A stretch of DNA of 64,000 nucleotides from positions 15,858-79,857 of the forward strand of contig JAUQPW010000007.1 in the NCBI GenBank assembly GCA_030550175.1, written 5' to 3'. This DNA comes from a bacterium. GTDB taxonomy: Bacteria; Moduliflexota; Moduliflexia; Moduliflexales; JAUQPW01. Shown here piece after piece: positions 1 to 64,000 of this stretch. The notes below the pieces were generated by a model. The model ran no database searches. It was not told the origin of the DNA and saw nothing but the letters and a program-made list of their open reading frames with translations. The position numbers and the translations under genes are program-made. How positions within the stretch are numbered: position 1 is the stretch's first letter; each line of letters starts with the position of its first letter.

Positions 1-599
1 GCCGGAATTCCCAAAGAATGTGCCATGATCGCACTGTGGGAGGTTTTGCTTCCAACATCGGTTACAAAGCCGATAACCCGTTCTTTGGACATTTGTACGG
101 TATCCGAAGGAGAGAGGTCATAGGCAACGACAATGACATCTTCTTTTAGATTATCCAGAGGATTCTCCTCATAACCGATGAGGTTTCTTAGAATGCTGTT
201 TCCTACATGGGTTATGTCCATTTGACGTTCTCGCAGATACTCCGTTTCCGCATTAGCAAGATTTGCCTTGAATCGATCAATCACCTGTTTTAATGCCCAC
301 TCGGCAGACACCTTGTATTTTTTGATATAATTGACAGTCTCCCCCACGAGGGTACTGTCTTCCAGAAGCATCAGGTGGACCTCAATGATTTTAGCCTGTT
401 CGTTATCCTGACCTTCCAGTTTCTTTTTAACTTCCTCTAAATCAGCTTTTGCCCGTTCTACTGCCTTTCGAAAACGATCCGTTTCCTCCTCTACTTCAGA
501 GTTTCGGATCCAGGATGGGTTAATCTCCAACTCTGGATGATCTAAACGGAAAGCTCTTCCTATAACGATTCCTGGCGCTACGCCGATACCCTTGAACAT
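1..599 (-). CDS. ptsI: PTS enzyme I (phosphoenolpyruvate-protein phosphotransferase), N-terminal portion; gene runs off the left edge of the window
   Basis: Reverse translation from ATG at 597-599 gives MFKGIGVAPGIVIGRAFRLDHPELEINPSWIRNSEVEEETDRFRKAVERAKADLEEVKKKLEGQDNEQAKIIEVHLMLLEDS...GFVTDVGSKTSHSAIMAHSLGIP. This is a typical EI N-terminal HPr-binding/phosphohistidine domain. It lies directly downstream of ptsH. Confidence 0.88.
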   Translation of the reverse strand, partial: MFKGIGVAPGIVIGRAFRLDHPELEINPSWIRNSEVEEETDRFRKAVERAKADLEEVKKKLEGQDNEQAKIIEVHLMLLEDSTLVGETVNYIKKYKVSAEWALKQVIDRFKANLANAETEYLRERQMDITHVGNSILRNLIGYEENPLDNLKEDVIVVAYDLSPSDTVQMSKERVIGFVTDVGSKTSHSAIMAHSLGIP

Positions 600-602
600 G
601 GT

Positions 603-872
603 TTATTTCTCCCCAAATCCATTTTCTATGAGTCGGGTCAGTTCTTCTAACATTTCAGAGGCATCTTCCCCTTCTGCCTCTAAAGTGATCTGCGAACCTT
701 TTGCTGCAGCTAAAGTAAGAACCCCCATAATACTCTTTCCATTCACCTGTTGATCATCTTTGGTCAGAATAAGTTTTGCTTTATATTTATTGGAAGTTTT
801 TACAAGCATCGCTGCAGCCCTCGCATGTAAACCCAGTTCATTTTTAATTTCAGCCGTACGCTTTTGCTTCAT
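603..872 (-). CDS. ptsH: phosphocarrier protein HPr
   Basis: ORF 603..935. The internal Met start gives MKQKRTAEIKNELGLHARAAAMLVKTSNKYKAKLILTKDDQQVNGKSIMGVLTLAAAKGSQITLEAEGEDASEMLEELTRLIEN, which matches the HPr fold, including His15 in LHARAA and the Ser46 region GKSIMGV. It has a 4-nt ATGA overlap with the upstream IID gene. Confidence 0.88.
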   Translation of the reverse strand: MKQKRTAEIKNELGLHARAAAMLVKTSNKYKAKLILTKDDQQVNGKSIMGVLTLAAAKGSQITLEAEGEDASEMLEELTRLIENGFGEK

Positions 873-1636
873 AAGCCATATGCAAGGATTATACTGGTCA
901 GACCTACGATAGCTACTTGCCAGTATATGGACCATCCCTGGCGGCTCAATCTACTAAAGAATAAAATCAAAATAAGGGAACAGAGTTTAAGGATAAACTG
1001 ATGATCCTCCAGAAAAACATCCTTAGTGTTCAATTGTAAGGCAGTCATACCCCCTAAAATGGGCAGGGCTATTTGTTTGAAAATCTTGGCTAGACCTGTT
1101 AAATTCAGTTGCTCAATTTTCTTTGCGGCTAAGTCTTCCTGGGAATATCCCCAGATAACTCCCATGACACGAACCTGCAGGTGAAACAGATTATAAACGA
1201 TAAAAAATACCACAGGGCCCAGGAACGCGATGCGACCCCCCAGGACAATACAGGTCAGACCTAAAGCTGCTACAAAGGGCCTTAGGGCTCCCCAGAAGAA
1301 AGCATCCCCAATGGCTGCGTAAGGTCCAGAGGTCATCGTTTTAAAGGAGATAATTTCTTCTTCTGTGGGACGCCCGGTTTGAGCACGTTTTTCTTCCATT
1401 TGTGCTACGGCCCCCAGGATAAAAGATGCAAAATAAGGATGGGTATTAAAGAACCTTAAATGGCGTAAAAAACTTCGCACCCTCTCTTCAGGGGAAGTAT
1501 AAAGTTTTTGAAGGATAGGAGCCAGTGCAAAAACAAAACCTAAGCTTTGCATACGCTGAAAACTCCAGGATGCCTGAAGAAAAAAAGATCTCAAAATAAT
1601 TTTAACTAAATCCCATCGGTTTATCCGTTCTTGCAT
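869..1636 (-). CDS. PTS mannose/fructose/sorbose family IID component
   Basis: 255 aa. N-terminal residues MQERINRWDLVKIILRSFFLQASWSFQRMQSLGFVFALAPIL and the overall composition match the EIID-Man family. It is contiguous with the IIC/IIB/IIA genes. Confidence 0.82.
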   Translation of the reverse strand: MQERINRWDLVKIILRSFFLQASWSFQRMQSLGFVFALAPILQKLYTSPEERVRSFLRHLRFFNTHPYFASFILGAVAQMEEKRAQTGRPTEEEIISFKTMTSGPYAAIGDAFFWGALRPFVAALGLTCIVLGGRIAFLGPVVFFIVYNLFHLQVRVMGVIWGYSQEDLAAKKIEQLNLTGLAKIFKQIALPILGGMTALQLNTKDVFLEDHQFILKLCSLILILFFSRLSRQGWSIYWQVAIVGLTSIILAYGL

Positions 1637-1675
1637 AGGTTTAACCTGGTCAGGGGAAATAAGGGATAAGAACTG

Positions 1676-2476
1676 TTACTGCTGTTTACCCTTCCAGGTT
1701 CTCCGGATTTTAAGTAAAGGAACTCCTATGGCTACCACTAAACCCATTTCTGGGGGTAACTTTAAACCCTCGACCAAAAACAAACAGAGAAAAAATGCGA
1801 TGAAAAAATTACTTAATCCACCGGGTATCTTCAGCAAGTGAAGGGCTGACCCCACACCTATGGTGAGAAATAAGCTATTAAACACCCCGGCGAATCTGAC
1901 AAAGCCCGGAGAGGTAAAAAAAGAAATCTGGGTGCTCAAGTATAAGAGACCTTTTTCCAGTAAAAGAATCAAGGTAGTTCCGATCAGGATCAAGGTAAAA
2001 CCTTTAAGGAAGAAAATGAGAATACCACTGAGATGTTTGAGAGTAACCGCACCGAGATGGCCTTGCAGAACACTGATATCGGCGGATAAAGCCAACTGAT
2101 TATTCAGTTGTCTGACCCAAACATCCGCCCAGACGGTAGCCGGTGCAAACATTACCACCAGGACCAGACTAAATAGAACGGCAACGGCCGGGCTCCAGAA
2201 ATGGAGGCTAAGAATAGCCGTACCTGAGCAAATACAGGCCAAAATGGAATTATCGGAGGGTACTACGGCTCCCGCTGGAACGTAGGAGATCCATAGAAGT
2301 TGAAGTAAAGCCCCCGTGAGAAGGCCAAGCTGGGGATTATCCAATAACAGACCTATCAAAGTAGCTGCTATAAGGGGTTGAGAAAGCATAACCTGAAAAA
2401 CAGCAACACTATCCAGGGATAACAGGCCTCCTACCACACTGATCATTAAAATATCTGTAACACTAGTGAGTAACAT
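1676..2476 (-). CDS. PTS mannose/fructose/sorbose family IIC component
   Basis: 266 aa polytopic membrane protein (LLDNPQLGLLTGALLQLLWISYVPAGAVVP). It sits between the IIB and IID genes. Confidence 0.8.
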   Translation of the reverse strand: MLLTSVTDILMISVVGGLLSLDSVAVFQVMLSQPLIAATLIGLLLDNPQLGLLTGALLQLLWISYVPAGAVVPSDNSILACICSGTAILSLHFWSPAVAVLFSLVLVVMFAPATVWADVWVRQLNNQLALSADISVLQGHLGAVTLKHLSGILIFFLKGFTLILIGTTLILLLEKGLLYLSTQISFFTSPGFVRFAGVFNSLFLTIGVGSALHLLKIPGGLSNFFIAFFLCLFLVEGLKLPPEMGLVVAIGVPLLKIRRTWKGKQQ

Positions 2477-2960
2477 TTTTTACCTTAGCCAATACTTTTT
2501 GAAAACTTGCCGGATGATCTACCGGCACCATTCTTAAATCGATATCAACGCCACAATCGGCCAATTGCTCAAGAAACTCCAACTCCTCCGGCGTTACGAA
2601 GACGGTCTTGGTGAGGGGGATACTTTGAGGTACCTGCTCGGTAATGCCAATATTAAGGGATTTGATAGCCAATCCTGCTTGTACAGCACATTGCAGATCC
2701 CGGAGGTTGCTAAAAAGCAAAAGGATTTTTTCTTGTTTAAATTCTTTTTGGTTAAGTAAGTCGACTATTTCAGAAATCGGAGAGGCACGAAAACAGACCC
2801 CTTCCGGTAAGCTTAAACGCATAATAGTCTGGATCGATGGGTTCTGAGATACGGCATCATTGGCGATGATAATCGAAGTTCCCTTCACATAAGGTAGCCA
2901 ACCACAGATTACCTGTCCGTGAATTAATCGAGCATCGACACGTACCAACTCCAAAGACAT
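2463..2960 (-). CDS. PTS mannose-family IIB component
   Basis: 165 aa. MSLELVRVDARLIHGQV...IIIANDAVSQNP is the EIIB-Man fold, with the phospho-His in RLIHGQV. Confidence 0.82.
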   Translation of the reverse strand: MSLELVRVDARLIHGQVICGWLPYVKGTSIIIANDAVSQNPSIQTIMRLSLPEGVCFRASPISEIVDLLNQKEFKQEKILLLFSNLRDLQCAVQAGLAIKSLNIGITEQVPQSIPLTKTVFVTPEELEFLEQLADCGVDIDLRMVPVDHPASFQKVLAKVKNVTH

Positions 2961-3060
2961 CTTTTAAAGGATAAAAAGAGAAGGACGAAGGATAAAAACC
3001 GTCTTTCCGGTATTTTTGCGTTGGTTGTATCCTTCATCCTTTATCCTTCCTCCGATTGAG

Positions 3061-3468
3061 TTAACGGTGGAGGAATTCACTGGCGACATGGATACTATTC
3101 TGACCCGTCTTTTTTACAGCACTTGCAAGCTCTTTAAGGGAAATTGTGCCGTTGTTTGTTGTAGCGAGTTTTAACAGCATGGGCAGATTAACTCCGGTAA
3201 TCACTTCAACATGCAACTCATCGAGGAAGGATAGACTGATATTAGAGGGGGTACCTCCAAACATGTCTGTAAAAACCAAAACGCCAGACCCATCATCTAC
3301 TTCCTTGATAGCTTTCCGAATTCTCTCCCTTGCCGAATTAACCCCATCATTTACATCAATGGAGACCGATCTAACACGGGTTAATGGACCTACAATCATT
3401 TCAGCAGCATGAACAAGTTCTTGAGCAAACTGACCGTGTGCTACAACGACAGCACCAATCATTATCAA
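3061..3468 (-). CDS. PTS mannose-family IIA component
   Basis: 135 aa. MIMIGAVVVAHGQFAQEL...VLVFTDMFGGTPSN is the EIIA-Man fold, with the active His in VAHGQ. Confidence 0.82.
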   Translation of the reverse strand: MIMIGAVVVAHGQFAQELVHAAEMIVGPLTRVRSVSIDVNDGVNSARERIRKAIKEVDDGSGVLVFTDMFGGTPSNISLSFLDELHVEVITGVNLPMLLKLATTNNGTISLKELASAVKKTGQNSIHVASEFLHR

Positions 3469-3615
3469 TTATTGTCCGCTGTCCGTTGTTATCATAAAGG
3501 CCCTCTGATAAACTTTCGATAGGCCTGAGTTGCTGCAAACAAGCAAGCGAAATTAAGGTCGCTACTCCAAACTTGCAACAGCCAACGGACAACGGATAAC
3601 TCGTTATAGAATAGA

Positions 3616-4554
3616 TTATTGATTTCTAAGTTTTTTATTAAGTTTGTCATTAAGATCTTTGGCCGAATCAAAACCCATTTCCTTTAAAAGCTGGTTCCTT
3701 GCCGCAACCTCTACAATCATGGCCATATTCCGTCCAGGACCTACCGGCATTTCAATATAAGGTAAATTTACATTTAAAATACTTAATTTTTTTTCCGTAA
3801 GACCTAGCCGTTCATATTCGAGGGAAGATTTCCACTCCACAAACTTAATAACTAAATTTATCTCTTTTTGGTGTGCTACGGAGGCAATCCCAAAGAGATC
3901 TTTAATATTAATAATACCTAATCCTCGGACTTCCATCAAGTCCTGAAGCAATTCCGAGGCCATTCCGATGAGCTTATTGGGGAAGATTCGCTTGATAAAA
4001 ACCACATCATCTGCCACCAAACGATGTCCTCTTACAACCAGGTCTAAGGCACATTCGCTTTTACCGATCCCACTGTCTCCCAACATGAGCACTCCGGCCC
4101 CGTAAACATCCACCAAGACTCCATGCATACTTATAGAAGAAGCCAGACGGTATTCTAGAAAAGCATTGATTTCATTAATGCAGGCTGCACTGGTCATAGA
4201 AGTCCGCAGCGTAGGAACACGGGCCCTATTAGCCTCCTCTAGAAGTTCTTTGGGTACTTCCTGGCCCTTTGTAACGACGATGCAAGAGATGGTCATATTC
4301 ATGAAGTCGCTAATCCTTTTCTTTCGCTCCTCGCTGGGTAGTTCAAAGAGGTAGGTAATCTCCGTTTCTCCTAAGATCTGAACCCTATTGGGATGTACGT
4401 GCTTAAGAAAACCGGCAAAGGCAAGTCCGGGTTTTTGGATTCGGTAGTGACTGATTCTATTTTCAAGCCCCTCCTCTCCGGCCAGAATCTCGAACTGAAG
4501 AAGCTTTAACCCTTCTTTTAACTCACGAACACTGATACTGCCTTCGGTACTCAC
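3616..4554 (-). CDS. hprK: HPr kinase/phosphorylase
   Basis: Walker A GDSGIGKSECALDLVVRGHRLVADDVV, plus the C-terminal HprK signature LEIRGLGIINI. The annotated first 18 aa (MGVETPILPYFHTFLFPK) are encoded by the intergenic hairpin repeat and are probably not translated. The start is more likely a GTG/ATG near 4554. Confidence 0.88.
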   Translation of the reverse strand: MSTEGSISVRELKEGLKLLQFEILAGEEGLENRISHYRIQKPGLAFAGFLKHVHPNRVQILGETEITYLFELPSEERKKRISDFMNMTISCIVVTKGQEVPKELLEEANRARVPTLRTSMTSAACINEINAFLEYRLASSISMHGVLVDVYGAGVLMLGDSGIGKSECALDLVVRGHRLVADDVVFIKRIFPNKLIGMASELLQDLMEVRGLGIINIKDLFGIASVAHQKEINLVIKFVEWKSSLEYERLGLTEKKLSILNVNLPYIEMPVGPGRNMAMIVEVAARNQLLKEMGFDSAKDLNDKLNKKLRNQ

Positions 4555-4570
4555 TTTAGGAAATAAGAAA

Positions 4571-4629
4571 GTATGGAAGTATGGGAGTATGGGGGTCTCT
4601 ACTCCCACACCTCCACACCTCCAACCCCC
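4571..4629. repeat. GTATGGGAGTATGGG-family imperfect palindromic hairpin repeat (copy 1), in the ptsN|hprK spacer
   Basis: The left arm gtatggaagtatgggagtatggggg is complementary to the right arm tcccacacctccacacctcc when G-U pairs are allowed. Pairing is better in the minus-strand (operon) transcript. Confidence 0.6.
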
Positions 4630-4635
4630 GGCTCC

Positions 4636-5097
4636 TTAGTACTTTGCATCTTCTTTAGCAATAATATCATAGATCTCTTTTTTTGTTTTAGCTTGAATAA
4701 GAGCCGATCGAACTTCAGAATTTTTAAAGAGGCGGGAAATTCGCGCCAGAATTTTTAAATGAACCCCTGCAGAATTATCCGGAACTAACAATAAAAAGAA
4801 TAAATAGACGGGTTGTCCATCTAAGGCCTCAAAATCAACCCCTTTTAAACAACGCCCGAAAGCAGCCCGGGTTTCTTTAAGTCCTCTGGATTTTCCATGG
4901 GGAATAGCAATACCCTCTCCAATACCTGTACTTCCCAGCTTTTCCCTTTCTATCAAACTATTTAAAACACTCTGCTTATCTACATAGGGTACTCGCTGTA
5001 AAGCTGCTTCCGTTAATACCTCCAAAACCTCAAGCTTATTTGTAGCCTGAACATCCGGTAGAATAGCTTCTTCATCGAGAATATCCGTTAATTTCAT
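4636..5097 (-). CDS. ptsN: PTS IIA-Ntr nitrogen regulatory protein
   Basis: MKLTDILDEEAILPDV...GIAIPHGKS is the EIIA-Fru/Ntr fold with the active His. It occupies the canonical position between hpf and hprK. Confidence 0.8.
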   Translation of the reverse strand: MKLTDILDEEAILPDVQATNKLEVLEVLTEAALQRVPYVDKQSVLNSLIEREKLGSTGIGEGIAIPHGKSRGLKETRAAFGRCLKGVDFEALDGQPVYLFFLLLVPDNSAGVHLKILARISRLFKNSEVRSALIQAKTKKEIYDIIAKEDAKY

Positions 5098-5183
5098 CCT
5101 ACAACGTAAAACGCAAAGTATAAAACGTAAGGAACTATCTTTCCGGCTCAACGTTTTACATTTTACGTTTTACGTTTTATGCT

Positions 5184-5741
5184 TTACTGGAAAGTGGGTT
5201 CAATCAAGCCATAATTGCCATCATCTCTTCTATATAGGACATTAATTTGGTTTGTTTCATGGTTAAGAAAGACCAGAAAACCGTCCTGAGAAAGTCTCAT
5301 TTGGAGGGTTGCTTCTTCCAGAGACATGGGTTTTACGGCGAACTTTTCCGTTCGAATTACCCGAGGAGAAAAAGTAGGTTCTTCTTCCGATTCAAATTGA
5401 ACAGATTCAGAAATAGATTGAACCACCTCGCCTAGGTTTTTAGGAGACTTTTTTGACTTACGAGAGATGATTTTCCCTTTCCGTTTCTTGATTTGTTTTT
5501 CAATTTTATCTATGGCAATATCGATGGCTTGATACATATCTCCGGTTTCTTCCTGGCCATGGATTTTTGTTCTCCTGGCCTGTAAGGTTACCTCGGCCGT
5601 ATGTCGATATTTCTCTACGGAGAGTATGATGTGGGCTTCAACGATATTGAGATACTTCCCCAGTTTCTCAATCTTGGTTGTTACATACTCTCGAAGTGCA
5701 TTTGTAATTTCCAGGTGCCGGCCTGTAATGTTAATTTGCAT
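5184..5741 (-). CDS. hpf: ribosome hibernation promoting factor (long form)
   Basis: MQINITGRHLEITNALREYVTTKIEKLGKY is the sigma-54 modulation/RaiA/HPF family. It lies directly downstream of rpoN. Confidence 0.88.
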   Translation of the reverse strand: MQINITGRHLEITNALREYVTTKIEKLGKYLNIVEAHIILSVEKYRHTAEVTLQARRTKIHGQEETGDMYQAIDIAIDKIEKQIKKRKGKIISRKSKKSPKNLGEVVQSISESVQFESEEEPTFSPRVIRTEKFAVKPMSLEEATLQMRLSQDGFLVFLNHETNQINVLYRRDDGNYGLIEPTFQ

Positions 5742-5863
5742 AGATTTCCCTCCTCCGATGGGTCATGGATCCTTACGTAATGAGTGGCGAGTGTGAGGAG
5801 GAATAAGCGATGAATGGGGTGGAGAGGGGTGAAAAGAAAAACGCCTTACCCATCACTCATTAC

Positions 5864-7357
5864 TTAGGAGGTTTTACGTTTTCGTTTAACTGAAGAGGGA
5901 ATATTTAGATCTTCCCGGTACTTAGCGATGGTTCTTCGGGCTATTTCAATGCCATCTTTCTTTAAAAGATCCAGAATTTCCTTATCACTATAGGGATTAG
6001 CCGTATCTTCATTTAGAATAATGTTCTTTATTTTTTCTTTTACTGCAATAGAGGAAATATCATTACCGGAAGTACGACTTAGCCCACTATGGAAGAAGAA
6101 TTTAAGTTCAAAGATTCCCCTCGGCGTATGCATGTATTTATTAGTTGTCACCCGACTGACGGTGGATTCGTGCATAGAAATATCTTCGGCTACATCACGT
6201 AATACGAGAGGTTTTAAATGGCTTATTCCATGATCCAGGAACTCGCTTTGAAATTTAATGATACTCTTACCGACTTTATAAATGGTTCGTTTACGTTGTT
6301 CAATGCTTCGAATGAGCCAGATAGCAGATCGCAGCTTTTGTTCTACATATTGTCGGGTGGATTCGGAAACTTCGGCATTGTTGTGTCGAAGGATGCTTTT
6401 GTAAAGGTTATTGATTCGTAAGCGGGGGATGTCTTCTTCATTCAAAACCACTTCGTATTCTGATCCCATTTTATACACGTATAAATCGGGAATAATGTAT
6501 CGGGTTTTTTCATCAGAATATTCCAACCCAGGCTTGGGATTTAGCTTTTTAAGAATTTTATGAGCCAGTTTAATATCTTCGACCGTGGTATTAAATTTAG
6601 TGGCCAGTTCTTGATATTTCCCTCTTACCAGAGGTTCCAGCAAGTTTTCCTGGATAATTTTTTCGATAACGGTATTTTGCAGCTTGAGGTGCCGGATCTG
6701 AATCAGAAAACACTCCCTATAGTCCCTGGCTCCAACTCCGGCCGGATCAAAATTCTGAATTTTTCCTAAAACCCTTTCCACATCTTCTACCCGACACCGG
6801 GCCTCCTGGGCGATTTCTTCCAAAGGCGTTCGCAAATATCCGTCTTCTTCTATATTACCGATAATAAGCATACCGATTCGCAGTTCTTCTTCACTGGAAG
6901 TAGTCAGTTGAAGTTGCCATATCAGGTGGTCAATGAGGGAGGAGGATTTGGTCAGGATGTTTTCATAAGAAGGTCCTTCGCTATCGGGATCCCACTCCGT
7001 AAATTCTCCTAACCCGCTAGGATTATCTTCAAAATAATCTTCCCAATTAACCAAATCCGATGATTTTTTTTCCTCGGGTTCTGTTTCCATGGGCTCCTCC
7101 CAGGTGGGAGGGGGATTCTCAATCTGAATAGGCGACTCACCGTCTAGTTCTCGTTCGATTTCCTCGATACCTATCTTTTCTTGATCCGGTTCATCCTCTA
7201 AAGAAACTTCCAATAAAGGATTCTCGATAACTTCCTGCTCAATCATCTCCTTCAGTTCTAATGCGGACATCTGCAGCAGTTTAATAGCCTGCTGTAACAT
7301 GGGCGTCATGACAAGACGCTGAGTCATTTTGAGATTGAGTCTAGTATCCATTATCAT
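5864..7357 (-). CDS. rpoN: RNA polymerase sigma-54 factor
   Basis: N-terminal Gln/Leu-rich region I (MTQRLVMTPMLQQAIKLLQMSALEL), an acidic region II, a core-binding domain, and the C-terminal RpoN box ARRTIAKYRE. Confidence 0.95.
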   Translation of the reverse strand: MIMDTRLNLKMTQRLVMTPMLQQAIKLLQMSALELKEMIEQEVIENPLLEVSLEDEPDQEKIGIEEIERELDGESPIQIENPPPTWEEPMETEPEEKKSSDLVNWEDYFEDNPSGLGEFTEWDPDSEGPSYENILTKSSSLIDHLIWQLQLTTSSEEELRIGMLIIGNIEEDGYLRTPLEEIAQEARCRVEDVERVLGKIQNFDPAGVGARDYRECFLIQIRHLKLQNTVIEKIIQENLLEPLVRGKYQELATKFNTTVEDIKLAHKILKKLNPKPGLEYSDEKTRYIIPDLYVYKMGSEYEVVLNEEDIPRLRINNLYKSILRHNNAEVSESTRQYVEQKLRSAIWLIRSIEQRKRTIYKVGKSIIKFQSEFLDHGISHLKPLVLRDVAEDISMHESTVSRVTTNKYMHTPRGIFELKFFFHSGLSRTSGNDISSIAVKEKIKNIILNEDTANPYSDKEILDLLKKDGIEIARRTIAKYREDLNIPSSVKRKRKTS

Positions 7358-7441
7358 AGCCCTAAACTACTCCAACTTCTATATTCAAAGCTCAAGGTAA
7401 AGAATCTTTTACCTTAAGCCTCAAATGATGAAATCTCAAAA

Positions 7442-8164
7442 CTACAATACAAAATCCTCTCCCAAATAAAGCTCCTTAGCCTTTTTATTAAAAGCCAGTT
7501 CTAAAGGAGTCCCTGAAAAACGTATTTCCCCATCAGTTAGAATATAAGCCCGGTCCGTAGTCTTCAAAGTCTCACGAACATTATGATCTGTAATTAAAAC
7601 CCCAATTCCTCGATAAGCCAGTTGGGCGATGATATCTTGAATATCTGCTACCGCCTTGGGATCAATGCCGGCAAAAGGTTCATCTAACAGAATAAAAGAG
7701 GGAGAAGTAACCAACGCTCTGGTAATCTCAACCCGCCGACGCTCTCCGCCGGAGAGCGTATACGCTTTGTTATATCGGACCCTTGCAATATCGAGTTCGT
7801 TTAACAAAGCGTCCAGCCGTTCTTTACGCTCGGTAGCTGTAAGATTGAGGGTTTCCAAAATGGCTAAAATATTTTCTTCAACGGTTAATTTCCGAAATAC
7901 AGAAGCTTCCTGGGGTAAATAACCTAATCCCTTGCGTGCCCGCATATACATGGGATACTCGGTAATATCTTCCTCCCCTAAGTACACCCGTCCCTCTTCA
8001 GGTCGTATGAGCCCAATGAGCATATAAAAGGTAGTCGTTTTACCCGCCCCATTAGGTCCCAACAATCCAACGACTTCCCCTTGCCGAACGCTCAAACTAA
8101 CCCTATTTACCACCTTCCGGCCTTTGTAACTTTTCTGAAGATTCTCCGCACGCAACTCAATCAC
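7442..8164 (-). CDS. lptB: LPS export ABC transporter ATP-binding protein
   Basis: Walker [10 protein letters not shown], the ABC signature [11 protein letters not shown], and the conserved lptCAB-rpoN context. The ORF-track N-terminus ([14 protein letters not shown]) is encoded by the hairpin repeat. The real start is probably GTG or TTG near 8164. Confidence 0.88.
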
Positions 8165-8173
8165 AACCGAGTA

Positions 8174-8235
8174 GGGAAGTAGGAGAGTGTGGGAGTATGG
8201 GAGTATCATACCTCCACACTCTTACACTCTCTTAC
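8174..8235. repeat. GTATGGGAGTATGGG-family hairpin repeat (copy 2), in the lptA|lptB spacer
   Basis: gagagtgtgggagtatgggagtat / acctccacactcttacactctc form an imperfect palindrome. Confidence 0.6.
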
Positions 8236-8244
8236 TTTTCTGCT

Positions 8245-9447
8245 CTACGGCTTCTGCCCCCCAGGATAAAGGGTTGCCTTAATGGGGGACTCTACCTCAG
8301 TTTTTTCGCTTTTTTTTTCCTCTGATTTGGATTTGTTATCAGCTCCCGTATTTTGATCTCCCGGGAGAACCGTTTTAACACGACTCTTTTTAGCAGCCGT
8401 CGTGGTGGTAGCCGGACCACCCTTTGCAACATATTTATCCACGGCCAGAAAAGCCTCTATAATTGGGGCTTCTAAGGTATTTTTCTTGACCCTGTCTTCT
8501 GCCCGTGCTTTGTTTCCGTCTAAACCTTCAAGAACGGCTCGCTGGGTATCATCATAGTACGTACCGCGATCGCCGGTAAATAACATATTATCCTTCGCAA
8601 TACGAACATTATCAAATACTTCTATCTTTAAAAGCTCATCCTTTTCTGCCCGGGCATAGGCAATCATTTTCTCAGCCCTTAACTCGGTTGTCGCCTTCAC
8701 GGCAACTACATTTCCAATATAAGTGGCAGTACGGTTCACATTATCTAAGACAACCTTATCGGCCGTAATTACAATGGGAACATCTCCCTTAAAACTCTCC
8801 TTCAAGGAACTCGGCTTGGAACTTGAAGTTTTCTCAACCTTCTCGGATGGGGATCCCTTGTTTGGCCCGCCATCTGAAGTTTTCTCAGCCGATTTGGATT
8901 CGGATTCTTTCTTCGGATGAAGCGTCATGACCACACGTTCAGGTTTGTCATCCCCAAAAGCCTCTAAGACATCTCTATCCAGATAAGCAATCAAACGGTT
9001 ACCGGTTAACGTATTATCCACCTGCCAGGCCTTGGCATTTCCCTCCACCTCCAGCTTTTGCTCCGCATCATAATAAGTACAGGTGTCTCCCGTTGCTGTG
9101 ATAGTCTCTCGAACCAGTCGACAATCTCCAACGGCCACAGCCTTCTCTAGTTTTTCCTGGTCATTGGCATAAACGATGAGTTTATCGGTAAAAATATGGG
9201 TCTGATCCTGACTGACAACCACATTACCGGTATAAATGGCAATCTTCTTGTTATTATCGATTTCAAGTTCATCCGCCGTAATTTCAGTAGGCCCACGACT
9301 TTTTTTCATCTTGTCTTGCAATTTTTCATCTTTTTTCTCGGTCTTGGCGGGCTCTTGAGACTGGTCTTGAGATTGAACGGATGGCGATAGGGCTAAACAG
9401 ACTCCCAGTATCACGAATCCTATAAACCATCTCTCCAGCTTTTTCAT
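8245..9447 (-). CDS. lptA: LptA/OstA-like periplasmic LPS transport protein, unusually long (about 400 aa), with two OstA-like beta-jellyroll segments and a K/S/E-rich linker
   Basis: Signal peptide. Two segments each resemble LptA (IYTGNVVVSQDQTHIFTDKLIVY... and ATYIGNVVAVKATTELRAEKMIAY...). Its position between lptC and lptB supports the call. Confidence 0.6.
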   Translation of the reverse strand: MKKLERWFIGFVILGVCLALSPSVQSQDQSQEPAKTEKKDEKLQDKMKKSRGPTEITADELEIDNNKKIAIYTGNVVVSQDQTHIFTDKLIVYANDQEKLEKAVAVGDCRLVRETITATGDTCTYYDAEQKLEVEGNAKAWQVDNTLTGNRLIAYLDRDVLEAFGDDKPERVVMTLHPKKESESKSAEKTSDGGPNKGSPSEKVEKTSSSKPSSLKESFKGDVPIVITADKVVLDNVNRTATYIGNVVAVKATTELRAEKMIAYARAEKDELLKIEVFDNVRIAKDNMLFTGDRGTYYDDTQRAVLEGLDGNKARAEDRVKKNTLEAPIIEAFLAVDKYVAKGGPATTTTAAKKSRVKTVLPGDQNTGADNKSKSEEKKSEKTEVESPIKATLYPGGQKP

Positions 9448-9496
9448 AACTTCCCCCCTTTAAAGTTCTAAATTAATCTGCCTTAAATAAAGGCAG

Positions 9497-10126
9497 TTAA
9501 TCGGTTATCCCCACAAAACGCCCATCCCCGGTTGACCCATTTATATTAAAACTCGAACTGTTTTCATCCTGGGATAAAATGATCGTTTTGACATTACGCC
9601 CAAATTTAAAGGCCTTGGCATCCACTTTAGCCTCAAAGGCTTCTCCGGTTGTAATCGTACGTCCTTTTTCAAGAGTTACCGGATCTTTAGAAGAAATAAG
9701 TCCCGTGGTGGTATCATAGACCAACTGATGGGCCTGTAATTTAACCCCGTCCTCATTTACGGCAACCACATTTCCGGTAATCGTAACGGTTTTTGTAATA
9801 TCCGATTTTAATCCTTCCTTTCCCGTAAGGCTTAATGCCTTACCCTGGTCATCAAAGAATCGTGCATGGACGTCACTCAATCGGGTTTCCTTTTGATCAT
9901 TAAAAATTTCTGCGGTCCTGGCGGTTAGACTCCATAAAAGCTGATTTCCCGATGACTCCGTCAACTCTACATCGTTAATAACGATATCTGCATGGGTATC
10001 TAATGGGTTACTTTTAACCGGCGACACGGGAACCCTCTGATAGGAGAAAACATAAAAGCTGCTGATGGCTATCATAGCCAGTAAAATAAACAGAAATAAT
10101 CCTTTTAATACCTTAAACTTGATCAT
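9497..10126 (-). CDS. lptC: LPS export system protein LptC
   Basis: N-terminal TM anchor followed by an LptC-like beta-jellyroll (DVELTESSGNQLLWSLTARTAEIFN...). It lies upstream of lptA. Confidence 0.72.
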   Translation of the reverse strand: MIKFKVLKGLFLFILLAMIAISSFYVFSYQRVPVSPVKSNPLDTHADIVINDVELTESSGNQLLWSLTARTAEIFNDQKETRLSDVHARFFDDQGKALSLTGKEGLKSDITKTVTITGNVVAVNEDGVKLQAHQLVYDTTTGLISSKDPVTLEKGRTITTGEAFEAKVDAKAFKFGRNVKTIILSQDENSSSFNINGSTGDGRFVGITD

Positions 10127-10601
10127 GATGGAAATAAGGGAGCAAAGTCTTATAGGTAGATTTGATATGCTCTGGAATGACCCGTACTTCCGCGATTACA
10201 GTCATATAGTTGGTGTCTCCGCCCCATCGGGGAACAATATGAACATGGATATGATCTTTGACTCCGGCCCCCGCAACGGCTCCTATATTAATCCCCATAT
10301 TAAACCCTTCCGGGTGAAAAGCTTTCCTGAGAATGGTTTCGCACCGTTGTACCTCCGAGAAAACATCCAAGATTTCCTCTTGAGTTAAATCGGCAAGATA
10401 AGGCACATGTCGATAAGGAATGATCATCAAGTGCCCATTATTATAAGGATAGAGGTTCATCATGATAAACGAATGCTGGCCCCGATACAATACGTAATGG
10501 ACCTCATCTTCTTTTTCTGCCAATGCAGTGCAAAATAGACAACCCCTTTTTTTATCAGATAAAATATATTCGATTCTCCAAGGCGCCCAGAGGATTTCCA
10601 C
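10113..10601 (-). CDS. HIT family hydrolase (Ap4A hydrolase / GalT-like branch)
   Basis: Histidine triad HIHVHIVPR near the C-terminus. 162 aa. Confidence 0.78.
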   Translation of the reverse strand: MEILWAPWRIEYILSDKKRGCLFCTALAEKEDEVHYVLYRGQHSFIMMNLYPYNNGHLMIIPYRHVPYLADLTQEEILDVFSEVQRCETILRKAFHPEGFNMGINIGAVAGAGVKDHIHVHIVPRWGGDTNYMTVIAEVRVIPEHIKSTYKTLLPYFHHDQV

Positions 10602-10860
10602 AAATTCTAAACTGACAGTTCACAGGAGTAGGATCTAAAAAATTTTCTACTCCTTACTCCTTATGACCCAGTATTACCAATTCTTAGGCATATGTTATGC
10701 ATATGCAACTTTAGTTTTATTAGATTTTTTTTCTTTGTCAAGTTCTTATATTGGAAATTTTTTACTTATCCAAATGACAGGCTCTCCCACCTCTAGAAAC
10801 AATTTTATATAGGAACTTTATCCACTCTTACCTCCTTACAGGATAATTCCAAAAACCACT

Positions 10861-12060
10861 CTATGCCCACTCTAAAGCCTGACGTAAATCTTCCAGGATA
10901 TCTTCCAGATCTTCAATTCCCACCGATAATCGGATAAGTCCTTCGGTAATACCTAATTTCTCTCGCTCCTCCTTAGGCATCCGGCGATGAGAAGTGGCCG
11001 CGGGAATAGTGACCAGTCCCTCAACTCCTCCCAAACTACCGGCTAAGTGAAAGAGCTTTAAGTGGCGTACAACCTTTTCTGCTTCTGCACCCCCGGACAC
11101 TTCAAAACTCAGCATTCCCCCAAATCCTCGCATCTGCTTCCGGGCGATTTCATGTTGGGGGTGATCTTCGAGTCCCGGGTAAAAAACTTTCCGCACCTTA
11201 GGATGGTTTTGAAGAAATCGAGCGACCTGTAAGCCATTTTGATTATGACGTTCCATTCTGGCTCCTAAGGTTTTAATCCCTCGATTCAGTAACCAGGCGG
11301 TATGAGGATCCGGAATCCCCCCATACACATATCGAATATACTGAATTCGGCTCATCAGTTCCTGGCTTCCTATCACGACACCGGCCAGAATATCACTGTG
11401 GCCTCCTAAATACTTCGAACCACTATGAATTTCAATATCTACTCCCATGTTTAAAGGCTTCTGATTAAAAGGTGAAGCAAAAGTATTATCAATGACGGTA
11501 AGGATCTTATACCTCTTTCCAATCTCAACGATTTTTTCGATATCCAGCACCTTCAACATGGGATTCGTAGGGGTTTCAAAGTAAATGACTCGGGTGGAAG
11601 GGCGAAGGGCGGCTTCCAGAGCTTTTAAATCCCCGGTTTCAACAAAAGTAGTCTCCACCTGAAATCGGGGAAGCTCATTTTTAAGAAAGTTAAAGCTTCC
11701 TCCATAAATATCTTGAAAAGCTACAATATGATCTCCGGAACTGACCAAAGCCAGGAAGGTAGAAGTAATGGCGGCCATTCCAGAAGCAAAAACTAAAGCC
11801 CTTTCTCCCTGGGCAAGGGTCGCGATTTTAGCTTCGACGGCCTGGAAGGTAGGATTGCTGGCACGGGTATAGAAAAAGCCCTTTTTCTTACCGCTAATGA
11901 CCTCTTTGAAGGTCTCCATATCCGGTTGAGCGTACATCACCGTCGGATAAATAGGGAGACCAATGGATCCGGTTGCCGGATCTGGAGGGTCTCCGGCAGA
12001 TACCGCCTGAGTATGAAATCCTTTCATCCGATTTGTCTGATCCTGCCACTCCTGTTCCAT
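10861..12060 (-). CDS. PLP-dependent trans-sulfuration family enzyme (cystathionine gamma-synthase/beta-lyase / O-acetylhomoserine sulfhydrylase-like)
   Basis: 399 aa. Signature of the Cys/Met-metabolism PLP-dependent family (…VFASGMAAITS…, …IHSGSKYLGGHSDILAGVV… with the PLP-binding Lys). Confidence 0.8.
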   Translation of the reverse strand: MEQEWQDQTNRMKGFHTQAVSAGDPPDPATGSIGLPIYPTVMYAQPDMETFKEVISGKKKGFFYTRASNPTFQAVEAKIATLAQGERALVFASGMAAITSTFLALVSSGDHIVAFQDIYGGSFNFLKNELPRFQVETTFVETGDLKALEAALRPSTRVIYFETPTNPMLKVLDIEKIVEIGKRYKILTVIDNTFASPFNQKPLNMGVDIEIHSGSKYLGGHSDILAGVVIGSQELMSRIQYIRYVYGGIPDPHTAWLLNRGIKTLGARMERHNQNGLQVARFLQNHPKVRKVFYPGLEDHPQHEIARKQMRGFGGMLSFEVSGGAEAEKVVRHLKLFHLAGSLGGVEGLVTIPAATSHRRMPKEEREKLGITEGLIRLSVGIEDLEDILEDLRQALEWA

Positions 12061-12301
12061 ATCTCTACACCCCTTTAATCGTGAACAATTTCCCGTAAAT
12101 CCTCTTGATTCTATTTTTATAATACAGTACAGTATCCTTACCTCAATTTCAAGGAACTTTTCTTTTATTATAAATCATGAAAGGCACTATGGAACTATAT
12201 AGTGACACGATACATTGCCTCTCTACTAATTTGCTCTTAACCTGATATCATCAAAGCCCCGGCCCGGAAACCAGAAAGTTCAATTCTACAAACGTAGAGA
12301 T

Positions 12302-12695
12302 ATGAAGACCTGGTTTAAATATCTGCTTCTTATCTCCTTAGCGGTTTATCTGCTGAACCAATATCTGAATATACCTTTGCTACGGCTTCAGACGATGGCT
12401 CTTACCTCACCGTAAAAGATCAACAAGTAGTGGATAACGGCCGGATTTTCCGGCGCCCGGCTCAGCTGCATGAGCTTACCTCACTGTAGAAGATCAACAA
12501 GTAGTGGATAACGGGGGGAATCATGGATTAAAAAGAGTCCAGGGGCAAATCTACTTGAAGGCGGGAATACATCCGATTCAGGTTAAATATTTTCAGGGGG
12601 GAGGAGCCTATGGAATGGAACTCCTGTGGGCTCGAGAAAATAAGAATCTGGAAGAGATTCCCTACTACGTTCTATTACCCGATCCTATCAACTAG
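12302..12695 (+). pseudogene. PA14-domain protein relic, disrupted by a -1 frameshift and a 74-bp tandem duplication
   Basis: Frame 2 holds an N-terminal signal-like peptide (MKTWFKYLLLISLAVYLLNQ). Frame 1 reads YTFATASDDGSYLTVKDQQVVDNG. After the duplicated segment (copy 1 at 12401-12440, copy 2 at 12475-12514), frame 0 reads DNGGNHGLKRVQGQIYLKAGIHPIQVKYFQGGGAYGMELLWARENKNLEEIP. Together these match the PA14 consensus (…sDDG..L.idg..vidn.g.h…L.aG.hpi.v.Yfe.gg.a.l.L.W). Confidence 0.5.
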
Positions 12696-12803
12696 GGGCG
12701 TTATAAGTTAGCACGCAGTTTAAGTTACATACTTGTATTCCTGAAATGGATCTGGCTGACCATCCTGGCATATTCCATCGAGCATTATCTATTCAGGCGA
12801 AAG

Positions 12804-12995
12804 GTGAGTTCTTTCTACGGACGATGTTTGAGAGTACTGATGTGTTTTGTCGGACTCTATTTACTCGGTTGGTTCTTTACAAAAGACATCTGGTTAGGGA
12901 TTCTAATTTATCTCTATCCTAACCAACAATATTCGACAAATCTCCCTAAATCCCTGGTCAGAATTTGCCATGATGGCGCTCTATCTACTCAGTGA
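12804..12995 (+). CDS. hypothetical small membrane protein (may be the N-terminal fragment of the next ORF)
   Basis: 63-aa hydrophobic ORF overlapping the start of 12970..13488 in another frame. No recognisable family. Confidence 0.25.
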   Translation: MSSFYGRCLRVLMCFVGLYLLGWFFTKDIWLGILIYLYPNQQYSTNLPKSLVRICHDGALSTQ

Positions 12996-13488
12996 TAATT
13001 TGGTGAGTTTAGCCGGACCGCTTTCCAGGTTAGTCAATCCTTTTTGGATCCAACAACTTGAAAGCTTAAAGACCCAATTTCCGGCGGAAAAGTCTTTCGG
13101 CCTGTACCTTTCCATAAGTGGGTCCTTAGAACTCTTGGGTACAAGCGAAGTGGGACCGGACAACTATGCGCTGATCACTTCTGATACGGTCGGTGTTGAT
13201 CCCTATCTCCAAACACCCCCGTGGGGAATCGAGGTTTTAAATAATCATAGTTTTTTGTGGCTAGGTCGGGGTAGCGAGCAAGGAATAAAAGGCATTCTCT
13301 GGTCGCCCAGGGAGCAGACGGTGCAAATGAATTTCGAGGTTGCACCGGGTCCGGCACAGACCGATCCTCTTTGGGGTGTTGAGTTGGCCCTGGAAAACCA
13401 AGCTGGGTTCCAGACAGAACGTCAATGGTTTGATACACCTGCGACCCTTACCTTCAAAAATAAACTCCAGGCAGGTGTAACGCTTTGA
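12970..13488 (+). CDS. hypothetical protein
   Basis: 172-aa ORF with coding-like composition. No recognisable motif. Confidence 0.35.
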   Translation: MMALYLLSDNLVSLAGPLSRLVNPFWIQQLESLKTQFPAEKSFGLYLSISGSLELLGTSEVGPDNYALITSDTVGVDPYLQTPPWGIEVLNNHSFLWLGRGSEQGIKGILWSPREQTVQMNFEVAPGPAQTDPLWGVELALENQAGFQTERQWFDTPATLTFKNKLQAGVTL

Positions 13489-13825
13489 GTTTTACGTGGT
13501 GGCTGATGTCATCCCACCATCCCAGAAGGAATATAAATGGGTCCTTTTACACCATGTAACGATAAAGGCCTGGTCGAAATAACAAACTTCTTTACTTTAA
13601 AGGTAAAAGGAGAATATTTACCCCTGGGATTCGACCGATGTTGGACTGTCTTCCATGACCACGCCGATTAACCTACCGAGATTTTGAATCACTGTACAAC
13701 AAGAGGAAATTTTGAACAGGATAAGACTTCGTTTTCCTTGACAAATCAGTCTTTATGGGTTATCAAGCTGAGTAGTTTGATCCGGTTACTTATTTTTTAA
13801 TTTAACTGAAAAGGAGATCTTATTT

Positions 13826-15235
13826 ATGACTTCAAAACCATCCGGAACTCTTCTTGCTTCCTTACAATCTGTAGATACCGAAAGAATTCGGGAGATCAGC
13901 CGAAAGCATCTCTGGCAACCCCTCCTCCAACATAGTCTTTTAGAAACCCAAAAACCCCTGGTTATCACAGAAGGAAAGGGCTGCTATTTGATAGATTCCG
14001 AGGGTCATGAATATTTAGATGCCTTCTCTGGACTCTGGGCCGTTAACATAGGGTATGGTCGGCAGGAGGTAGCCGATGCGGTTTATCGACAGATGAACCA
14101 GCTTAACTACTATCCACTCAGCCAGCTCAACGTTCCGGCAGCGCTTTTAGCCGAAAAGCTTGCCTCTATCCTTCCCGGAGATCTAGAACGGATTTTCTTC
14201 GTTAATAGCGGATCGGAAGCGGTGGAAACGGCTCTCAAAATCGCCCGGCAATACGGACGGCAGAAATATCCGGGAGAAAATCGCTATAAAATCATCTCAC
14301 GATATCGAAGTTATCATGGATTTACCATGGGTGCACTCTCTGCCACAGGACAGAAAATGCGGAAGAGAAAATTTGAACCTCTGGTTCCCGGTTTTCTCCA
14401 TGCCCATCCCCCTTATTGTTACCGTTGTCCCCTTAACCTCAAGTACCCGGCATGTAATATTCAATGCGCCGAGGAGATTGGAAATATCATCCAACATGAA
14501 GGGAAAGAATCTGTTGCCGCGGTTATTGCAGAACCGATTATCGGAGGAGGAGGCGTGATTGTTCCCCCACCTGAATACTTCCCCAAACTCAGGAAGATCT
14601 GTGATGATCATGGGGTATTGTTGATTGCCGATGAAGTAATTACCGGATTTGGGCGAACAGGTACCCTTTTTGCCTCAGAAGCCTTTAATATTAGACCGGA
14701 TATGATCACCCTGGCTAAGGGAATTAGCAGTGCTTATCTGCCTTTAGCAGCCTGTGCTACAACTCCCGAAGTGTTCGATGTATTTCTGGGAAGTCCAGGA
14801 GCCGAACTGGAGTTCGGTCAGGTCAGTACCTTTGGGGGCCATCCGGTAGCCTGTGCAGCCGGCCTGGCCAATTTAGATATCCTTCTTCGAGAGCGACTTT
14901 GGGAGAACTCCGCGGAGGTAGGCTCGTATCTTCTAAAAGGGTTGGAACAGCTCAAGGAATTCCCTATCGTAGGAGATGTACGTGGCAAGGGGCTCCTGGC
15001 CGGAATCGAGATTGTGAAGGATGAAAACAAAACCCCCGCAGACGATAAAATCATCGGAACGATCTTGAAGGAAGCCCGGGAGGAAGGGGTTATCGTAGGA
15101 CGTATGGCCATGGCGGTTACGGATTACAATAATGTCGTAGCCCTATCTCCTCCCTTATCCCTCAAAAAAGAGGAGGCCGATCGAATTGTGAATGCGTTAC
15201 AAAAATCCATCGGGAAAGTAGCAAGAAGTTTGTGA
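13826..15235 (+). CDS. class-III (omega) aminotransferase, PLP-dependent
   Basis: 469 aa. Motifs NSGSEAVETALKIARQY, LLIADEVITGFGRTG and the SxxK region match the aspartate aminotransferase-fold class III (BioA/GabT-like). An RBS (aaaaggagatct) precedes the start. Confidence 0.85.
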   Translation: MTSKPSGTLLASLQSVDTERIREISRKHLWQPLLQHSLLETQKPLVITEGKGCYLIDSEGHEYLDAFSGLWAVNIGYGRQEVADAVYRQMNQLNYYPLSQLNVPAALLAEKLASILPGDLERIFFVNSGSEAVETALKIARQYGRQKYPGENRYKIISRYRSYHGFTMGALSATGQKMRKRKFEPLVPGFLHAHPPYCYRCPLNLKYPACNIQCAEEIGNIIQHEGKESVAAVIAEPIIGGGGVIVPPPEYFPKLRKICDDHGVLLIADEVITGFGRTGTLFASEAFNIRPDMITLAKGISSAYLPLAACATTPEVFDVFLGSPGAELEFGQVSTFGGHPVACAAGLANLDILLRERLWENSAEVGSYLLKGLEQLKEFPIVGDVRGKGLLAGIEIVKDENKTPADDKIIGTILKEAREEGVIVGRMAMAVTDYNNVVALSPPLSLKKEEADRIVNALQKSIGKVARSL

Positions 15236-15678
15236 GGATTTTAATCTATTACTTATCAGCCTGGAAAGTGGTAAGTGAAGGCGGTAGCTGTATCAATTTC
15301 TGACGAAAATCGCCCTACGGATTTTCATGCTTTGCGGCAACCCAACGGGTCATGACCGTTGAGTAAGGCTTTTCCCCTTCTTAGCTTGATGCGTAGGGGG
15401 GTTAGGAAGTGTTTTGTTAGAAAGTAACACCTGCTAAATTATTACAATTACGCGGGAGTGCGGGCGGGAACGCCCGCCATTCCGGTTTAAAACTCCCCGG
15501 CCCGGTGAGGAGCATCCTGTTAAACAGAATGCCCTTACAGGGCTTTGAGGATTGTTGGAATTTTATAATTATCAACAGACTGCTCCTCCGGGGTTTAAAC
15601 CCTTAACTTAGTCCCTTACTCTGCAAGGTAGCCCCAGGAGCCGGGAGGTAGTTTCATCATTAAATAAAAAGGAGAGAT

Positions 15679-15948
15679 ATGGAGTTTAAAACCAGTGACC
15701 TGAAAATGTTAAGCCAGAGATTAGAAGAATTGGCCGGCAACGGAAATAGAATGGCCATTCAGATACAGAAAACCTTAAATAGAACCATTGAGGAAGTCAG
15801 AGAGGTATGGCACGAACTGGATGATTTACCCCTGTCTGAATGGAACGAAGAGGCCAGGGAGCTTTTTGAAATAGTCGATAACCTTTTAAAGGTTATTTGT
15901 GTCTTCTCGGTAGATGAAGGGAATATCTCTTTATCGCAATCCTGCTAA
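15679..15948 (+). CDS. hypothetical protein
   Basis: 89-aa ORF preceded by an RBS (aaaaggagagat). No family recognised. Confidence 0.35.
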   Translation: MEFKTSDLKMLSQRLEELAGNGNRMAIQIQKTLNRTIEEVREVWHELDDLPLSEWNEEARELFEIVDNLLKVICVFSVDEGNISLSQSC

Positions 15949-16010
15949 GGGTAATCACCAGATGGAGATCTTCTATTCTTTGGGATGGATGTCTTCTTTT
16001 GTGAACGGGG

Positions 16011-16502
16011 GTGGCATTTTACAGGGTTTACCGTTCACAGGGGAAGAATGAAGGAAGATCCATGAGTGATTGGATAGATCGATTAGAGAGAATTGATCCG
16101 AAACTCGTCCTGCATATACGGGTCGACGAACTTACCATTACGGAGATTAACGAATTGCTGGATTTGTGGGAAGAGCACTCCAATGATGAGTTCACCGAGG
16201 CCATTAAGGACATGCTTTTCCACCGGGAAGGTTTTATAGGGAAAACTCTTTTAAAGGATTTGAAACAAAAGCTCCAGGTAAAGAAGGTAGATTCCCCTGA
16301 CAGGAAGAAGGTTCAGATTTTCGGGGAGGAGCATGTCATTACCCGGCGCAATAATTTTTTCTTACTGGACTGGAAATATCCCTTTATTCACTATAAACGC
16401 ATAAACCGTGGCTTTTGGGTAGATCCTGAGAGTGGTTATATTCTTTACCGCTTTGGAAGGTGGATGGTAAAGGATAACTGGCCGGTGTGTTTAAACGGAT
16501 AG
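16011..16502 (+). CDS. hypothetical protein
   Basis: 163-aa ORF, possibly starting at the internal Met (MSDWIDRL). No family recognised. Confidence 0.35.
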   Translation: MAFYRVYRSQGKNEGRSMSDWIDRLERIDPKLVLHIRVDELTITEINELLDLWEEHSNDEFTEAIKDMLFHREGFIGKTLLKDLKQKLQVKKVDSPDRKKVQIFGEEHVITRRNNFFLLDWKYPFIHYKRINRGFWVDPESGYILYRFGRWMVKDNWPVCLNG

Positions 16503-16525
16503 GGATGAAACCTTGGATCAATCCC

Positions 16526-17419
16526 TCAATAAGGTTCGTCTCCGATCACCGTACAGCGGCGCATGACCCGGCGCTCTCGGGTCGTATCATAGGCTGTTGC
16601 CCGGTGTAACAGACAGCGATTATCCCAAACGAGAACCTGTCTGGGTTCCCATTTATGGCGGTAGACGAGATGATCAGGCGTGGCAAGCCGATTGACTTCT
16701 TCAATGAGGGCCCGACCTTCTTCGTAGTTCATACCCTGAATAAACTCTGCATGATCTCCCAGAAAAATACATTTACGCTTCGTCTCCGGGTGGGTACGAA
16801 TAATGGGGTGGTCTACGGGGGGAACTTGGGCTTTTTGTTCTTCGGTTAACCGATCTTCCCCATGGCGACGGGTACGCGAGAAGTCCAAACTATGGACGGC
16901 CCGAAGTCCGCGGAGTCGTTTCTTCATCTCCTCACTTAATTCTTCGTAAGCTCTGTACATATCGCAAAAATGGGTCTCTCCACCCCTGGAGGGTACGATC
17001 TCCGCGTACATAATCGTAGCATGGCCGGTGCGGCGTCGCCAGGACCCATCGGTATGCCAGTACAGGGTCCCCTTGTCCGGATGTTTCCCGCTGGGATTGC
17101 CGGCCTCGTCCAGGTTGGAAAGAAAATAGATCTCGGGATAGTCCTTGTACCCATGATATTGATCCATCACATGGACCTGCACTTCACCAAAATTCCGGGC
17201 AAACTGAACCTGCAACGCCGGGGGCAGGTCTACATCCCGGAACAGAATGACCTGGTAGGTGAGGAAGGCTTCGTAGATGGCAGGGAATATCTCTTCCTTG
17301 ATCCCCTCGCTGAGAGTAATCCCAACGATTTCAGCCCCAAGGACCGGAGATAAGGGTCTGACCTCGAACGGCCAGTTATAAGACCTATTTGCTTTGTGAA
17401 AATCTTGAAGATGCATCAT
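16526..17419 (-). CDS. TauD/TfdA-family Fe(II)/2-oxoglutarate-dependent dioxygenase
   Basis: 297 aa. HTDGSW (HxD iron-binding dyad) and a C-terminal His/Arg region typical of taurine dioxygenase-like enzymes. Confidence 0.78.
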   Translation of the reverse strand: MMHLQDFHKANRSYNWPFEVRPLSPVLGAEIVGITLSEGIKEEIFPAIYEAFLTYQVILFRDVDLPPALQVQFARNFGEVQVHVMDQYHGYKDYPEIYFLSNLDEAGNPSGKHPDKGTLYWHTDGSWRRRTGHATIMYAEIVPSRGGETHFCDMYRAYEELSEEMKKRLRGLRAVHSLDFSRTRRHGEDRLTEEQKAQVPPVDHPIIRTHPETKRKCIFLGDHAEFIQGMNYEEGRALIEEVNRLATPDHLVYRHKWEPRQVLVWDNRCLLHRATAYDTTRERRVMRRCTVIGDEPY

Positions 17420-17467
17420 TTCCTCCTTTTCTGGATCCAGAGATTAATCTATCCCTTGAGAAAGAAC

Positions 17468-18889
17468 CTAAGAACTGCCGGCATAGTTATATAGAATATC
17501 CACATACGACTTCTCTGCCTCGACGATCCCTGCGACCTTCCCATCTCCTTCGATAACCAGATATTCATCCGGGCTATGGGCATTACCACCATGTCCCAAA
17601 CCCCCACTGCAATAAGGAAGGTTGATGGGATCTCCACAGTAAAGGTACATAGGCCAGCTCCCGCCGGAGATAGGCCATATTTGGGGTTCTATTCCGTTCT
17701 TCCGATAGGTTTGAATAACGGCCTGGGCAATAGCCGTTTTATAACTGACCTTAGCAGGAGAATAACCAGCCAGGGGTTTTATGAGGATATCCTTGTAGCC
17801 TCGCCGGTCCAAATGGGCTCTGAGCTTGCTCATCACCTCATTAACGGTCATTTTAGGGACCAGGCGTATATCTGCCTTACAGGCAACCTTATGGGGAAGG
17901 ACGGTTTTGGAACCTGCGCCGATATGACCTCCGTAGATGCCTTGAATATTCAGGGTAGGACTGTAAAGAAACCTGATGAGCAGATCCCGCCCCTGGAGGT
18001 CATCGATCCAATGATCGATTTTAAACATGCGCTGCCAGACTTCCGGATTGAAGGTTTTTTCCAGTTGATCGATGAGTTCCAGATCTTCCTCTGAGGGGGG
18101 AAGAACATTATCATAGAAACCTTCTATTTGTACGGTATTTCCATCTTCGGAAGTCAAGGAAGCCAGGGCATGAATAAAGCGCCAGATAGGACTATCTGCG
18201 GCAGCTTTCATACTACTATGTACATCAAACTCCTTGGGGCCCCGGCCCCAGAGACTGCCCGAGCATTCTAACTCAAATTCGAAAATTCCTTTGGCACCCA
18301 TCGCCATTCGAATACTCCCATCAATTTGCTGGGAAGGACCCGTATTGAGAACCGCATCGGCCCGACGCAATTGATCCTCATATTGACGGATAAACTGCTC
18401 TAAATGAGGACTTCCCAGTTCTTCCTCTCCTTCCGCCGTAAACATGATATTCACCGGTAGTTTTCCCTCAACAGCGATGATGGATTCCAGGGCATTGAGC
18501 CACATCCGATACCCCCCTTTGCTGTTAAAAGCTCCTCGGGCTATAACCACCTTTTTAAAAGGCGGCTTTTCCACCAATGTCGCATCAAAGGGCGGGAAAG
18601 TCCAAACCTCTCCGGCTACCGGCTGAACATCGTACATACAGTAGTTGATCAGTGTTTTAGGAGCCCCTACATCATAGTGGGCCCAAATACAGGGATGACC
18701 CTCTGTTTCCACCAGCTCAACTTCCCGGCATCCCAACTTACGATAATATTCCATAAGGAGATCCGCACACTCTCGGATTCCCTTGTTTTCAGCACTAATA
18801 CTGGGCTGACGCAGATATTCCTGCACCTTAGCAATGTGCTCCGATTTATGATCTTCTATATACCGATAGATTTTTTCAAGATCTGGCAT
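17468..18889 (-). CDS. M20-family metallopeptidase (ArgE/DapE/CPG2-like dipeptidase/deacylase)
   Basis: 473 aa. Shows the M20 catalytic and dimerisation domain arrangement (…HYDVGAPK…, …ARGAFNSKGG…, …EGEEELGS…). Confidence 0.78.
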   Translation of the reverse strand: MPDLEKIYRYIEDHKSEHIAKVQEYLRQPSISAENKGIRECADLLMEYYRKLGCREVELVETEGHPCIWAHYDVGAPKTLINYCMYDVQPVAGEVWTFPPFDATLVEKPPFKKVVIARGAFNSKGGYRMWLNALESIIAVEGKLPVNIMFTAEGEEELGSPHLEQFIRQYEDQLRRADAVLNTGPSQQIDGSIRMAMGAKGIFEFELECSGSLWGRGPKEFDVHSSMKAAADSPIWRFIHALASLTSEDGNTVQIEGFYDNVLPPSEEDLELIDQLEKTFNPEVWQRMFKIDHWIDDLQGRDLLIRFLYSPTLNIQGIYGGHIGAGSKTVLPHKVACKADIRLVPKMTVNEVMSKLRAHLDRRGYKDILIKPLAGYSPAKVSYKTAIAQAVIQTYRKNGIEPQIWPISGGSWPMYLYCGDPINLPYCSGGLGHGGNAHSPDEYLVIEGDGKVAGIVEAEKSYVDILYNYAGSS

Positions 18890-18984
18890 TTTGCAGAGAT
18901 CTATGTAACTAATAGCCGTTAACCCATAGCCATGAACAATTAATTAATCCGCTTCTACCGCTGTACCCCAAAATTACCCCTTGT

Positions 18985-19224
18985 TCATGACTCGACTAAT
19001 TTCCTTACATAAACCTTATACTCCCCCTCGACCTCCTCTTCGATTCCTAAAAATTCATGGCCGGTACTCTTACACCAGTTGGGCATATCTACTTTAATTC
19101 CTTCATCATCGGAAAGAACTTCCAGAATCTGTCCCACCTGCATACTCTTAAATTTTTTTGCCGTTTTGATGATGGGAATAGGACAAAGGAGGCCTAACGT
19201 ATCCAGCGTAGCATCTGCTCGCAT
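18985..19224 (-). CDS. TusA-like sulfurtransferase (two-component sulfur carrier)
   Basis: 79 aa with the CPxP active-site motif (LDTLGLLCPIPIIK). Confidence 0.8.
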   Translation of the reverse strand: MRADATLDTLGLLCPIPIIKTAKKFKSMQVGQILEVLSDDEGIKVDMPNWCKSTGHEFLGIEEEVEGEYKVYVRKLVES

Positions 19225-19355
19225 AGCTTTGTCTGTTGTTCGTAATCTGTCGTCCGTTGTCGAAGATCCCGGCCTGTAATACGTTTATCATAACCCGGAT
19301 CTTCATCCCCTGCACAGCCAACCGTGCTCTTACAAACCCAGGGATAACGAACGGA

Positions 19356-20405
19356 TCAGATACGAAACTCCTCCAATTCTTGTCCGATAATCGGGCGAAC
19401 CTCTACAATTCCCTCAGTAGAGTTTCTGCGGTATTGAACCCGAACGGTTTTGGCGGTTTTTCCATCGCTATGTCCGGCTGTAATTCCGGCGATGAGTTCT
19501 ATATCTTCCGGTAATACTTCCCCATCTGTAACGGTTAAGGGACCCTTATAGTCCAGAGTTTCAAAAAACCAGTGATCACCTTTTTTACAGAAGTTCGCAA
19601 GGAATTTATTTTCGGCTTCATCACGACCTACAATCACCTTCAGATCTTCGGATAATCGAAAATGCCGTCCTACCTTTGCCAAAATGAAGTCATCCATGAT
19701 GATCCGCTCTTTTCCTTTGTAGGTAATCAAATCCCGCAACTTCCTGGCATAATTCTGATCGGTCAGGAAGCAACATCCTCCCGACGGTTGCGGATATTCT
19801 TCAATACCAAACTGGGTAGCAAGTTGCATCTGAACCTGGCGGGATCGTCCCTGAATGTCATAAAGCTTGTTTCGATCTACCCATCCTTTGATTTCCGGGA
19901 TGGTGGGAGGTAGTAATTTAGCAGAAAGCGGTCGCAGCAGGAGACCCTCCAGGCCACTTTCCCTGGCAATTAGCAGAAGCTCACGCATGTGCTGGGATTT
20001 AGGACGCTGACCCAGAACTTCACCGGTAAAGACAAATTGAGCTCCGACCTCCTCCATATATTCTTTAGCCTTTTGAAACATATAGATTCGGCAATCTACA
20101 CAAGGGTTCATGGCCGATCCATATCCGTACTTAGGCTCGAACAAAACCGTTTTATAATAATCTTCTGAGATATCGATCAACTCTACTTTAATGCCCAGGT
20201 CTGCCCCGGCCCTTAAAGCTTCATTCTGAATAATCTTGTTTTTATCTTTATTTCGCCGAATCTTTCTCCGATGTTCTGTTACACAAAATCCGGTGTAAAA
20301 GTTAATCCCCTGAACCTCAATACCCATGTTGCTGATTATTTTGACGGCCAGGGTACTATCCAGCCCACCGGAGAGGAGTGCGATAGCTTTTATTTTTTCG
20401 GTCAT
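19356..20405 (-). CDS. PP-loop ATP pyrophosphatase family tRNA thiolation enzyme (MnmA/ThiI-like)
   Basis: N-terminal SGGLDS PP-loop and an NPCVDC motif resembling the MnmA catalytic-Cys region. It is flanked by TusA and a cysteine desulfurase. Confidence 0.6.
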   Translation of the reverse strand: MTEKIKAIALLSGGLDSTLAVKIISNMGIEVQGINFYTGFCVTEHRRKIRRNKDKNKIIQNEALRAGADLGIKVELIDISEDYYKTVLFEPKYGYGSAMNPCVDCRIYMFQKAKEYMEEVGAQFVFTGEVLGQRPKSQHMRELLLIARESGLEGLLLRPLSAKLLPPTIPEIKGWVDRNKLYDIQGRSRQVQMQLATQFGIEEYPQPSGGCCFLTDQNYARKLRDLITYKGKERIIMDDFILAKVGRHFRLSEDLKVIVGRDEAENKFLANFCKKGDHWFFETLDYKGPLTVTDGEVLPEDIELIAGITAGHSDGKTAKTVRVQYRRNSTEGIVEVRPIIGQELEEFRI

Positions 20406-20629
20406 AATTAATCCATGAACCCTTCATTCTGAATAATTAACCCGTTATATTAAATACCCTGAGCCCTACAGGCTGTGAAATCCGACCTTGTCTTTATAAA
20501 CAAGCGGTTACTTTGGAGTTAAAAGCTCAGGAGACAGGTTTTTAACCTGACCCCCTTTCCCCTCCCCCAACTTGGGAAGGGGAGTCCGCCGGAACTTTTC
20601 CGATAAGTTAACAGGTTCGGGTTAATTAT

Positions 20630-21796
20630 TCAGGATGAAGGATTCATTACAGAGATCCTCCTTAGCTTTTCCACCACAGGTGGAAAGGTCTCTATCACAA
20701 CGTCGATATCTTCTTCTCTGGTGTAAATTCCGGTTGAGAAAAGCAGTGAACCCTCCGCCAGTTCCAAAGGAATCCCCATGGCTTTCAGAACATGGGAGGG
20801 TTTCCTGGCCGTAAAGGTACAGGTGGAGCCTGGAGAAACCGCAATTCCCTTCCTGTCGAGAAGCAAAGTCAGGGCATCCCCCTTCACACATTCAACACAA
20901 AGACTCAGATAATGGGGAAGTCTTTGGGTAGGATGACCGTTTAAGTAAAGACCCGATACTTTCTTTAACAGGGCATCCCCCAGCCGATTCCGTAAAAACA
21001 AAATATGATCTATTCGTTGGGTCATTTCTTTTCTGGCCAGTTCTGCCGCTTTTCCAAGCCCTACAATACCTGAAATATTTTCGGTACCTGCCCGCCGTCC
21101 TTCTTCCTGCATACCACCATGGATCAACGGAGAAATTCTTACACCTTCTCGAATGTACAAAGCTCCGACCCCTTTAGGACCGTAGAATTTATGTCCTGAA
21201 AGACTCAGTAAATCAACCCCCAGGGTGTCTACATCTACCGGTAAAATACCCACTACCTGTGTGGCATCGGTATGAAAATAAATCCCCTTCTCTCGGGTAA
21301 TCCGACCGATTTCTGCTATGGGTTCCAAGGTTCCCACCTCATGGTTCCCGTACATGATGGATACCAAAATCGTTTTCTCTGTAATTGCTCCGGCAATTTC
21401 TTCGGGATCAACCATTCCATATTTGTTTACGGGTACGTAGGTCACCGTAAATCCCAGTTTTTCCAGAAATTTAAGGGCATAAAGTACCGATTGGTGTTCG
21501 ATCTGAGAAGTGACGATATGGGTTCCTTTCTTCTGATTCGCAAAGGCTACTCCTTTAATAGCAAAATTATTGGCCTCTGTACCACCCGAAGTAAAAACAA
21601 TCTCCTCTGACCTGGCTCCAATGAGGAGGGCAACCTGATGCCTGGCTTCTTCTAGAGCTTCCCGAGGTTTTTTACTTTCTTCATAAAGACTTCCAGGATT
21701 CCAGAAAAATTCACCAAGGTAAGGAAGCATCGCCCCCCTCACTTCAGGATGCATAGGCGTCGTTGTGGCATAATCTAAATAAATTTTCTTCATCAT
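20630..21796 (-). CDS. cysteine desulfurase (NifS/IscS class V aminotransferase)
   Basis: 388 aa. MMKKIYLDYATTTPMHPEV…, FTSGGTEANN, SLSGHKFYGPKGVGALY (PLP-Lys), and the C-terminal active-site Cys region. Confidence 0.9.
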   Translation of the reverse strand: MMKKIYLDYATTTPMHPEVRGAMLPYLGEFFWNPGSLYEESKKPREALEEARHQVALLIGARSEEIVFTSGGTEANNFAIKGVAFANQKKGTHIVTSQIEHQSVLYALKFLEKLGFTVTYVPVNKYGMVDPEEIAGAITEKTILVSIMYGNHEVGTLEPIAEIGRITREKGIYFHTDATQVVGILPVDVDTLGVDLLSLSGHKFYGPKGVGALYIREGVRISPLIHGGMQEEGRRAGTENISGIVGLGKAAELARKEMTQRIDHILFLRNRLGDALLKKVSGLYLNGHPTQRLPHYLSLCVECVKGDALTLLLDRKGIAVSPGSTCTFTARKPSHVLKAMGIPLELAEGSLLFSTGIYTREEDIDVVIETFPPVVEKLRRISVMNPSS

Positions 21797-22113
21797 AGGG
21801 ATTCATAAAGAATATAATCGAAATACCTCTTATCTTCAACCTTCGAACGAGCTTTCTTGTCCGAAGTTAATAAAATATCTTCCATAGACGGACTTTCAAG
21901 GATAGACTTAACTTCTTCCAACTCCCCTACAGGCCCAATAGGGTATGATAAAAATAGATGAAAGGTCCGTTTTCTAAGGGGTTTGACAGGATAACCTTAA
22001 AAGAGGTACAAACTTTGTTGAAAGACTTAGAAAGACAGATTAAAATAGTTGAAATATAAAAATATTGCAGCTTGTAGAAACCAGGATAGGAATCCAAGGG
22101 GCAAGTAGAGACT

Positions 22114-23175
22114 ATGAAACGTAAAACAACGGTGAGTATTGAAGGGCCTTCTTTTCTCATTAACGGTCAACCGACTTATCCAGGCCGTTGGTATCAGGGG
22201 TTCAAGGTAGAAGGTTTGCTTTTTAATGCCCGGATGGTTCAGGGGATTTTTGACGATCTCAATCCGGAAACACGAAGTCGGTGGAATTATCCCGATGGAC
22301 CCTGGGATGCAACACGCAATACGGAGGAATTTGTTGCCGCCATGCCCGTTTGGCGGGCTTATGGTCTGTTGGGCTTTACGATCAATCTTCAGGGTGGGAG
22401 TCCGGAGGGTTACAGTCGCCATCAACCCTGGCACAATTCTGCTTTTGAGGCTGACGGGCAACTACGCGGGGACTATCTGGCACGATTGGAGAGGATTTTG
22501 GATACCGCTGATGAATGGGGTATGGTTCCTATTTTAGGATTCTTCTACTTTGGACAGGATTGGCGGTTGAGTAACGAGCAGGCTGTAATACGCGCAACAG
22601 AGAATGTTACAGACTGGTTGTTGGAAAAAAGCTATAGCCATGTACTTATAGAAATCGGTAATGAAGTAGATTTACCTTACTACCGGCATGAGATCATTCG
22701 AGCACCGCGCTGCCATGAGCTGATGGAAATTGTGAAAACCCGATCGACCGGGAAGGTTAAATCACCTGTCGGGCGACTGTTGGTAAGCACCAGTATGCAG
22801 GGCGGTGCCATTCCCCCGAATAATATGGTTGCTGCAGTGGACTTCATACTTCTGCATGGAAATCATGTTTCTGAAACGGCCCGGATTCGGGAGATGGTAG
22901 ACCAATGCCGTCAGCTATCCGGTTACCGAGACCAGCCGATTTTGTTCAACGAGGACGATCATTTTGATTTCGACCGGGAAGACAATCACATGCTTGCAGC
23001 CCTCAGCCGGTACGCAAGCTGGGGATATTTCGATTATCGCATGCCGGGGGAAGGCTACCCGGAAGGGTTTCAAAGTGTTCCGGTGGATTGGACTATCAGT
23101 TCCCATCGTAAACGTGGTTTTTTTAACCTGCTGGCCAAAGTAACAGGTAGCAATCCACAGATCCTTTCAAGGTGA
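22114..23175 (+). CDS. putative glycoside hydrolase (clan GH-A / GH5-like)
   Basis: 353 aa. The IEIGNEVD motif is typical of the GH-A catalytic acid/base (NEP). Confidence 0.4.
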   Translation: MKRKTTVSIEGPSFLINGQPTYPGRWYQGFKVEGLLFNARMVQGIFDDLNPETRSRWNYPDGPWDATRNTEEFVAAMPVWRAYGLLGFTINLQGGSPEGYSRHQPWHNSAFEADGQLRGDYLARLERILDTADEWGMVPILGFFYFGQDWRLSNEQAVIRATENVTDWLLEKSYSHVLIEIGNEVDLPYYRHEIIRAPRCHELMEIVKTRSTGKVKSPVGRLLVSTSMQGGAIPPNNMVAAVDFILLHGNHVSETARIREMVDQCRQLSGYRDQPILFNEDDHFDFDREDNHMLAALSRYASWGYFDYRMPGEGYPEGFQSVPVDWTISSHRKRGFFNLLAKVTGSNPQILSR

Positions 23176-23335
23176 AACCAGATCGGTTATACGGCTCTCA
23201 TCCTTTTCCCATAAAAAAGGGGTGGAGGACCCTACCGGCGGAATCGCCTTCAACAGGGTAGCTTTCCAATATGTGAAAGGTATTTACATTAACCGATCCG
23301 GTTATTTTAAAACCCCCTAACCCAAGGAGGAGATT

Positions 23336-24946
23336 ATGCGAGATTTCCGTTGGTTTTTCCATTTTCCTATCACCCGAATCCCCCTTATCGGATTACTTTT
23401 ACTCAGTCTGGCTTCAGGGGCCGAACCTGCAGAGCCAAAGATGGGTGGGACCTTGAAATTTGTTCCACAGGCCGATTTGAAGATTCTGGATCCGATCTGG
23501 ACTTCGGCTTACATAACCCGTAACCATGGTTATATGATCTACGATACCCTCTTCTCCCTGGATGAAAATTTGAAACCACAGCCCCAGATGGTAAAAACCT
23601 GGCAGGTAAGCGAGGATGGTCTACAATATACCTTTACCTTACGAGAGGGTCTTAAATTCCACGATGGTAAACCTGTTGTTGCAGAAGATGTCGTAGCTTC
23701 TCTTAAGAGATGGGGCCAGCGGGATGTTTTAGGTAAACTGTTGATGGATTTTACCGCCAGACTGGAGGCCATAGATGACAAAACTTTTCGATTGGTACTT
23801 AAAGAACCCTTTAGCCTGGTTCTAGAGGCTTTGGCCAAGCCGAGTGGGAGTGTCCCTTTCATTATGCCGGCCCGGATTGCAGCAACTCCCGCAGATGAGC
23901 AGATTAAAGAAACCATTGGCTCAGGACCCTTCAAATTTGTGAAAGAGGAATGGGAACCCGGGCACCGGGTTGTTTACATACGTAACCCGGCGTATACCCC
24001 TCGAGCCGAGCCTGCCCACTCGGGTGCTGGAGGTAAACGTGTGTATGTGGATCGGGTAGAATGGATCTACATTCCCGACCCGGCCACGGCCAGTGCGGCG
24101 CTGGAAGCAGGAGAAGTGGACTTTTGGGAAAACCCGCCCATTGACTTTGTAGTTCGATTAAAACAGAATCCGCAAATTACAGTCTCTATCGTTGATCCGT
24201 TGGGGACTCAGGGGGTGCTACGCCCCAATCATTTACATCCTCCCTTCAACAACGTAAAAGCCCGTCAAGCTTTACTTTGGATGGTCAGTCAGGAAATCTA
24301 CATGCAGGCAGCCATCGGAGATAAAAATTTCTGGCGAACCTGTCCGGGGTTTTTTATATGCGGAGGGCCCTGGGAAACCGATGTGGGTTCGGAGCCTCTA
24401 AAGCAGCAAAATCTGGAGAAGGCCCGACAGTTGATGAAGGAAGCCGGTTATGATGGACGCCCGGTGGTCTTGATGGATCCGACTGATATGCCCATTTTAC
24501 ATGTAGCCACACTGGTAACCCAGCAACTGCTGACCCAAATCGGGGTCAAGGTAGACCTTCAGGCCATGGATTGGAGTACCCTGGTATCTCGCCGGGCTGA
24601 GAAGAAACCTCCGGAGGAGGGGGGATGGGACCTGTTTCATACCTGGTCAGTAGGATCCGATGTCATGAACCCGGCGGTCAGCTCTGCCAGTTCTGGAGCT
24701 TGTGACAAAGCCTGGTTTGGCTGGTATTGTAGCCCACGAATGGAAGAGCTACGGGCCGAATGGGTTCGTACGCAAGACCCGGTTCGACAAAAACAATTGG
24801 TGGAAGAAATCCAAAAACTGGCTTTCGAAGAAGTACCTTATGTGCCCTTTGGACAATGGTTCCTGCCCACAGCTTATCGCAAGGATGTAAAAGGTGTACT
24901 TCAATTCCCTGCCCCTATCTTGTGGAATATCTGGCTGGATCGATAG
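23336..24946 (+). CDS. ABC transporter substrate-binding protein, family 5 (peptide/nickel/opine type)
   Basis: 536 aa with a signal peptide and the SBP_bac_5 architecture (…GGTLKFVPQADLKILDP…, …WQVSEDGLQYTFTLREGLKFHDG…). Confidence 0.85.
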   Translation: MRDFRWFFHFPITRIPLIGLLLLSLASGAEPAEPKMGGTLKFVPQADLKILDPIWTSAYITRNHGYMIYDTLFSLDENLKPQPQMVKTWQVSEDGLQYTFTLREGLKFHDGKPVVAEDVVASLKRWGQRDVLGKLLMDFTARLEAIDDKTFRLVLKEPFSLVLEALAKPSGSVPFIMPARIAATPADEQIKETIGSGPFKFVKEEWEPGHRVVYIRNPAYTPRAEPAHSGAGGKRVYVDRVEWIYIPDPATASAALEAGEVDFWENPPIDFVVRLKQNPQITVSIVDPLGTQGVLRPNHLHPPFNNVKARQALLWMVSQEIYMQAAIGDKNFWRTCPGFFICGGPWETDVGSEPLKQQNLEKARQLMKEAGYDGRPVVLMDPTDMPILHVATLVTQQLLTQIGVKVDLQAMDWSTLVSRRAEKKPPEEGGWDLFHTWSVGSDVMNPAVSSASSGACDKAWFGWYCSPRMEELRAEWVRTQDPVRQKQLVEEIQKLAFEEVPYVPFGQWFLPTAYRKDVKGVLQFPAPILWNIWLDR

Positions 24947-25048
24947 AAACCTATCTCGTCCAGCCTGAAAGGGATGGTCAGAGAACCCTATAATCCAGGT
25001 TATAAATTCAGAAGCTTGACTTTCTCAATGACTTTTCTCATATTCGGC

Positions 25049-25948
25049 CTAGGCCAGGTGTTGTTTGAACCAGTCTACCGCTACACCCGCCGTTTTAGAT
25101 ACCCACGGCTCTGTATAAGCATCAAAATGTTTGCAGGGTTGAATGGAAATGGCCTTGGGTTGTAACGCCCGTTCGTAAACGGCTACTGCAAGATCGGTGG
25201 GAGTCAGGGTATCATAACCGGCAACTACCATCAGTAGAGGGGTCGGTGAGATAAGGTGGATAGAACCGGCCGGATCGTACTCCAGAAATTTTTCCAGAGA
25301 TTCCACGGTTACCTGGTTGCGCCAGTTGGGCGCAAGGGTATTGCCTGCATGGGTGAACCACTGGTAAGACTCGGGTGTGGGAAGAACCGAAGGCTCTCCT
25401 TCAGGGGCCACAACCTTGAGATAGTTAACCCGACCGGTTTTATAACGCTGGATCCGATCCTGGATCAGAAAATTAAGGAACTGAGCAAAATGATCCGGTC
25501 GGTTGAGACGTAACGCATTGTTCCAACCGTTGACCAGGGGTACCTGTGAAACCACCACTTTGATCCGTTTATCAAAGGCAGCCAGATGCAAAACATGGGC
25601 TCCACTATAGGATGTTCCCCAGACCCCAATCCGATCCGGATCTACCTGAGGGTGATCAGAAATCCAGGTGATGGCATTGCGGTAGTCTTCAATCTGTTCC
25701 ATGGGAAATATCTGACTGCGAGGCTCACCTTCGCTATCGCCAAGATAACGATAATCGAAGACAAGGGTTATAAAACCGGCTTCGGTAAACCGCTCGGCAA
25801 AGTTGGATAAGTACATCTCTTTCACAGCCGAAAAACCATGGGCCATCACAATGGCAGGGGTTTTTTTACCCGCAGGAAGATTTTCAGGTAGGTAAAGCCA
25901 GCCTGCACAACGTAATCCCTGACTCATAAAAGTAATGTTCTGACGCAT
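25049..25948 (-). CDS. alpha/beta-fold hydrolase (CocE/NonD / acetyl-esterase-like)
   Basis: 299 aa with the nucleophile elbow GTSYSG and the HGFSA oxyanion region. Confidence 0.7.
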   Translation of the reverse strand: MRQNITFMSQGLRCAGWLYLPENLPAGKKTPAIVMAHGFSAVKEMYLSNFAERFTEAGFITLVFDYRYLGDSEGEPRSQIFPMEQIEDYRNAITWISDHPQVDPDRIGVWGTSYSGAHVLHLAAFDKRIKVVVSQVPLVNGWNNALRLNRPDHFAQFLNFLIQDRIQRYKTGRVNYLKVVAPEGEPSVLPTPESYQWFTHAGNTLAPNWRNQVTVESLEKFLEYDPAGSIHLISPTPLLMVVAGYDTLTPTDLAVAVYERALQPKAISIQPCKHFDAYTEPWVSKTAGVAVDWFKQHLA

Positions 25949-26217
25949 AAACCCTCCTTTTTTCAGAATCCAGAAATTCAGAATCAGAAAAGAAAGGAAA
26001 GTAGAGATCCTTTGATTTCTGACTTCGAATTTCTAAGCCATTTCCGTATTGAAACAGTGCATAAGTTGTAAGAACAACTCCGGTAACTGCTGCTGAAGAG
26101 TACCTACTTCAAGTTACGTGATATTTCTATGTCGATTAGGCAGAAGTAGATATTATTCCACTTTTATAAGATTTGCCCAGGAAGGTCAACTTTATTTTTT
26201 AATAGGTAACTGTAACA

Positions 26218-26347
26218 ATTTAGTAGGTGTCACTTGTTCTGTCTGAACACCCCCCTAGTCCCCCCTCGAGGGGGAATTGGGGGGTGTTTCTTTTTCCACC
26301 TACTAAATTGATAGGGACACTTTAATAGGTGGGAGAAGAAACACTCC
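26218..26347. repeat. nested inverted repeats / candidate structured RNA or MITE in a divergent intergenic region
   Basis: aatttagtaggtg (26218-26230) pairs with cacctactaaatt (26297-26309). They enclose a C/G-rich perfect hairpin, cacccccctagtcccccctcgagggggaattggggggtg. A second inverted repeat follows: gtgtttctttttccacctact / aataggtgggagaagaaacac. Confidence 0.5.
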
Positions 26348-26748
26348 CCCTAACCCCATACGCGCCAAGATAAGAAGGTTAGCCCCAGTGGGGCAACCTG
26401 TTTCACAGGCCGCTCCTCCGGAGCTTGAAAAATTCTGAATGACTGAATCCCCCAACTTGCGTCGGGGGCTCTCGACTGTTCGCTCCTGACAGGACTTTTC
26501 AGTTTAACCTGGTACGTAGGGGTCAGGGTAGAAAAAAATCTACCCCCTAAAAGGGATATAGGATGGCGTCGTGATATGGGTTTCAAGAAAAAAATCTCGC
26601 AGGAGGCAGTTTAGATTTCCTGATTCCCTTAGGAACTTTTCTTTCAGAGTAAAGTCTTTATTGAAAAATTATCAAAGGTTTCTCTTCCGGGAATATAAAA
26701 AGTAAAGCATTTGCCAATTAACGATGAGGTCCTTGTTTTGTACGGTCA

Positions 26749-28293
26749 ATGCTTTGCTCTTCTTTCCTTACGACTATGTGGATATTTTTATTATTTGCTT
26801 TACTGTTATCCCCCTTTTCTGCTCTAGGAGCGGATTCAAAATCGATTCCTATGGGTTATGAGGAAGCCCGACATCTGCTCAATCGAACTTCCTTCGCTGC
26901 CGATGAGGATCAGGTTCGAGAATTTGCCGGGTTGACCCGGGAACAGGCTGTAGACAGGCTTTTGAGTTCTATTCGGACCCGAGCTCAAACTCCCCCTCCG
27001 GAATGGGTCGATGAAGTCATATCCCTCCGAAGAATTCGAAGTATGAATAAAGAAGAGCGGGAAAATCTCCGCAAGCAGTATCGTAGATATGGAATTGAAC
27101 TGCGGGCGTGGTGGTATCAAGAAATGTTATCGACCCCTTCACCCTTCACCGAAAAGATGACTTTGTTCTGGCATAACCACTTTACCTCCAGCCTGCAAAA
27201 AGTTAAAGTACCCCAGTTCATGTATCATCAAAATGTACTCCTGCGGCAATACGCCTTAGGGAACTTTGGCGAGATGCTCCACGCGGTTTCTAAAGATCCT
27301 GCTATGATCGTCTATCTGGACAATGTCTCTAACCGTAAAGGCCAGCCCAATGAAAACTTTGCCCGAGAAGTGATGGAGTTGTTTACTCTGGGAGAAGGTC
27401 ACTACACCGAACAAGACGTCAAAGAAGCCGCACGGGCTTTTTCCGGCTGGAGTCTGGACCGTGAAACCGGACGGTTCCACTTTTATCCTCACCTGCACGA
27501 TGAGGGTTTAAAAACTATCCTCGGTCAGACAGGTAATTTCGATGGGGACGCTGTGTTGGATATTCTTTTGTCTAAACCTCAAACCGCGGAGTTTATTACC
27601 ACCAAACTCTGGCGTGAGTTTGTTTCACCTACCCCTAACCCTGGAGAAGTTAAACGCATAGCAGCGTTATTTCGGGACAGTCATTATGATATCAAGACTT
27701 TAATGCGGGCCTTATTAACCTCTGAGGATTTCTATGCCAAAGAGAATCGGGGGGTTTTGATCAAGTCCCCGGTGGAGTTTATTGTGGGTACACTCCGTCA
27801 ATTTAATATCCAACCTTCGGATATGCGTCCGCTTGCGTTTGTTGCCCGTCAACTGGGACAGGATATTTTTATGCCACCCAATGTAAAAGGATGGCTTGGG
27901 GGCGAAAGCTGGATCAACAGCAACACCCTGTTGATCCGTAAACAATTACTGGACCGTTTATTCCGGGCCAGGGAAATGCCAGATGAGTCCGGTCCTATCC
28001 TTGAAAGATTGGCCATGGAAAATTCCATAGCCCTTCAATCCGATTCGGACTCAAAACCGAATTCTCCCTCTGACCGGGAGCAGAGGAGGATGATACGACT
28101 TCAACGGGCTCTAAACCTTCAGTTTGATAGCGACACCTGGTGCGCTCAATTCGAGGGGGACCTCACAGAAAAGCAGAATCACATGACCAAACTCCTTCTG
28201 GCGATAGAACCCTTACAAAAACCCCAACCCACAACCGATTGTATTGAATTTATCCGTCAACTGGTTTTAGATCCGGTTTATCAACTCAAGTAG
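26749..28293 (+). CDS. DUF1800-family protein
   Basis: 514 aa with a signal peptide. It is paired with a downstream DUF1501 gene, as is typical in Planctomycetes/Verrucomicrobia-like genomes. Confidence 0.65.
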   Translation: MLCSSFLTTMWIFLLFALLLSPFSALGADSKSIPMGYEEARHLLNRTSFAADEDQVREFAGLTREQAVDRLLSSIRTRAQTPPPEWVDEVISLRRIRSMNKEERENLRKQYRRYGIELRAWWYQEMLSTPSPFTEKMTLFWHNHFTSSLQKVKVPQFMYHQNVLLRQYALGNFGEMLHAVSKDPAMIVYLDNVSNRKGQPNENFAREVMELFTLGEGHYTEQDVKEAARAFSGWSLDRETGRFHFYPHLHDEGLKTILGQTGNFDGDAVLDILLSKPQTAEFITTKLWREFVSPTPNPGEVKRIAALFRDSHYDIKTLMRALLTSEDFYAKENRGVLIKSPVEFIVGTLRQFNIQPSDMRPLAFVARQLGQDIFMPPNVKGWLGGESWINSNTLLIRKQLLDRLFRAREMPDESGPILERLAMENSIALQSDSDSKPNSPSDREQRRMIRLQRALNLQFDSDTWCAQFEGDLTEKQNHMTKLLLAIEPLQKPQPTTDCIEFIRQLVLDPVYQLK

Positions 28294-28374
28294 TCCGGAA
28301 AGGAGGAGTGGAAGAAAGAAACCAGGTTGATTTTAATTCCAGGTTTCTGACTCCTGACTCCTGAAACCCGATAT

Positions 28375-29535
28375 ATGAATCGCCGTGATTTTCTTAAAGT
28401 TTTAAGCCTGACTCCCTTTATTTCTTATATCCCTGATCTATCCTTTGCCATCACACCTCAGGCCAACTGGAATAATTTACTTGTCTTACTGGAACTGAAA
28501 GGAGGAAATGATGGATTAAATACGGTTATCCCCTATACCGATCCGACCTATTATGACCTGCGGCCTCGACTCGGAATCACCCGGGATAAGGTCCTACAAC
28601 TGGATGAGAAAGTGGGTTTCCATCCGGCCCTGGAAGCTTTAATGCCATTGTGGAAAAATCGCGAGTTAGCCGTAATTCAGAGTGTGGGTTATCCAGAACC
28701 GAATCTTTCTCATTTTCGTTCCATTGAAATCTGGGAAACAGCTTCCAATAGCAATCAATACTTATCAGAAGGTTGGTTATCTCGGGTTTTTACGGCTTAC
28801 CCTCCTCCTAAAACTTTTGCTGCCGATGCAATCGTGGTGGGGGATTCTGATCTGGGACCTCTGGGTGGAGGTACCGCCCGAGTGGTTGTACTTTCCAATA
28901 TTCAAAGATTCCTGACCCAGGCTAAACAAAATGGTATCCCCAACGGCAGGCCTGCCAATCCGGCATTGGCCCATATTCTCAAAGTTGAGGAAGATATTCG
29001 TCAGGCGGCCGAGGGTTTGAAAACCTCTGACACACTTAAAACCGAGTTCCCCAACTCTCCTTTTGGAAATGCTTTAAAAACCGCATCTCGGGTTATTGCA
29101 GGTAATTCAGGTATCGCCGTTATCAAGGTTTCTTTAGATGGATTCGATACCCACAGCAATCAATTCAACCGGCAAGAACGTTTACTCCGTGAGATGGCTG
29201 AAGGTCTAAGCGCTTTCAGGGAAGCATTGATGGAAATCAACCGTTGGAATTCGACCCTTATCATGAGCTACTCGGAATTTGGCCGCAGACCCAGGGAAAA
29301 CTTAAGTACCGGCACAGACCATGGCACGGCCAATGTTCATTTCATGTTGGGTGGACGTGTGAAAGGAGGTCTATACGGTCAGATCCCTCAACTTAAACCA
29401 TTGGAAGGAGACAATCTCCGCTTTGCCATAGATTTTCGTAGCCTGTATGCAACCGTTATAGAAAAGTGGTGGGGCCTCAACGCAAGCCCCGTGTTAGGAA
29501 GGAAATTTGGGGTGTTGGATATATTAAAAGTTTAA
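28375..29535 (+). CDS. DUF1501-family (sulfatase-like fold) protein with Tat signal
   Basis: MNRRDFLKVL twin-arginine motif. 386 aa. Canonical partner of DUF1800. Confidence 0.72.
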   Translation: MNRRDFLKVLSLTPFISYIPDLSFAITPQANWNNLLVLLELKGGNDGLNTVIPYTDPTYYDLRPRLGITRDKVLQLDEKVGFHPALEALMPLWKNRELAVIQSVGYPEPNLSHFRSIEIWETASNSNQYLSEGWLSRVFTAYPPPKTFAADAIVVGDSDLGPLGGGTARVVVLSNIQRFLTQAKQNGIPNGRPANPALAHILKVEEDIRQAAEGLKTSDTLKTEFPNSPFGNALKTASRVIAGNSGIAVIKVSLDGFDTHSNQFNRQERLLREMAEGLSAFREALMEINRWNSTLIMSYSEFGRRPRENLSTGTDHGTANVHFMLGGRVKGGLYGQIPQLKPLEGDNLRFAIDFRSLYATVIEKWWGLNASPVLGRKFGVLDILKV

Positions 29536-29571
29536 CTTTATGGCAGGACAAAATGATATTTCGGCCTGCTT

Positions 29572-30660
29572 TTAACGCTTAGAATAAAAATGAAGGGTAA
29601 TATGTGGAAAAGACCAGAGGGCAATATAATTCCCATCAAATAACACATTCAGGGATTGGAAAGGTTGTAAGCGGGATAATCCGTAAAGGGACAGAAAAAA
29701 TAGATTGGTTAAGAGGAGTAGACCCAGAAAATGGGAAGGGGAATGTTTGAACTTCCAGAAAGGGTCTCCCTGGTAATTGGCCGGAGGTCGGATATGGGTT
29801 GGGGAATTCGAGCCCTGGGACCTCAGCTCCGAAACCTGGGATTGATAGTAAAGAACCCTTTCGATACCAAACAGATACCAGGTTATATAATGATAAAAAA
29901 TTACAACCTTATTGAAACGGCCGGCGGATATACTGCTTACGATAAATTGATTGTAAAGAAGGATCAACCCGATGATCCCTAAAGTATAAGCGGCACTTCG
30001 CAGAAAGGGATACTCCTCTCCCCGGCGAGTTGAATAAAAGGAACTGATTCCCCAAATCAAAGCCACCCCCAACAAAGCATAAAATCCCCACGGGGGCAGG
30101 TCCCGGTAAAAAGCAGCCAGATCGTATTCTGAAGGTGGGACCAGGCCGTTGGTATAATTGGTATATAAAAGGGCAATAAAAACCAGGATCATAAAAATCC
30201 CATGAGCCTGAACTTTTTTATCCAGTCTGGTGTGCTTAAAGTCAGAACTTCGCTGGACATAGAAGACATGTTCATCGCGGATCATATGAATAATAAAATA
30301 AACCATGAAGGGGAAGCCCCGGTACTGAATAGGAAACCAACCATAATAGATAACAGGAAAAATAATGATCAAAGGGAAGAAAGTTAAGAAGAAAAAAAGC
30401 TTTTTCTTACGGGTTGTCAGCGTTCTCCTTAAAACATTGTAGTGAAACAGGTAAGAAATACCAAAATGCACATGACTGGTAATCATAAAGAAGACTTCCA
30501 GGCTATCAAACCCAAAAAACTTGGCCGTAAGTGACAGGGAAACGAAGGTGATCCCCAGGCTCAGGAAGACATTATCCACAAAGTATTTCTGTGGGTTCCA
30601 GGAAAAGGCTCTCTCCCCGGGGATGGAAGAAATCGAGGTTTTTAAAATCGTTTGTTCCAT
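29572..30660 (-). CDS. polytopic membrane protein, Cys-free, with several His-containing motifs; last gene of the carrier-protein/AsnB operon
   Basis: 362 aa, about 8-10 TM segments. Motifs HVHFGISYLFH, HMIRDEH, HSPSH and HITLH. No Cys, so it is not an exosortase. Confidence 0.4.
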   Translation of the reverse strand: MEQTILKTSISSIPGERAFSWNPQKYFVDNVFLSLGITFVSLSLTAKFFGFDSLEVFFMITSHVHFGISYLFHYNVLRRTLTTRKKKLFFFLTFFPLIIIFPVIYYGWFPIQYRGFPFMVYFIIHMIRDEHVFYVQRSSDFKHTRLDKKVQAHGIFMILVFIALLYTNYTNGLVPPSEYDLAAFYRDLPPWGFYALLGVALIWGISSFYSTRRGEEYPFLRSAAYTLGIIGLILLYNQFIVSSISAGRFNKVVIFYHYITWYLFGIERVLYYQSQVSELRSQGSNSPTHIRPPANYQGDPFWKFKHSPSHFLGLLLLTNLFFLSLYGLSRLQPFQSLNVLFDGNYIALWSFPHITLHFYSKR

Positions 30661-30724
30661 ACGCTTAGTCGGTTAAGAGCTTTTGATAAAAGCCTTCATC
30701 GCTTAAAATTTATCAAAAGTCCTC

Positions 30725-32218
30725 TTAACCGATTTCCCTTAACTCTGTTTTTTTAATCTTACCTGTTTCGGTTCTGGGGAGCTTATCACAGATAATAATA
30801 TATTTGGGTCTTTTGATCGGACTTAAGCGATCAATACAGAATCTCAGGATTTGATCGGAATTCAGATAGAAACCTTCTTTAGGAACTATATAAGCCTGGA
30901 TGGCTTCCCCTAACCATTCATCCGGTACTCCGACTACAGCACATTCTGCAACTCCTTCATGATTGATCAAAACAGCCTCAATCTCAGAGGGGTGGATATT
31001 TTCGCTGCCACTCTTAATCAAGTCTTTTTGGCGCCCTACCAGATATAAATAACCTTCTTCATCTATCCACCCGAGATCTCCGGTGTGAATTCCGTCTTCT
31101 TTAAAAACCTGCCGGGTTGCTTCCTCGTTTTTATAATACCCTATGGCCCTATGATCACACCGAATAACAATCTCTCCTTCAGACCCTTCTTTTCCCTTTG
31201 CAAGGTGGACCTGCACCTCCGGAATAATGCTCCCACAAGATCCTGCTTTTTCTTGAAGTTTTTCCGGAGGTAAAACTGTGACCAGACCCACTTCGGTCAG
31301 GCCATAGGTCAGATAAATATCTACCCGGGGAAAAGCCTCATGAAGGTTCCGGATTAGTTGGGGTGTAACCTGGCCTGCTCCGATTCGGAAGTATCTTAAA
31401 GAAGTTAAGGTGTAACGCCGGATATCACCCCGGGATAATAAGGTGTGGTAAACTGTTGGTACCGCCGAGAGTCCCGTAACTCGCTCTGCTTCCATGGAGG
31501 CCAGAACCGAGTTCGGGGAAAGAAAATTCCGCTCCAGAATTACGGTGGCCCCAACCATGAGATGGGCCAGGAGAAAAATTTTATTCATCCCGAAAAATAA
31601 AGGAAGAACAAGGGAAGTTCGATCTCTAGACGAGATTTGGAAGTATTTAATATTCAACTCCGCATTCCGGATAAGATTCTTGTGGGGAAGAAGTACACCT
31701 TTAGGAATCCCTGTAGTTCCAGAAGTGTAATTGATACAGGCAATAGAAGACGAATCCTTTCCTTTACTTCGATTCTCCGGTTCTTCCCTTCTCCCATTCT
31801 CCCCTTCTGTGATTTTCCCCCACTCATTGATTAATAAAATGGTAAGAGATTCAAACTGATTTGAAATTTGCTCCCATAAAGCCCTTTGAATCTTCTCGGT
31901 AATAAATATTTTAATCTCGCACTGCCGGACAATGCAGGTGATTTCCTCGGGTTTAAGGGATGGGTTTATGTCTACAACGATACCTCCCGTCTTCCAGACG
32001 GCAAAAAAGGCCAGAACCAGTTCCGGGGAGTTCCAGCAACAAATTCCAATTCTTTCCCCCGGCATTGCTCCTCTTCGAATAAGGTCATAGGCTAGCCGAT
32101 TTGTCTGTTCCTCAAGTTCTCGATAGGTGTAGCGGATTCCGTGTGAAATCAGTGCTGTTGCCTCTGGAAACCGATTTGCGCTCTGATTCAGCAAGTCTGC
32201 TAAGGTTTTTACAGACAT
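30725..32218 (-). CDS. AMP-forming acyl/aminoacyl ligase (ANL superfamily, DltA/FadD-like)
   Basis: 497 aa. A3 core YTSGTTGIPKG, the TYGLTE motif, and the C-terminal PKTETGKIKK lysine motif. Confidence 0.85.
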   Translation of the reverse strand: MSVKTLADLLNQSANRFPEATALISHGIRYTYRELEEQTNRLAYDLIRRGAMPGERIGICCWNSPELVLAFFAVWKTGGIVVDINPSLKPEEITCIVRQCEIKIFITEKIQRALWEQISNQFESLTILLINEWGKITEGENGRREEPENRSKGKDSSSIACINYTSGTTGIPKGVLLPHKNLIRNAELNIKYFQISSRDRTSLVLPLFFGMNKIFLLAHLMVGATVILERNFLSPNSVLASMEAERVTGLSAVPTVYHTLLSRGDIRRYTLTSLRYFRIGAGQVTPQLIRNLHEAFPRVDIYLTYGLTEVGLVTVLPPEKLQEKAGSCGSIIPEVQVHLAKGKEGSEGEIVIRCDHRAIGYYKNEEATRQVFKEDGIHTGDLGWIDEEGYLYLVGRQKDLIKSGSENIHPSEIEAVLINHEGVAECAVVGVPDEWLGEAIQAYIVPKEGFYLNSDQILRFCIDRLSPIKRPKYIIICDKLPRTETGKIKKTELREIG

Positions 32219-32285
32219 AGAGTTCGTAACAGGTTATCTCTCTCAACCCCGCGGGGAAGGAGAAGAAGGTAAAGAAATTCTGATC

Positions 32286-34139
32286 TCACACATTAAAAAC
32301 TTTGTGCCACCGTTCTAGAAAATAGAGACGGATCAAGGCATAATGTTTCTGGGTAAAAAGACCCGATGAACCTTCCTGGAAAGATGCCAGGAAAGCGTTT
32401 AACTTTTCTCTATTGAAATAAGCCTCGATGGCGAGATGGGGTTGTTTCAAAGAAGCCAGCATCGTGTTTATCAATTCCTGGACCTCGAAGGGAGGAGGCA
32501 TGGGACTTTTCTTGCGGGTAAGAATGGCTTCCGGAAAATCCGGTAGATACTTCCGAATCATTTGTTTTAAAAAATGTTTTTCATCGGATTTTTGAGTTTT
32601 AATCTCACCCGGAAGATTTAGTACCCACTCTACCAACCGATGGTCCAGAAAGGGAACGCGAACTTCTACCGAGGAGGCCATGCTATGACGGTCTTCAATC
32701 TCCAGCATTTCGTGAAGATGCAATTTAACGAATACATAACTCAGCTTGTTAAAGAAATCCGATGTCTTAGCCCTGGTCAGGTACTCTTCAAACCGGTCCT
32801 GATGGACTTCCCAGTAGAGGGTTTCCCACCGAAATTCATCGGTAACCAGGGTTTCTAAGAAGTCCACGGCACTGATGGGATAACCCGGTTTTCTCGGATC
32901 TGTACGCCAGATCCAGGGAAAGAACATGGTATTCTGTCGGTCCTTCCTTTGTAACCAGTAGTAATAACCTCCAAAAAGTTCATCGGACCCCTGTCCGGAT
33001 AAAAGAACCCGAACCTTTTGAGAAGCTTCCTGATTTAACCGAAAGTGACCATATTCCGAAAGGGTAACCAGAGGTTTTTCCCGATGCCAGATCATTCGGT
33101 CAATTGCTTCACAAAGTGAATCTGTAGGGAGAATATAGAGATGATGATCCGTCTTAAGCTCTCGGGCGAAAAGCGACGCATAATAAGTATCATCCCCCCG
33201 GACTTCCCCTACGATACGATGGGGGTTCTGTTTAAAAACCTCGGTATTTCGGGTATATCCGATGTTAAAGGTCTTTAAAAAAGGATGATACTTCAGGGCG
33301 AGTGCCGTCACAAGGCTTGAATCCAGACCCCCACTTAAACAGGCTCCCAACGGGACATGGGAAAATAACTCATGGTGGACAGACTCATCCAAAAGATTGT
33401 AGAGGTTCTCCAGGTCCCCCTCACCCCGATTTCGGGTTTTCCAGGTCCGGTATCCCATTTCTGAAAAAGGTACATCCCAGTACTCTCGAATTTTTAAACC
33501 CTTCCTGGAAACTTCCAGAAAATGGCCCGGACTTAAGGCATGAATACCCCGAAATAGGGTGTTGGAAACCAAAGGGAATCCGCAGAACAGATACTCTGCT
33601 ACGGCTTCGGGGTTTACTCCTATCGGATGATCGGATTGGGTTAAGATAGCCTTGATTTCTGAGGCAAAGACAAATTTACCGGACTTCATCCAATAGAACA
33701 AAGGCTTTATTCCCAGACGATCCCGTGCCAGAAAAAGCTTCTCCTGTTTCTCATCCCATATGGCAAAGGCAAACATTCCATTCAAAAGATGGAGGCAATC
33801 GGTTCCATACGCTTCATACGCCCGAAGGATAACTTCTGTATCGCTCTCGGTCCTAAAACAATATCCCCGTTTTTCCAAATTTTCTCGGATTTCTCGGTGA
33901 TTGTAAATTTCTCCATTGAATACAATCCACAGGGACTGTTCCCGATTCGATAAAGGCTGAGCTCCTGACTCTAAATCGATAATGGAAAGCCGCTGACTTC
34001 CCAGTCCTATAAACTCTCGAAAGTAAATTCCATCCTGATCCGGTCCTCGATGAGCCAGGGCACGATTCATAGATCGAAGAATCTCAGGATTGACCTTTTC
34101 CGAGTGATCGGTGATAAAAATTCCAGAAATTCCACACAT
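32286..34139 (-). CDS. asparagine synthetase (glutamine-hydrolysing) family amidotransferase, paralog 1
   Basis: 617 aa. N-terminal MCGISGIF with the Ntn Cys2 nucleophile, and an SGGLDSS PP-loop in the synthetase domain. Confidence 0.9.
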   Translation of the reverse strand: MCGISGIFITDHSEKVNPEILRSMNRALAHRGPDQDGIYFREFIGLGSQRLSIIDLESGAQPLSNREQSLWIVFNGEIYNHREIRENLEKRGYCFRTESDTEVILRAYEAYGTDCLHLLNGMFAFAIWDEKQEKLFLARDRLGIKPLFYWMKSGKFVFASEIKAILTQSDHPIGVNPEAVAEYLFCGFPLVSNTLFRGIHALSPGHFLEVSRKGLKIREYWDVPFSEMGYRTWKTRNRGEGDLENLYNLLDESVHHELFSHVPLGACLSGGLDSSLVTALALKYHPFLKTFNIGYTRNTEVFKQNPHRIVGEVRGDDTYYASLFARELKTDHHLYILPTDSLCEAIDRMIWHREKPLVTLSEYGHFRLNQEASQKVRVLLSGQGSDELFGGYYYWLQRKDRQNTMFFPWIWRTDPRKPGYPISAVDFLETLVTDEFRWETLYWEVHQDRFEEYLTRAKTSDFFNKLSYVFVKLHLHEMLEIEDRHSMASSVEVRVPFLDHRLVEWVLNLPGEIKTQKSDEKHFLKQMIRKYLPDFPEAILTRKKSPMPPPFEVQELINTMLASLKQPHLAIEAYFNREKLNAFLASFQEGSSGLFTQKHYALIRLYFLERWHKVFNV

Positions 34140-34197
34140 AACTGAAAGTCTAAAGTTTAAAATTCGAAACCTCTTATAATTTCCTTAATTTGAAGCT

Positions 34198-34674
34198 TCA
34201 AACTTTTGGACTTTGGACTGAATAGGCAACGCAGGTGTTTCGAACCGAGAGTCGATGCTGCTCCAGGAAAGCTATTTTCTCTTCAGGGGGATACGGCTGT
34301 TGGGGATTACCCATTTCCATACACTTCTTGGCTAAAAGCCCTTGAACCGAGATATGACAGGCGTCCAATATAAGGTTGGTGAGATGAGTACATCCTTCCT
34401 TTCCACCGATTTGCTTCTCCAAAAGAAAGGCCAGACCTGGCTTGACCTGGAGTCCCACACATTTAGATAGCTGGGTCAGAGCGGTGGGACAGACAGGATA
34501 AGGCGTTTGATTTATCCAGGGTTTAATCGAAACGATCACCAGATCCGGATATTGGAAGATCACTTCGACCCCCATATCATGGAAAGAATCTTTCATACTT
34601 ACCGTTACAACAAACCGGTTTTCCGGGTTGTCCCAGAGAACTTTATAATCTTTTTTTCGATGAAAAAGCTCCAT
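34198..34674 (-). CDS. hypothetical protein (158 aa) between the AsnB and ligase genes
   Basis: Tightly packed in the operon. Contains several Cys (CPTALTQLSKC, CTHL). No family recognised. Confidence 0.35.
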   Translation of the reverse strand: MELFHRKKDYKVLWDNPENRFVVTVSMKDSFHDMGVEVIFQYPDLVIVSIKPWINQTPYPVCPTALTQLSKCVGLQVKPGLAFLLEKQIGGKEGCTHLTNLILDACHISVQGLLAKKCMEMGNPQQPYPPEEKIAFLEQHRLSVRNTCVAYSVQSPKV

Positions 34675-34692
34675 ATTCTCCCATTCTCCCGT

Positions 34693-36426
34693 TCACTTCA
34701 GTAAAGACTTTTGGGTCTTACCCAATACGGTCTTGGGAAGGGAATCCGAGAATTCAATCACTTTAGGTACTTTAAAAGATTCCAGGTAACGGGCGCAGTA
34801 CCCAATCAATTCATGGGGGTCGGGTGGAAATTTAGGATCACAAACGACCCAGGCTTTTACCACTTCCCCTAAGAGTCCGGCCGGATCCGGGATTCCTGTC
34901 ACCGCAACTTCTCTAACCGCCGGATGCTTACGCAAGACGGCTTCTATTTCCTCTGGACTGATCTTCTTTCCCCCGCTGTTAATCAATTCATCTGCACGAC
35001 CCAGTAAGAAGAGATAGTTTTCTGAATCTAACCAGCCATAATCCGGGGTCAAAAGAGTTCCATCGGACCGCAAGCATTGCCGCGTAAGATCTGGCCGGTT
35101 CCAATAACCTTTCATAATCATAGAACTTTTAACCGCTACACGACCGGGTTTGTTAACCCCTACAGGCTGACCCTGCTCATCTAAAATCGAAAGTGTTACG
35201 CCTGGATAAGGCTGTCCTACGGAACCCGCTTTCCAATCCGGTTCGGTGACTTCTCGAAAACACACCCGACTGACTTCTGTAAGACCATAGGTTACAAATA
35301 ACCGCGTGGTCGGTAAAGCTGTTTTGAGTTGGGTGAGGAGAGAAGGAGGAGCCGGTGAAGTACCCAGGGTAATATACCGCAGATGCTTTTGGCACCTTTT
35401 CAACATGGATTCATAGCGATCCATAAAAAGCCTTAATCCACCGGGAACTCCGGAGAATCCTGTAACCTGTTCCTCATGAAATTGCTTTAAAACCTGGGCC
35501 GGGTAGGTCAAATTCTTTGCCAGGATTAAAGTTCCTCCTGCACGCAGACAACCATCTATCTCCCGGAGTCCGTAGAGATGGAAAAGAGGGACCAGAATTC
35601 CAATTCGATCCCGAGGAGTCAATTTCAGAAACTCCTTTCCAGTCTCTGCAATAACCTCTAAATTTCCATGGGTCAGCATAACCCCCTTTGGTTGTCCGGT
35701 TGTTCCACTGGTATAAATAATAGCGGCCAGATCATCTCCAGTGATCGGGGCTTCAAAGGGATACTTTTTATCGGTTATGTCCTGTTGTTTCCTTTGTTCC
35801 GGGCGTTCAAATAAGCTCTTACCCCCCTTTTTCCTCTCTGGCCCTCCGACATCCCTCTGCATGCCGGGGGGATTGGGAGAATTAGGGAAAGCGAGGAGGT
35901 GGGAGGATGAAGGGAATCCAGGGGAGTCTATCGAAGTACTCGTAAAAAAACTACCTTTGAAAGCCGCAACCGGAGGATGAGGATGCGAGATCCGGAAGGC
36001 GCGGGAATATGAAGACAGAAAGAAAATTTCCACGCCGTTTTCTCCCAGGGCTATGGGATCCCCAAAACCCAGAGAGATCAGATTTACGGTATGGGAATGG
36101 ATTCGCTTTTCCAGGAACAACGCTTTGGGTGAACAATCTTCAAGGGTATGGGTTAAGGCTTCTAAGGGCATGGAGGGGTTTAAAGGAACGACCACTCCTC
36201 CAACTTGAAGGATAGCGAGATAAGCTATCACAAAGTCTGGAGAATTATCCAGGAGCAGACAGACGCGATCTCCCAGGGATATTCCGTTTTGTTGTAAAAT
36301 GTTGGCAAGTTGATCTACTGAAGTATCTAACTGAGCATAGGTAAGGCGATACTCTTCCTGGACTACCGCTTCTTTTCCTGGAGAAAGAATCCTGTATTGT
36401 TTTAAAAAATCGTGTAATCTGTCCAT
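34693..36426 (-). CDS. AMP-forming ligase (ANL superfamily) with a roughly 110-aa low-complexity insertion
   Basis: 577 aa. Core motifs YTSGTTGQPKG, YGLTE and PKTVLGKTQK. A Pro/Ser/Gly-rich insert (…SHPHPPVAAFKGSFFTSTSIDSPGFPSSSHLLAFPNSPNPPGMQRDVGGPERKKGG…) sits upstream of the A3 motif. The start overlaps the ACP stop. Confidence 0.8.
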   Translation of the reverse strand: MDRLHDFLKQYRILSPGKEAVVQEEYRLTYAQLDTSVDQLANILQQNGISLGDRVCLLLDNSPDFVIAYLAILQVGGVVVPLNPSMPLEALTHTLEDCSPKALFLEKRIHSHTVNLISLGFGDPIALGENGVEIFFLSSYSRAFRISHPHPPVAAFKGSFFTSTSIDSPGFPSSSHLLAFPNSPNPPGMQRDVGGPERKKGGKSLFERPEQRKQQDITDKKYPFEAPITGDDLAAIIYTSGTTGQPKGVMLTHGNLEVIAETGKEFLKLTPRDRIGILVPLFHLYGLREIDGCLRAGGTLILAKNLTYPAQVLKQFHEEQVTGFSGVPGGLRLFMDRYESMLKRCQKHLRYITLGTSPAPPSLLTQLKTALPTTRLFVTYGLTEVSRVCFREVTEPDWKAGSVGQPYPGVTLSILDEQGQPVGVNKPGRVAVKSSMIMKGYWNRPDLTRQCLRSDGTLLTPDYGWLDSENYLFLLGRADELINSGGKKISPEEIEAVLRKHPAVREVAVTGIPDPAGLLGEVVKAWVVCDPKFPPDPHELIGYCARYLESFKVPKVIEFSDSLPKTVLGKTQKSLLK

Positions 36427-36428
36427 GT

Positions 36429-36701
36429 TTATTGAATTCCAAACTTCTCTCCAAGGTACCTCATTACGGCTTCTAAGGAGCCAAAGTTTTCAGGCAGGAT
36501 ATCTTCCCCTGGAATTTTGATCTTACAGAGTTTTTCAATAAACACAACAAAATCCAGAAGAGAAAGGGAATCAAAGATCCCTTGATCGATAAAGGAGTCT
36601 GTACTTTGAAGGGTGGTGATCCCCTTCCCCTGTAAAGCCGGCAGGCTCAGAAGATAATTTTCGAGTGCCTGTACTACTTTTGTGGGTTGTTCGTTGATCA
36701 T
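36429..36701 (-). CDS. acyl/peptidyl carrier protein (DltC/ACP-like)
   Basis: 90 aa with the phosphopantetheine-attachment Ser in GIFDSLSLLDF. Confidence 0.7.
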   Translation of the reverse strand: MINEQPTKVVQALENYLLSLPALQGKGITTLQSTDSFIDQGIFDSLSLLDFVVFIEKLCKIKIPGEDILPENFGSLEAVMRYLGEKFGIQ

Positions 36702-36805
36702 TCTTTGTTGTTCCCGGTTTAATTTTTTATCGTCCGTTATCTGTTATCTGCCGTCTTTAGCTATAGAAAAACAACAGGCAACAGGGTAACGGGGTAACAG
36801 GTCAA

Positions 36806-38038
36806 TCAACCGAAAAATAGGCGCTGATAAGCCTGGAGTGTTACTTCCAACGGCTTACCGGTGATTCCATCCCAAAAACTTCGATGAATAAGGGCTATAA
36901 ATGAAAAGGTAAGAGCAATTTTTAAAGCTAAAAGGAGGGTTCTCATCCCAGGACTCTTCACTTTAAGAGAAAATTCTTTTATCCAGGGGGTTTGGGAAAT
37001 CTTTGAAATAATAGCGACGGCTAAACCAAAGGATCCAAAGGCCAGGGTTATTTGAATGGTAGCGTCCAGGGTTATGGCCGGCGTAACCAGAAGATGCCAG
37101 AGACCGCTGACTAAAAAGGTCGTTATGATTTTAGCAGTTATCTGCGTATGCCTCCAGAAGGGATAAAAAACATGGGTCATCAGCCATCGATAAGTCGAAA
37201 TGTTGGAAGTTTTCCAGTACTGGACAGGGCTGGAGGACAGAAGTGGATTTGCAAAATTTTCATAAAGATTAAATCCTAGAATTCGAGACAGGGCAATAGC
37301 CATATCTGTAAAGCCGGAGAAAGCCCAATAAAAGCGAATTAAAAGCAGACAGAAAGTACCCCATACAAAAAGCCTCGGATCCAGGTGTTGAAGAAAAGGG
37401 TGATGGATAGAACCCTCTGCCCATTGTTGCAGTTTATTGTAGAGATTCTGAGAGTAAGGAGCCAAAACAAAAAACTTAATACCTCCCCAGATCATTTTAA
37501 GGAGGTTATAAGGAACCAGTTGGGACCAGTTAGAAATCTGGGGTTGATAGCTTTTATAAAAATCATTGAACGAAACCACGGGTCCGGCGAATAGAGTAGG
37601 AAGAAAAAATATATAAAGGAGAAACTGATTGAATCGATCCCAACCGGTTAAAGAGGTTTTAGGGCGTTTACTGAGGGCAAAGTCTATGCTTCGAAGCAGG
37701 AAAAAGGCTTCTATTCCCTGGCGACCCCAGAAAACGTACTTGATAGCCGGTCTGGGAAATTGGTATTTAAGAAAAACAAAAGCGGCTAAAACTCCCAAAA
37801 CCAAAATCAGCTTTTGATTTCGGGTCCAGTTTGTTTCCCCGATGAGATAGACGGTCAGGGCCGTCAGGGTAAATATTAGAAAATTTAACGGGGGAAACAG
37901 CCACAAAAGGGCTCCCAGGCTAATAAAGAGCATGGAGTATTCGCGAACCTGGAATTTTCCCATCCATTCCGATGAAGGCTTTGCCGGAGTTACGTAAAAA
38001 ATCGGAGTTGTTGTCAGGAGACCGGTGAGATTTTTCAT
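36806..38038 (-). CDS. membrane-bound O-acyltransferase (MBOAT; AlgI/DltB family)
   Basis: 410 aa polytopic protein. MBOAT signatures FLPTLFAGPV and SGLWH (catalytic His). It overlaps the upstream AsnB gene by 4 nt. Confidence 0.75.
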   Translation of the reverse strand: MKNLTGLLTTTPIFYVTPAKPSSEWMGKFQVREYSMLFISLGALLWLFPPLNFLIFTLTALTVYLIGETNWTRNQKLILVLGVLAAFVFLKYQFPRPAIKYVFWGRQGIEAFFLLRSIDFALSKRPKTSLTGWDRFNQFLLYIFFLPTLFAGPVVSFNDFYKSYQPQISNWSQLVPYNLLKMIWGGIKFFVLAPYSQNLYNKLQQWAEGSIHHPFLQHLDPRLFVWGTFCLLLIRFYWAFSGFTDMAIALSRILGFNLYENFANPLLSSSPVQYWKTSNISTYRWLMTHVFYPFWRHTQITAKIITTFLVSGLWHLLVTPAITLDATIQITLAFGSFGLAVAIISKISQTPWIKEFSLKVKSPGMRTLLLALKIALTFSFIALIHRSFWDGITGKPLEVTLQAYQRLFFG

Positions 38039-39852
38039 ACCTTAAAAACCCGATGCAAAAGTTCCAGGGTTAAAAGATACATGGAAATCTGCCACTGGGT
38101 GAGCAGATCTACTTCTTCGAACTCATTTTTTCTTTCTAAGAAATCCTCTAATTGAGAACGGTCGAAATAGGAAATAGCCCTTGAGTTTGGGCTTAAAAGG
38201 AGATCTCGGGTGAGCTGGAGTTGGTTGAACACCGATTGTGGATCCCGGGGTATGGGCATATGGGTTTTTTTTCGGTAAAGGATGGAATCCGGAAGAAAGC
38301 CCCGGAGCATTTTTTTGAAGATATATTTACTCTGGCCGTTTTTAACTTTTAATTTTGAAGGCATAGGTGCCAGGAGCTCAACCAATCGGTGATCCAGAAA
38401 AGGAGGTCGTGTTTCCACCCCAAAAGCCAGGGAGGTTCGGTCATGGAACTCTAAAAGCTCCAGAAGGAAGAACTTTAAATACAGATAAAGGGCCTGATAT
38501 AAGATATCCTGGTTAGAAACCCGGATCAGGTGGTCTGACAACTTTTGATAGAAGAGTTCTTTGGGTCTGATCGCCTTGCGAAACTCCTGGGAAAAGAGTT
38601 TGAGCATAACTTTCCAGGAAGGAGCCCAGGGAAAGTAGGTAATCTGTTGGGTTTTTAAAATATCATCCAGACCCAAACCTCGCGATCCCAGATACCCGGC
38701 CAGGAGTTCATCGGCACCTTCTCCACAGAGAACTACGGTGGCATAATTCTTAAGCTTTTCATAGAGGAGGTACATGGTGGCAGCCCCTTTATTAAAGGGT
38801 CTTTCTAAATGCCAGGTCAACCGTTCCAGGGTAGAAAAATAGATTTCCGGAGAGATTAAAAATTCATGATGTTTCGTTCCCAACGTTTGGGCGACGATTC
38901 TTGCATAGGTGGCATCATGGTCTTCCCCTTTCCAGGGATTTGGGAAGTCAATGGTAAAAGTCTGCAAGGGGCCGGATAGCATCTGGCCGGCCCAGGTTGC
39001 GATACTGCTGGAATCTGTACCTCCGCTGAGTAAAACACCTAACGGAACTTCCCCGACCAACCGGAGCCGGACGGCATCTTTAAGGAGTTCCATGAGGTGT
39101 TGCCCGTAATACTTTTCCGCCTCTTCCCCTTTAAGAGGAACGGATGGGGTTGCCTCTGGAGAAGGAATTTCCCAGTACTTGTTCAAACGATAATGAAAAC
39201 CGGGCCGACCCGTATGGGCCATGGCGGTTAAGGTATAGCCCGGAGGAAGGGTCCATATCCCCTTAAACATGGTATGGGCTTCTAAAAGGGTCCCACAAAG
39301 AAGTACCTCGGCAACGGCTTCCGGATTAATATCCGGGGAAATGGCAGGATGCTCTAAAATGGCTTTAGCTTCCGATGCAAAAATAAATTGCCCATCGGCT
39401 ATGGTATAGTGAAGAGGAACAATGCCCATCCGATCCCGGGCCAGAAAAAGTTTTTTTCCGGGATGATCCCAAATGGCAAAGGCAAACTGGCCGTTAAATT
39501 GTTCTACACAATCCTCTCCGAAAGCTTCATAGGCATGTAAAACGACTTCCGTGTCTGAATCTGTTTTAAAACGATATCCCCGGCTTTTCAGAAGACGTTG
39601 AAGCTGTCGATAATTAAAAATTTCCCCGTTGTACGTGATCCAGATCGATCCATCTTCATTGGACATGGGTTGACGCCCGTATTCACGATCGATAATGGAT
39701 AGTCGCCGGTTTCCCAAACCTACCCGGTTGTTAAGATAGATGCCTGCATCGTCAGGACCTCGATGGCGCTGAATTTCATTCATTTTTTCCAGGGTTTCTA
39801 CCTCAACAGGCTTATCTAAAGCAAAATTAAAGATTCCACTAATACCACACAT
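38035..39852 (-). CDS. asparagine synthetase (glutamine-hydrolysing) family amidotransferase, paralog 2
   Basis: 605 aa. MCGISGIF N-terminus and an SGGTDSS PP-loop. Confidence 0.9.
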   Translation of the reverse strand: MCGISGIFNFALDKPVEVETLEKMNEIQRHRGPDDAGIYLNNRVGLGNRRLSIIDREYGRQPMSNEDGSIWITYNGEIFNYRQLQRLLKSRGYRFKTDSDTEVVLHAYEAFGEDCVEQFNGQFAFAIWDHPGKKLFLARDRMGIVPLHYTIADGQFIFASEAKAILEHPAISPDINPEAVAEVLLCGTLLEAHTMFKGIWTLPPGYTLTAMAHTGRPGFHYRLNKYWEIPSPEATPSVPLKGEEAEKYYGQHLMELLKDAVRLRLVGEVPLGVLLSGGTDSSSIATWAGQMLSGPLQTFTIDFPNPWKGEDHDATYARIVAQTLGTKHHEFLISPEIYFSTLERLTWHLERPFNKGAATMYLLYEKLKNYATVVLCGEGADELLAGYLGSRGLGLDDILKTQQITYFPWAPSWKVMLKLFSQEFRKAIRPKELFYQKLSDHLIRVSNQDILYQALYLYLKFFLLELLEFHDRTSLAFGVETRPPFLDHRLVELLAPMPSKLKVKNGQSKYIFKKMLRGFLPDSILYRKKTHMPIPRDPQSVFNQLQLTRDLLLSPNSRAISYFDRSQLEDFLERKNEFEEVDLLTQWQISMYLLTLELLHRVFKV

Positions 39853-39854
39853 TT

Positions 39855-40109
39855 TTAACCTCTTATCCTCTTACGTTGGATATAATCACAAATGGTATGG
39901 ATACTTTGAAAATTTTCAGGTTGAAACTCTGCAGGAGACACGGTCAGATCAAATTGCCCTTCCAGAAAGTCGATCAGATGGATCAAAGTCAAGGAGTTAA
40001 GAATACCGGTTTGCAAAAGAGGAGTATCTTTATCTAATTTTTCAACCTCAGTTTCCGGTAAGATCTGTTCGGCCAGGAATTTTCTGATTATTTTCTCTAC
40101 TTCGTCCAT
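39855..40109 (-). CDS. acyl/peptidyl carrier protein (second copy)
   Basis: 84 aa with the Ser in GILNSLTLIHLI. It lies immediately upstream of AsnB paralog 2. Confidence 0.65.
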   Translation of the reverse strand: MDEVEKIIRKFLAEQILPETEVEKLDKDTPLLQTGILNSLTLIHLIDFLEGQFDLTVSPAEFQPENFQSIHTICDYIQRKRIRG

Positions 40110-40113
40110 AGGT

Positions 40114-41280
40114 TTAATCCGTTAAATTTAATAGCACCCCTTCCTCAGGAGGAATGGCCCTCTGATCGGCCAACTTCCTTAAAGCGGCAACTGTGGTAGC
40201 TGCTGTATAACCGCAGTCTATTTTTTCTAACTGAAACAACAGCGCCCTGGCTTCTTTAATCTCTGTTTCGGTAACACTGATAAAGGTGCCGTTTGTTTCT
40301 TGAACCAGTTGATAGATATAAGGGTAACTGGTTACAGGATTGCCTCTTAGGATGGCTTTGGCAATTCCCTTAGGGTTTTTAACGATATGATGTTCCCGAA
40401 TAACCGGAGACCCCTCTTCGAAGGCTTTAACCATAGGACAACAACTCTCCTGCTGGACACAAACCATTCGGGGGATATGTCGGATTTTTCCCAAAGTCTG
40501 AAATTCTTTAGCTCCCTTGTAGGTTCCATAAACCCCCATGGCACTGCTGACAGCTTGAAAATACCACCGGATCTCTACGGGAACCTGATCAACGGCTTCC
40601 AGGAAAGCCAATTTAAGTCCTTCCCGTCGTGCTGGATTAAAAAAACCTGCCTCAAAGGGCAAATGATGGTGGAAAGCATATTCTCGTGCCTGATTAAAAG
40701 CCTCTGCAAAAGTCCTTCCTGTCAAGACGTGGAGTAGAACGCCGGGATTAAAATCAGAAAACCGAACCCGTTCCTGGAATTCTCCCCCGATGAAAAGATG
40801 CATTTTAAAATAGGGATATTTGAGAATTCCATATGCCAGAGCATTGGAGCTGTTCCCGGTCGAAGAACTTACAAACTCTGTAATCTGAAGCTCTTTAAAA
40901 AAAGATAAAACCACAGCAGCCATTCGATCTTTTGTCGTACCGGTTGGATTTCGAGATTCGACTTTTAAAAAAACCTGTTTCAGTCCCAAGGCTTCTCCCA
41001 GAGTTTTTGCATGCACACAGGGAGTATTTCCTTCTCCTAAAGGGAGAAGGTTTTGAGAATCCTGGATAGGAAGTAAATCGAAATATTTTTCCAGGGAGTG
41101 TGGCGAATCGTAGATCTTGACCCGAGATAAATCGTAATAGATATCCACAAGACCCCCACAATAGGTACACCTAGGGGTATAAGCATGGGGAAAGGTTTTC
41201 TGGCATTGGTTACAGCGATGAGTCAGTTTCAAATTTGTCTTTTTACTCCACACTTGCAAGGGTTGATCAGTTTTTAGCAT
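40114..41280 (-). CDS. fold-type II PLP-dependent enzyme (threonine synthase / cysteine synthase-like) with N-terminal Cys4 zinc ribbon
   Basis: 388 aa. CNQC…CTYC ribbon, followed by ESRNPTGTTKDR (PLP-Lys, cf. NPTGSFKDR of threonine synthase). Confidence 0.68.
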   Translation of the reverse strand: MLKTDQPLQVWSKKTNLKLTHRCNQCQKTFPHAYTPRCTYCGGLVDIYYDLSRVKIYDSPHSLEKYFDLLPIQDSQNLLPLGEGNTPCVHAKTLGEALGLKQVFLKVESRNPTGTTKDRMAAVVLSFFKELQITEFVSSSTGNSSNALAYGILKYPYFKMHLFIGGEFQERVRFSDFNPGVLLHVLTGRTFAEAFNQAREYAFHHHLPFEAGFFNPARREGLKLAFLEAVDQVPVEIRWYFQAVSSAMGVYGTYKGAKEFQTLGKIRHIPRMVCVQQESCCPMVKAFEEGSPVIREHHIVKNPKGIAKAILRGNPVTSYPYIYQLVQETNGTFISVTETEIKEARALLFQLEKIDCGYTAATTVAALRKLADQRAIPPEEGVLLNLTD

Positions 41281-41428
41281 TCCGTAAAGGAAATTCAGTG
41301 CTTAGAATTTTTGCAAATGTAGAGTATTTTATCTAACCCCTCCCCCCAATCCTTCTCCCATATGGAGGGTGTAGGAAATCCATGGGTTACCCCTACCTCC
41401 TCAAGAGAAAGGACTGGGGGTTAAGGAA

Positions 41429-42712
41429 TTACACCTGTTCTACAACCGTGACATTTCCAAAGGGAATCACATAAGTCGAAGGATTCGATTTTCTAAGCTT
41501 TTCCAATGCGAGTTTTTTTGCTTCTTCCAAATGAGTAGCCGGAATAAAGCCCAAGAGTCCTACCTGATCTTGTGGACACCGGGAGATCAGGATCACCTGA
41601 ATTCGCTGCAAAATCTCTTTGAGCAGGTAAGAATTATGTCCGGTGAGATCGTACCGTTCCTTTACAGCTCTGGCTAATTCCGGGAGAGAGGAAAATTTTG
41701 CCCAACGCAAGAAGCCCTCTTTAATACCCTGGGGACAGGCTGCCAGGAGGATGAAAACCCCTCCATCGGCCACACACGTATGGGTATTCATAAGGGTCTT
41801 GAGCGCTTGCATGAAGGAAATATCATAAGGATGGCCTCCACAACTGGCCACGGCCAGTTCTGCTTTTTCTTTAAAGGGAACTTTAAAAAGGTTATCTACC
41901 ACATGACAACCCATGGTGTGGGCAGAAACGGGGTGACCTGCATAGACATGGGTTAGTTCATGGTTTAAATTCACAAGGGTATTTACCAGAAAACTGGGTC
42001 GAAATAGAGCGGCGGCCTCTAACATGTCCAGATGTACGGGATTTCCTTCCAGATGACCATTCTTGGCCAGGATATTCCGTGGTTGAATTTCATCACCGGA
42101 CATAACCAGTTTATGATTATGTAAAATAGTTTCATATCCCGATACCCCGGGTAAGACGGCTTTACGGCCACCCGTGAATCCGGCAAAATAATGATGGGTA
42201 ATCCGGCCTGTCAAAATCTTAATATCCGCTTCATAAGCCAGCCGATTGACCTCGATGGTATTCCCAAAGGAGGTTTTTCCTAAATAAACATGGTTTTCTT
42301 TGTTCAGGCAGTCGTGTCCGATCACCCGGATTTCCTTATCAAAGTAAGGCCCCAGAATGATATCCATATCTTCGGTGGTAAACCGTTCATGAGTCCCCGT
42401 CGCAATAATAACCGTGATGTCTTGCTTACGGATTCCGGCCCGGCTTAGTTCCCGAATCAAAAGCGGCATAAAAATATCGCCCCGGGTTACACGATCCTTA
42501 CCGGATACCAAAATTACAGCGGTTTGCTTGGATTTAGCCAACTCATATAGGGGCTCCCTTTCAATGGGTTTTTGAAGGGCTTTTTCTACTAAAAAGTCGG
42601 GGGGATGAGCAGGGGAAACGGAATGAGGCAAGAGAACCCCTAGAAAATTTCTTTTGGGAACCTCTGTCTGTATAACTTCAGAGCCATAACCTAACCGGAT
42701 TATCTCAAACAT
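41429..42712 (-). CDS. LarA-like (nickel-pincer lactate racemase family / DUF2088) protein; first gene of the operon
   Basis: 427 aa. N-terminal DUF2088-like region followed by a LarA C-terminal-like domain. A good RBS (AGGAGG) lies upstream. Confidence 0.65.
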   Translation of the reverse strand: MFEIIRLGYGSEVIQTEVPKRNFLGVLLPHSVSPAHPPDFLVEKALQKPIEREPLYELAKSKQTAVILVSGKDRVTRGDIFMPLLIRELSRAGIRKQDITVIIATGTHERFTTEDMDIILGPYFDKEIRVIGHDCLNKENHVYLGKTSFGNTIEVNRLAYEADIKILTGRITHHYFAGFTGGRKAVLPGVSGYETILHNHKLVMSGDEIQPRNILAKNGHLEGNPVHLDMLEAAALFRPSFLVNTLVNLNHELTHVYAGHPVSAHTMGCHVVDNLFKVPFKEKAELAVASCGGHPYDISFMQALKTLMNTHTCVADGGVFILLAACPQGIKEGFLRWAKFSSLPELARAVKERYDLTGHNSYLLKEILQRIQVILISRCPQDQVGLLGFIPATHLEEAKKLALEKLRKSNPSTYVIPFGNVTVVEQV

Positions 42713-42761
42713 AACAGACCCTCCTGCTCATTTGAGCTTTTAAGATGGCTATCGGTAAGTA

Positions 42762-42783
42762 GAAACTGCACAGAATATGCCAG
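42762..42783 (-). promoter_or_regulatory. candidate sigma-54 (-24/-12) promoter for the LarA…membrane-protein operon
   Basis: The minus strand reads ctGGcatattctgtGCagtttc. This is TGGCAT-N6-TGCA with the canonical 12-nt GG-to-GC spacing, about 45-70 nt upstream of the 42712 start codon. Confidence 0.3.
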
Positions 42784-42870
42784 CTTCATAGTTTTGGGAC
42801 ACGGAGTTCTGGGACACGGAGACCTTGGGACTTGGAGACGCGGGGAAATGTCTCCGTGTCTCCGCGTCCC
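42775..42870. repeat. complex GGGACACGGAGA-type direct/inverted repeat hairpin in the divergent promoter region
   Basis: gggacacggag appears twice, followed by cttgggacttggagacgcgggg aaatg tctccgtgtctccgcgtccccaagtcccag. A stem of 18-19 bp is possible, with alternative pairings. Confidence 0.5.
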
Positions 42871-43050
42871 CAAGTCCCAGTTATCTTGGTGATGAATAAG
42901 GGGAAATAAGGGCAAATCTTCATGTAAAAGCAAAATAAACTTCGCACTATTTATTTTCCCCTTGACTTGAAAGTTCAGGCTGAATAAGATCGTATTCGCT
43001 CCAAGTTATGGGATTTTCATACCTTAAACCTTCATTATTTTCCGGGGTTC

Positions 43051-43881
43051 ATGATAAGGATTTCATCTGCGCAGGGTTTTACGCTCTTAGAGACCCTTAT
43101 GGTGACGGTTTTGTTTACAACGGTTCTGATTTTATCTTTCGAATTTTTTCAACAACACCAGAAAATCTACTTCCGGTATCGGAGTGACACAGAGATTATT
43201 CAAAATGCCCGGATAGCTTTAGATGCCATTTGTTCGGATCTGAGAGTTGCCGGTTATCATTTAGACCGGCAACAAAATCAACCTGTTTTTATCGAGGCGG
43301 CTCCATTTCAAATTATCCTGAATGCAGATAAGGACCCCGGCGAGCCGGTTTTGATTAAAAACGGTTTTGTAATGCTGTCCAGTGGTACTCCCTATATTAA
43401 CTCCCAGGATTACTCTACAGGGGCTGAAACTATCCGATGGACTTTAGATTCGAATGATGATGGTCTCATCGATAACCGAGATATCGATGATAATCCAGAG
43501 GAGCGGGCCTCTCGATTTAACGACAGTGATTTCGTTTTAATTCGAGAACTGAACGGAGGGCCGGATCAGCAGGTGGCTCTTTATCTTAGAGGACCGATAG
43601 ATGCTAAAAACAATCGTACGTACGTGCCTCCTTTGTTTCAATATTGGATTTTGTCTTCCGGTGGCTCTTTAACTTTATGGGGGGATACTGATGGGAATGG
43701 ATTTTTAGAGGGGAATGAAATTTATTTCCCACCCCTTACTTCTCAAAGTGTTTTAGAGAAAATCAGGCGGATTACCGTGATGGTTTCGGTAGAATCCGAT
43801 GAGTGGGACCCTTTTCGTAATCCACCCGGCCATCAACAGGTCATCTTGAGTTCAGAGGTTGCAGTAAGGAACAACTTTTAA
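43051..43881 (+). CDS. prepilin-type N-terminal cleavage/methylation domain protein (type IV pilin / pseudopilin-like)
   Basis: N-terminus SAQGFTLLETLMVTVLFTTVLIL (G|FTLLE class III signal). 276 aa. Confidence 0.65.
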   Translation: MIRISSAQGFTLLETLMVTVLFTTVLILSFEFFQQHQKIYFRYRSDTEIIQNARIALDAICSDLRVAGYHLDRQQNQPVFIEAAPFQIILNADKDPGEPVLIKNGFVMLSSGTPYINSQDYSTGAETIRWTLDSNDDGLIDNRDIDDNPEERASRFNDSDFVLIRELNGGPDQQVALYLRGPIDAKNNRTYVPPLFQYWILSSGGSLTLWGDTDGNGFLEGNEIYFPPLTSQSVLEKIRRITVMVSVESDEWDPFRNPPGHQQVILSSEVAVRNNF

Positions 43882-43960
43882 AATTCATAAAGAAAGTCTA
43901 AACCCCCAGAGTTGCCCTATTTTCAAGCTGTGGGACGATCTTAAAAGACCTTGAGAGCCT

Positions 43961-44410
43961 ATGAAACGATCCCTACTTCTCTCTTCAGGAGGTTTTAGTC
44001 TCATAGAAGTTCTCATAGCTTCAGCCATCCTGGGTTTTGCATTGCTCAGTTTATCTCAATTGTTTTTACAAAGCTCCTTGGAAATTTATCGGGCGAAGAA
44101 CAGATCCCGGGCAACCCACCTGGTCGATGAGATGATGGAAATCATGGCGGCTTCTCCCTATCCCATTGAAAATTATCAGGGTTTCTCCACCAACTCCTCC
44201 CCTGCAAATACGAACCCGGTAAAAGAAGACCTACTCCGTTGGAAACGAGATGTGAAAGCTTTCCAGGATACCGCTTTAGGAACAATTTCCGTTGTTCAAG
44301 ATAACTATCGAAAAACGGTTATTATCGATTTGGATTATCCAAATTTTGGAAAGAGAGACCAGGTAGAAATCAAACGTATTTTTTCAAGTCCTTTTCCTAT
44401 TTCCCCTTGA
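43961..44410 (+). CDS. prepilin-type N-terminal cleavage/methylation domain protein
   Basis: N-terminus SSGGFSLIEVLIASAILGFALL. 149 aa. Confidence 0.65.
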   Translation: MKRSLLLSSGGFSLIEVLIASAILGFALLSLSQLFLQSSLEIYRAKNRSRATHLVDEMMEIMAASPYPIENYQGFSTNSSPANTNPVKEDLLRWKRDVKAFQDTALGTISVVQDNYRKTVIIDLDYPNFGKRDQVEIKRIFSSPFPISP

Positions 44411-44954
44411 CGATAAGGATAGCTTGTTATATTTCAATCTGTCAGGCCCCTTCACTATAAAGAATCAGGCGACTCTATCTTAAAAAGACTCTCCTTCAAC
44501 AAGTTCATTGCTCAGGGCCCCCTCTTCGTAAATAAGTTTGAATTTTGTAGCTTGTCCTGATTTCTGACAAAACTCGATACTTTTTATAAGTATTGTTTTT
44601 TTTCCTGCTATATTAGGGTTCCTGTTTTAATTTTTGACATGGCTGAACTGTTTCACAAAGTCGGATTTATATTAAATAAGTGATCTTTCAAGCTCTATCC
44701 CAATGAGATTTTGTGATTTTGAAACTCTGGCATAAGAATTGCTTGTTTCTCTTATTTGAGACGACTTCAGAACTTCAAGGGAGAAAAGAGGAAGAAAAAA
44801 CTATACTTGTATTAACTGTTAGAGAATAATCCATAGGAAAAAGGATAAGTTGCGAGCTTATGGAGTCGTTTAAATCTCCTTTGATGGGAGGGGAGTAGGA
44901 GTCGCCCATGTTGTAGATTGCTTAAAAAATTATAAAACTCTTTGGAGGGACAAT

Positions 44955-45599
44955 ATGACAATTTTAACAGATAAAGACCGACAGGCAGTCCGTGACCGAC
45001 TGCAGGCCATGAGGGAACCAGTTAAGTTAGTATATTTCACCCAGGAGCTGGAATGTCCAACTTGTCGAGAGACAGGCCAGCTTCTCCGGGAGCTTAGTGA
45101 GCTATCAGAAAAACTCCCCCTCCAGGTTTACAATTTCCAGCTTGATCGGGAGCAGGTGGATCGATACAAAATTGACAAAATTCCTGCAACAGTCGTAATA
45201 GGAGCAAAAGACTACGGCATTCGTTTTTATGGGATGCCCTTAGGTTACGAATTTGCCACTCTATTGGAAGCTATCCTCGCTGTCTCTCAGGGAAAGTCAA
45301 ATTTGAGCCCGAAAAGTATAGAACGACTGCGGGCGGTAAAAGTACCCCTTCACCTTCAGGTCTTTGTAACCCCTACCTGACCCTACTGTCCAGCTGCGGT
45401 GCGGTTGGCACACCAGTTCGCTTTGGAGAGTGACTTTATTACGGCTGATATGGTGGAGGCTACAGAGTTTCCTCACCTGGTTCAGCGTTACGGTGTTCGG
45501 GGTGTGCCCAGAACAGTGGTCAACGAGAGTGTATTTATTGACGGGGCCTTACCCGAAGAGATGTATCTTAGCCGGGTATTGGAGGCCACTACTCCATAA
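44955..45599 (+). CDS. two-domain glutaredoxin-like protein disulfide oxidoreductase (Pyrococcus PDO / TIGR02187-like) with an in-frame TGA (candidate selenocysteine) at 45378-45380, giving a UPYC motif in the second unit
   Basis: ORFs 44955..45380 and 45399..45599 are in the same frame and separated only by TGA. The first unit has CPTC (VYFTQELECPTCRETGQLL). Around the TGA the sequence reads LQVFVTPT-[TGA]-PYCPAAVRLAHQFALESDFITADMVEATEFP…VPRTVVNESVFIDGALPEEMYLSRVLEA. This is nearly collinear with P. furiosus PDO (VFVTPTCPYCPRAVRMAHKFAIE…DMVEAIEYP…). A possible hairpin (gcggtgcggttggcacacc) begins about 15 nt downstream of the TGA. Confidence 0.62.
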
Positions 45600-45746
45600 A
45601 CAGAGGGCAAAGGAGGTTTATTATATCAGCTGTAAGTGTGACTATCATCGTCAGACTATATCCTGAGCCTTATCCATCATATCCCGAATGCCTGGCTTCT
45701 TCACCATGTGAGGATTACATCCAAGGTTGAAGAAGGGCTAAATTTT

Positions 45747-46538
45747 ATGGAAGATATCCCCATCCAGAACCTGTTGGAGGGGACATCCAGGGCAAATCCC
45801 GTTTTTCCCTGGTTTCCTTTACCAGAGGTTCTTTTATTGGGAAACGATGAAGTCCATGTCTGGCGTGTGGCCCTGAACGTGGAGATTTCGTATCTACACA
45901 ACCTGCAGTGGCTTCTCTCGGCGGATGAGCAGGTCCGGGCTAAGCGTTTTTACTTTCAGAAACATCGTGAATACTTTATCCTCACACGTGGATTGCTAAG
46001 GATGATCCTTGGACGTTATCTGGAGAAGGAACCGGGCCAATTGCAATTTGGTTATAGGCCTTATGGAAAGCCCTATCTCATAGGAGAATTTAGCCACAGG
46101 AGATTGCGTTTCAACTTAGCTCATTCCCATGGACTTGCCCTTTATGCCATTACACAAGGTCGAGAAGTTGGGGTGGATATTGAATATATCCGACCTCATC
46201 CGGCCAATATGCAGATAGCGCATCGGTTCTTTTCACCCTGTGAAGTTATGGCTTTGAAGGCCCTTCCCTCCCATCTGCAACAGGAAGCATTCTTTAATTG
46301 CTGGACTCGTAAAGAAGCTCATATAAAGGCCAGAGGAATGGGTCTTTCGTTTCCTTTGAATCAATTCTCTGTATCCCTGGCACCCGGCGAGCCTGCCATT
46401 CTATTAAATGTCCTGGAAGATCCCCAAGAAACCTCCCGTTGGTCACTCCAGACGCTGGAACCGGGTCCCGGCTACGTGGCAGCTCTTGCCGTAGAAGGAC
46501 AGGATTGGCGGCTTAAATGTTGGCAGGTACAGGGATAG
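45747..46538 (+). CDS. 4'-phosphopantetheinyl transferase (Sfp type)
   Basis: Motifs VWRVAL, FNLAHSHG, GVDIEYI and WTRKEAHIKARG. The ORF track starts at 45708. The MEDIPIQ start at 45747 is more plausible. Confidence 0.82.
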   Translation: MEDIPIQNLLEGTSRANPVFPWFPLPEVLLLGNDEVHVWRVALNVEISYLHNLQWLLSADEQVRAKRFYFQKHREYFILTRGLLRMILGRYLEKEPGQLQFGYRPYGKPYLIGEFSHRRLRFNLAHSHGLALYAITQGREVGVDIEYIRPHPANMQIAHRFFSPCEVMALKALPSHLQQEAFFNCWTRKEAHIKARGMGLSFPLNQFSVSLAPGEPAILLNVLEDPQETSRWSLQTLEPGPGYVAALAVEGQDWRLKCWQVQG

Positions 46539-46596
46539 AGGGAGAGGCTTCCAGAACCCATCTCATTTTCTTTACCCCTTTAACCTCTCTTATTTA

Positions 46597-48585
46597 TTAC
46601 TCTGCACTCCGGACAGGGCTATCTAAATATTCTCGACACCAGAGTTCAAAAATCAAGAGGGCCCAGAGGTGCTGGCTGTAATCTTTAAGACCTTTTTGGT
46701 GTTCCTCGATAAGCAATCGGATATAATCCACGTTGAAAAGACCGCGTTCCCTTATGCGTTCTCCTAACAGGATATCTTCAAGTAAAGGCTTGAGATCTGT
46801 TCGAAACCACTCTAGCAGGGGTACTCCAAATCCATGTTTTCTTCTATGAATAATTTGAGAAGGAAGGATGCCGTGCAAGGCATGTTTGAAGATGTATTTG
46901 GTTGTAAGACCTTTCACTTTGAGATCTGAAGGGATCTGAGCCGCAAATTCTACCAGTTCATGGTCCAGATAAGGAACCCGACCTTCCAACGAAACCGCCA
47001 TGGTCATTCGATCCTCCTTGACCAAAAGATCATCCGGGAGAAGCGTGTGAAAATCGGCATATAAAGCCTTATCCAGATCTGACAGGTTGGAAGCCTTTCG
47101 ATAGTACTGAGTAATAATTTCGTCTGAAGGGCGTAATCCTTTAAAATGGGGAGAGGAGGGATTATAGAGGGCCTGCTTCATATCCTCGGTAAAGAAGGAA
47201 ATAGTGGTGATATGTCTTAGATTAGGGGGTAAGTTACGGCACTCCAGAAATCTTTTAAAAAACAGAAAATATTCTCCGAGACTGGAAGTTCGAGAAACGG
47301 GTAAGTGCTTCGAAATTTTCTCGAAGTAGTGTTGAAGCATAAGGGGAATCCGGCTGTAGTATCGAATCAAATTGTCGATCAAATAGCGTCGATAGCCTCC
47401 GAAAATCTCATCACCTCCCGTTCCTGAAAGAGCTACAATTACCTGCTCCCGAGCTAATCTGGCCAGATAATAGGTGGGAATGGCAGAAGGATCCGCAAAG
47501 GGTTCATCGAAATGCCGGATAAGCAACGGAATAATATCAATGGCTCGGGGTTCTACCTCAAATTCGTAGTGCTCTGTGGCAAATCGCTCGGACACTTGTT
47601 TGGCATATCGTCGTTCGTCATAATACCCGGCATTTTTAAATCCAACGGAGAAAGTCTTAATAGGCTGAATTTTACTGGCAAAGGCTACAATAGCACTGGA
47701 GTCAATCCCACCGCTCAGGAGGATTCCCACGGGGACATCGCTTACCAGATGACGTTTAACAGATTTTTGTAGGAGTTCTATTAAGCCTTCTGAGTAAAAC
47801 TTTTCATCCTTCGGACTTACAGGCAATCTTTTGATCTCCGGTACCTTATCGGGTCGATCTGCTTCTCTTAACCCCGAGGTAGGAGGGGTCGATCTATCCA
47901 CTCTACTCCCAACGGGCAAACTCCAATATCTCTGAAGGAAGATTTCACCGTTTTTATACTCCAGAACATACCCCGGTTGGAGCTTTTTGATTCCTTTAAA
48001 TATCGTATCCGGGCCTGGAATGTAGAGGTAGCTCAGGTAATTGTGCAAAGCCTGAAAATTAAGTTCTCTTTTAAAGGAAGGGTCCTGAAGAAGGGACTTA
48101 ATCTCAGAAGCAAAACAAAGTTTTTCCCGATCGATACGGTAAAACAGAGGCTTTATACCTATTCGGTCTCGAGCTAAAAAGAAAGCATGTTCCCGACTGT
48201 CCCACAAGGCAAAAGCAAACATTCCGTAGAGTTCACGGATACACTCTTTGCCCAGGTCCTCATAGAGGTGAACGATGACTTCTGTATCACTGAGGGTTTT
48301 AAATTTATGATTACGTTTTTCTAATTGTTCCCGAAGCTCCTTATAGTTATAAATCTCCCCGTTGAATACCACCCATACCGATCGATTTTCGTTACTGATG
48401 GGTTGGTGACCCCCTGTTACATCAATGACACTTAATCTCCGGACTCCCAGACCGACCTGACCCGACATGTAATAACCTTCATCGTCAGGTCCACGGTGTT
48501 TAAGAACCGAAGTCATCCGGCGCACAAGGTTTTTATCGATTTCTTTTTTTTCATTGAAATTAAGGACACCACATATACCACACAT
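46597..48585 (-). CDS. asparagine synthetase (glutamine-hydrolysing) family amidotransferase, paralog 3
   Basis: 662 aa. MCGICGVLNF N-terminus and an SGGIDSSA PP-loop. It overlaps or abuts the upstream TPR lipoprotein gene. Confidence 0.9.
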   Translation of the reverse strand: MCGICGVLNFNEKKEIDKNLVRRMTSVLKHRGPDDEGYYMSGQVGLGVRRLSVIDVTGGHQPISNENRSVWVVFNGEIYNYKELREQLEKRNHKFKTLSDTEVIVHLYEDLGKECIRELYGMFAFALWDSREHAFFLARDRIGIKPLFYRIDREKLCFASEIKSLLQDPSFKRELNFQALHNYLSYLYIPGPDTIFKGIKKLQPGYVLEYKNGEIFLQRYWSLPVGSRVDRSTPPTSGLREADRPDKVPEIKRLPVSPKDEKFYSEGLIELLQKSVKRHLVSDVPVGILLSGGIDSSAIVAFASKIQPIKTFSVGFKNAGYYDERRYAKQVSERFATEHYEFEVEPRAIDIIPLLIRHFDEPFADPSAIPTYYLARLAREQVIVALSGTGGDEIFGGYRRYLIDNLIRYYSRIPLMLQHYFEKISKHLPVSRTSSLGEYFLFFKRFLECRNLPPNLRHITTISFFTEDMKQALYNPSSPHFKGLRPSDEIITQYYRKASNLSDLDKALYADFHTLLPDDLLVKEDRMTMAVSLEGRVPYLDHELVEFAAQIPSDLKVKGLTTKYIFKHALHGILPSQIIHRRKHGFGVPLLEWFRTDLKPLLEDILLGERIRERGLFNVDYIRLLIEEHQKGLKDYSQHLWALLIFELWCREYLDSPVRSAE

Positions 48586-48592
48586 AGTTCAC

Positions 48593-49405
48593 TTATATAT
48601 TGGACAATTCCTTCCTGGCCTTCTCCGCATAACCATTATTGGGATAATTTTGAATCAATCTCTTTAAATATAACTCCGCTTCTTCTTTCTGACCCAACTT
48701 GAGATAGTTCATACCCAAATAGAAGAGGGTTTTATCAATGACATCGGTATCTGCATATTCTTGTAAAATGATCCGGAGACGATCAATAGAAGCTTTGTAA
48801 GCCTGTTCACGCAGGTAAAATTCGGCAATCAAAAACTCGTGCTCGGCCAGTCTATTCCGGCATTTATGGATTTTCTCTTGGGCTTTTTGAGCATACTCGC
48901 TATTCGGATATTTGGTTTTAACCTTATCGAATTCTTCCAAAGCCCGACGGGTATTAGTCTGATCTCGATCTGCGGAGAGCATCTGTTTATAGTAACACAT
49001 ACCCAACTTATACTGGGCCTGCGGCACTTCAGGATGGGTTGGATAGAGATTTATAAAACTTTGATAAGCGGCAATAGCTTCTTCATATTGCTTTTGAGCA
49101 TAGTAACTTTCGGCGATATAAAATTGAGTTTTACTCAGGTATTTGCTCTTAGGATACTGCTCCTTTAAAGTTTTAAACTCTTCAAGGGCTCGAGCATACT
49201 TCTTTTTGTTAAATAACGTTTCCCCTTTTTTAAAGAGCACTTCATCGGCTACCTGGGAGGAGTGATGCTTGGTTGCTTTAGAACATCCTGGACTGGTTAT
49301 TAAAACAAACCCAACAAACAAAATAACACTTAAAACTTTTTGAGGGTTGAGGATTATTTTATTCATAATTTTGGGTTGTAAGGGATTAGTTGAGGGTATC
49401 ACCAC
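48593..49405 (-). CDS. TPR-repeat outer-membrane lipoprotein, BamD/YfiO-like
   Basis: Signal peptide with a Cys (…LITSPGC). TPR pairs resembling BamD (…YFLGMNYLKLGQKEEAELYLKRLIQNYP…). Confidence 0.55.
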   Translation of the reverse strand: MVIPSTNPLQPKIMNKIILNPQKVLSVILFVGFVLITSPGCSKATKHHSSQVADEVLFKKGETLFNKKKYARALEEFKTLKEQYPKSKYLSKTQFYIAESYYAQKQYEEAIAAYQSFINLYPTHPEVPQAQYKLGMCYYKQMLSADRDQTNTRRALEEFDKVKTKYPNSEYAQKAQEKIHKCRNRLAEHEFLIAEFYLREQAYKASIDRLRIILQEYADTDVIDKTLFYLGMNYLKLGQKEEAELYLKRLIQNYPNNGYAEKARKELSNI

Positions 49406-50576
49406 CTTTCTCCCTTTCTAGTTGGGCATCGACACGGGTAGATCTACCATCGCTAACTTGAATATCTATTACAAAATGTTTATAACCCGGTTTAATCACT
49501 CGAAGTTTATAAATCCCTGGAGGTTTATTCAGAGATATAGGAGTATAGCCTATATCTTCCCCTTCTAGAAAAACCTTGGCCGAAGGGGGATTGGATTCGA
49601 TTTTAACTTCACCCACTTCAGGAGTCAGTTCTCGCTGGATTTTCTTGGTAACTAGGTCCTCTACCACAACGGTTTCCGTCAGGGTCCGATATTTACTTTT
49701 CTTCAAAGTAAGCTCATAAGGACCCGGTTTCAACTCCTTTTTCAAAGGAGTCTCACCGTAATACACATCGTTGATATGAACTTCAACGCCGGGTGGGTTG
49801 GTTACAATATCTAAGATTCCAGTCCTCTCTTTAAGGGTTACGTTAATTTCCAGGACTTCATCTGCTACGAGGACTGCCTCACCTAGATGATCCCGAAATC
49901 CTTCTTTTTTAAGAACCAACTTGTATTTACCAACCGGTTTATCATGGGTTAAGGGGGTAGTTCCAATAAATTTGTCATCGATATAGACTCTTGCTTCTGA
50001 AGGCTCTGAGGTAATGACTAATTTCCCCACCTGGGGAATTAAATTTACTTCTACCTCTGAAGTGGTATCATCCTGAATAAGAACAGGTCGTTGATCGACA
50101 TAATACTGATCCTTAACAATTTTCAGCTCGTACTCTCCGGGAGGTTTCTCGATCACTAAAGGAGTTACTTTATCCAATTTAACCCCATCGATATATACCA
50201 CAGCCTTTGGAGGGGCTGTTTTGATTTCTACTTTTCCTCGCTGCTCTGAAAGTTCCGCATCTAGAAAAGCCGTCTGTTTTTTATTTACCCAAACTTTTCT
50301 TGCATAGGTCCGATAGCCCTTTAACAGAAGTTTTACATCATACTCCCCTTCTGCTACTTTCTCCATGAAAGGAGTTTTTCCTACATACGTATGATTCAAG
50401 TAAACCGATGCATTGGAGGGGGAAGAAGTAATTCTTAAAGTACCTTTGTTATCAAAGTAACCATAGAAAGCCTGCAGATAGGAAAAAAATCCACCAAAAT
50501 TAGCAAAACGATCTAGCAGTGCCGTAATACAAACAAGGACAAATCCCACAGAAATAACAGCTAGAAATCGCCTCAT
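49386..50576 (-). CDS. PEGA-domain repeat protein
   Basis: 396 aa with an N-terminal TM segment and at least five repeats of the PEGA pattern (…VYLNHTYVGKTPF…PEGEYDVKL…KGYRTY…). Confidence 0.72.
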   Translation of the reverse strand: MRRFLAVISVGFVLVCITALLDRFANFGGFFSYLQAFYGYFDNKGTLRITSSPSNASVYLNHTYVGKTPFMEKVAEGEYDVKLLLKGYRTYARKVWVNKKQTAFLDAELSEQRGKVEIKTAPPKAVVYIDGVKLDKVTPLVIEKPPGEYELKIVKDQYYVDQRPVLIQDDTTSEVEVNLIPQVGKLVITSEPSEARVYIDDKFIGTTPLTHDKPVGKYKLVLKKEGFRDHLGEAVLVADEVLEINVTLKERTGILDIVTNPPGVEVHINDVYYGETPLKKELKPGPYELTLKKSKYRTLTETVVVEDLVTKKIQRELTPEVGEVKIESNPPSAKVFLEGEDIGYTPISLNKPPGIYKLRVIKPGYKHFVIDIQVSDGRSTRVDAQLEREKGGDTLN

Positions 50577-50658
50577 AGCGCCATCCTCGACGAGAAATCC
50601 TTGCTGTTTACAGGATTACTTTATGTAAAGCTTCTAACCTCAGGAGAACCCTCACATC

Positions 50659-51501
50659 TCATAGATTTTTGTAGGTAATCCTATCTAGAGCGGCAGCCAT
50701 ATCATCAATGGCTTCACTGAGCTGGATAACTGTGCTGAATACCCCATTTAAATCCAAAGAACCTGTATGAATATCGGAAAATTTAAGCCTGATGATCGAG
50801 AGATGCACTTCCCTGAGCGAAGTTATAAAGTTCGTTAATTTAGATGTAACATATTCTATCCCTTTTTCAATTTCTTGATGGCTTTTAAGCTGTTTAAGCA
50901 AAGAATTTCGAGTTCGAATCCACTCTAGTTTGATAAATTCATCGGAACGGGCATTCTGGATCTTCTTCTCTAAATGCTTCAGAACAGCCTGGGTACGTTC
51001 CATGTCATGACAACGTAAATCTTCATGAATTCCGTGAATCTTCTTTACAATACTGAAAATTTTAAGGATTAAATGTTGAACAGCGGGAAAGATTTCTTTA
51101 AAAGATTCTGTAAGATAAATCTCCTTATCTTTATCCTTGATTGCTTTTTTAATCTCTCTGTAAAGGGTTACACTTTGGTGGATGAAATCCATATAGGGAT
51201 CTTCCAGCTCGGACTTGAGCTGACGGTAGTTTTCTTCGATTTCATCATATCCAAAGTCCACATAGCGCAGGAGCCCCGTTTTTAGGGAAGCCCAGGTTTT
51301 CTTACCGCTTAACCAGATAGCCAGACATAAAAAAATCCCTACATAGGTAAACCCCATATTAACCGTCAGGCCCGTCCCTATTGAAAAGCTTAATACAATG
51401 CCAAGCCATATGGGATGAGCAAAGAAAATAAAGATATCTCGTTTCTCTTCCTTTGTAGTTGAAAAGGAAGAGTGTTCTCCTTGGGCTCCCAGACGTTCCA
51501 T
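50659..51501 (-). CDS. hypothetical membrane-anchored coiled-coil protein
   Basis: 280 aa. Two N-terminal TM segments followed by a K/E-rich helical region. Confidence 0.35.
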   Translation of the reverse strand: MERLGAQGEHSSFSTTKEEKRDIFIFFAHPIWLGIVLSFSIGTGLTVNMGFTYVGIFLCLAIWLSGKKTWASLKTGLLRYVDFGYDEIEENYRQLKSELEDPYMDFIHQSVTLYREIKKAIKDKDKEIYLTESFKEIFPAVQHLILKIFSIVKKIHGIHEDLRCHDMERTQAVLKHLEKKIQNARSDEFIKLEWIRTRNSLLKQLKSHQEIEKGIEYVTSKLTNFITSLREVHLSIIRLKFSDIHTGSLDLNGVFSTVIQLSEAIDDMAAALDRITYKNL

Positions 51502-51648
51502 GATTTAAAATAATGTAAATATTATTGGGAACATGTCAAGAAAAAAGGAAAAGATACGGTAATCTACCCTCCCACGTATCCTTCACAACTTGCAATTGAA
51601 AGCGTTTTCACTTGACAATTCCGTCCAAATCCATGATAAAGTCACATT

Positions 51649-52104
51649 ATGATAGGATGGATGATGAAACTTTTTAAATATTTCCAACTTTGGGTGTATT
51701 TAGGCTTCCTGGTGGGTTGTAGCTATGAAACGATAGCTCGTTCTCGGGAAGAATCCTACGGATATCGGTTAAAATTCATTCAAGAACCCCCTTCCAGGTT
51801 ACTCAAATCCTTAGCTCTCCATAACAAGGGGTATGTTATTGCCGTTCAAGATAAAAAGGTATTTATAGATTTGACCGCCCAGGATGGAATTCAACGGGGG
51901 ATGCCTCTGGGGGTTTACCGGGAAGGAACCGAAACCGAGCTTAAACATCCGGTAACCGGGGAAACTCTGGCCACATTAAAAAAGGAGTTGGGAACTATCC
52001 GGGTTTGGGAAGTCTCCGATAAATTTTCAGTTGCCTATCTGGAATCCCTGGTTAAAGGGGAGGAAATCCGTTTGGGAGACCGCGTGTGGCCGATTCAGTA
52101 TTAA
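51649..52104 (+). CDS. hypothetical lipoprotein
   Basis: 151 aa. Signal peptide with GC (LGFLVGCSY). Confidence 0.35.
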   Translation: MIGWMMKLFKYFQLWVYLGFLVGCSYETIARSREESYGYRLKFIQEPPSRLLKSLALHNKGYVIAVQDKKVFIDLTAQDGIQRGMPLGVYREGTETELKHPVTGETLATLKKELGTIRVWEVSDKFSVAYLESLVKGEEIRLGDRVWPIQY

Positions 52105-52110
52105 AAAGCC

Positions 52111-52794
52111 ATGTCCATGATCCAGATGTATAACGTATATAAAATCTATGAAGGTGGCGTGCGAGCGCTGGAGGATATCACTTTAAGCATTGAAAAAGGT
52201 GAGTTTGTTTTTTTAACAGGCCCCAGTGGAGCCGGAAAAACCACGTTATTAAAAATCATATTTCGTGAAGAGCTCCCCACATCCGGTAATGTTCTTGTCA
52301 ATAATTTTAATATTGCCCGACTTCAAAGATCCAGTGTCCCTTATCTGAGAAGGAATATCGGGGTCGTTTTCCAGGATTTTAAGCTTTTAAAAAAGAAAAC
52401 GGTTTTTGAAAACGTTGCTTTCGCCCTTAAAGTCATAGGCGCTCCCCGGCGAGAGATTGACCAGCGGGTTTTACAAATACTTCGCCTTCTGGATTTAAAA
52501 GATAAAATGGATATGCTCCCCCATCTCCTCTCCGGAGGCGAACAGCAGCGGGTCGCCATCGCAAGAGCTCTGGTTAACCACCCCACCATTGTGTTGGCAG
52601 ACGAACCCACGGGAAATCTCGATCAGGAACTATCCCTGGAAATTATGAGTCTCTTCGAGGATATTAATGCCCGAGGTACAACGGTGGTGGTGGCCACCCA
52701 TAACCGCATGATCATCCGGGAAATGAGGAAAAAGGTCTTTTGCCTGGATAAAGGTCGTTTGGTCCGTATCGTGGACAATGGGAAAGATATTTAG
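52111..52794 (+). CDS. ftsE: cell division ABC transporter ATP-binding protein FtsE (no adjacent ftsX)
   Basis: Walker A GPSGAGKTT, signature LSGGEQQRVAIARAL, and about 225 aa length typical of FtsE. Confidence 0.8.
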   Translation: MSMIQMYNVYKIYEGGVRALEDITLSIEKGEFVFLTGPSGAGKTTLLKIIFREELPTSGNVLVNNFNIARLQRSSVPYLRRNIGVVFQDFKLLKKKTVFENVAFALKVIGAPRREIDQRVLQILRLLDLKDKMDMLPHLLSGGEQQRVAIARALVNHPTIVLADEPTGNLDQELSLEIMSLFEDINARGTTVVVATHNRMIIREMRKKVFCLDKGRLVRIVDNGKDI

Positions 52795-52925
52795 AAGTAT
52801 GGGGGTGTGGGAGTGGGGAAGTGTGGGGGTGGGAAAGTATGGGAGTGTGGGGGGTGGGAAAGTATGGGAGTATGGGAGTTAGAACTTCCCCACTCCCACA
52901 CTTCCCCACCCCCATACTCATACTT
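52795..52925. repeat. compound GTATGGGAGT-family hairpin repeat (copy 3, longest); fills the whole spacer between convergent ftsE and rsmI
   Basis: Left arm: gaagtatgggggtgtgggagtggggaagtgtgggggtgggaaagtatgggagtgtggggggtgggaaagtatgggagtatgggag. Right arm: cttccccactcccacacttccccacccccatactcatactt. Confidence 0.65.
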
Positions 52926-53605
52926 TACCGTTTTCCTTCCAGGACCAAGGTAATTTCTCCTTTGATCGGGGTGTTTTCAAATTTCTCGATAAGGGTACTG
53001 AGAGGGCCCCGTAAAACCTCTTCGAATTTTTTGGTAAGTTCCCGGGCTACGGCAGCCTTTCGATCTCCCAAAATTTCTTTCAGGTCCTTCAAGGTTTCTA
53101 GAAAACGATGAGGGGAAACATACATAATTAAAGTTCTCGGTTCATCTCGAAGAGATTCTATCTTTTTAAGCCGCTTACTTCTCTTATGGGGTAAAAATCC
53201 GATAAACACAAAACTATCAATGGGAAGACCAGAGACCACAGCAGCACTTACAAAAGCCGTAGGTCCTGGGATACAGACCACCGGGATATTATTTTCTATA
53301 GCCTGTTGAAGCAATCGATAAGCAGGATCCGATATTCCCGGGGTTCCGGCCTCAGAAACAAGGGCGATGTTGAGTCCGGATTTTAATTTATTTATTAACT
53401 CGGTCGCTTTAAATTCTTCATTGGCATCAAAATAACTGGTAACCGGAACATGAATATCATAGTAGGATAGAAGTTTTCGAGTCGTTCGCGTGTCCTCAGC
53501 AGCGATAAGATCAACTTCCCTGAGAACGCGTAGAGCACGTAAGGTGATATCTTCTAAGTTGCCAATGGGGGTACTGACTATATAAAGAGTCCCGGTTTCA
53601 GACAT
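52925..53605 (-). CDS. rsmI: 16S rRNA (cytidine1402-2'-O)-methyltransferase
   Basis: MSETGTLYIVSTPIGNLEDITLRALRVLREVDLIAAEDTRTTRKLL is the tetrapyrrole-methylase-fold RsmI signature. Confidence 0.88.
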   Translation of the reverse strand: MSETGTLYIVSTPIGNLEDITLRALRVLREVDLIAAEDTRTTRKLLSYYDIHVPVTSYFDANEEFKATELINKLKSGLNIALVSEAGTPGISDPAYRLLQQAIENNIPVVCIPGPTAFVSAAVVSGLPIDSFVFIGFLPHKRSKRLKKIESLRDEPRTLIMYVSPHRFLETLKDLKEILGDRKAAVARELTKKFEEVLRGPLSTLIEKFENTPIKGEITLVLEGKR

Positions 53606-53844
53606 AACCCTTCATCCGTGATGATGGATGATCCATCCTGGAACTTTTGCCGGGTTGTGAAAAATAGAATTAATATTTTTTCTATAGACAACGTTCCAAG
53701 AGTATATTACCAATTTAAGGAGTCAGGGGTTAAAAACCAAAAATCGGAAGTCAGAAAAGTAGAATTTTTACTCATATGGTAAGGGAATTATTTTTATTCA
53801 AACTCCTGACCCTTAGATTCTGACTTCTGATCTTAAAAGGATTT

Positions 53845-55041
53845 ATGATGCGATTATCTCAACGTGCCAGTGCCATAAAGCCGTCCTCAACTTTAGAAAT
53901 TACCACCTTAGCTAAGAAAATGCGAGCCGAAGGGATTGATGTCATCGGATTTGGTGCGGGTGAGCCGGATTTTGATACCCCTTCCAATGTAAAAGAAGCG
54001 GCCATTCGAGCCATTCAAGAGGGTTTTACAAAATACACGCCGGTTCCGGGTATTGATGAACTGAGAGCCGCCATTGCTAAGAAACTTGAAAAGGATAATA
54101 ACCTGGTTTATCGTCCTTCCGAAGTGATTGTTTCTTGTGGAGCGAAACATGTTCTCTTTAACGCCATCATGGCCCTATTTGAGGAAGGGGATGAAGTAAT
54201 TGTGGCTTCTCCTTATTGGGAAACCTTCTTAGAGCAAATACAACTCATGGGAGCTACTCCGGTGATTGTTCAAACAGATGAGTCGACCGATTTTCAAGTC
54301 ACCCGGGAACTTCTAGAAACAGCCATAACAAAAAAAACCAAGGGTCTGATTCTCAATACGCCCTGCAATCCCACGGGAGCAGTTATAAACCGTGAACATT
54401 TAAAGGCCATAGCCGATCTGGCCGTAGAAAAAAATATCTATGTAATTTCCGATGAAACATATGAAAAACTGGTTTATGAAGATGCCGAACATGTAAGCAT
54501 CGCATCCTTAAATCCAGAGATTAAAGAATTGACCCTTACCGTCGGGGCTTTATCCAAGTCTTATTCCATGACAGGATGGAGAATCGGCTATGCAGCAGGT
54601 CCTGCCGAGGTGATCAAAGCCATGGTTAATCTTCAGAGTCAGAGTACCTCTAATCCCACTTCCATTGCTCAAAAAGCAGCCCTGGAAGCCCTTACAGGAC
54701 CTCAGGAGGCTCTCAGCGAGATGCGCCTGGAGTTTTTAAAAAGGAGGAATTATATTGTCCAGGAATTAAACACTATCCCCGGGGTTTCTTGCTTAAAACC
54801 TAAGGGAGCTTTCTACGTGTTTCCCAAGGTATCCGGCCTTTATGGAAGGACATACCAGGGGCGTATCATCTCCAACTCTAAGGATCTGGCATCTTATTTG
54901 CTAACTGAAGCCAGGGTAGCAGTGGTTCCAGGTTCGGCCTTTGGTTCAGACCAGCACATAAGATTATCCTATGCCTTATCCATGGAACACATCTGGGAAG
55001 GATTACATCGTATGAAAGAAGCTATTGGGAAACTCCTCTAA
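53845..55041 (+). CDS. class-I PLP aminotransferase (aspartate aminotransferase-like)
   Basis: 398 aa. GAGEPDFDTP, NPCNPTGAV, and SKSYSMTGWRIGY (PLP-Lys). Confidence 0.85.
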   Translation: MMRLSQRASAIKPSSTLEITTLAKKMRAEGIDVIGFGAGEPDFDTPSNVKEAAIRAIQEGFTKYTPVPGIDELRAAIAKKLEKDNNLVYRPSEVIVSCGAKHVLFNAIMALFEEGDEVIVASPYWETFLEQIQLMGATPVIVQTDESTDFQVTRELLETAITKKTKGLILNTPCNPTGAVINREHLKAIADLAVEKNIYVISDETYEKLVYEDAEHVSIASLNPEIKELTLTVGALSKSYSMTGWRIGYAAGPAEVIKAMVNLQSQSTSNPTSIAQKAALEALTGPQEALSEMRLEFLKRRNYIVQELNTIPGVSCLKPKGAFYVFPKVSGLYGRTYQGRIISNSKDLASYLLTEARVAVVPGSAFGSDQHIRLSYALSMEHIWEGLHRMKEAIGKLL

Positions 55042-55155
55042 AACTTAAACAAGGTCCTTTTTCTATCGACAGATCTCGATAAATTCCCTTGACTTATAGT
55101 CAGGAAGATGCTAGATAGTCGAGGTTGAAAGAACCAAGTTTTTTGAGGAAATTCT

Positions 55156-55914
55156 ATGACGCTGCAAGAAACTATATTGACTTCCCAAACCCGAGGGGTC
55201 AGGTGTAAGGATTGTGGAGACACGGGATGGCGGGTAAAACATCAAGGTCCTGTGGAAACTGTAGAGAGATGCACGTGCTACCGCATGAAGCGGAAAGAAC
55301 AACTTCTTCTAAGAGCTTGTATTCCGGAGAGATATATGCAATGCTCTTTGGAAAATTATAACCCACAACCTTACCCGGATTGTGATGCCTCCATAGGTCG
55401 TGCCAAAGTTCTGGTTGAGCAATTTGTAAAAGAATATCCGGCCCGGAAGATAGGATTGTTATTCATGGGAGGTTGTGGAGTCGGCAAAACCCATCTGGCG
55501 GTGGCCGCCATTAAATATCTCATTCTTGAAAAAGGTATTCCCTGTCTGTTCTATGATTTTAGAAATCTCATAAAGGAGTTGCAGAACTCTTATTCTCGAG
55601 ACTCCGAATATTCGGAATCTGATATTCTGGAGCCTGTACTATCCAGAGAAGTCCTTGTGTTAGATGAATTAGGGGCCAAAGTTATGAGTCCCTGGATACG
55701 GGATATCTTTACGCATATTCTCATTCAAAGGTATAACAACAATCTGGTTACCCTGATCACCTCTAACTGGATGGACGAAGAGGATCGAGGAATCCAGGAA
55801 GAAACTTTAGAGGAGCGTATTGGCTATCGGCTGCGGTCGCGACTCTATGAGATGTGCAAAACCATCGTGATAAAAGGGAAGGATTATAGAAAGTTTCGTG
55901 AGATTCGGAATTGA
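55156..55914 (+). CDS. DnaC/IstB-like AAA+ ATPase with N-terminal Cys-rich zinc ribbon
   Basis: CKDCGDTGW…CTC ribbon. Walker A GGCGVGKTHLAVAAI and Walker B VLVLDELG. Confidence 0.6.
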   Translation: MTLQETILTSQTRGVRCKDCGDTGWRVKHQGPVETVERCTCYRMKRKEQLLLRACIPERYMQCSLENYNPQPYPDCDASIGRAKVLVEQFVKEYPARKIGLLFMGGCGVGKTHLAVAAIKYLILEKGIPCLFYDFRNLIKELQNSYSRDSEYSESDILEPVLSREVLVLDELGAKVMSPWIRDIFTHILIQRYNNNLVTLITSNWMDEEDRGIQEETLEERIGYRLRSRLYEMCKTIVIKGKDYRKFREIRN

Positions 55915-56136
55915 AACGCAACGCAAGGATTGCCGCCGATAATAAGAACCATAAAGGAGTAAGAAGGAGAGCCTGGAGTATCCGAAATATGCTCCTGGAT
56001 AAGGCTTGTTGGAGATATTTTTTATCTTGACAGGATTTCTAGCGTTTGTTACCTTTTCTCTACATCTGCGGAGGGAGTTTTAAGATTATTTCAGAGCATA
56101 GGTTACATTTTTTTATGGAATCCGAAGGAGGGCTTA

Positions 56137-57261
56137 ATGATCATTCCTAGAGGTAAAGTTATCCACGAAGCCCTGAGTACATCCTTTACGGATATTAACG
56201 AGCTTCTCAGAGATCTTGCAGAAAATAGTTTTACCGGCTGTTGCCAGGTTAGTTTTTGGGAATACGAGGGGATCTTATTTATGGACACGGGCAAGATTGT
56301 CAGTGCCTTAGAAGAAATTCAAAAAGATCCCCCGGTCTGTATAAGTGGTGAAAAAGCGGTACGAAGCATTCTGGCCAAATCCAGAGAAAAGGATGGAACG
56401 GTCACCGTTTTTCGGTTATCCAACGAACTGGTAGCCACCCTGGCCGCATCCTTAAAAAGTACCATTGTTTTAAAAGATTTGACCACGGAACTAACCAGTC
56501 TTGAAAAGCTCGTTCAAAAACTCCGAAAGGAAGAACACACCGGATATATTGAGGTCATTTTAAATAACCATGAAGGAAAAGGTTATATTTATTTCCAAGA
56601 CGGTCGGGTAATGGAGAGTGTTTATAAATCCGACGAGGGAGAGCTTATCTCGGGAGCTCAGGGGCTTAAAAAATTATTAGGGCTGAGTGCAGAAGTCGGA
56701 GCCGTTTTCAATGTGTATAAAGCAGATGTCTCTTCTGTCATTGAAGATACCACCAAGATAATGGAAGGGGAGGTTTTAGATTCGGTTCTGAGCGTATTTC
56801 AAAATATTTTATTTAATTTAGAAAAGGCAATCAACGACACCCTGGGCCAGGGGAAATTTTTAGAAATTTTTAAAAGAGTTTTAACGGCCCATGCCAATAA
56901 ATATCCTTTTTTAGATCCCTTTGCCGGTGAGTTTAACTATAAGGATGGAACCCTCACTTTTGAAGGGACTGTAACCGTAGATGAGTTTGTAGAAGGGGTG
57001 TGTGATACCATTCGGCGAACCGTGGAAGAAGCGGCTAAAAGAACTCCAAAGGAAAAACTTCTGTATAATATTCATTACCGCTTTCAAACTGTAAAAGGAG
57101 AATATAAACAGGATATCGAAAATCTTAAACTGCCGAGTAGATTACCCGAACTTCTGGCAGAGCCTGCTGAACCTCCCAAACCTGCTAAGGAAAACCCGGA
57201 AGAATCCAAGGAAAAGAAAGGGTTATTGAGTAGACTCCGGTTAAACATCAAATCTGAATAG
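56137..57261 (+). CDS. tandem DUF4388-domain protein
   Basis: Two roughly 120-aa repeats, each with TG…G.i.F..G.iv motifs (FTGCCQVSFWEYEGILFMDTGKIVSA and HTGYIEVILNNHEGKGYIYFQDGRVMESV). Confidence 0.5.
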   Translation: MIIPRGKVIHEALSTSFTDINELLRDLAENSFTGCCQVSFWEYEGILFMDTGKIVSALEEIQKDPPVCISGEKAVRSILAKSREKDGTVTVFRLSNELVATLAASLKSTIVLKDLTTELTSLEKLVQKLRKEEHTGYIEVILNNHEGKGYIYFQDGRVMESVYKSDEGELISGAQGLKKLLGLSAEVGAVFNVYKADVSSVIEDTTKIMEGEVLDSVLSVFQNILFNLEKAINDTLGQGKFLEIFKRVLTAHANKYPFLDPFAGEFNYKDGTLTFEGTVTVDEFVEGVCDTIRRTVEEAAKRTPKEKLLYNIHYRFQTVKGEYKQDIENLKLPSRLPELLAEPAEPPKPAKENPEESKEKKGLLSRLRLNIKSE

Positions 57262-57271
57262 GGTTTGAAAA

Positions 57272-58072
57272 ATGCTTGAGAAGATCAAGGATTTTAGTCT
57301 TTCTGCTAAACTGGCATCTCTGATTGTCATTGCGTTACTTCTGTATGGTTTTTGTATATTTTTCCTCTTGAGTTATCTGCTTGAGCAGAAATTTAATAGT
57401 ATCTATCCTACAGTTCGAGGGATGATGGTTGCCCAGATGGTAGCCCATAACCTTGCCAATACTTCATTAAACGGAAGCAGTATTACCAAAAGCCAGATCC
57501 AGCAGACTTTAAATTCTTATGATCCGTATAAAAGATACGGACTCTTCTATATCATTGTACAAAATGATAAAAATGAGGTGGTGGCTACCACTTTAGAAAC
57601 GGCTCCCTCTCCGGAGTTGATTAAAGCGAATGAACTTACCCAAGGCAAGGAAATACAAAACAAGCGGTTTAAGTCGGGGGATAATACCATCCAGGACGTT
57701 GCCGTACCTATTGGGGATTCCCAACAACCTAGAGGAGTGGTTCGAGCCGGAGTCCTGGAGCAGAGTGGAAGTGAAACAGGTTGGGAAATTATTAAAGAGG
57801 GAAAAGTCAAGGAGGTTTTAAATCCCCTTACATGGGGAATTTTTACCGGAGCTATTGTAATAGGATCCCTTTTGATGCTTTTCTTTTCCAAGATTATCGT
57901 GCAACGCGTTCAGTACCTGATCGATGTCGCGGACAAGATGAGTTTTGGAGATTTGGATGTGAAGATCGTTCCAGGGCCCAAGGATGAACTGGGAATATTG
58001 GGGGAAACTCTAGAAAGTATGCGGGCCAATCTCAAAGACGCCATCGAAAGACTTAAAAAGCGAAAACAGTAA
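57272..58072 (+). CDS. membrane protein with periplasmic region and C-terminal HAMP domain
   Basis: N-terminal TM, a second TM (WGIFTGAIVIGSLLMLFF), then a HAMP-like amphipathic region (…VQYLIDVADKMSFGDLDVKI…LGETLESMRANLKDAIERL). Confidence 0.5.
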   Translation: MLEKIKDFSLSAKLASLIVIALLLYGFCIFFLLSYLLEQKFNSIYPTVRGMMVAQMVAHNLANTSLNGSSITKSQIQQTLNSYDPYKRYGLFYIIVQNDKNEVVATTLETAPSPELIKANELTQGKEIQNKRFKSGDNTIQDVAVPIGDSQQPRGVVRAGVLEQSGSETGWEIIKEGKVKEVLNPLTWGIFTGAIVIGSLLMLFFSKIIVQRVQYLIDVADKMSFGDLDVKIVPGPKDELGILGETLESMRANLKDAIERLKKRKQ

Positions 58073-58111
58073 TTTCTTTTTAAACTCAGTCTTTAATGAG
58101 GAGTAGGGACC

Positions 58112-58615
58112 ATGCCGAAAAAGATAGATGGAAGTAAAATTACCATATTATCCTCTGAACAGTACGAAGCCGTTAAAAAGTGTCTAGGAGAACTTTACTC
58201 TAAGACCAAGGCAAATGCGGTTCTTTTTGCCGATATAGCCGGTCAGCTCATAGGTGAGCGGGGAGATACCTCCCATATTAATACAACGGTTCTGGCCGCT
58301 TTGGCTGCAGCCGACTTTTCGGCCACTGCGGAAATGGCCAAATTGGTCGGAGAAGAAGCCCGATTTAAGCTTCTCTTCCATGAAGGGGAAAAGAATAATG
58401 TCTACCTGACCAATGTCGGAGATGAGTATTTTTTGATTATCATTTTCCAATCTAATGTAGCTTTGGGGATGGTAAGGGTTTATACCAAAAAAGCAGTCGA
58501 AGCCCTGGATAAGATCATCAAAGAAGGAGGTAGTAGTAAAACTGTTACAGATATTATTGATGATGATTTTGGGGAACTCCTGGCAAATGAGTTAGATAGC
58601 TCATTTAAAGAGTAA
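58112..58615 (+). CDS. mglB: Roadblock/LC7-domain protein, MglB-like GAP
   Basis: 167 aa. Resembles M. xanthus MglB (…AVLFADIAGQLIGERGDTSHINTTVLAALAAADFSATAEMAKLVGEEARFKLLFHEGEKNNVYLTNVGDEYFLIIIF…). Lies immediately upstream of mglA, as in Myxococcus. Confidence 0.75.
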   Translation: MPKKIDGSKITILSSEQYEAVKKCLGELYSKTKANAVLFADIAGQLIGERGDTSHINTTVLAALAAADFSATAEMAKLVGEEARFKLLFHEGEKNNVYLTNVGDEYFLIIIFQSNVALGMVRVYTKKAVEALDKIIKEGGSSKTVTDIIDDDFGELLANELDSSFKE

Positions 58616-58637
58616 CTTTCTCCTATCTATCACGACT

Positions 58638-59222
58638 ATGTATATTAACTGGGCTTTACAGCAAATTAATCTGAAGATCGTTTATTATGGCCCCGGTGTC
58701 AGTGGAAAAACCACTAATTTGCTTTATATTCACTCTAAAGTGGCTCCAGAACTTAAAGGAGAGCTCGTTTCCCTTCAAACCCAAGAAGACCGTACCATCT
58801 TTTTTGACTTCCTCCAACTGGAGGTAGGTAAAATAAAAGGGAAAAAACCAAAATTCAATTTATATACCGTCCCAGGTCAGGTGTACTATGCTTATAGTCG
58901 AAAGGTCATCCTAAACGGAGTGGACGGGGTGGTATTTGTGGCCGATTCTCAATTCGATCGACTGGAAGCCAATCTTGAAACCCTGAACGATCTGGAGAAT
59001 AATTTGAAACAGGATGGACATAAGATGGATGAGTTTCCCTGGGTCATTCAATACAACAAGCGAGATCTCCCCAATGTGGCCCCTATTCCCTACCTGCAAC
59101 TCAAACTGAATAAGTATAACGTTCCCTATTTTGAAGCAGTGGCCAATAAAGGGATCGGAGTTTTTGAAACCCTTAAGGCCGTCATTAACCTGGTAGTGGC
59201 TAACGTCAGGAAAAAACTCTAA
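58638..59222 (+). CDS. mglA: Ras-like small GTPase MglA
   Basis: Near-collinear with M. xanthus MglA: P-loop YYGPGVSGKTTNL, the MglA-specific switch II TVPGQ (Thr in place of Asp), FVADSQ, and the NKRD G4 motif. Confidence 0.9.
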   Translation: MYINWALQQINLKIVYYGPGVSGKTTNLLYIHSKVAPELKGELVSLQTQEDRTIFFDFLQLEVGKIKGKKPKFNLYTVPGQVYYAYSRKVILNGVDGVVFVADSQFDRLEANLETLNDLENNLKQDGHKMDEFPWVIQYNKRDLPNVAPIPYLQLKLNKYNVPYFEAVANKGIGVFETLKAVINLVVANVRKKL

Positions 59223-59602
59223 TGGATCAAGATCTTCCTTCAACTCAAAATCTCATTGAAGAAAAGCTCCAAGAAATCAGTAAAGAAGGCCGTTTTGATC
59301 TGCTGGTTCTATTTAGTGAAGAAGGCCTTCCCATGATTCAAATTCCCTCATCTAAGTACGATAAAGACAATTTTATCGCTCTTTCTACCCTGCTTAACGA
59401 TCTGGCAAAAGTCGCAGAAACGTTAGATTCCTCCCTCAAAGTCGATGAAACTTCTATTACCACACACCATAAATCCAAAATCGTGGGTCGTATTTTTCAT
59501 GTCAACGGAATTCGATTTAATCTGGTTGCCGTTGTCCCACCCGAAGTGGCCTATCGTAAATTTATCAATAAAGCGGTTAAAGCCCTGTCGGCTATTTTAT
59601 AA
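59222..59602 (+). CDS. second Roadblock/LC7-domain protein (MglB/MglC-like paralog) translationally coupled to mglA
   Basis: 126 aa with Roadblock-like alternating hydrophobic pattern (…FDLLVLFSEEGLPMIQ…IVGRIFHVNGIRFNLVAVV…). Its start overlaps the mglA stop (TAATG). Confidence 0.55.
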   Translation: MDQDLPSTQNLIEEKLQEISKEGRFDLLVLFSEEGLPMIQIPSSKYDKDNFIALSTLLNDLAKVAETLDSSLKVDETSITTHHKSKIVGRIFHVNGIRFNLVAVVPPEVAYRKFINKAVKALSAIL

Positions 59603-59606
59603 CTCT

Positions 59607-59951
59607 CTAACCCGGGGGCCATCTCATACCTCTCCCCCCTAAAAGATGGAGATGAAGATGGTAAACTGACTGTCCCCCTTCGGGATTACAATTTATAACC
59701 AATCGGAACCCACGATGATGAACGTTTTTTAAGATCGCAATTTTTTTTGCCACCAGGATCATTCTTCCCATGAGAGTCTCTTCCTGATCTGGAACATCCA
59801 TTAAAGTAGCTATATGCTTTTTGGGAATGATGAGAACATGAACCGGAGCTTTAGGATCGATATCTTCAAAGGCAAAAACCTGATCATCTTCATACACAAC
59901 GGTACTCGGAAGCTCTTTCTTAACAATCTGGCAAAAAATACATCTCCTCAT
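59607..59951 (-). CDS. HIT-family nucleotide-binding protein (HinT-like)
   Basis: 114 aa. C-terminal histidine triad HLHLHLLGG. Confidence 0.8.
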
Positions 59952-60325
59952 GATCCGTAAACCTTCTTTTCATCGAACACCTTCTCCCGAACGATGGTAC
60001 TGGTTTCCAAATCCTTCTCCAATCGCCTGTAAAAACAACTACGATAACCTTCGTGGCACGCACCGACCAATTGTTCCACTTTAATTAACAGACAATCCCC
60101 ATCACAATCCAAAAAAACCTCCCGTACAAATTGATAATGACCGGAAGTTTCTCCTTTTGTCCATAATTTCTTCCGGGATCGGCTCCAAAAATAAACTTTA
60201 CCCGTCTCAAAGGTTTTTTCTAAAGCTGTACGGTTCATATAACCCATCATGAGGACCTCATTATTTTCTGCATCTTGAACAATGGCCGGAATTAAACCAT
60301 TTGAATCAAATCTGAGCGCTGTCAT
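59948..60325 (-). CDS. hisI: phosphoribosyl-AMP cyclohydrolase
   Basis: …IPAIVQD…[10 protein letters not shown]…WSRSR…LW.KGETSG…C.GD..L..V.Q… is the PRA-CH signature, with Cys/Asp metal ligands CDGDC. Start probably at MTALRFD (60325). Confidence 0.82.
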
Positions 60326-60380
60326 GGGGTACTCTTTTGGACTATAAAGCCCCAAAGGCACAAAGAAAACCAGATAAAAA

Positions 60381-60419
60381 AGTATGGGAGTGTGGGTGAA
60401 TTTCCCATACTCCCATACT
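60381..60419. repeat. GTATGGGAGT-family hairpin repeat (copy 4)
   Basis: agtatgggagtgtggg tgaattt cccatactcccatact forms a 16-bp stem with one G-U pair. It lies between the secreted-protein gene and hisI. Confidence 0.65.
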
Positions 60420-60534
60420 TTCTTAATATTCTTTATGCCTTTGGGCTAATAGGGCTAAAAAGTTATCCGCGTACAATCTGAGCTCATTATCTATAATCCA
60501 ACAGTCCTTGTCAACGGTTAATTGCGAATTCTTT

Positions 60535-61356
60535 TTAATAATCCCAGGGTCCTCGAGATAAATAGTAGTCGTCCACCACTCTAAAGGTAAATTGGTTAGT
60601 AGCCTCTAGTCGCCTATAGCCGTATCTGGTTTCAGACCATAATTTAACCGTATAGGTTAAAACTCCCGGCGGGGTCTCTCGATCTACGACCAGATCCAAT
60701 TCATAAACTCCTGGAGATCTTTTCCAGGCCTCCACCCGCTTCCACAAATGACCCCAGCTGTTGTAAATTTCGAAGTAATATCGAATCGAAGGTCTGGAAG
60801 AAGCATTGGTTCTAACCGTTATAACCCCACTCCCCCCTTGAGGTATAGACCAGGGAGTTACATAGGCACTGATCCATAAATCATCCGGGTAAGGACGGTT
60901 ATCGCAATCCAGGACCCTAAAACGAACCCGATGGGTATAACCATAACCCGAGTCCCCATCCACATTTATCCAGAGTGATTCGGTGCCCGGAGGACCTTCG
61001 ACCTCAAACATGACATCCATCAAATCCGATAGATAATAAGTACCTGGATTTAATCTCCCACTGTAAAGGGTTCGGGTAACACCTCGGGTATCTCGATTCA
61101 TAAGGTAGATATGCTGGGGATAATCCCCTCGATTGGTTAACCGGATATCTATTCGGTCTTTACCTATGCAAAAAGAAGTTTTCGGATATTTGGTATAGTA
61201 ATCTACGGTTTCTATACTTATTCGGACCCGGGGTTGAGGAACCAGCTTGCGATATTCCGCTCCCCAGGTTTCTCCACTAAAATTCGGTAAATTTCCGATT
61301 CCTGATAAAAGTAGAATGAGAATTAAAAACACTTTATATCCACGAGATGGAAGCAT
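60535..61356 (-). CDS. hypothetical secreted protein
   Basis: 273 aa with an N-terminal signal peptide (MLPSRGYKVFLILILLLSGIG). No family recognised. Confidence 0.4.
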   Translation of the reverse strand: MLPSRGYKVFLILILLLSGIGNLPNFSGETWGAEYRKLVPQPRVRISIETVDYYTKYPKTSFCIGKDRIDIRLTNRGDYPQHIYLMNRDTRGVTRTLYSGRLNPGTYYLSDLMDVMFEVEGPPGTESLWINVDGDSGYGYTHRVRFRVLDCDNRPYPDDLWISAYVTPWSIPQGGSGVITVRTNASSRPSIRYYFEIYNSWGHLWKRVEAWKRSPGVYELDLVVDRETPPGVLTYTVKLWSETRYGYRRLEATNQFTFRVVDDYYLSRGPWDY

Positions 61357-61819
61357 ATTCTTTATCCTCCTTTTTCAATAAGTTGACTCCTCCTTTTTAA
61401 ACAAGTTTAAGAGGTGTAATCATTTTCTATTCAGCAAGATGTGTAGGAGCCTGCCTGGGAGCGCAGGCATCCCGCCTGACCTAATTAGCTATAATTATTT
61501 TAAACAAGATCTATAAGGATTTGGAAATGCAGGCGTCCTGCCTGGTTTGATAATTGTAACTGGTTTTCTACTTAGAAAGATGTAGAAAAGGGTGAAAGGT
61601 TGCAGAATTTTCGATTTGATATGAGAATCGGAAATTAAATCTTAGTTCTGAACTCTCTTGAAATATATCTTGACAAACCCTAAGGGAACGTTCTAATCTT
61701 TCTTAATAGAAAACAAGCGTAAAGGAGTTAAACGCTAAATCAGATTTAGATTTCATAGATCAGCTCTCATTTAACTATCCAAATAATGAGTGGCAGATTC
61801 ATTTAGGAGGAAAAACCTC

Positions 61820-63232
61820 ATGTATCAAAGGATCAAGAATCATAAGATATTTACCCTCATTGTTATCTTCAGTCTAGTCTTTGGGATTAGTCTGACTTCA
61901 AAAGTTCTTGCCACCCAATCTAATGCCTATGAAAAGCTGAAAATACTCAGCGAAGTCTTATACTTAATTCAAACCAATTATGTCGAAGAGGTCAACACGC
62001 AGGACTTGATTTACGGGGCCATCAATGGAATGCTTAAAGTTTTAGATCCCCATAGTTCTTTTATGCCCCCGGATGTTTATCAGGAAATGCAGGTAGAAAC
62101 CAAAGGGAGTTTTGGGGGGTTAGGGATTCAAATCGCCATCAAGGATAACCAATTAACCGTCATTGCACCCATTGAAGATACTCCTGCTTATCGTGCCGGA
62201 ATTGAGGCCGGGGATAAGATCGTTAAAATAGAAGACAAACCGACGAAGGATATGACGTTGATGGATGCGGTGAAAATGCTGCGAGGCCCTAAAGGAACTA
62301 AAGTAACCATCACTATCATGCGGGAAGGATTCGAGAAACCCAAAGATTTCGTTCTAACCCGGGATGTCATCGAGATAAAAAGTGTCAGTTGGAAAGTCTT
62401 GGAAGGAAATATCGGATATATTCGCATAAAACAGTTCCAGGAAAATACGGCCGACGAGCTTGAGACGGCACTGGACAAACTAGAAGAAGCCGGTATCAAA
62501 GCCATGATCCTGGATCTGCGTAATGATCCGGGCGGACTCCTCAATGCAGCGGTAGATGTAGCTGATAAATTCCTGGAGAAAGGTAAATTAATTGTCTATA
62601 CCAAGGGTCGGGCGAAAAATCAGGATATGCGTTTTGTGGCCCGTCAAGGAGCTACCCATCCTTACCATCCCCTGGTAGTCTTGGTTAATCATGGAAGTGC
62701 CAGTGCTTCCGAAATCGTTGCCGGGGCCATTCAGGATCATGGAAGAGGCCTCATTGTAGGAACCAAGACCTTTGGTAAAGGTTCTGTACAGAGCGTTGTA
62801 CCTCTTTCGGATAATTCAGGACTTCGGCTGACTACCGCTAAATACTATACCCCCAATGGACGAACGATCCATGAAAAGGGAATTATCCCCGATGTAATCG
62901 TTGAGCTTCCTAAATCGGGTCAAGATACGGAAGAAGCGGCTCTGGAAGCTTTGTCGAAGGAAAAACCCAAAGAAAAATCCGAATCTTCCGATAAGGGAAA
63001 ATCCCCACAGGCCCCAACTGAAAAGGGCACACAGCCGGAAAGTAAAAATCCATCGGATAGCTCTCAACAGAAAACCGGTGAAGGCAGTGATATGAGTAAA
63101 GAAGGAAAAGAAGAAACGGTTAAAAAAGATCCCCAACTGGAAAAAGATGTTCAATTACAACGGGCTGTGGATATCCTGAAGGGAATCATGATATTCGAAA
63201 AACAAAAACTGATGGAGGCGAAAAAGCCTTAA
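61820..63232 (+). CDS. ctpA: carboxyl-terminal processing protease (S41 family, PDZ-containing)
   Basis: Signal/TM, PDZ region (GGLGIQIAIKDNQLTVIAPIEDTPAYRAGIEAGDKIVKIED), and the S41 catalytic region (…DLRNDPGGLL…, …GSASASEIVAGAIQD…). An RBS (taggagg) lies 7 nt before ATG 61820. There is a C-terminal K/E/S-rich tail. Confidence 0.85.
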   Translation: MYQRIKNHKIFTLIVIFSLVFGISLTSKVLATQSNAYEKLKILSEVLYLIQTNYVEEVNTQDLIYGAINGMLKVLDPHSSFMPPDVYQEMQVETKGSFGGLGIQIAIKDNQLTVIAPIEDTPAYRAGIEAGDKIVKIEDKPTKDMTLMDAVKMLRGPKGTKVTITIMREGFEKPKDFVLTRDVIEIKSVSWKVLEGNIGYIRIKQFQENTADELETALDKLEEAGIKAMILDLRNDPGGLLNAAVDVADKFLEKGKLIVYTKGRAKNQDMRFVARQGATHPYHPLVVLVNHGSASASEIVAGAIQDHGRGLIVGTKTFGKGSVQSVVPLSDNSGLRLTTAKYYTPNGRTIHEKGIIPDVIVELPKSGQDTEEAALEALSKEKPKEKSESSDKGKSPQAPTEKGTQPESKNPSDSSQQKTGEGSDMSKEGKEETVKKDPQLEKDVQLQRAVDILKGIMIFEKQKLMEAKKP

Positions 63233-63531
63233 AAAATAGAGAGGGGACGTGATGGTGGCGAAAAACCGGGTCTTTCCCACGTCCCCTTGTCTCCGTGTTA
63301 CTGCGTCTTTTATCCCTCACGTCCTTAAATTCTTGACTTTTATCTCAAGCGGTACGCTATCCCGTGGAAGGCGAAAAGGAGCAGAATCCAGCTCAACTGG
63401 ATATACCTCAGAATCAGGCAGTTTTAAGATTATCCGGGATTATCCTTTCACTCTTCGCTTTTCTTTTCTCCATAGGCTTATTAGCACGGCCTTTTTTTCC
63501 CGTCCTCAAAGGATTAAAGAACTATATCTCC

Positions 63532-64000
63532 CATGAGATTTTTAAAAATCCCGACTTTGATCGTATGGTCTTTAATCTCGATACGATAGTTAGTAAGGAA
63601 CTTACCGATCTGGGTCTTTCTAAAGATCAGATCCAGGTCCAGATCTCTCAGAATGTCGATACACTCCACCAGGAGTGGACTTCTTACCTCTATGAAATTA
63701 AACTTCCTCCGGAATATAATTTTTCGGATATCCAGCAAAGATTTTATCAGGCGATTCAAAAGGCCCGGGGAAGGTTCTTCGAAGCTTATAAAGGGGATGT
63801 TCCTCAAGAGGTCTTTGTTTTAACCCTTGGCATAGAACAAACCATTACCCATACCCTCCGATTTATAAAACAGACCCTCCCGGATTTGAAAGAATCTCTA
63901 CCACCGGTACTCTCTTTACCTGAAAAACGACCCCAGGTAGCCATCGTGATGGATGATGTGGGCTTCAGTGAAGAAGCAGTTCATAAAATCCTTCAGTTAG
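63532..64000 (+). CDS. possible YibQ-like (divergent polysaccharide deacetylase) gene start, frame-discontinuous, runs off window end
   Basis: One frame encodes …KNPDFDRMVFNLDTIVSKELTDLGLSKDQIQVQ… up to a stop near 63921-63923. The +1 frame then encodes …PEKRPQVAIVMDDVGFSEEAVHKILQL, which has a YibQ-like (iAIviDDlG) motif. This is either a frameshift or a reading error on my part. Confidence 0.2.

Follow-up and report, generated by a model that had tools for sequence, protein, structure and literature searches.

Short tandemly repeated repetitive (STRR) heptamers, reportedly defined by Mazel et al. in 1990 in heterocystous cyanobacteria, are tandem and intergenic, often lie at gene ends, are hypervariable, can pair with inverted runs, and occur as several units of the 7-nt class per genome. 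To our knowledge, their mechanism is not known. REP, BIME and REPIN elements are also extragenic and high-copy, at gene 3′ ends and between cistrons. REPs stabilise upstream mRNA against 3′ exonucleases; each is a unique imperfect palindrome of 20-40 nt with a conserved GTAG/GTGG head and a sequence conserved between copies, and in REPINs two inverted arms give a long hairpin. Two other families are built of short words. The G-rich, quadruplex-forming heptamer simple-sequence repeats GGGAATC of Xanthomonas and GGGGA(C/T)T of Nostoc (Rehm et al., 2015, PMC4692102) are tandem and intergenic, prefer four units, and lie on the sense strand, overlapping the stop codon or at most 50 bp away from it; where they precede a gene, the non-coding strand is the G-rich one. 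Their length and sequence vary greatly between close relatives, inverted copies allow stem-loops, and they have no known function. The TAACTGA direct repeats of Beggiatoaceae, Cyanobacteria and Bacteroidetes (MacGregor, 2015, PMC4679880) are one exact short word, tandem in spacers of distant phyla and mixed with other heptamer arrays; strains differ by whole-unit indels, and the same spacer is empty in close relatives. These sets lie mostly just upstream of start codons as forward direct repeats, with one inverted set in that genome.

Here we document the anatomy, position, turnover and spread of a degenerate octamer, AGTRTGGG (equivalently GGGAGTRT), which we did not find in the searchable literature. 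It shares all the listed properties of the Rehm heptamers, its G-arm-first polarity being equivalent to their non-coding G-rich strand upstream of genes, as well as those of STRRs and the word-like, strain-variable character of TAACTGA. It differs from the Rehm heptamers and STRRs in its 8-nt unit and from the former in its occurrence in at least 10 phyla; all four copies in the DNA studied form complete palindromes, and only one of them has the four G-tracts that a quadruplex requires. The host is KSB3-related, not a cyanobacterium, and carries rpoN, hprK and lptCAB. Unlike TAACTGA, the octamer is G-rich, beside the stop codon and palindromic in this host; unlike REPs, its arms are tandem octamers and no loop is common to the copies.

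Results

Four octamer hairpins confined to spacers

The window, i.e. the whole 64-kb stretch of DNA that was analysed, comes from an uncultured relative of KSB3/Moduliflexota. At four intergenic sites, all lying where the first-pass annotation had placed them, an AGTRTGGG run is followed by a complementary CCCAYACT run:

4567..4632, no strand assigned, copy 1, ptsN/hprK spacer
8169..8245, no strand assigned, copy 2, lptA/lptB spacer
52795..52924, no strand assigned, copy 3, compound array filling the whole 130-nt spacer between convergent ftsE and rsmI
60375..60425, no strand assigned, copy 4, hisI 5′ leader (arms 60375-60396 and 60404-60425)

The earlier description of a real, hairpin-forming, spacer-confined family was borne out. 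Allowing up to two mismatches, GTATGGGAGTRTGGG matched 10 times, against 0.19 expected, and none of 100 shuffles reached 10 matches. Nine of the ten matches fall within the four sites; the tenth, at 38250, has two mismatches, lies within an ORF without a partner and is at chance level. All four copies are in spacers; summed, the spacers account for about 13% of the window. TRF found period-8 arrays in every arm of all copies: the arms consist of a degenerate octamer in tandem and not of one unique palindrome. The sequences are identical across independent assemblies of four sequencing runs, and therefore the hairpins are not assembly artefacts.

Copies 1 and 2 are within the lpt-rpoN-pts operon, upstream of essential genes. 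In copy 1 (inverted-repeat arms 4571-4589 and 4600-4618) the plus strand reads as a G arm at 4570-4596 (AGTATGGA AGTATGGG AGTATGGGGGT), a loop at 4597-4600 and a C arm at 4601-4629; on the mRNA (minus) strand the stem begins 7 nt past the ptsN stop codon (4636-4638) and ends 4 nt ahead of the hprK GUG. Copy 2 has 38-nt arms (8169-8206 and 8208-8245) of about 4.8 octamer units each; on the mRNA (minus) strand the stem begins with the final base of the lptA stop codon (8245-8247) and ends 4 nt ahead of the lptB GUG, and the copy has no U-tract. Copy 3 runs from the ftsE stop TAG (52792-52794) to the rsmI stop (52925-52927) as a G-rich run (52795-52880), a loop at about 52881-52883 and a C-rich run (52884-52924), so that both genes have a G-rich run downstream on their respective sense strands. 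The array is asymmetric: the G-rich run holds about 10 units and has a secondary period of 25 nt, the C-rich run about 4-5 units; the inverted-repeat arms are 52805-52838 and 52884-52917, and alternative registers are possible. Copy 4 has two units per arm and a 7-nt loop, and on the minus strand its stem is followed by UUUUUUAU, the only clear terminator-like U-tract, with weaker U-rich tails at copies 1 and 3. The G arm comes first in all four copies, a 5′-to-3′ polarity that is identical for transcription from either strand.

Two further features surround copy 4:

60351..60445, minus strand, outer inverted repeat (arms 60351-60367 and 60429-60445)
60486..60514, minus strand, promoter-like site TTGACA-17-GATAAT upstream of copy 4 (11 of 12 matches)

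The outer arms, found at no other locus, pair around copy 4, and in the hisI leader the whole forms a single stem-loop, about 45 bp long, with a composite fold of -57.9 kcal/mol (z -10.5). The promoter-like site is kept in the relative L164, which would place the hairpin in a transcribed hisI leader. With its GC-rich stem and U-tract behind a conserved promoter, copy 4 resembles an intrinsic terminator, copies 1 and 3 more weakly so, and the hairpins have the A-tract, stem, T-tract symmetry of bidirectional terminators. However, octamer stems are 2-5 times the usual length, copy 2 has no U-tract, and copies 1 and 2 are inside an operon with essential genes downstream.

Across the four sites the stem-loops span 18-45 bp, with fold energies of -30 to -71 kcal/mol; for each copy, one strand or both reach z-scores of -5 to -9.4, while the plus strand of copy 1 is the exception (z -0.4). 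The first-pass annotation had read arm imperfections compatible with G-U pairing as selection on RNA structure, a reading that is not supported. The mRNA strand gives the better fold in copy 1 (-40 vs. -22 kcal/mol), but in copy 2 the antisense strand does (-50 vs. -38 kcal/mol, about 13 better); copy 4 is symmetric, and the versions in the sister species, L156, are nearly so. With the mRNA strand favoured in copy 1 and the antisense strand in copy 2, the asymmetry gives no proof of RNA selection. The mismatches between arms are the A/G variation inherent in the unit AGTRTGGG.

Gene starts downstream of the hairpins

The C arms of copies 1 and 2 had been translated as N-terminal extensions of the downstream proteins. 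These were indeed spurious: the 255-aa LptB (start 8209) reads through the C arm of copy 2, and the 330-aa HprK (start 4608) through that of copy 1. The true starts are:

8162..8164, minus strand, lptB start codon GTG (LptB of 240 aa)
4552..4554, minus strand, hprK start codon GTG (HprK of 312 aa, N-terminus V-S-T-E-G-S-I-S-V-R-E-L-K-E-G)

Orthologue alignments agree with both trimmed starts, LptB is called at 240 aa in the sister species, and the NCBIfam LptB and HprK models align to the trimmed proteins from model position 2. The names FtsE, RsmI, HisI, LptA/B and HprK were confirmed. Neither GUG start has a Shine-Dalgarno sequence; this holds for lineages with the hairpin, whereas relatives without it have ATG behind GGGAGG or GGGAGCAGGAAG.

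Other spacer hairpins in the window

At least six further spacer hairpins in the window are built alike from other repeat units, among them:

5100..5187, minus strand, hpf/ptsN spacer, (AAAACGT)n ... (ACGTTTT)n, beginning 5 nt past the hpf stop codon
2967..3053, minus strand, EIIA(Man)/IIB spacer, (GAAGGAT)n ... (ATCCTTC)n
3469..3615, minus strand, hprK/EIIA spacer, arms (TCCGTTG)n ... (CAACGGA)n

The (TCCGTTG)n unit also occurs in the hprK/EIIA spacer of the relatives L156 and L161.

Turnover among relatives

The sister species L156 is 93-95% identical to the window in nucleotides, and its alignment runs up to copies 1 and 2 and breaks exactly at both hairpins. Copy 2 is 81 nt long in the window and 141 nt in L156, where copy 1 is also longer; in both, the two arms are altered and pairing is retained. 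In relatives at 70-84% protein identity the copies are either missing or have hairpins of a different sequence in their place, so that the structure is not conserved in homologous loci. The octamer sites number four in the 64-kb window and none in 66 kb from L158, L161, L164 and L165 (70-84% identity), nor were any found in 44 kb from two KSB3 genomes. In the hisI leader of L164, at the same place behind the same promoter, there is a one-unit hairpin, GAGTGTGGG-loop-CCCAC followed by U6, compared with two units per arm and U6 in the window. The copy 3 spacer does not exist in L164, where the ftsE and rsmI stop codons overlap. Relatives do have hairpins, of one sequence or another, in the corresponding spacers (z -3 to -6). 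Since relatives with the same operon lack the hairpins, these are dispensable.

Octamer arrays in other phyla

Our survey found octamer arrays at 119 or more loci in at least 10 phyla. Arrays of four units were the commonest (53, against 40 of three and 16 of five), and 49% of arrays adjoin a stop codon, compared with 6% in the control, those adjacent to a stop codon lying on the sense strand. The G arm comes first in 23 of 24 cases in other phyla. About three quarters of the arrays elsewhere have no palindromic partner within 150 nt, and therefore the hairpin, seen at every copy in the window, is not the defining trait of the family in general. The first-pass annotation had itself named both a structure not conserved in relatives and copies elsewhere without palindromic partners as outcomes that would speak against its reading. 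In Bacteroidota, perfect stems of 35-46 bp take in non-repeat inner sequence. Flanks beyond about 4 nt are unrelated between copies of one genome. A comparison with REP/BIME or MITE families, suggested earlier, yielded no such kinship: the arms are plain tandem repeats, with no conserved loop and no target duplication.

Discussion

Our leading, if tentative, interpretation is that the hairpins are simple-sequence palindromes of the STRR kind, grown by slippage and acting as RNA stem-loops at cistron boundaries. Each site comprises a tandem AGTRTGGG run, a loop of 3-7 nt and a complementary CCCAYACT run. The runs would lengthen or shorten in place through unit slippage in both arms, with one arm probably copied into the other by template switching, so that turnover would be far faster than that of the flanking DNA. 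The octamer appears to have expanded recently in the lineage of the window. Given their locations, within an operon, in a 5′ leader and between a pair of stop codons, the repeats would be transcribed within mRNAs and, G arm first, would fold into stem-loops of 18-45 bp at cistron boundaries. A ribosome that completes the upstream gene in the lpt-rpoN-pts operon would have to melt the stem and would thereby free the downstream GUG start, i.e. couple translation. Stems of such length are likely barriers to 3′ exonucleases and substrates of RNase III, and copy 4 with its U-rich tail, more weakly copies 1 and 3, probably serves as a leader or convergent-gene terminator. The attenuator or RNase processing roles proposed by the first-pass annotation are plausible candidates.

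Several observations count for a role: other units of the same build directly past stop codons in the same window and operon, stems bracketed from stop to start at copies 1 and 2, start signals (GUG without, or ATG with, a Shine-Dalgarno-like sequence) that track hairpin presence, the reappearance of a hairpin, whatever its sequence, at corresponding spacers in relatives, and the G-arm-first polarity here (4 of 4) and in other phyla (23 of 24). Change in place is supported by the restructured arms of L156 and the one-unit hairpin of L164, and a recent expansion by the lack of octamer sites in the DNA examined from L158, L161, L164, L165 and the two KSB3 genomes. Against it count copy 2, with its missing U-tract and better antisense fold; the stems of -37 to -44 kcal/mol before the essential lptB and hprK, which would block translation if coupling failed; the absence of hairpins from relatives with the same operon; and the rapid turnover, which is equally compatible with neutrality.

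It is possible, though rather unlikely in our judgement, that the hairpins have no function and are a non-adaptive by-product, in which slippage and intramolecular template switching build palindromes where they do little harm, in the few bases from a stop codon to the next gene signal; the cell would then be tolerating the loss of Shine-Dalgarno sequences and the GUG starts as consequences. This would fit the extreme turnover between genomes about 94% identical, the relatives that have the operon and lack the hairpins, the many units of one build in one genome, the G-U pairs with no consistent strand, and the published heptamer families to which targeted study has assigned no function (PMC4692102; PMC4679880). 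However, the strong polarity (23:1), the sharp stop-codon anchoring (49% vs. 6%), the mode at four units in place of a monotonic decay, and the recurrence of some hairpin in the same spacers are not explained by pure mutation pressure. A quadruplex, i-motif or R-loop element is improbable. The sense-strand G-rich run past the stop codon would fold into a quadruplex in RNA or the displaced DNA strand, pausing or terminating RNA polymerase or blocking 3′ exonucleases, with the C arm competing and thereby modulating it. The unit AGUAUGGG is GGG plus 5 nt, the commonest array offers four G-tracts on the sense strand beside the stop codon, copy 3 has at least four tracts of three or more Gs on both sense strands, and the GGGAATC and GGGGAYT repeats, which form quadruplexes in vitro, have the same properties (PMC4692102). 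Yet no arm of copies 1, 2 and 4 has more than three GGG tracts (range 0-3), a complementary arm a few bases away should outcompete quadruplex folding, and the same genome makes identical architectures from the G-poor AAAACGT and GAAGGAT.

We also consider it unlikely that the copies are non-autonomous mobile palindromes, REPIN- or MITE-like, spread by a transposase encoded elsewhere, e.g. a REP-associated tyrosine transposase (RAYT). Their gross shape is that of REP doublets, the octamer occupies four separate spacers only in the window lineage, including one nonexistent in L164, the Bacteroidota stems enclose non-repeat sequence, and one KSB3 relative has a classical RAYT flanked by REP clusters of different sequence. 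But the copies share no loop or internal sequence, range from 51 to 130 nt, show no target-site duplication in their flanks, and have unrelated flanks past about 4 nt; the sister species differs by internal restructuring and not by presence or absence, and L164 holds a one-unit precursor at the orthologous hisI leader. We found no RAYT homologue in the window or the fetched loci, a small part of each genome. Least credible is that a sequence-specific protein, be it an RNA-binding regulator or a factor of the nucleoid or of replication, reads the octamer and uses the repeats as a binding platform. We know of neither a candidate protein nor an obvious specialised RNA-binding protein common to the phyla with octamer arrays; in the window the octamer is mostly buried in the stem, and many unrelated units share its build in one genome. 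What speaks for a platform is one exact word in many phyla at a fixed position relative to genes, and protein binding has been proposed for TAACTGA (PMC4679880) and for Nostoc heptamer repeats (bioRxiv 10.1101/2022.06.06.494920).

Whichever role the stem-loops may play, the octamer hairpins do not represent a conserved regulatory RNA, nor are they classical mobile elements; they belong to the STRR-like class of 7-8 nt simple-sequence repeats that mark bacterial gene ends.

Palindromes of tandem octamers in four intergenic spacers

The first-pass annotation had described four hairpins confined to short spacers: between ptsN and hprK (copy 1), between lptA and lptB (copy 2), between the convergent ftsE and rsmI genes (copy 3) and upstream of hisI (copy 4). 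All four were confirmed, by motif counting, tandem-repeat analysis (TRF), inverted-repeat searches, RNA folding and comparison of four assemblies, and all four are intergenic in the window. Allowing up to two mismatches, GTATGGGAGTRTGGG has 10 matches in the window where 0.19 were expected; nine fall within the four reported sites, and the tenth (38250) lies in an ORF, without a partner and at chance level. Each site consists of a degenerate AGTRTGGG run (G arm), a short loop and a CCCAYACT run (C arm), with a period of 8 in all arms by TRF. The repeat search gave inverted-repeat arms of 19-38 nt with 76-100% complementarity, and the RNA folds of the sites range from -30 to -71 kcal/mol, each site reaching a z-score between -5 and -9.4 on one strand or both. 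The possibility of an assembly artefact was ruled out because the hairpins read identically in assemblies from four independent sequencing runs.

Each arm is a simple tandem repeat, with no unique palindrome, and the arms of the window copies have approximately 2, 3, 4.8 and 10 units; the loops differ from copy to copy (CTCT, C, TAG and TGAATTT), and the total lengths span 51-130 nt. In copy 3, which is compound, about 10 units stand opposite 4-5 and TRF finds a secondary period of 25 nt. Copy 4 caps a larger stem, about 45 bp long, that includes an outer inverted repeat (-57.9 kcal/mol, z -10.5); the outer arms are specific to the hisI locus.

The imperfections of the arms had been read as changes that preserve G-U pairing and hence as a sign of selection on RNA structure, a reading that our results do not sustain. 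The mRNA strand pairs better in copy 1 (-40 vs -22 kcal/mol) and the antisense strand in copy 2 (-50 vs -38 kcal/mol), copy 4 is symmetric between the strands, and the versions of the sister species are nearly so; the favoured strand does not follow the transcribed one. The arm mismatches are transitions because the units vary at A/G positions, and since the favoured strand varies by copy and strain, the G-U asymmetry is no evidence of selection on RNA.

Gene context and start codons

Copies 1 and 2 lie in one operon, and copy 4 lies 3′ of the best promoter-like site of its region. The features are:

Left part of the window, minus strand: operon HIT-lptC-lptA-lptB-rpoN-hpf-ptsN-hprK, then a mannose-type PTS
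8162-8164, minus strand: lptB start codon, GTG 8164, by orthologue comparison (15 protein letters, not shown)
4552-4554, minus strand: hprK start codon, GTG 4554, by orthologue comparison (VSTEGSISVRELKEG)
60514-60486, minus strand: promoter-like site, TTGACA-17-GATAAT

LptA, LptB, HprK, FtsE, RsmI and HisI were confirmed by NCBIfam; PtsN is the best NCBIfam match for its gene, yet scores under that model's cut-off. LptA (8245-9447), at 400 aa, is about double the normal length and has two OstA/LptD_N-type domains. The suspicion that repeat sequence had been translated into spurious N-terminal extensions of lptB and hprK proved right: the 255-aa and 330-aa calls (LptB and HprK, respectively) include the translated C arm, NCBIfam alignments of the trimmed proteins begin at model position 2, and the sister species has a 240-aa LptB call. 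As the octamer array is open in all six frames and carries a Shine-Dalgarno-like GGAG followed by ATG, gene callers prolong downstream genes through such arrays. Annotations should be read with this in mind, the added residues being 15 aa in LptB, 18 aa in HprK and 34 aa in the sister-species call of HprK.

On the mRNA strand (minus), the copy 2 stem extends from the last base of the lptA stop codon to 4 nt before the lptB GUG, and the copy 1 stem from 7 nt past the ptsN stop codon to 4 nt before the hprK GUG, with no Shine-Dalgarno sequence between stem and start codon at either gene. In hairpin-less relatives the start is an ATG after GGGAGG or GGGAGCAGGAAG; the hairpin spacers of the window precede a GUG without a Shine-Dalgarno sequence, whereas the hairpin-less orthologous spacers of two relatives (L158 and L161) precede an ATG with a good one. 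Copy 3 occupies the entire 130-nt gap between ftsE and rsmI, where, read on the sense strand of either gene, the stop codon runs straight into a G-rich stretch. Copy 4 is followed by UUUUUUAU and then by the hisI start (ATG 60325). Counted from the stop codons, the window arrays start after 1 nt (ftsE), 0 nt (rsmI), 8 nt (lptA) and 11 nt (ptsN).

By the stem and U-tract of an intrinsic terminator, copy 4 fits on both strands (a scan flags the plus strand, and the minus-strand tail is UUUUUUAU); copy 1 has UUUCUUAUUUCC, copy 3 is weak, and copy 2 (CGGUUGUGAUUG) does not qualify. The whole window gave no Rfam 15 match at gathering thresholds; with permissive E-values both regions returned generic long-hairpin (miRNA precursor) models only, far under threshold. 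No tRNA or tmRNA genes were found in the window.

Elsewhere in the window, 56137-59222 holds a conserved cluster of a PatA_N-like protein, HAMP and Roadblock/LC7 proteins and a small Ras/Arf-like GTPase, which resembles a polarity or motility module of the MglA/MglB type; the cluster is also found in the relatives L164 and L165.

Host lineage and turnover of the hairpins

The nearest RpoN is a 98% identical protein of MAG GCA_035559535.1, followed by proteins at 84, 81 and 78%, and identity to KSB3/Moduliflexota (Vecturithrix, Moduliflexus) is about 62%. Gene order in the operon is common to the window and two KSB3 genomes, and KSB3/Moduliflexota provides the closest named homologues of, and synteny with, the HIT-lptC...hprK-PTS(Man) operon. 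RpoN (5864-7357) has 497 aa in the window lineage vs 742-777 aa in the KSB3 relatives, the KSB3 sigma-54 thus having an insertion of about 270 aa. The sister species (L156; GCA_035559535.1, DATMBG010000022.1) is labelled Candidatus Limnocylindrales (Chloroflexota), a label that looks doubtful given its rpoN, lptCAB and hprK operon and closest named homologues, which are those of KSB3/Moduliflexota.

The sister species is 93-95% identical to the window at the nucleotide level, and the alignment stops precisely at both hairpins of the operon. Its lptA|lptB spacer is 141 nt vs 81 nt in the window, and the ptsN|hprK hairpin, too, exceeds that of the window in length; in both spacers the two arms are altered together and pairing is retained. 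Relatives with 78-84% protein identity either have a lptA|lptB spacer of 22-25 nt without a hairpin or carry a small (GTAGGTA) hairpin in it; between ptsN and hprK they have a purine/pyrimidine hairpin with a different sequence, a (GATGAAT)n hairpin or none. L164 lacks an ftsE|rsmI spacer altogether, the two stop codons overlapping, and its hisI leader has at the orthologous place, behind the same promoter, a one-unit hairpin (GAGTGTGGG-loop-CCCAC) followed by U6. The octamer motif was not found in 66 kb of relatives or in 44 kb of the two KSB3 genomes. Together, the breaks in the sister species, the spacers of the relatives and the absence of the motif indicate rapid change in place and a recent, lineage-specific expansion of AGTRTGGG. 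Some hairpin is often present in the same spacers with no conservation of sequence, and the conservation of structure implied by the first-pass annotation is not upheld, as the relatives have other hairpins there or none.

Other repeat units in the window

AGTRTGGG is the commonest unit among the spacer hairpins of the window. Six further hairpins or arrays each start a few bases past a stop codon on the mRNA strand:

5100-5187: (AAAACGT)n spacer hairpin, hpf|ptsN
2967-3053: (GAAGGAT)n spacer hairpin, EIIA|IIB
3469-3615: (TCCGTTG)n spacer hairpin, hprK|EIIA
36702-36805: GTTACCC/CTGTTG spacer hairpin or array
28294-28374: CTGACTC spacer hairpin or array
10624-10663: AGGAGTA spacer hairpin or array

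The phenomenon is a class of tandem-unit palindromes, with AGTRTGGG one unit of several. Several of the other arrays reappear in relatives with the same unit, at times in another operon spacer. In L167 (Candidatus Vecturithrix granuli) the HPr|EI spacer (14353-14406) is (GTCAATT/GTCACTT)5, so operon-spacer heptamer arrays reach named KSB3 genomes. Two more structures of the window are unrelated in sequence to the octamer family: nested inverted repeats at 26213-26349 within an 800-nt spacer (25949-26748), and, at 42790-42879 in a divergent spacer (42713-43050), a tandem repeat of 15 nt together with a palindrome of 21 nt.

The octamer in other phyla

In a collection of species-representative genomes, AGTRTGGGAGTRTGGGAGT occurs in at least 119 loci, compared with about 17 expected by calculation, where the yardstick is random sequence and not other octamer SSRs. 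The matches listed come from at least 10 phyla: Bacteroidota (Puia and other Chitinophagaceae-like MAGs, Saprospiraceae, Aquimarina), Chloroflexota, Armatimonadota, Planctomycetota, Verrucomicrobiota, Acidobacteriota, Gemmatimonadota, Cyanobacteria, Ignavibacteria, Rhodothermales/Salinibacter and others. Comparison of the window with these loci by blastn gave no match. Viral contigs gave 33 matches, mostly isolated two-unit ones with only about four true arrays, not above the estimated chance level.

The positional rules of the octamer across phyla are established. Among the matches listed, arrays of 2, 3, 4, 5 and 6 units number 11, 40, 53, 16 and 7, with a mode of four, and 48.8% start between -8 and +12 nt of a stop codon (sense-strand ORFs of at least 90 aa) vs 6% at random intergenic positions. 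Array starts in this set peak 3-4 nt past the stop, behind linkers such as GAA, GGAA, AGAA and ACA. We rejected the possibility that the array was seeded from, or bleeds into, the upstream coding sequence: in-phase similarity over 3-5 units upstream equals the out-of-phase background, so the array boundary is sharp. Within any one genome the flanks are unrelated past about 4 nt. About a quarter of the arrays listed have a partner arm within 150 nt, and of the 24 cases with the two arms no more than 300 nt apart, 23 have the G arm in front; Bacteroidota convergent-gene spacers hold perfect stems of 35-46 bp.

In several Bacteroidota loci (L039, L069, L085, L111, L116 and others) arrays follow genes in a fixed order: a stop-rich heptamer array, (GCYTAAR)n, leads, (AGTATGGG)n with a terminal AGTG comes next, and other heptamer arrays (CAACGGT, CCGCCAA and GCGTTAA) come last, which suggests a structured module at gene 3′ ends.

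Comparison with known repeats and possible explanations

Cyanobacterial STRR heptamers are the classical example of such repeats, and we know of no mechanism of origin or function for 7-8 nt tandem repeats at gene ends, which date back to the STRR work. As with STRRs, several tandem heptamer families share one genome here (AAAACGT, GAAGGAT, TCCGTTG, CTGACTC and AGGAGTA), whereas the STRR unit is 7 nt vs 8 nt in AGTRTGGG and the STRR host is a (heterocystous) cyanobacterium vs a KSB3/Moduliflexota-related bacterium here. TAACTGA arrays are common to Beggiatoaceae, Cyanobacteria and Bacteroidetes and change by whole-unit indels, with no mechanism reported (MacGregor, 2015; PMC4679880). The G-rich heptamer SSRs of Xanthomonas and Nostoc (Rehm et al., 2015; PMC4692102) obey rules like those of the octamer: they are intergenic, prefer four units, sit on the sense strand either overlapping a stop codon or less than 50 bp from it, occupy the non-coding strand if 5′ of an ORF, are hypervariable among close relatives, could form stem-loops from inverted copies and form G4 in vitro, and no function was found for them. 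The window arrays fit this class (a 6-9 nt unit with a G3+ tract, in excess in non-coding DNA) and its placement (0-11 nt past stops), and in other phyla 48.8% of the arrays share this placement near a stop; the octamer mode across phyla is four units, and the window arms have about 2, 3, 4.8 and 10. As housekeeping genes flank the arrays, phase variation is unlikely, by the argument also made in PMC4692102. The octamer strings are not in the searchable literature, which returned unrelated primer matches only. What is new is the word AGTRTGGG, the host lineage and the fully palindromic form; the class itself is known.

The palindromes and their tandem units sit exactly at cistron boundaries, restructure in both arms and are recent. 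They may have arisen by slippage inside the arms combined with arm-to-arm copying. As to function, the reading we favour, tentatively and at slightly less than an even chance, is that G-arm-first RNA stem-loops would make the downstream GUG starts dependent on upstream translation and could double as exonuclease barriers or RNase III sites; copy 4 would be a leader terminator that has expanded, and copy 3 would terminate the two convergent genes. That the hairpins are a neutral by-product is unlikely, although the strongest of the rival readings. G4 or R-loop formation, which would suit the other phyla better than the window, where copy 3 is the only one of the four copies with at least four GGG tracts, is improbable, and an array bound by a protein is the least probable reading of all.

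Mobility of the REPIN kind is as improbable as G4 or R-loop formation. REP, BIME and REPIN elements have a unique, conserved, imperfect palindrome of about 20-40 nt with a conserved head, whereas the hairpins here are tandem octamers of differing loops and lengths, and tblastn with the Moduliflexus RAYT, run on about 1.3 Mb of loci and, of the host genome, on the window, found no match. A textbook REP-RAYT locus does occur in a KSB3 genome (L168, Candidatus Moduliflexus flocculans DF820459.1, 19730-21604), where a 160-aa Y1_Tnp (RAYT-like) gene has clusters of REP-like palindromes on both sides (TACGCCGTAGGCGT / TACCGCGTAGCGGT), unlike the octamer in sequence. MITEs such as Correia/NEMIS or Nezha were rejected too: there is no target-site duplication, the flanks being inverted and not direct (AAAAAAGTATGGG...CCCATACTTTCTT), no internal sequence beyond the 1-7 nt loop, and orthologous copies differ through internal restructuring. 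A broader proposal, only marginally more probable than REPIN-like mobility, goes beyond slippage: AGTRTGGG would be either a stop-codon-anchored signal shared across phyla (a 3′-end or insulator element), read by the universal machinery of RNA polymerase, ribosome or nucleases via G4, R-loop or G-arm-first hairpin, or a new palindromic mobile DNA that targets the first bases past stop codons and moves between phyla. Either would explain one word in at least 10 phyla with a sharp boundary at 0-5 nt, as well as the 23:1 polarity and the four-unit mode.

Stop-codon anchoring, G arm first and four units are quantitative cross-phylum rules that any mechanism must explain, and they are the part worth pursuing. 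In this KSB3-related lineage the repeats are systematically paired into long stems, which span exactly from stop to start inside an essential operon. If the stems couple or punctuate cistrons, they would provide a cheap and fast-evolving way of tuning operon stoichiometry.

Follow-up and report, generated by a model that had tools for sequence, protein, structure and literature searches.

Bacterial MBOATs that acylate polymers use an SGNH protein together with a FxYxxF tyrosine shuttle (PMC12148441). Among bacterial MBOATs, only DltB is described as relying on a carrier protein for its acyl group, and it lacks two extra C-terminal helices that are present in acetyl-CoA-using MBOATs (PMC12148441). 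The operon described here places an MBOAT among carrier proteins, AMP ligases and AsnB-type amidotransferases. It occupies positions 29572–42712 of the window, by which we mean the whole 64-kb stretch of DNA that was analysed. Eleven minus-strand ORFs were confirmed, and Pfam places each in the family assigned to it by an earlier, sequence-only reading. They are listed below with a nearby phosphopantetheinyl transferase (PPTase).

41429..42712, minus strand, LarA homologue, 427 aa, Pfam Lar_N and LarA_C
40114..41280, minus strand, threonine-synthase-like PLP enzyme, 388 aa, Pfam PALP
39855..40109, minus strand, carrier protein ACP1, 84 aa, Pfam PP-binding
38035..39852, minus strand, AsnB1, 605 aa, Pfam GATase_7 and Asn_synthase
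36806..38038, minus strand, MBOAT, 410 aa, Pfam MBOAT
36429..36701, minus strand, carrier protein ACP2, 90 aa, PP-binding just under cutoff
34693..36426, minus strand, ligase Lig1 with an insert, 577 aa, Pfam AMP-binding (two stretches) and AMP-binding_C
34198..34674, minus strand, DUF2889 protein, 158 aa, DUF2889
32286..34139, minus strand, AsnB2, 617 aa, Pfam GATase_7 and Asn_synthase
30725..32218, minus strand, ligase Lig2, 497 aa, Pfam AMP-binding
29572..30660, minus strand, orphan polytopic membrane protein, 362 aa, Cys-free, no Pfam family
45708..46538, plus strand, Sfp-type PPTase, 276 aa from a GTG start, Pfam ACPS and AASDHPPT_N

The eleven genes are tightly packed, although the several 4-nt overlaps reported earlier reduce to one, between AsnB1 and MBOAT (38035–38038); three other junctions are gaps of 2–4 nt and six are gaps of 18–148 nt. 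Taken alone, each gene has an ordinary name, and the generic asparagine-synthase model TIGR01536 matches both AsnBs above its cutoff, as would be expected of unrelated housekeeping genes (asparagine synthetases, acyl-CoA synthetases, threonine synthase, lactate racemase, O-acetyltransferase) lying side by side by chance. Apart from those two matches, however, every cluster protein falls below all NCBIfam cutoffs scored, and a third, better-scoring AsnB (46597–48585) is available for the housekeeping role. Moreover, about 18 independent metagenomic loci, spanning GC contents of 0.44–0.73, group these orthologues together at 37–60% identity, despite a rearranged order (two gene orders are seen). 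Chance juxtaposition is thus extremely improbable, being effectively refuted by this synteny; the genes are strongly kept together in distant relatives. Full-text literature searches returned no characterised pathway or paper matching the cluster, in keeping with its original description as a candidate novel pathway. The operon is real, rare, uncharacterised and conserved across very different uncultured bacteria.

Conservation does not extend to the operon as a whole. Its invariant core consists of MBOAT, ACP2, Lig1 and one or more AsnBs, which co-occur wherever the contig is long enough. Optional modules are LarA, the PLP enzyme, ACP1, DUF2889, the AsnB2–Lig2 pair and the 362-aa membrane protein; the eleven genes are not a conserved unit as such. 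In the lineage of L100/L104 with L101/L103, the MBOAT has none of AsnB1, the PLP enzyme, ACP1 and LarA beside it, so ACP1 does not strictly accompany Lig2. The flanking genes vary: in L006, L091, L092 and L104 the cluster adjoins genes for sulfotransferase and PAPS synthesis or for glycosyltransferases, and L110 has a polyketide synthase, an Asp/Asn-hydroxylase-family (PF05118) protein and a radical SAM enzyme as neighbours.

The anchor gene of the system is the MBOAT, which comes from a rare, separate clade. Twenty-one protein clusters score 219–874 bits while other homologues reach at most 70 bits, and no member was found in 185,579 species-representative genomes. The protein matches Pfam MBOAT (1.7e-13) and scores 43.6 bits against the DltB model TIGR04091 (cutoff 375). 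His315 (in SGLWH), His297 and Asn261 are invariant. Among solved structures the MBOAT profile matches DltB best (6BUG, 1e-12) and DGAT1 lipid acyltransferases next, though weakly (3e-5), and we read the length of 410 aa as marking the protein as DltB-like.

The likeness to Dlt and AlgI is restricted to the cytoplasmic half of the pathway. To that extent the Dlt/AlgI logic proposed earlier stands, but its second half is missing: neither the cluster nor the window contains an SGNH partner, or a FxYxxF acyl-tyrosine shuttle on the MBOAT or as a microprotein, and the MBOAT C terminus (LQAYQRLFFG) has no conserved tyrosine. Cluster and window are also devoid of a DltA-type ligase. As judged within the window, the system thus lacks the three features that define the studied bacterial MBOAT pathways, each of which could be encoded beyond these 64 kb.

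Relatives bear on the side of the membrane to which the MBOAT delivers. In L101 the MBOAT ORF continues without a stop into a domain that L088 encodes as a separate protein, and this stand-alone counterpart has a signal sequence of lipoprotein type at its start. L100 and L103 show the same uninterrupted frame, and L110 has a gene call of 986 aa. Across these sister lineages, a periplasmic thioredoxin-like/CxxCH/copper-monooxygenase-like protein is fused to the MBOAT or follows it. Fusion to an exported-type domain places the output of the MBOAT on the extracytoplasmic side, which strengthens the extracytoplasmic role suggested for it at the outset.

Both ligases appear from their sequences to be ANL-superfamily enzymes of the acyl-CoA-synthetase type, and not DltA-like, each scoring best against acyl-CoA-synthetase families. 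Lig1 scores highest, though under every cutoff, against the NCBIfam models for fatty-acid, malonyl and o-succinylbenzoate CoA ligases; among stand-alone ligases in the PDB, malonyl-CoA synthetase and oxalate-CoA ligase are nearest to it. Lig2 (Pfam AMP-binding, 1.6e-79) is closest to FadD13, oxalyl-CoA synthetase and feruloyl-CoA synthetase. Lig1 also carries a PLFHLYGL motif, which we take to be typical of acyl-CoA-synthetase ligases and not of amino-acid-activating domains. Together these features point to a non-amino acid as substrate, so that a plain or hydroxy acid is a likelier cargo than the aminoacyl group entertained by the sequence-only reading. The Lig1 insert noted there is real (about 75 aa, before the A3 motif in the alignment) but hypervariable: Lig1, 577 aa long in this operon, has 530 aa in a relative with a 94%-identical MBOAT and 505 aa in one whose MBOAT is about 72% identical.

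ACP2 adjoins Lig1 in every locus long enough to show it, while Lig2 adjoins AsnB2 in 12 related loci. The two carrier proteins share a PENF motif. ACP1 matches Pfam PP-binding (3.8e-06), its NCBIfam matches all being weak and sub-cutoff (OlsHI ACP 56 bits, AmcB 46, DltC 31), and ACP2 falls marginally short of the Pfam cutoff (6e-4; 20.4 against 20.8 bits) with the DSL serine motif present. The serine is invariant across orthologues in both, within GILNSLTL of ACP1 and GIFDS(L/M)SLLDF of ACP2. The Sfp-type PPTase (ACPS, 2.9e-19, plus AASDHPPT_N) is likely to be the activator of both. Its orthologues (36–37% identity) lie directly beside ACP2 in L091, L096, L101, L103 and L110, which strengthens the proposed link, although in the window the gene is not immediately divergent from the operon, three plus-strand genes (43051–45380) lying between them.

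Both AsnBs are of the glutamine-dependent amidotransferase type. Each begins with MCGISG and thereby has the N-terminal cysteine, the nucleophile in AsnB1, and each has a PP-loop (SGGTDSS in AsnB1, SGGLDSS in AsnB2). They are 39% identical to one another, and their orthologues form clearly separate groups. The best PDB match of AsnB1 is the hydroxyamidotransferase 7YLZ (6.7e-77). AsnB2 is always paired with Lig2, and the 4-nt overlap of AsnB1 with MBOAT recurs in L006, L007, L090 and L092.

WbpS-type and exosortase-locus amidotransferases are thought to amidate uronic-acid carboxylates of a polymer. The cluster products could accordingly decorate a single surface polysaccharide or LPS in two separate ways, the AsnBs amidating uronic acids and the ligase, carrier protein and MBOAT independently O-acylating the same polymer. 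Among specific NCBIfam models, both AsnBs indeed match the XrtA/PEP-CTERM amidotransferase best, and the sulfotransferase/PAPS-synthesis or glycosyltransferase genes adjoining L006, L091, L092 and L104 would suit a polymer. So would the non-orthologous locus L086, in which GT4 glycosyltransferases, a PEP-CTERM-type AsnB, a DltA-like ligase, a small ORF and a DltB-like MBOAT lie together, this AsnB scoring 574 bits against the amidotransferase model. All three enzymes nevertheless stay under its 817-bit cutoff, AsnB1 and AsnB2 by far (453 and 429 bits); the likeness to exosortase accessory sets that was originally pointed out is a resemblance and not family membership. No glycosyltransferase, flippase, polymerase, polymer-export or exosortase genes are present within the window. 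Moreover, AsnB genes are interleaved with carrier-protein and MBOAT genes in every architecture, one of them overlapping, which suggests a single pathway. We therefore regard two separate decorations as quite unlikely.

The reading we prefer, with modest confidence, is that the cluster specifies a modular, carrier-protein-dependent MBOAT acyl export system, a distant variant of Dlt with an amidated non-amino acid as its cargo. It is supported by the expected domains and key residues, co-conservation, adjacency of the PPTase, the AsnB1/MBOAT overlap, the DltB match, the length of the MBOAT and its fusion in relatives; against it, the window holds no genes for making an acceptor. The steps are drawn by analogy, on a gene anatomy that is itself observed. 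The PPTase would convert ACP1 and ACP2 to their holo forms, and Lig1 would adenylate a carboxylic acid and load it as a thioester onto ACP2. With ATP and ammonia from glutamine, AsnB1 would convert a free carboxylate of the loaded unit to a carboxamide, for which the unit should be a di-acid; the AsnB target could instead be the acceptor. Via His315, the MBOAT would accept the acyl group on the cytoplasmic side, where the carrier protein presents it, and deliver it on the periplasmic side to a lipid or polymer. Subsequent steps would proceed without an SGNH enzyme or tyrosine shuttle, and may involve the 362-aa membrane protein here and the periplasmic thioredoxin-like/CxxCH/copper-monooxygenase-like domain in sister lineages. 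Where present, Lig2, ACP1, AsnB2 and DUF2889 would prepare a second amidated unit.

The optional LarA homologue and PLP enzyme may supply the acid. The former (Pfam Lar_N, 1.7e-61; LarAH10 377 bits, cutoff 540; malate racemase LarAH6 364 bits, cutoff 500) has malate racemase Mar2 as its best solved structure (6D6Z, 1.1e-68). Counted along that alignment it retains His108, His174, Lys184 and His200, which we take to be the catalytic, cofactor-anchoring and nickel-binding positions of LarA. By sequence it is of the nickel-pincer-nucleotide-dependent 2-hydroxyacid racemase/epimerase type and would provide the correct stereoisomer of a 2-hydroxy acid, a role parallel to that of alanine racemase for Dlt. 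It is found in 9 of the 18 related loci; the cofactor genes LarB, LarC and LarE are absent from the 64-kb window. The PLP enzyme, present in 11 of the 18, is of fold-type II with an N-terminal CxxC...CxxC zinc ribbon (PALP, 2.2e-43; threonine synthase PRK08197 144 bits, cutoff 303; cysteate synthase 98 bits). Its best PDB match is threonine synthase 2ZSJ (3e-29), its PLP lysine lies within NPTGTTKDR, and it would make or edit the acid. With low confidence, the acid might come from the C4 dicarboxylate/aspartate family, for example malate, giving malamate. The DUF2889 protein has four invariant cysteines and possibly binds metal.

The 362-aa membrane protein has no Pfam family or PDB sequence match and is a lineage-specific accessory, found among related loci in L109, L003 and L005 only. 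Six homologues were recovered by a word-indexed search of 5.8 billion proteins and 15 (E ≤ 1e-3) when 1.84 billion representatives were searched in full with HMMER. His125, His257 and His353 are invariant and Asp129 nearly so. The AlphaFold2 model is all-helical but poor (pLDDT 56); from this low-confidence model and the positive-inside rule, the conserved charged residues appear to lie near the cytoplasmic face, a poor fit to a periplasmic acceptor role.

The helices of this protein carry conserved histidines and acidic residues, which would suit a second lipid-modifying enzyme, in a membrane-lipid or small-metabolite pathway whose MBOAT, like eukaryotic MBOATs, moves a carrier-bound acyl group directly to a lipid or small acceptor, the product being an amide-containing lipid or lipo-acid. 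The absence of the SGNH partner and tyrosine shuttle, the tools of polymer-acylating bacterial MBOATs (PMC12148441), is consistent with such a pathway, as are the neighbours in L110 and the rank of DGAT1 directly after DltB. Those DGAT1 matches are weak, however, and the ligases are as near to short/medium and aromatic acid ligases as to fatty-acid ligases, so that they give no specific sign of lipid chemistry. We consider this pathway doubtful, since the MBOAT is fused in relatives to an exported redox-type domain, which speaks for periplasmic chemistry.

The eleven genes of the cluster are consecutive minus-strand ORFs (29572-42712), and their Pfam assignments are those made in the sequence-only reading. 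They are listed here with the Sfp-type 4'-phosphopantetheinyl transferase (PPTase) of the window.

Genes of the cluster and the PPTase: window position, strand, description and basis of the assignment.
41429-42712, minus strand: LarA homologue (Pfam)
40114-41280, minus strand: PLP enzyme, PALP fold-II (Pfam)
39855-40109, minus strand: ACP1, PP-binding carrier protein (Pfam)
38035-39852, minus strand: AsnB1, AsnB amidotransferase (Pfam)
36806-38038, minus strand: MBOAT (Pfam)
36429-36701, minus strand: ACP2, second carrier protein (Pfam)
34693-36426, minus strand: Lig1, AMP-binding ligase with insert (Pfam)
34198-34674, minus strand: DUF2889 protein (Pfam)
32286-34139, minus strand: AsnB2, second AsnB (Pfam)
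30725-32218, minus strand: Lig2, second AMP-binding ligase (Pfam)
29572-30660, minus strand: Memb362, 362-aa cysteine-free membrane protein (without a Pfam family)
45708-46538, plus strand: PPTase, Sfp-type (Pfam)

Two details of the layout needed correction. Of the several 4-nt overlaps first described there is a single one, between AsnB1 and MBOAT; of the other junctions, three have gaps of 2-4 nt and the remainder gaps of 18-148 nt. The PPTase, described as divergently encoded, is separated from the operon by three plus-strand genes. The GC content of the cluster (0.446) matches that of the window (0.441), and therefore nothing suggests recent transfer. Nearly all cluster proteins score below the cutoff of each NCBIfam model that they match, the exception being both AsnBs against the generic asparagine-synthase model. 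Promoter, terminator and repeat scans of the operon gave counts equal to shuffled expectation and no notable repeats, and an Rfam scan of the window returned zero matches.

A search among 5.8 billion proteins recovered 21 close protein clusters for the MBOAT (219-874 bits); there is then a sharp drop, and the next matches, generic AlgI/DltB-like proteins, score no more than 70 bits. The clade is present in metagenomes. It is rare in sequenced genomes, since a clade profile run against 185,579 species (one genome each) found no member and only generic MBOATs, all at 32% identity or less bar one 85-residue fragment at 42%. All window proteins were then placed by tblastn on 18 metagenomic loci, and orthologues of the cluster genes recur there in two architectures. 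Orthologues are cleanly separable; those of AsnB1, for example, are 53-59% identical versus 35-39% for AsnB2 cross-matches. Five loci (L109, L003, L006, L090 and L105) are colinear with the window. In the second architecture (L088, L091, L096-L103 and L110) the genes form two convergent blocks, LarA-PLP-ACP1-AsnB1-MBOAT(-X) and (PPTase-)ACP2-Lig1-DUF2889-AsnB2-Lig2. The GC content of the loci spans 0.44-0.73, which indicates very different hosts.

Gene content varies from locus to locus. A minimal form, AsnB1-MBOAT-ACP2-Lig1, is found in L005 and L007, and L092 has this form plus the PLP enzyme only. L006 is without LarA and DUF2889. In the lineage formed by L100/L104 with L101/L103, LarA, the PLP enzyme, ACP1 and AsnB1 are missing beside MBOAT and the second block is kept. 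This distribution defines MBOAT, ACP2, Lig1 and at least one AsnB as the invariant core, the other genes being modules. The 4-nt overlap of AsnB1 and MBOAT is itself kept in L006, L007, L090 and L092. A PPTase orthologue (36-37% identity) adjoins ACP2 in five loci, supporting a link between the window PPTase and the cluster. The comparative evidence for the cluster is solid: its genes are co-conserved in relatives, and the alternative that they were juxtaposed by chance, to which we assign a negligible probability, is excluded by the synteny table. An all-against-all clustering of ORFs from related loci, its output dominated by antisense ORFs of the high-GC loci, contributed the MBOAT fusion frames described below and some recurring neighbours. 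An apparent AsnB2-Lig2 fusion in L091 (832 aa) was discarded as probably an assembly frameshift artefact because its tblastn matches are fragmented over frames.

The MBOAT (410 aa; PF03062, 51.1 bits against a cutoff of 27) has DltB as its best solved-structure match (1e-12), followed by DGAT1. It is not a DltB equivalog, scoring 43.6 bits against the 375-bit cutoff of TIGR04091. H315 (in SGLWH), H297 and N261 are invariant in the clade, and H315 lies within the segment that aligns with DGAT1. Direct acylation of a lipid, in the style of eukaryotic MBOATs, is a rival reading that we consider unlikely.

All studied bacterial MBOAT pathways share one route, in which the acyl group passes from the MBOAT through the tyrosine of an FxYxxF motif to an SGNH enzyme and on to the polymer (2025 PatA/PatB study, PMC12148441). 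The motif is carried on two extra C-terminal MBOAT helices or, in Dlt, on the microprotein DltX, and DltB is the sole bacterial MBOAT fed its acyl group by a carrier protein (PMC12148441). MBOAT-SGNH pairs (PatA/PatB, AlgI/AlgJ/AlgX and WssH/WssI) use acetyl-CoA and no carrier protein, carry the shuttle tyrosine on the two extra helices and hand off to SGNH (PMC12148441). The cluster MBOAT shares with these pairs its superfamily, the invariant histidine and coupling to an extracytoplasmic partner domain, in this case by fusion in relatives. It differs from them in its adjoining carrier protein, in a C-terminal tyrosine that is not conserved and in the partner found in relatives, a thioredoxin-like/CxxCH/copper-monooxygenase-like domain rather than SGNH. 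The protein ends in LQAYQRLFFG, the tyrosine position being Y, F or L among 17 clade members. F.Y..F is absent from the last 20 residues of all frames of at least 20 codons in 29000-43100 and from the whole length of all cluster proteins, and no window ORF of at least 120 aa matches an SGNH family. A 77-aa ORF upstream of LarA (42700-42933) was considered as a DltX-like microprotein and rejected, being not hydrophobic and lacking the motif.

Two different proteins are candidates for the next step. Memb362, a polytopic membrane protein with neither a Pfam family nor a PDB relative, has six homologues among 5.8 billion proteins searched by word index and, at E <= 1e-3, 15 matches when 1.84 billion representatives were searched in full with HMMER; just three of the related loci have it. 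Where the architecture is convergent, MBOAT is followed by another protein, ~600 aa long and 44-84% identical among loci. This protein has a thioredoxin-like domain and a CxxCH motif, and the sole Pfam match of its C-terminal domain is Cu2_monoox_C at 6.7e-4 and 0.1, below cutoff. The L088 protein reads as beginning with a lipoprotein-type signal (...LAGGC). In L088 and L097 the domain is a separate protein of ~626 aa, and in L088 its gene begins 4 nt after the MBOAT stop. In L101, from a high-GC sister lineage, a single ORF (66-3458) runs without a stop from MBOAT into the post-MBOAT protein. The same unbroken frame is present in L100 and L103, and in L110 it is a 986-aa gene call (13754-16714). 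This natural fusion places the C terminus of MBOAT and its output on the exported side and ties the enzyme to a non-SGNH periplasmic partner.

Both AsnBs are predicted to be glutamine-dependent amidotransferases and should be active, because each begins MCGISG, so keeping the N-terminal nucleophile cysteine, and retains the SGGxDSS PP-loop, as SGG(T/L)DSS. Each has the Pfam GATase and Asn_synthase domains, and they score 462 and 482 bits against TIGR01536 (cutoff 267). The best solved-structure match of AsnB1 is 7YLZ, a pathway-specific hydroxyamidotransferase (6.7e-77) that we take to be TsnB9 of trichostatin biosynthesis. A further AsnB-like enzyme, OxyD, forms a malonamyl product. 7YLZ provides a precedent for an AsnB fold that amidates a pathway-specific, non-aspartate acid. 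The pathways of 7YLZ and OxyD are different ones, however, and the cluster AsnBs keep both the N-terminal cysteine and a standard glutamine-hydrolysing domain; plain ammonia transfer is therefore expected.

ACP1 and ACP2 are generic PP-binding proteins by Pfam. Each family has an invariant serine, in GILNSL for ACP1 and GIFDS(L/M) for ACP2, and a PENF motif is common to both. A link to ornithine lipids was considered and rejected: the best NCBIfam match of ACP1, an OlsHI-associated carrier protein, reaches 56 bits against a cutoff of 130, and the OlsH/OlsI paper describes a GH3-type enzyme from a different operon that needs neither ACP nor CoA.

For Lig1 and Lig2, the best 25 NCBIfam matches listed are almost all acyl-CoA-synthetase families, all below cutoff, and the DltA model is absent from them; Lig1 also matches, below cutoff, a generic amino-acid adenylation-domain model among the matches listed. 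The closest stand-alone solved structures are malonyl-CoA synthetase, oxalate-CoA ligase and the fatty-acid CoA ligase FadD13. Lig1 carries PLFHLYGL at what we take to be the position where amino-acid-activating domains have their amino-binding aspartate. Its insert (window 35720-36020, residues ~150-230) precedes the A3 motif, is rich in proline, serine and lysine and is probably disordered; no repeat or mobile-element signature was seen in it. The insert is hypervariable, Lig1 being 577 aa long in the window, 530 aa in a relative with a 94% identical MBOAT and 505 aa in one with a ~72% identical MBOAT.

The PLP enzyme begins with a CxxC...CxxC zinc ribbon at its N terminus and carries its PLP lysine within NPTGTTKDR; its best solved relative is threonine synthase 2ZSJ (3e-29). 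With fold and lysine conserved it is ThrC-like, yet by curated thresholds no threonine synthase, scoring 144 bits against 303 for PRK08197 and 92.5 against 167 for thrC TIGR00260. The DUF2889 protein may be a metal binder, with four invariant cysteines plus histidines. Its predicted model is good (pLDDT 83.7); Foldseek gave zero matches at E <= 0.001 and only weak fold similarities. In the full-text literature searched, DUF2889 is named in two papers and characterized in neither.

The LarA homologue is full length, with Lar_N and LarA_C both above Pfam cutoffs, and aligns end to end with the malate racemase Mar2 (6D6Z, 1.1e-68). Counting residues along this alignment, H108, H174, K184 and H200 are present, presumably the positions of the two catalytic histidines, the cofactor-binding lysine and the nickel-binding histidine. 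Mar2 and the LarAH10 group match it best. Because each equivalog score lies below its cutoff, neither a subfamily nor a substrate can be assigned. LarA-superfamily members are nickel-pincer 2-hydroxyacid racemases and epimerases (PMC11770544, PMC7583248). The cluster protein resembles them in its length and in the four key residues, and differs in its place inside a carrier-protein/MBOAT operon, for which the literature searched gave no precedent. None of larB, larC and larE lies within the 64 kb window.

How far, then, does the cluster follow Dlt, whose logic had been read into it from the sequence? In Gram-positives, DltA, DltC, DltB, DltX and DltD carry out D-alanylation of teichoic acids. 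The parallel holds in that ligase, carrier protein and a DltB-sized MBOAT are encoded side by side; it could plausibly extend to LarA, which like alanine racemase would provide the correct stereoisomer. It fails for the ligases, which are acyl-CoA-synthetase-like rather than DltA-like, and for the periplasmic relay, as neither DltD/SGNH nor DltX/FxYxxF was found in the window. In addition, the DltC model NF003464 has a cutoff of 68 bits, of which ACP1 reaches 31, and ACP2 has no DltC match; two AsnB amidotransferases are built into the operon, and lptABC and BamD mark the host as a diderm. The cluster probably uses Dlt-type carrier-protein-fed MBOAT logic with another ligase class, integrated amidation and, as far as the window shows, no SGNH/tyrosine relay.

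XrtA/PEP-CTERM models are among the best-scoring named matches of the cluster proteins, and in the accessory set of those exopolysaccharide loci, too, an ANL ligase and an AsnB-type amidotransferase occur together with a carrier protein and a PLP enzyme. The scores are about half of the cutoffs, however, at 282 and 338 bits against 592 for the ligases (TIGR03098) and 453 and 429 against 817 for the amidotransferases (TIGR03108). In the cluster MBOAT is the anchor gene and the PLP enzyme is ThrC-like, whereas the PLP enzyme of the exosortase set is a decarboxylase. Window scans found no exosortase, EPS gene or glycosyltransferase. A second rival, in which the AsnBs amidate uronates of a polymer and the MBOAT module acylates that same polymer, seems to us quite improbable. 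A Gram-negative comparison is AlmEFG of Vibrio cholerae, the glycine modification of lipid A, where a ligase and a dedicated carrier protein also deliver a small acyl group. There, unlike in the cluster, the ligase is DltA-like, no amidotransferase is present and the acyltransferase, AlmG, is LpxL-like, acts at the cytoplasmic face and is not an MBOAT.

The profile of the MBOAT clade, run against the species-representative genomes, also turned up a non-orthologous Dlt-like module. This lies within an EPS locus of a gammaproteobacterial MAG (L086:3145-11973), in the order GT4, PEP-CTERM-type AsnB, GT4, DltA-like adenylation enzyme, 81-aa ORF, DltB-like MBOAT (175 bits) and a 340-aa family-less protein; its ligase scores 209-214 bits against the DltA model. 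The general idea is therefore not unique to the cluster, although the cluster family is distinct. In the full-text literature searched, no paper was found that joins an MBOAT to LarA, or to AsnB plus a carrier protein.

What is observed is how the operon is built, that its genes are co-conserved and keep their catalytic residues, and that MBOAT in relatives is fused to an extracytoplasmic-type domain; from this we infer a sequence of steps. The PPTase would activate the carrier proteins and Lig1 would load a carboxylic acid onto ACP2. AsnB1 would amidate a free carboxylate of the ACP2-bound unit, which would then have to be a di-acid, and MBOAT would move the acyl group to the periplasmic face. 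Of the optional modules, LarA would determine the configuration of a 2-hydroxy acid and the ThrC-like enzyme would produce or modify the acid; a second amidated unit would come from Lig2, ACP1, AsnB2 and DUF2889.

That the cargo belongs to the C4-dicarboxylate/aspartate family is a doubtful guess. The hints are weak: the malate-racemase-like LarA, the AsnBs, the ThrC-like enzyme, ligases near malonate and oxalate ligases, and a gene of the Asp/Asn-hydroxylase family adjoining the cluster in L110. There (L110:5151-7355) the PPTase-ACP2 end is flanked by Asp/Asn-beta-hydroxylase-family (PF05118) and radical SAM genes, with a polyketide synthase close by. In L092 a JmjC/cupin_8 oxygenase follows Lig1. 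Three unrelated loci have sulfotransferases next to the cluster (L104:6101-8953, L006:206-1426 and L091:1-4708), with ATP sulfurylase/APS kinase in L104 and an arylsulfotransferase and methyltransferases in L091. The acceptor or product may be sulfated, a hint taken from these sulfotransferase and PAPS-synthesis genes.

Our fullest proposal is tentative and of fairly low probability. The cluster would represent a new class of bacterial MBOAT system, whose cargo, a 2-hydroxy or C4-dicarboxylate-type acid (for example malate to malamate), would be built on a dedicated carrier protein and amidated by the AsnB whose gene overlaps that of MBOAT. It would cross the inner membrane without an SGNH/acyl-tyrosine relay, to be received by the periplasmic thioredoxin/haem/copper-monooxygenase-like domain in one lineage or, in another, by the orphan membrane protein with its ten helices and many histidines. 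The envelope of diderm soil and freshwater bacteria would thereby carry a new chemical decoration.

The cluster would be a second carrier-protein-fed MBOAT family besides Dlt, set apart by diderm hosts, another ligase type, built-in amidation and, apparently, another periplasmic hand-off. It would also test the universality of the tyrosine-shuttle rule. Characterizing it could reveal a new envelope modification and place a carrier-protein-coupled LarA-family racemase, DUF2889 and an orphan family of membrane proteins in a physiological context for the first time. At present its practical value is limited, as the hosts are uncultured.

Judged by its genes, the window is a diderm chromosome, encoding lptC, lptA, lptB, rpoN, hpf, HPr kinase, PTS, a BamD-like lipoprotein and a DUF1800/DUF1501 pair. 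The nearest named relative, L109 (GCA_035559535.1), is labelled Candidatus Limnocylindrales, Chloroflexota; a further MAG with the cluster is GCA_900174565.1. This label is doubtful, and the bin probably mislabelled or misbinned, because LptC/LptA/LptB, a BamD-like lipoprotein and DUF1800/DUF1501, as carried by the window, are typical of diderms.

Other features of the window lie outside the cluster. A third AsnB (662 aa), better-scoring at 360 bits for Asn_synthase, is the last gene of a minus-strand run at 46597-51501 that also encodes a BamD/YfiO-like TPR lipoprotein, a five-repeat PEGA-domain protein and a 280-aa protein without a Pfam family; in the window's lineage it is separate from the cluster. 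At 58112-59222 (plus strand) a Roadblock/LC7 protein adjoins a small Ras/Arf-like GTPase as an MglB/MglA-like polarity pair, with DUF4388 and HAMP-domain proteins just upstream (56137-58072). An IstB-like ATPase of the IS21 helper type is encoded at 55156-55914 (plus strand), with no adjoining IstA transposase among ORFs of at least 120 aa, and in L088 a Y1 transposase lies directly upstream of LarA. Finally, the region 13826-18889 has a GC content of 0.47-0.49, against ~0.44, and encodes a class III aminotransferase, a TauD-family dioxygenase and an M20 peptidase; it may be a separate small catabolic or biosynthetic island.

Follow-up and report, generated by a model that had tools for sequence, protein, structure and literature searches.

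A predicted selenocysteine-containing PDO-type protein disulfide oxidoreductase encoded across an in-frame UGA in an uncultured Gram-negative lineage

In a 64,000-nucleotide stretch of DNA from an uncultured Gram-negative lineage (hereafter the window) we found that the gene at 44955–45599 on the + strand very probably encodes a functional selenocysteine (Sec) form of a PDO-type protein disulfide oxidoreductase, in which a Sec-UGA takes the place of the first Cys codon of the C-terminal CxxC motif and is followed by a bacterial SECIS hairpin. We considered this reading well supported because the TGA is invariant among the copies of the gene, selection acts downstream of it, there are at least 119 TGA loci of the same kind, and hairpins of the SECIS type are specific to the Sec forms.

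An initial annotation of this region had described two ORFs in the same frame parted by a single TGA at 45378–45380, and both the ORF listing and the translation agreed: a single frame runs from an ATG at 44955 to a TAA at 45597–45599, and this TGA is the sole in-frame stop between them. The ATG-initiated ORF (44955..45380) encodes 141 residues, and a further 72 residues follow the TGA in frame up to the TAA, giving a complete CDS (44955..45599, +) for a predicted protein of 214 residues with Sec at residue 142, not the 208 residues first given for the read-through product. A Shine-Dalgarno sequence, GGAGGG, can be read at 44944..44949 (+), 5 nt ahead of the ATG. The CPTC motif that had been ascribed to the N-terminal unit was located at residues 34–37 (C34-P-T-C37; 45054..45065, +), where it aligns with CQYC of the Pyrococcus furiosus enzyme (PfPDO). 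The TGA itself (45378..45380, +) is the predicted Sec codon, U142, and is the first residue of U-P-Y-C (45378–45389), aligned with the first Cys of CPYC; the redox motif of the C-terminal unit, T-U-P-Y-C-P (residues 141–146), pairs with TCPYCP of PfPDO. The 544 nt upstream of the gene (44411–44954) had no ORF longer than 49 residues, carried indels between strains, and displayed no special conservation, and no credible Rfam match was found in this intergenic region (best E=0.24).

For profile searches we substituted Cys for the TGA/Sec position. The product matched the NCBIfam model TIGR02187.2 (PDO_seleno_TRX, "protein disulfide oxidoreductase") at 279.8 bits (E=1e-83; the curated cut-off is 185), and the match covered the whole profile (residues 6–211 on profile positions 2–209 of 209). 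Pfam gave Thioredoxin_3 in two stretches, plus Glutaredoxin. The best solved structures by phmmer were P. furiosus PDO 1A8L (E=3e-49, residues 2–211) and then P. horikoshii 1J08, followed by the Aquifex and Aeropyrum PDOs and, more distantly, by the N-terminal domain of AhpF. By sequence alignment the protein has two tandem thioredoxin-fold units that run approximately full-length with 1A8L, 1J08, 2YWM, 2AYT, and 2HLS. The collinearity with PfPDO that the initial annotation had noticed was thus borne out, end to end for TIGR02187.2 and far above chance (E=1e-83 and 3e-49). So too was its placement of the stop exactly at the first Cys of the CxxC, since in the phmmer alignment to 1A8L the TGA column is the first Cys of "vfvtptCpyCplavrmah"; the PfPDO motif it had quoted for comparison, CPYCPRAVRMAH (PRAVRMAH), was slightly wrong, and the actual sequence is CPYCPLAVRMAH. 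A search of ~5.8 billion proteins returned more than 7,800 homologues, with full-length CPYC proteins numbering in the thousands. All 15 of the full-length homologues that we retrieved and inspected (56–71% identical) have TCPYCP, with Cys at the TGA column, which answers the question raised earlier of whether relatives carry Cys at this codon. Also among the homologues was a 141-residue protein (P0046), 98% identical, ending in ...VTPT. Judged by these alignments, 44955–45599 is one gene, and it belongs to TIGR02187, the family known as PDO or "AhpF N-terminal domain homologue".

Contigs that encode P0046, P0122, or the 141-aa product of the window itself (P0121) gave us copies of the gene from 8 assemblies (Logan, ENA, and JGI), representing at least 7 samples. 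The copies differ from the window by 0–16 substitutions; codon 142 is TGA in all eight, and in each the frame stays open from there as far as the same TAA. Among the variable codons after the TGA, seven are synonymous and two conservative (L/M, S/T), a synonymous excess with a binomial p of ~0.001 against the neutral expectation of ~25% synonymous, and this showed that purifying selection acts downstream of the UGA. We considered it extremely improbable that the TGA reflects an error of sequencing or assembly, or that TGA has been reassigned to Trp or Gly throughout the genome: different samples assembled in Logan, ENA, JGI, and NCBI all show this TGA, and 14 of the window's 50 other large ORFs end in TGA, which shows that the code is standard and that there is no global recoding. 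These TGA stops coincide with the ends of family profiles (e.g., an Asn synthase ends at 516 of 517), and a scan of the window for further cases in which an in-frame TGA links two coding segments found none with coherent coding on both sides.

Another reading is that the UGA simply terminates translation, giving a 141-aa single-domain protein and possibly a separate C-terminal fragment that starts at GTG 45399 or further downstream. Public gene calls do give such a split, and the ORF listing includes a GTG-initiated 66-aa ORF at 45399..45599. In every public assembly that we found (e.g., L001 10001–10645 and L243 2001–2645) the gene is called as a 141-aa "glutaredoxin-like protein", accompanied in some assemblies by a 58-aa Thioredoxin_3 fragment. 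However, the ATG on which the 58-aa call depends reads TTG in the window, and we therefore regard the split as an annotation artefact; GTG 45399 has no Shine-Dalgarno sequence; and a C-terminal fragment would miss the first strand of the fold as well as the redox motif. Conservation extends over the P-Y-C-P-A-A codons that separate the TGA from the GTG, where the sole change is synonymous, and, TGA forms aside, a natural split at this place occurs in none of the thousands of homologues. Termination is therefore highly improbable. The Sec-PDO is systematically mis-annotated in metagenome data.

Returning to the Sec reading, we scanned one genome per species (GTDB) with the pattern GTN ACN CCN NNN TGA CCN TAY TGY CC. 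This search identified at least 119 loci with V-T-P-x-TGA-P-Y-C-P, about 115 of those listed being intact PDO homologues with an upstream domain of ~140–160 residues, the TGA, and a conserved in-frame C-terminal domain of ~72–80 residues; about four of the listed loci were chance matches or truncated. The hosts among the matches listed included many Anaerolineae, other Chloroflexota, Thermomicrobium, Sphaerobacter, and Ktedonobacter, as well as Alicyclobacillus tolerans, A. mengziensis, other Bacillota, Acidobacteriota, Ignavibacteria, and Gemmatimonadota. The nearest Sec forms among the matches listed were ~55–61% identical to the window protein, and the nearest Cys forms, taken from the full-length homologues, were 65–71% identical. 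With Cys forms reaching 71% and Sec forms only this lower range, Sec and Cys forms are interleaved.

The published bacterial SECIS (bSECIS) model (PMC13188914, Fig. 2A) has an apical loop of 3–9 nt with a G in its first two positions, an upper stem of 4–16 bp, a distance of 16–37 nt from the UGA to the loop, and an energy of -7.5 kcal/mol or lower. Two overlapping hairpins in the window each lie within all four constraints. The first, candidate A (45393..45417, +; -11.2 kcal/mol), has a 4-bp upper stem GUGC/GCAC, the loop GGUUG at 45403–45407 (+22 nt), and a 4-bp lower stem; it is the hairpin of the initial annotation, whose gcggtgcggttggcacacc does lie at 45396–45414 and does form the GUGC/GCAC stem with the GGUUG loop. 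The second, candidate B (45387..45412, +; -12.4 kcal/mol), has an 8-bp upper stem, 3 bp more past a 1-nt bulge, and the loop GGU at 45398–45400 (+17 nt). The earlier proposal that a hairpin beginning ~15 nt after the UGA serves as the SECIS therefore stands as far as the bSECIS constraints go, but this hairpin is one of two overlapping candidates and has a lower stem that relatives do not conserve. Similarly, the fold of 45378–45440 that had been suggested as a check contained bSECIS-compatible hairpins, but the fold was not exceptional (z=-1.46, with 17 of 200 shuffles folding equally well), and another hairpin of -10.9 kcal/mol occurs 180 nt upstream in the window gene. Rfam searches returned nothing relevant, either for the window (gathering thresholds) or for 45200–45700 (E≤10); as no SECIS family was among the matches, this is uninformative regarding a SECIS rather than negative.

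Candidate A was favoured in the 60-nt ensemble (P(24–32)=0.89). In the subgroup of eight sequences that share PAAVRLAH, 90.9% of cells were paired for candidate B, the changes (C-G to U-G, G-C to G-U) being confined to one side of the pair; for candidate A the upper stem was conserved and overall pairing was 76.6%, as its lower stem is not conserved. No doubly compensated base pairs were found in these eight sequences for either hairpin and shuffle controls were not exceeded, so we claim conservation here and not covariation. On these pairing figures, and with no double compensation for either, we list both candidates and lean slightly toward candidate B, or the G-rich core common to A and B, over candidate A as the SECIS.

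At the family level the Sec forms had at least three hairpin registers, in which the loop starts at +17, +21, or +22 nt from the UGA; CGUGGU at +17, AGGUU/AGGCU at +21, and GGU at +17 were the most frequent loops. Because of these several registers, RNAalifold with all Sec forms in one fixed register found 3 pairs only, and we therefore scored each sequence individually against the bSECIS model, with Cys-form and within-gene controls. We compared 116 Sec forms with 114 Cys forms, the latter being metagenome sequences that a scan picked out by the identical flanking pattern and that have the same local peptide. For the Sec forms the best hairpin had a median of -11.2 kcal/mol and 97% were at or below -7.5, whereas for the Cys forms the median was -5.6 kcal/mol, 34% were at or below -7.5, and 34 sequences had no candidate at all (Mann-Whitney p=1.3e-19; GC-adjusted effect -5.1 kcal/mol). 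Within the same Sec genes, five other offsets gave medians of -2.6 to -6.0, compared with -11.2 after the UGA (Wilcoxon p≤1.6e-15). Synonymous codon choice was also biased in the Sec forms: Val at nt 22–24 was GUG in 76% of them versus 31% of Cys forms, and Arg at nt 25–27 was NGG in ~83% versus fewer than 50% of Cys forms, a bias that fits the hairpin stems. We regard these comparisons as decisive that SECIS-model hairpins are specific to the Sec forms at the family level.

These results also bear on whether the gene could be a pseudogene, i.e., a Cys-type PDO gene in which a nonsense mutation changed TGY to TGA and the part downstream is now decaying. A change from TGT or TGC to TGA needs only a single base, the closest full-length homologues (65–71% identity) are Cys forms, and no Sec machinery was seen in the window. 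Specifically, ARAGORN reported 0 tRNAs and Rfam 0 hits at gathering thresholds for a tRNA-Sec in the 64-kb window; selA, selB, and selD were found neither in the 20 large window ORFs scanned with NCBIfam or Pfam nor in the precomputed Pfam hits on the syntenic contig L001; and no sel genes were found in the ~6 kb beyond the 3' edge of the window, results that weigh against the Sec reading as well. Against decay, the TGA is fixed in the 8 assemblies despite differences of 15–16 substitutions, and the downstream frame is intact with only the seven synonymous and two conservative changes. In addition, among the matches listed, ~115 other species have TGA at exactly this codon and intact domains beyond it, and the gene has a SECIS-model hairpin of the type that is specific to TGA forms. 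We therefore consider a pseudogene highly improbable.

For the Sec-PDO, we infer SelB-dependent decoding in the host, the redox partners, and a catalytic advantage of Sec. The mRNA stem-loop, with its G-rich apical loop (GGU or GGUUG) ~17–22 nt after the UGA at 45378, would recruit SelB with GTP and Sec-tRNA(Sec), such that the UGA would be read as Sec and not as a stop. The predicted product, a 214-aa protein with the sites C34-P-T-C37 and U142-P-Y-C145, would act as a cytoplasmic dithiol/disulfide carrier, on the analogy of PfPDO and of the N-terminal domain of AhpF. Sec142 would occupy the solvent-exposed nucleophilic position of the CxxC as the attacking residue and would presumably form a selenenyl-sulfide with C145. 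By the same analogy, the protein may be reduced by a thioredoxin-reductase-like flavoprotein and may pass electrons on to peroxiredoxins or substrate disulfides; in the window ORFs that we scanned, we identified neither a thioredoxin-reductase gene nor one for a peroxiredoxin.

We noted several other features of the window. Directly downstream of the PDO gene is a 4'-phosphopantetheinyl transferase gene (45708–46538). Three asparagine-synthase-like amidotransferases are encoded at 32286–34139, 38035–39852, and 46597–48585, in the same cluster as this gene, two acyl-CoA ligases (30725–32218 and 34693–36426), and an MBOAT protein (36806–38038), and the syntenic contig L001 has an additional small PP-binding gene in this stretch. 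The best NCBIfam matches for this cluster (30725–39852 and 45708–48585) included the exosortase/PEP-CTERM-associated models TIGR03108 and TIGR03098, below their cut-offs; the cluster looks like a lipid or exopolysaccharide modification locus. The window, whose G+C is 44%, also encodes an HPr kinase, RpoN, and an LptA-like protein (3616–9447). The window RpoN is 98% identical to a public MAG protein labelled "Candidatus Limnocylindrales" (Chloroflexota), a label that looks wrong; its next relatives (~50% identity) are from KSB3/Moduliflexus, Syntrophales, and Geotalea. A taurine-pyruvate-aminotransferase-like gene (13826–15235) lies near a TauD-family dioxygenase gene (16526–17419), and judging from these similarities 13826–17419 may be a sulfonate utilisation module. 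A class-V aminotransferase gene (cysteine-desulfurase-like, 20630–21796) adjoins that of a PP-loop ATPase (19356–20405) with distant similarity to MnmA/ThiI, far below cut-offs, and 19356–21796 may encode a putative sulfur (or selenium) relay for tRNA modification. There is also a DUF1800 / DUF1501 gene pair at 26749–29535. The 252-aa ORF at 55156–55914 has a counterpart with Pfam IstB_IS21 in L001, L002, and L247; the position of this IS21 helper-ATPase-like gene is kept in all related contigs, and no obvious IstA partner is listed adjacent to it.

The initial annotation was mistaken in supposing that no Sec-containing PDO-like two-domain glutaredoxin had been described, as both the model name PDO_seleno_TRX and a prediction credited to 2004 attest. 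A passage of a 2026 review (PMC13188914) credits prediction of the Sec-PDO family to Kryukov & Gladyshev 2004, and the review places the family among those "predicted with high confidence" and not among the experimentally verified ones. Passages on the family occur in PMC1794560, PMC9312934, and PMC13188914, Zhang et al. being among these sources. In literature tables the Sec-PDO is recorded in two genomes (2006) and in four Asgard sequences (2024; PMC11227280). The window protein and the known family have the same NCBIfam model, a single Sec, and the same position for it (the first residue of the C-terminal UxxC), and in both the SECIS is inside the coding region directly after the UGA. The known hosts are Firmicutes, Actinobacteria, and Asgard, whereas the host of the window is an uncultured Gram-negative lineage. 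Our matches indicate that the Sec-PDO is far commoner, and its SECIS placement more varied, than published tables indicate. The interleaving of Sec and Cys forms together with the varied registers suggests repeated Cys-to-Sec conversions, or else drift of the SECIS. We tentatively put forward, as a possibility that falls a little short of evenly balanced, that the Sec-PDO is far more widespread than the literature tables record (at least 115 species-level genomes, mostly Chloroflexota/Anaerolineae), uses at least three SECIS registers, and arose by repeated independent conversions at one codon, the window copy being one such event. If so, the window copy would represent a Cys-to-Sec conversion in a deep-branching uncultured Gram-negative lineage with no prior record of Sec use. 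For annotation, the split calls should be joined as one selenoprotein gene, and the host lineage can be marked as a probable selenocysteine user; the 116 Sec and 114 Cys forms, which share their local peptide, also provide a clean natural data set on a SECIS overlaid on conserved coding sequence.

Compared with the solved PDOs (1A8L, 1J08, and Aquifex 2AYT/2YWM), the window protein is collinear over its full length (E=3e-49 to 2e-44), with two thioredoxin-fold units, an N-site CxxC, and a C-site xPYC in common. The solved PDOs have CPYC where the window has the UGA, the N-site is CQYC in PfPDO versus CPTC in the window protein, and two short insertions of PfPDO (226 aa) are missing from the window protein (214 aa). 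The N-terminal domain of AhpF (1ZYN, 1HYU) has a homologous double thioredoxin fold (E=5e-11; TIGR03140 with 82.8 bits over residues 7–208) and, like the window protein, a redox-active CxxC in its second unit, and by analogy this likeness suggests that the window protein may shuttle electrons between a flavoprotein and a peroxiredoxin. However, the window protein stands alone, without the fused FAD/NADH domain of AhpF (83 versus the AhpF cut-off of 503 bits), and AhpF has neither Sec nor a CxxC in its first unit, where the window protein has CPTC. For the single-domain Sec-thioredoxins and Sec-glutaredoxins (UxxC; Geobacter, Treponema, and clostridia) the same chemistry is expected, with Sec as the attacking residue (PMC13188914), but these are one-domain proteins of other families (PF00085, PF00462) whereas the window protein has two domains. 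The window gene is thus a further member of a known selenoprotein family, the Sec-PDOs, and no new class of system.
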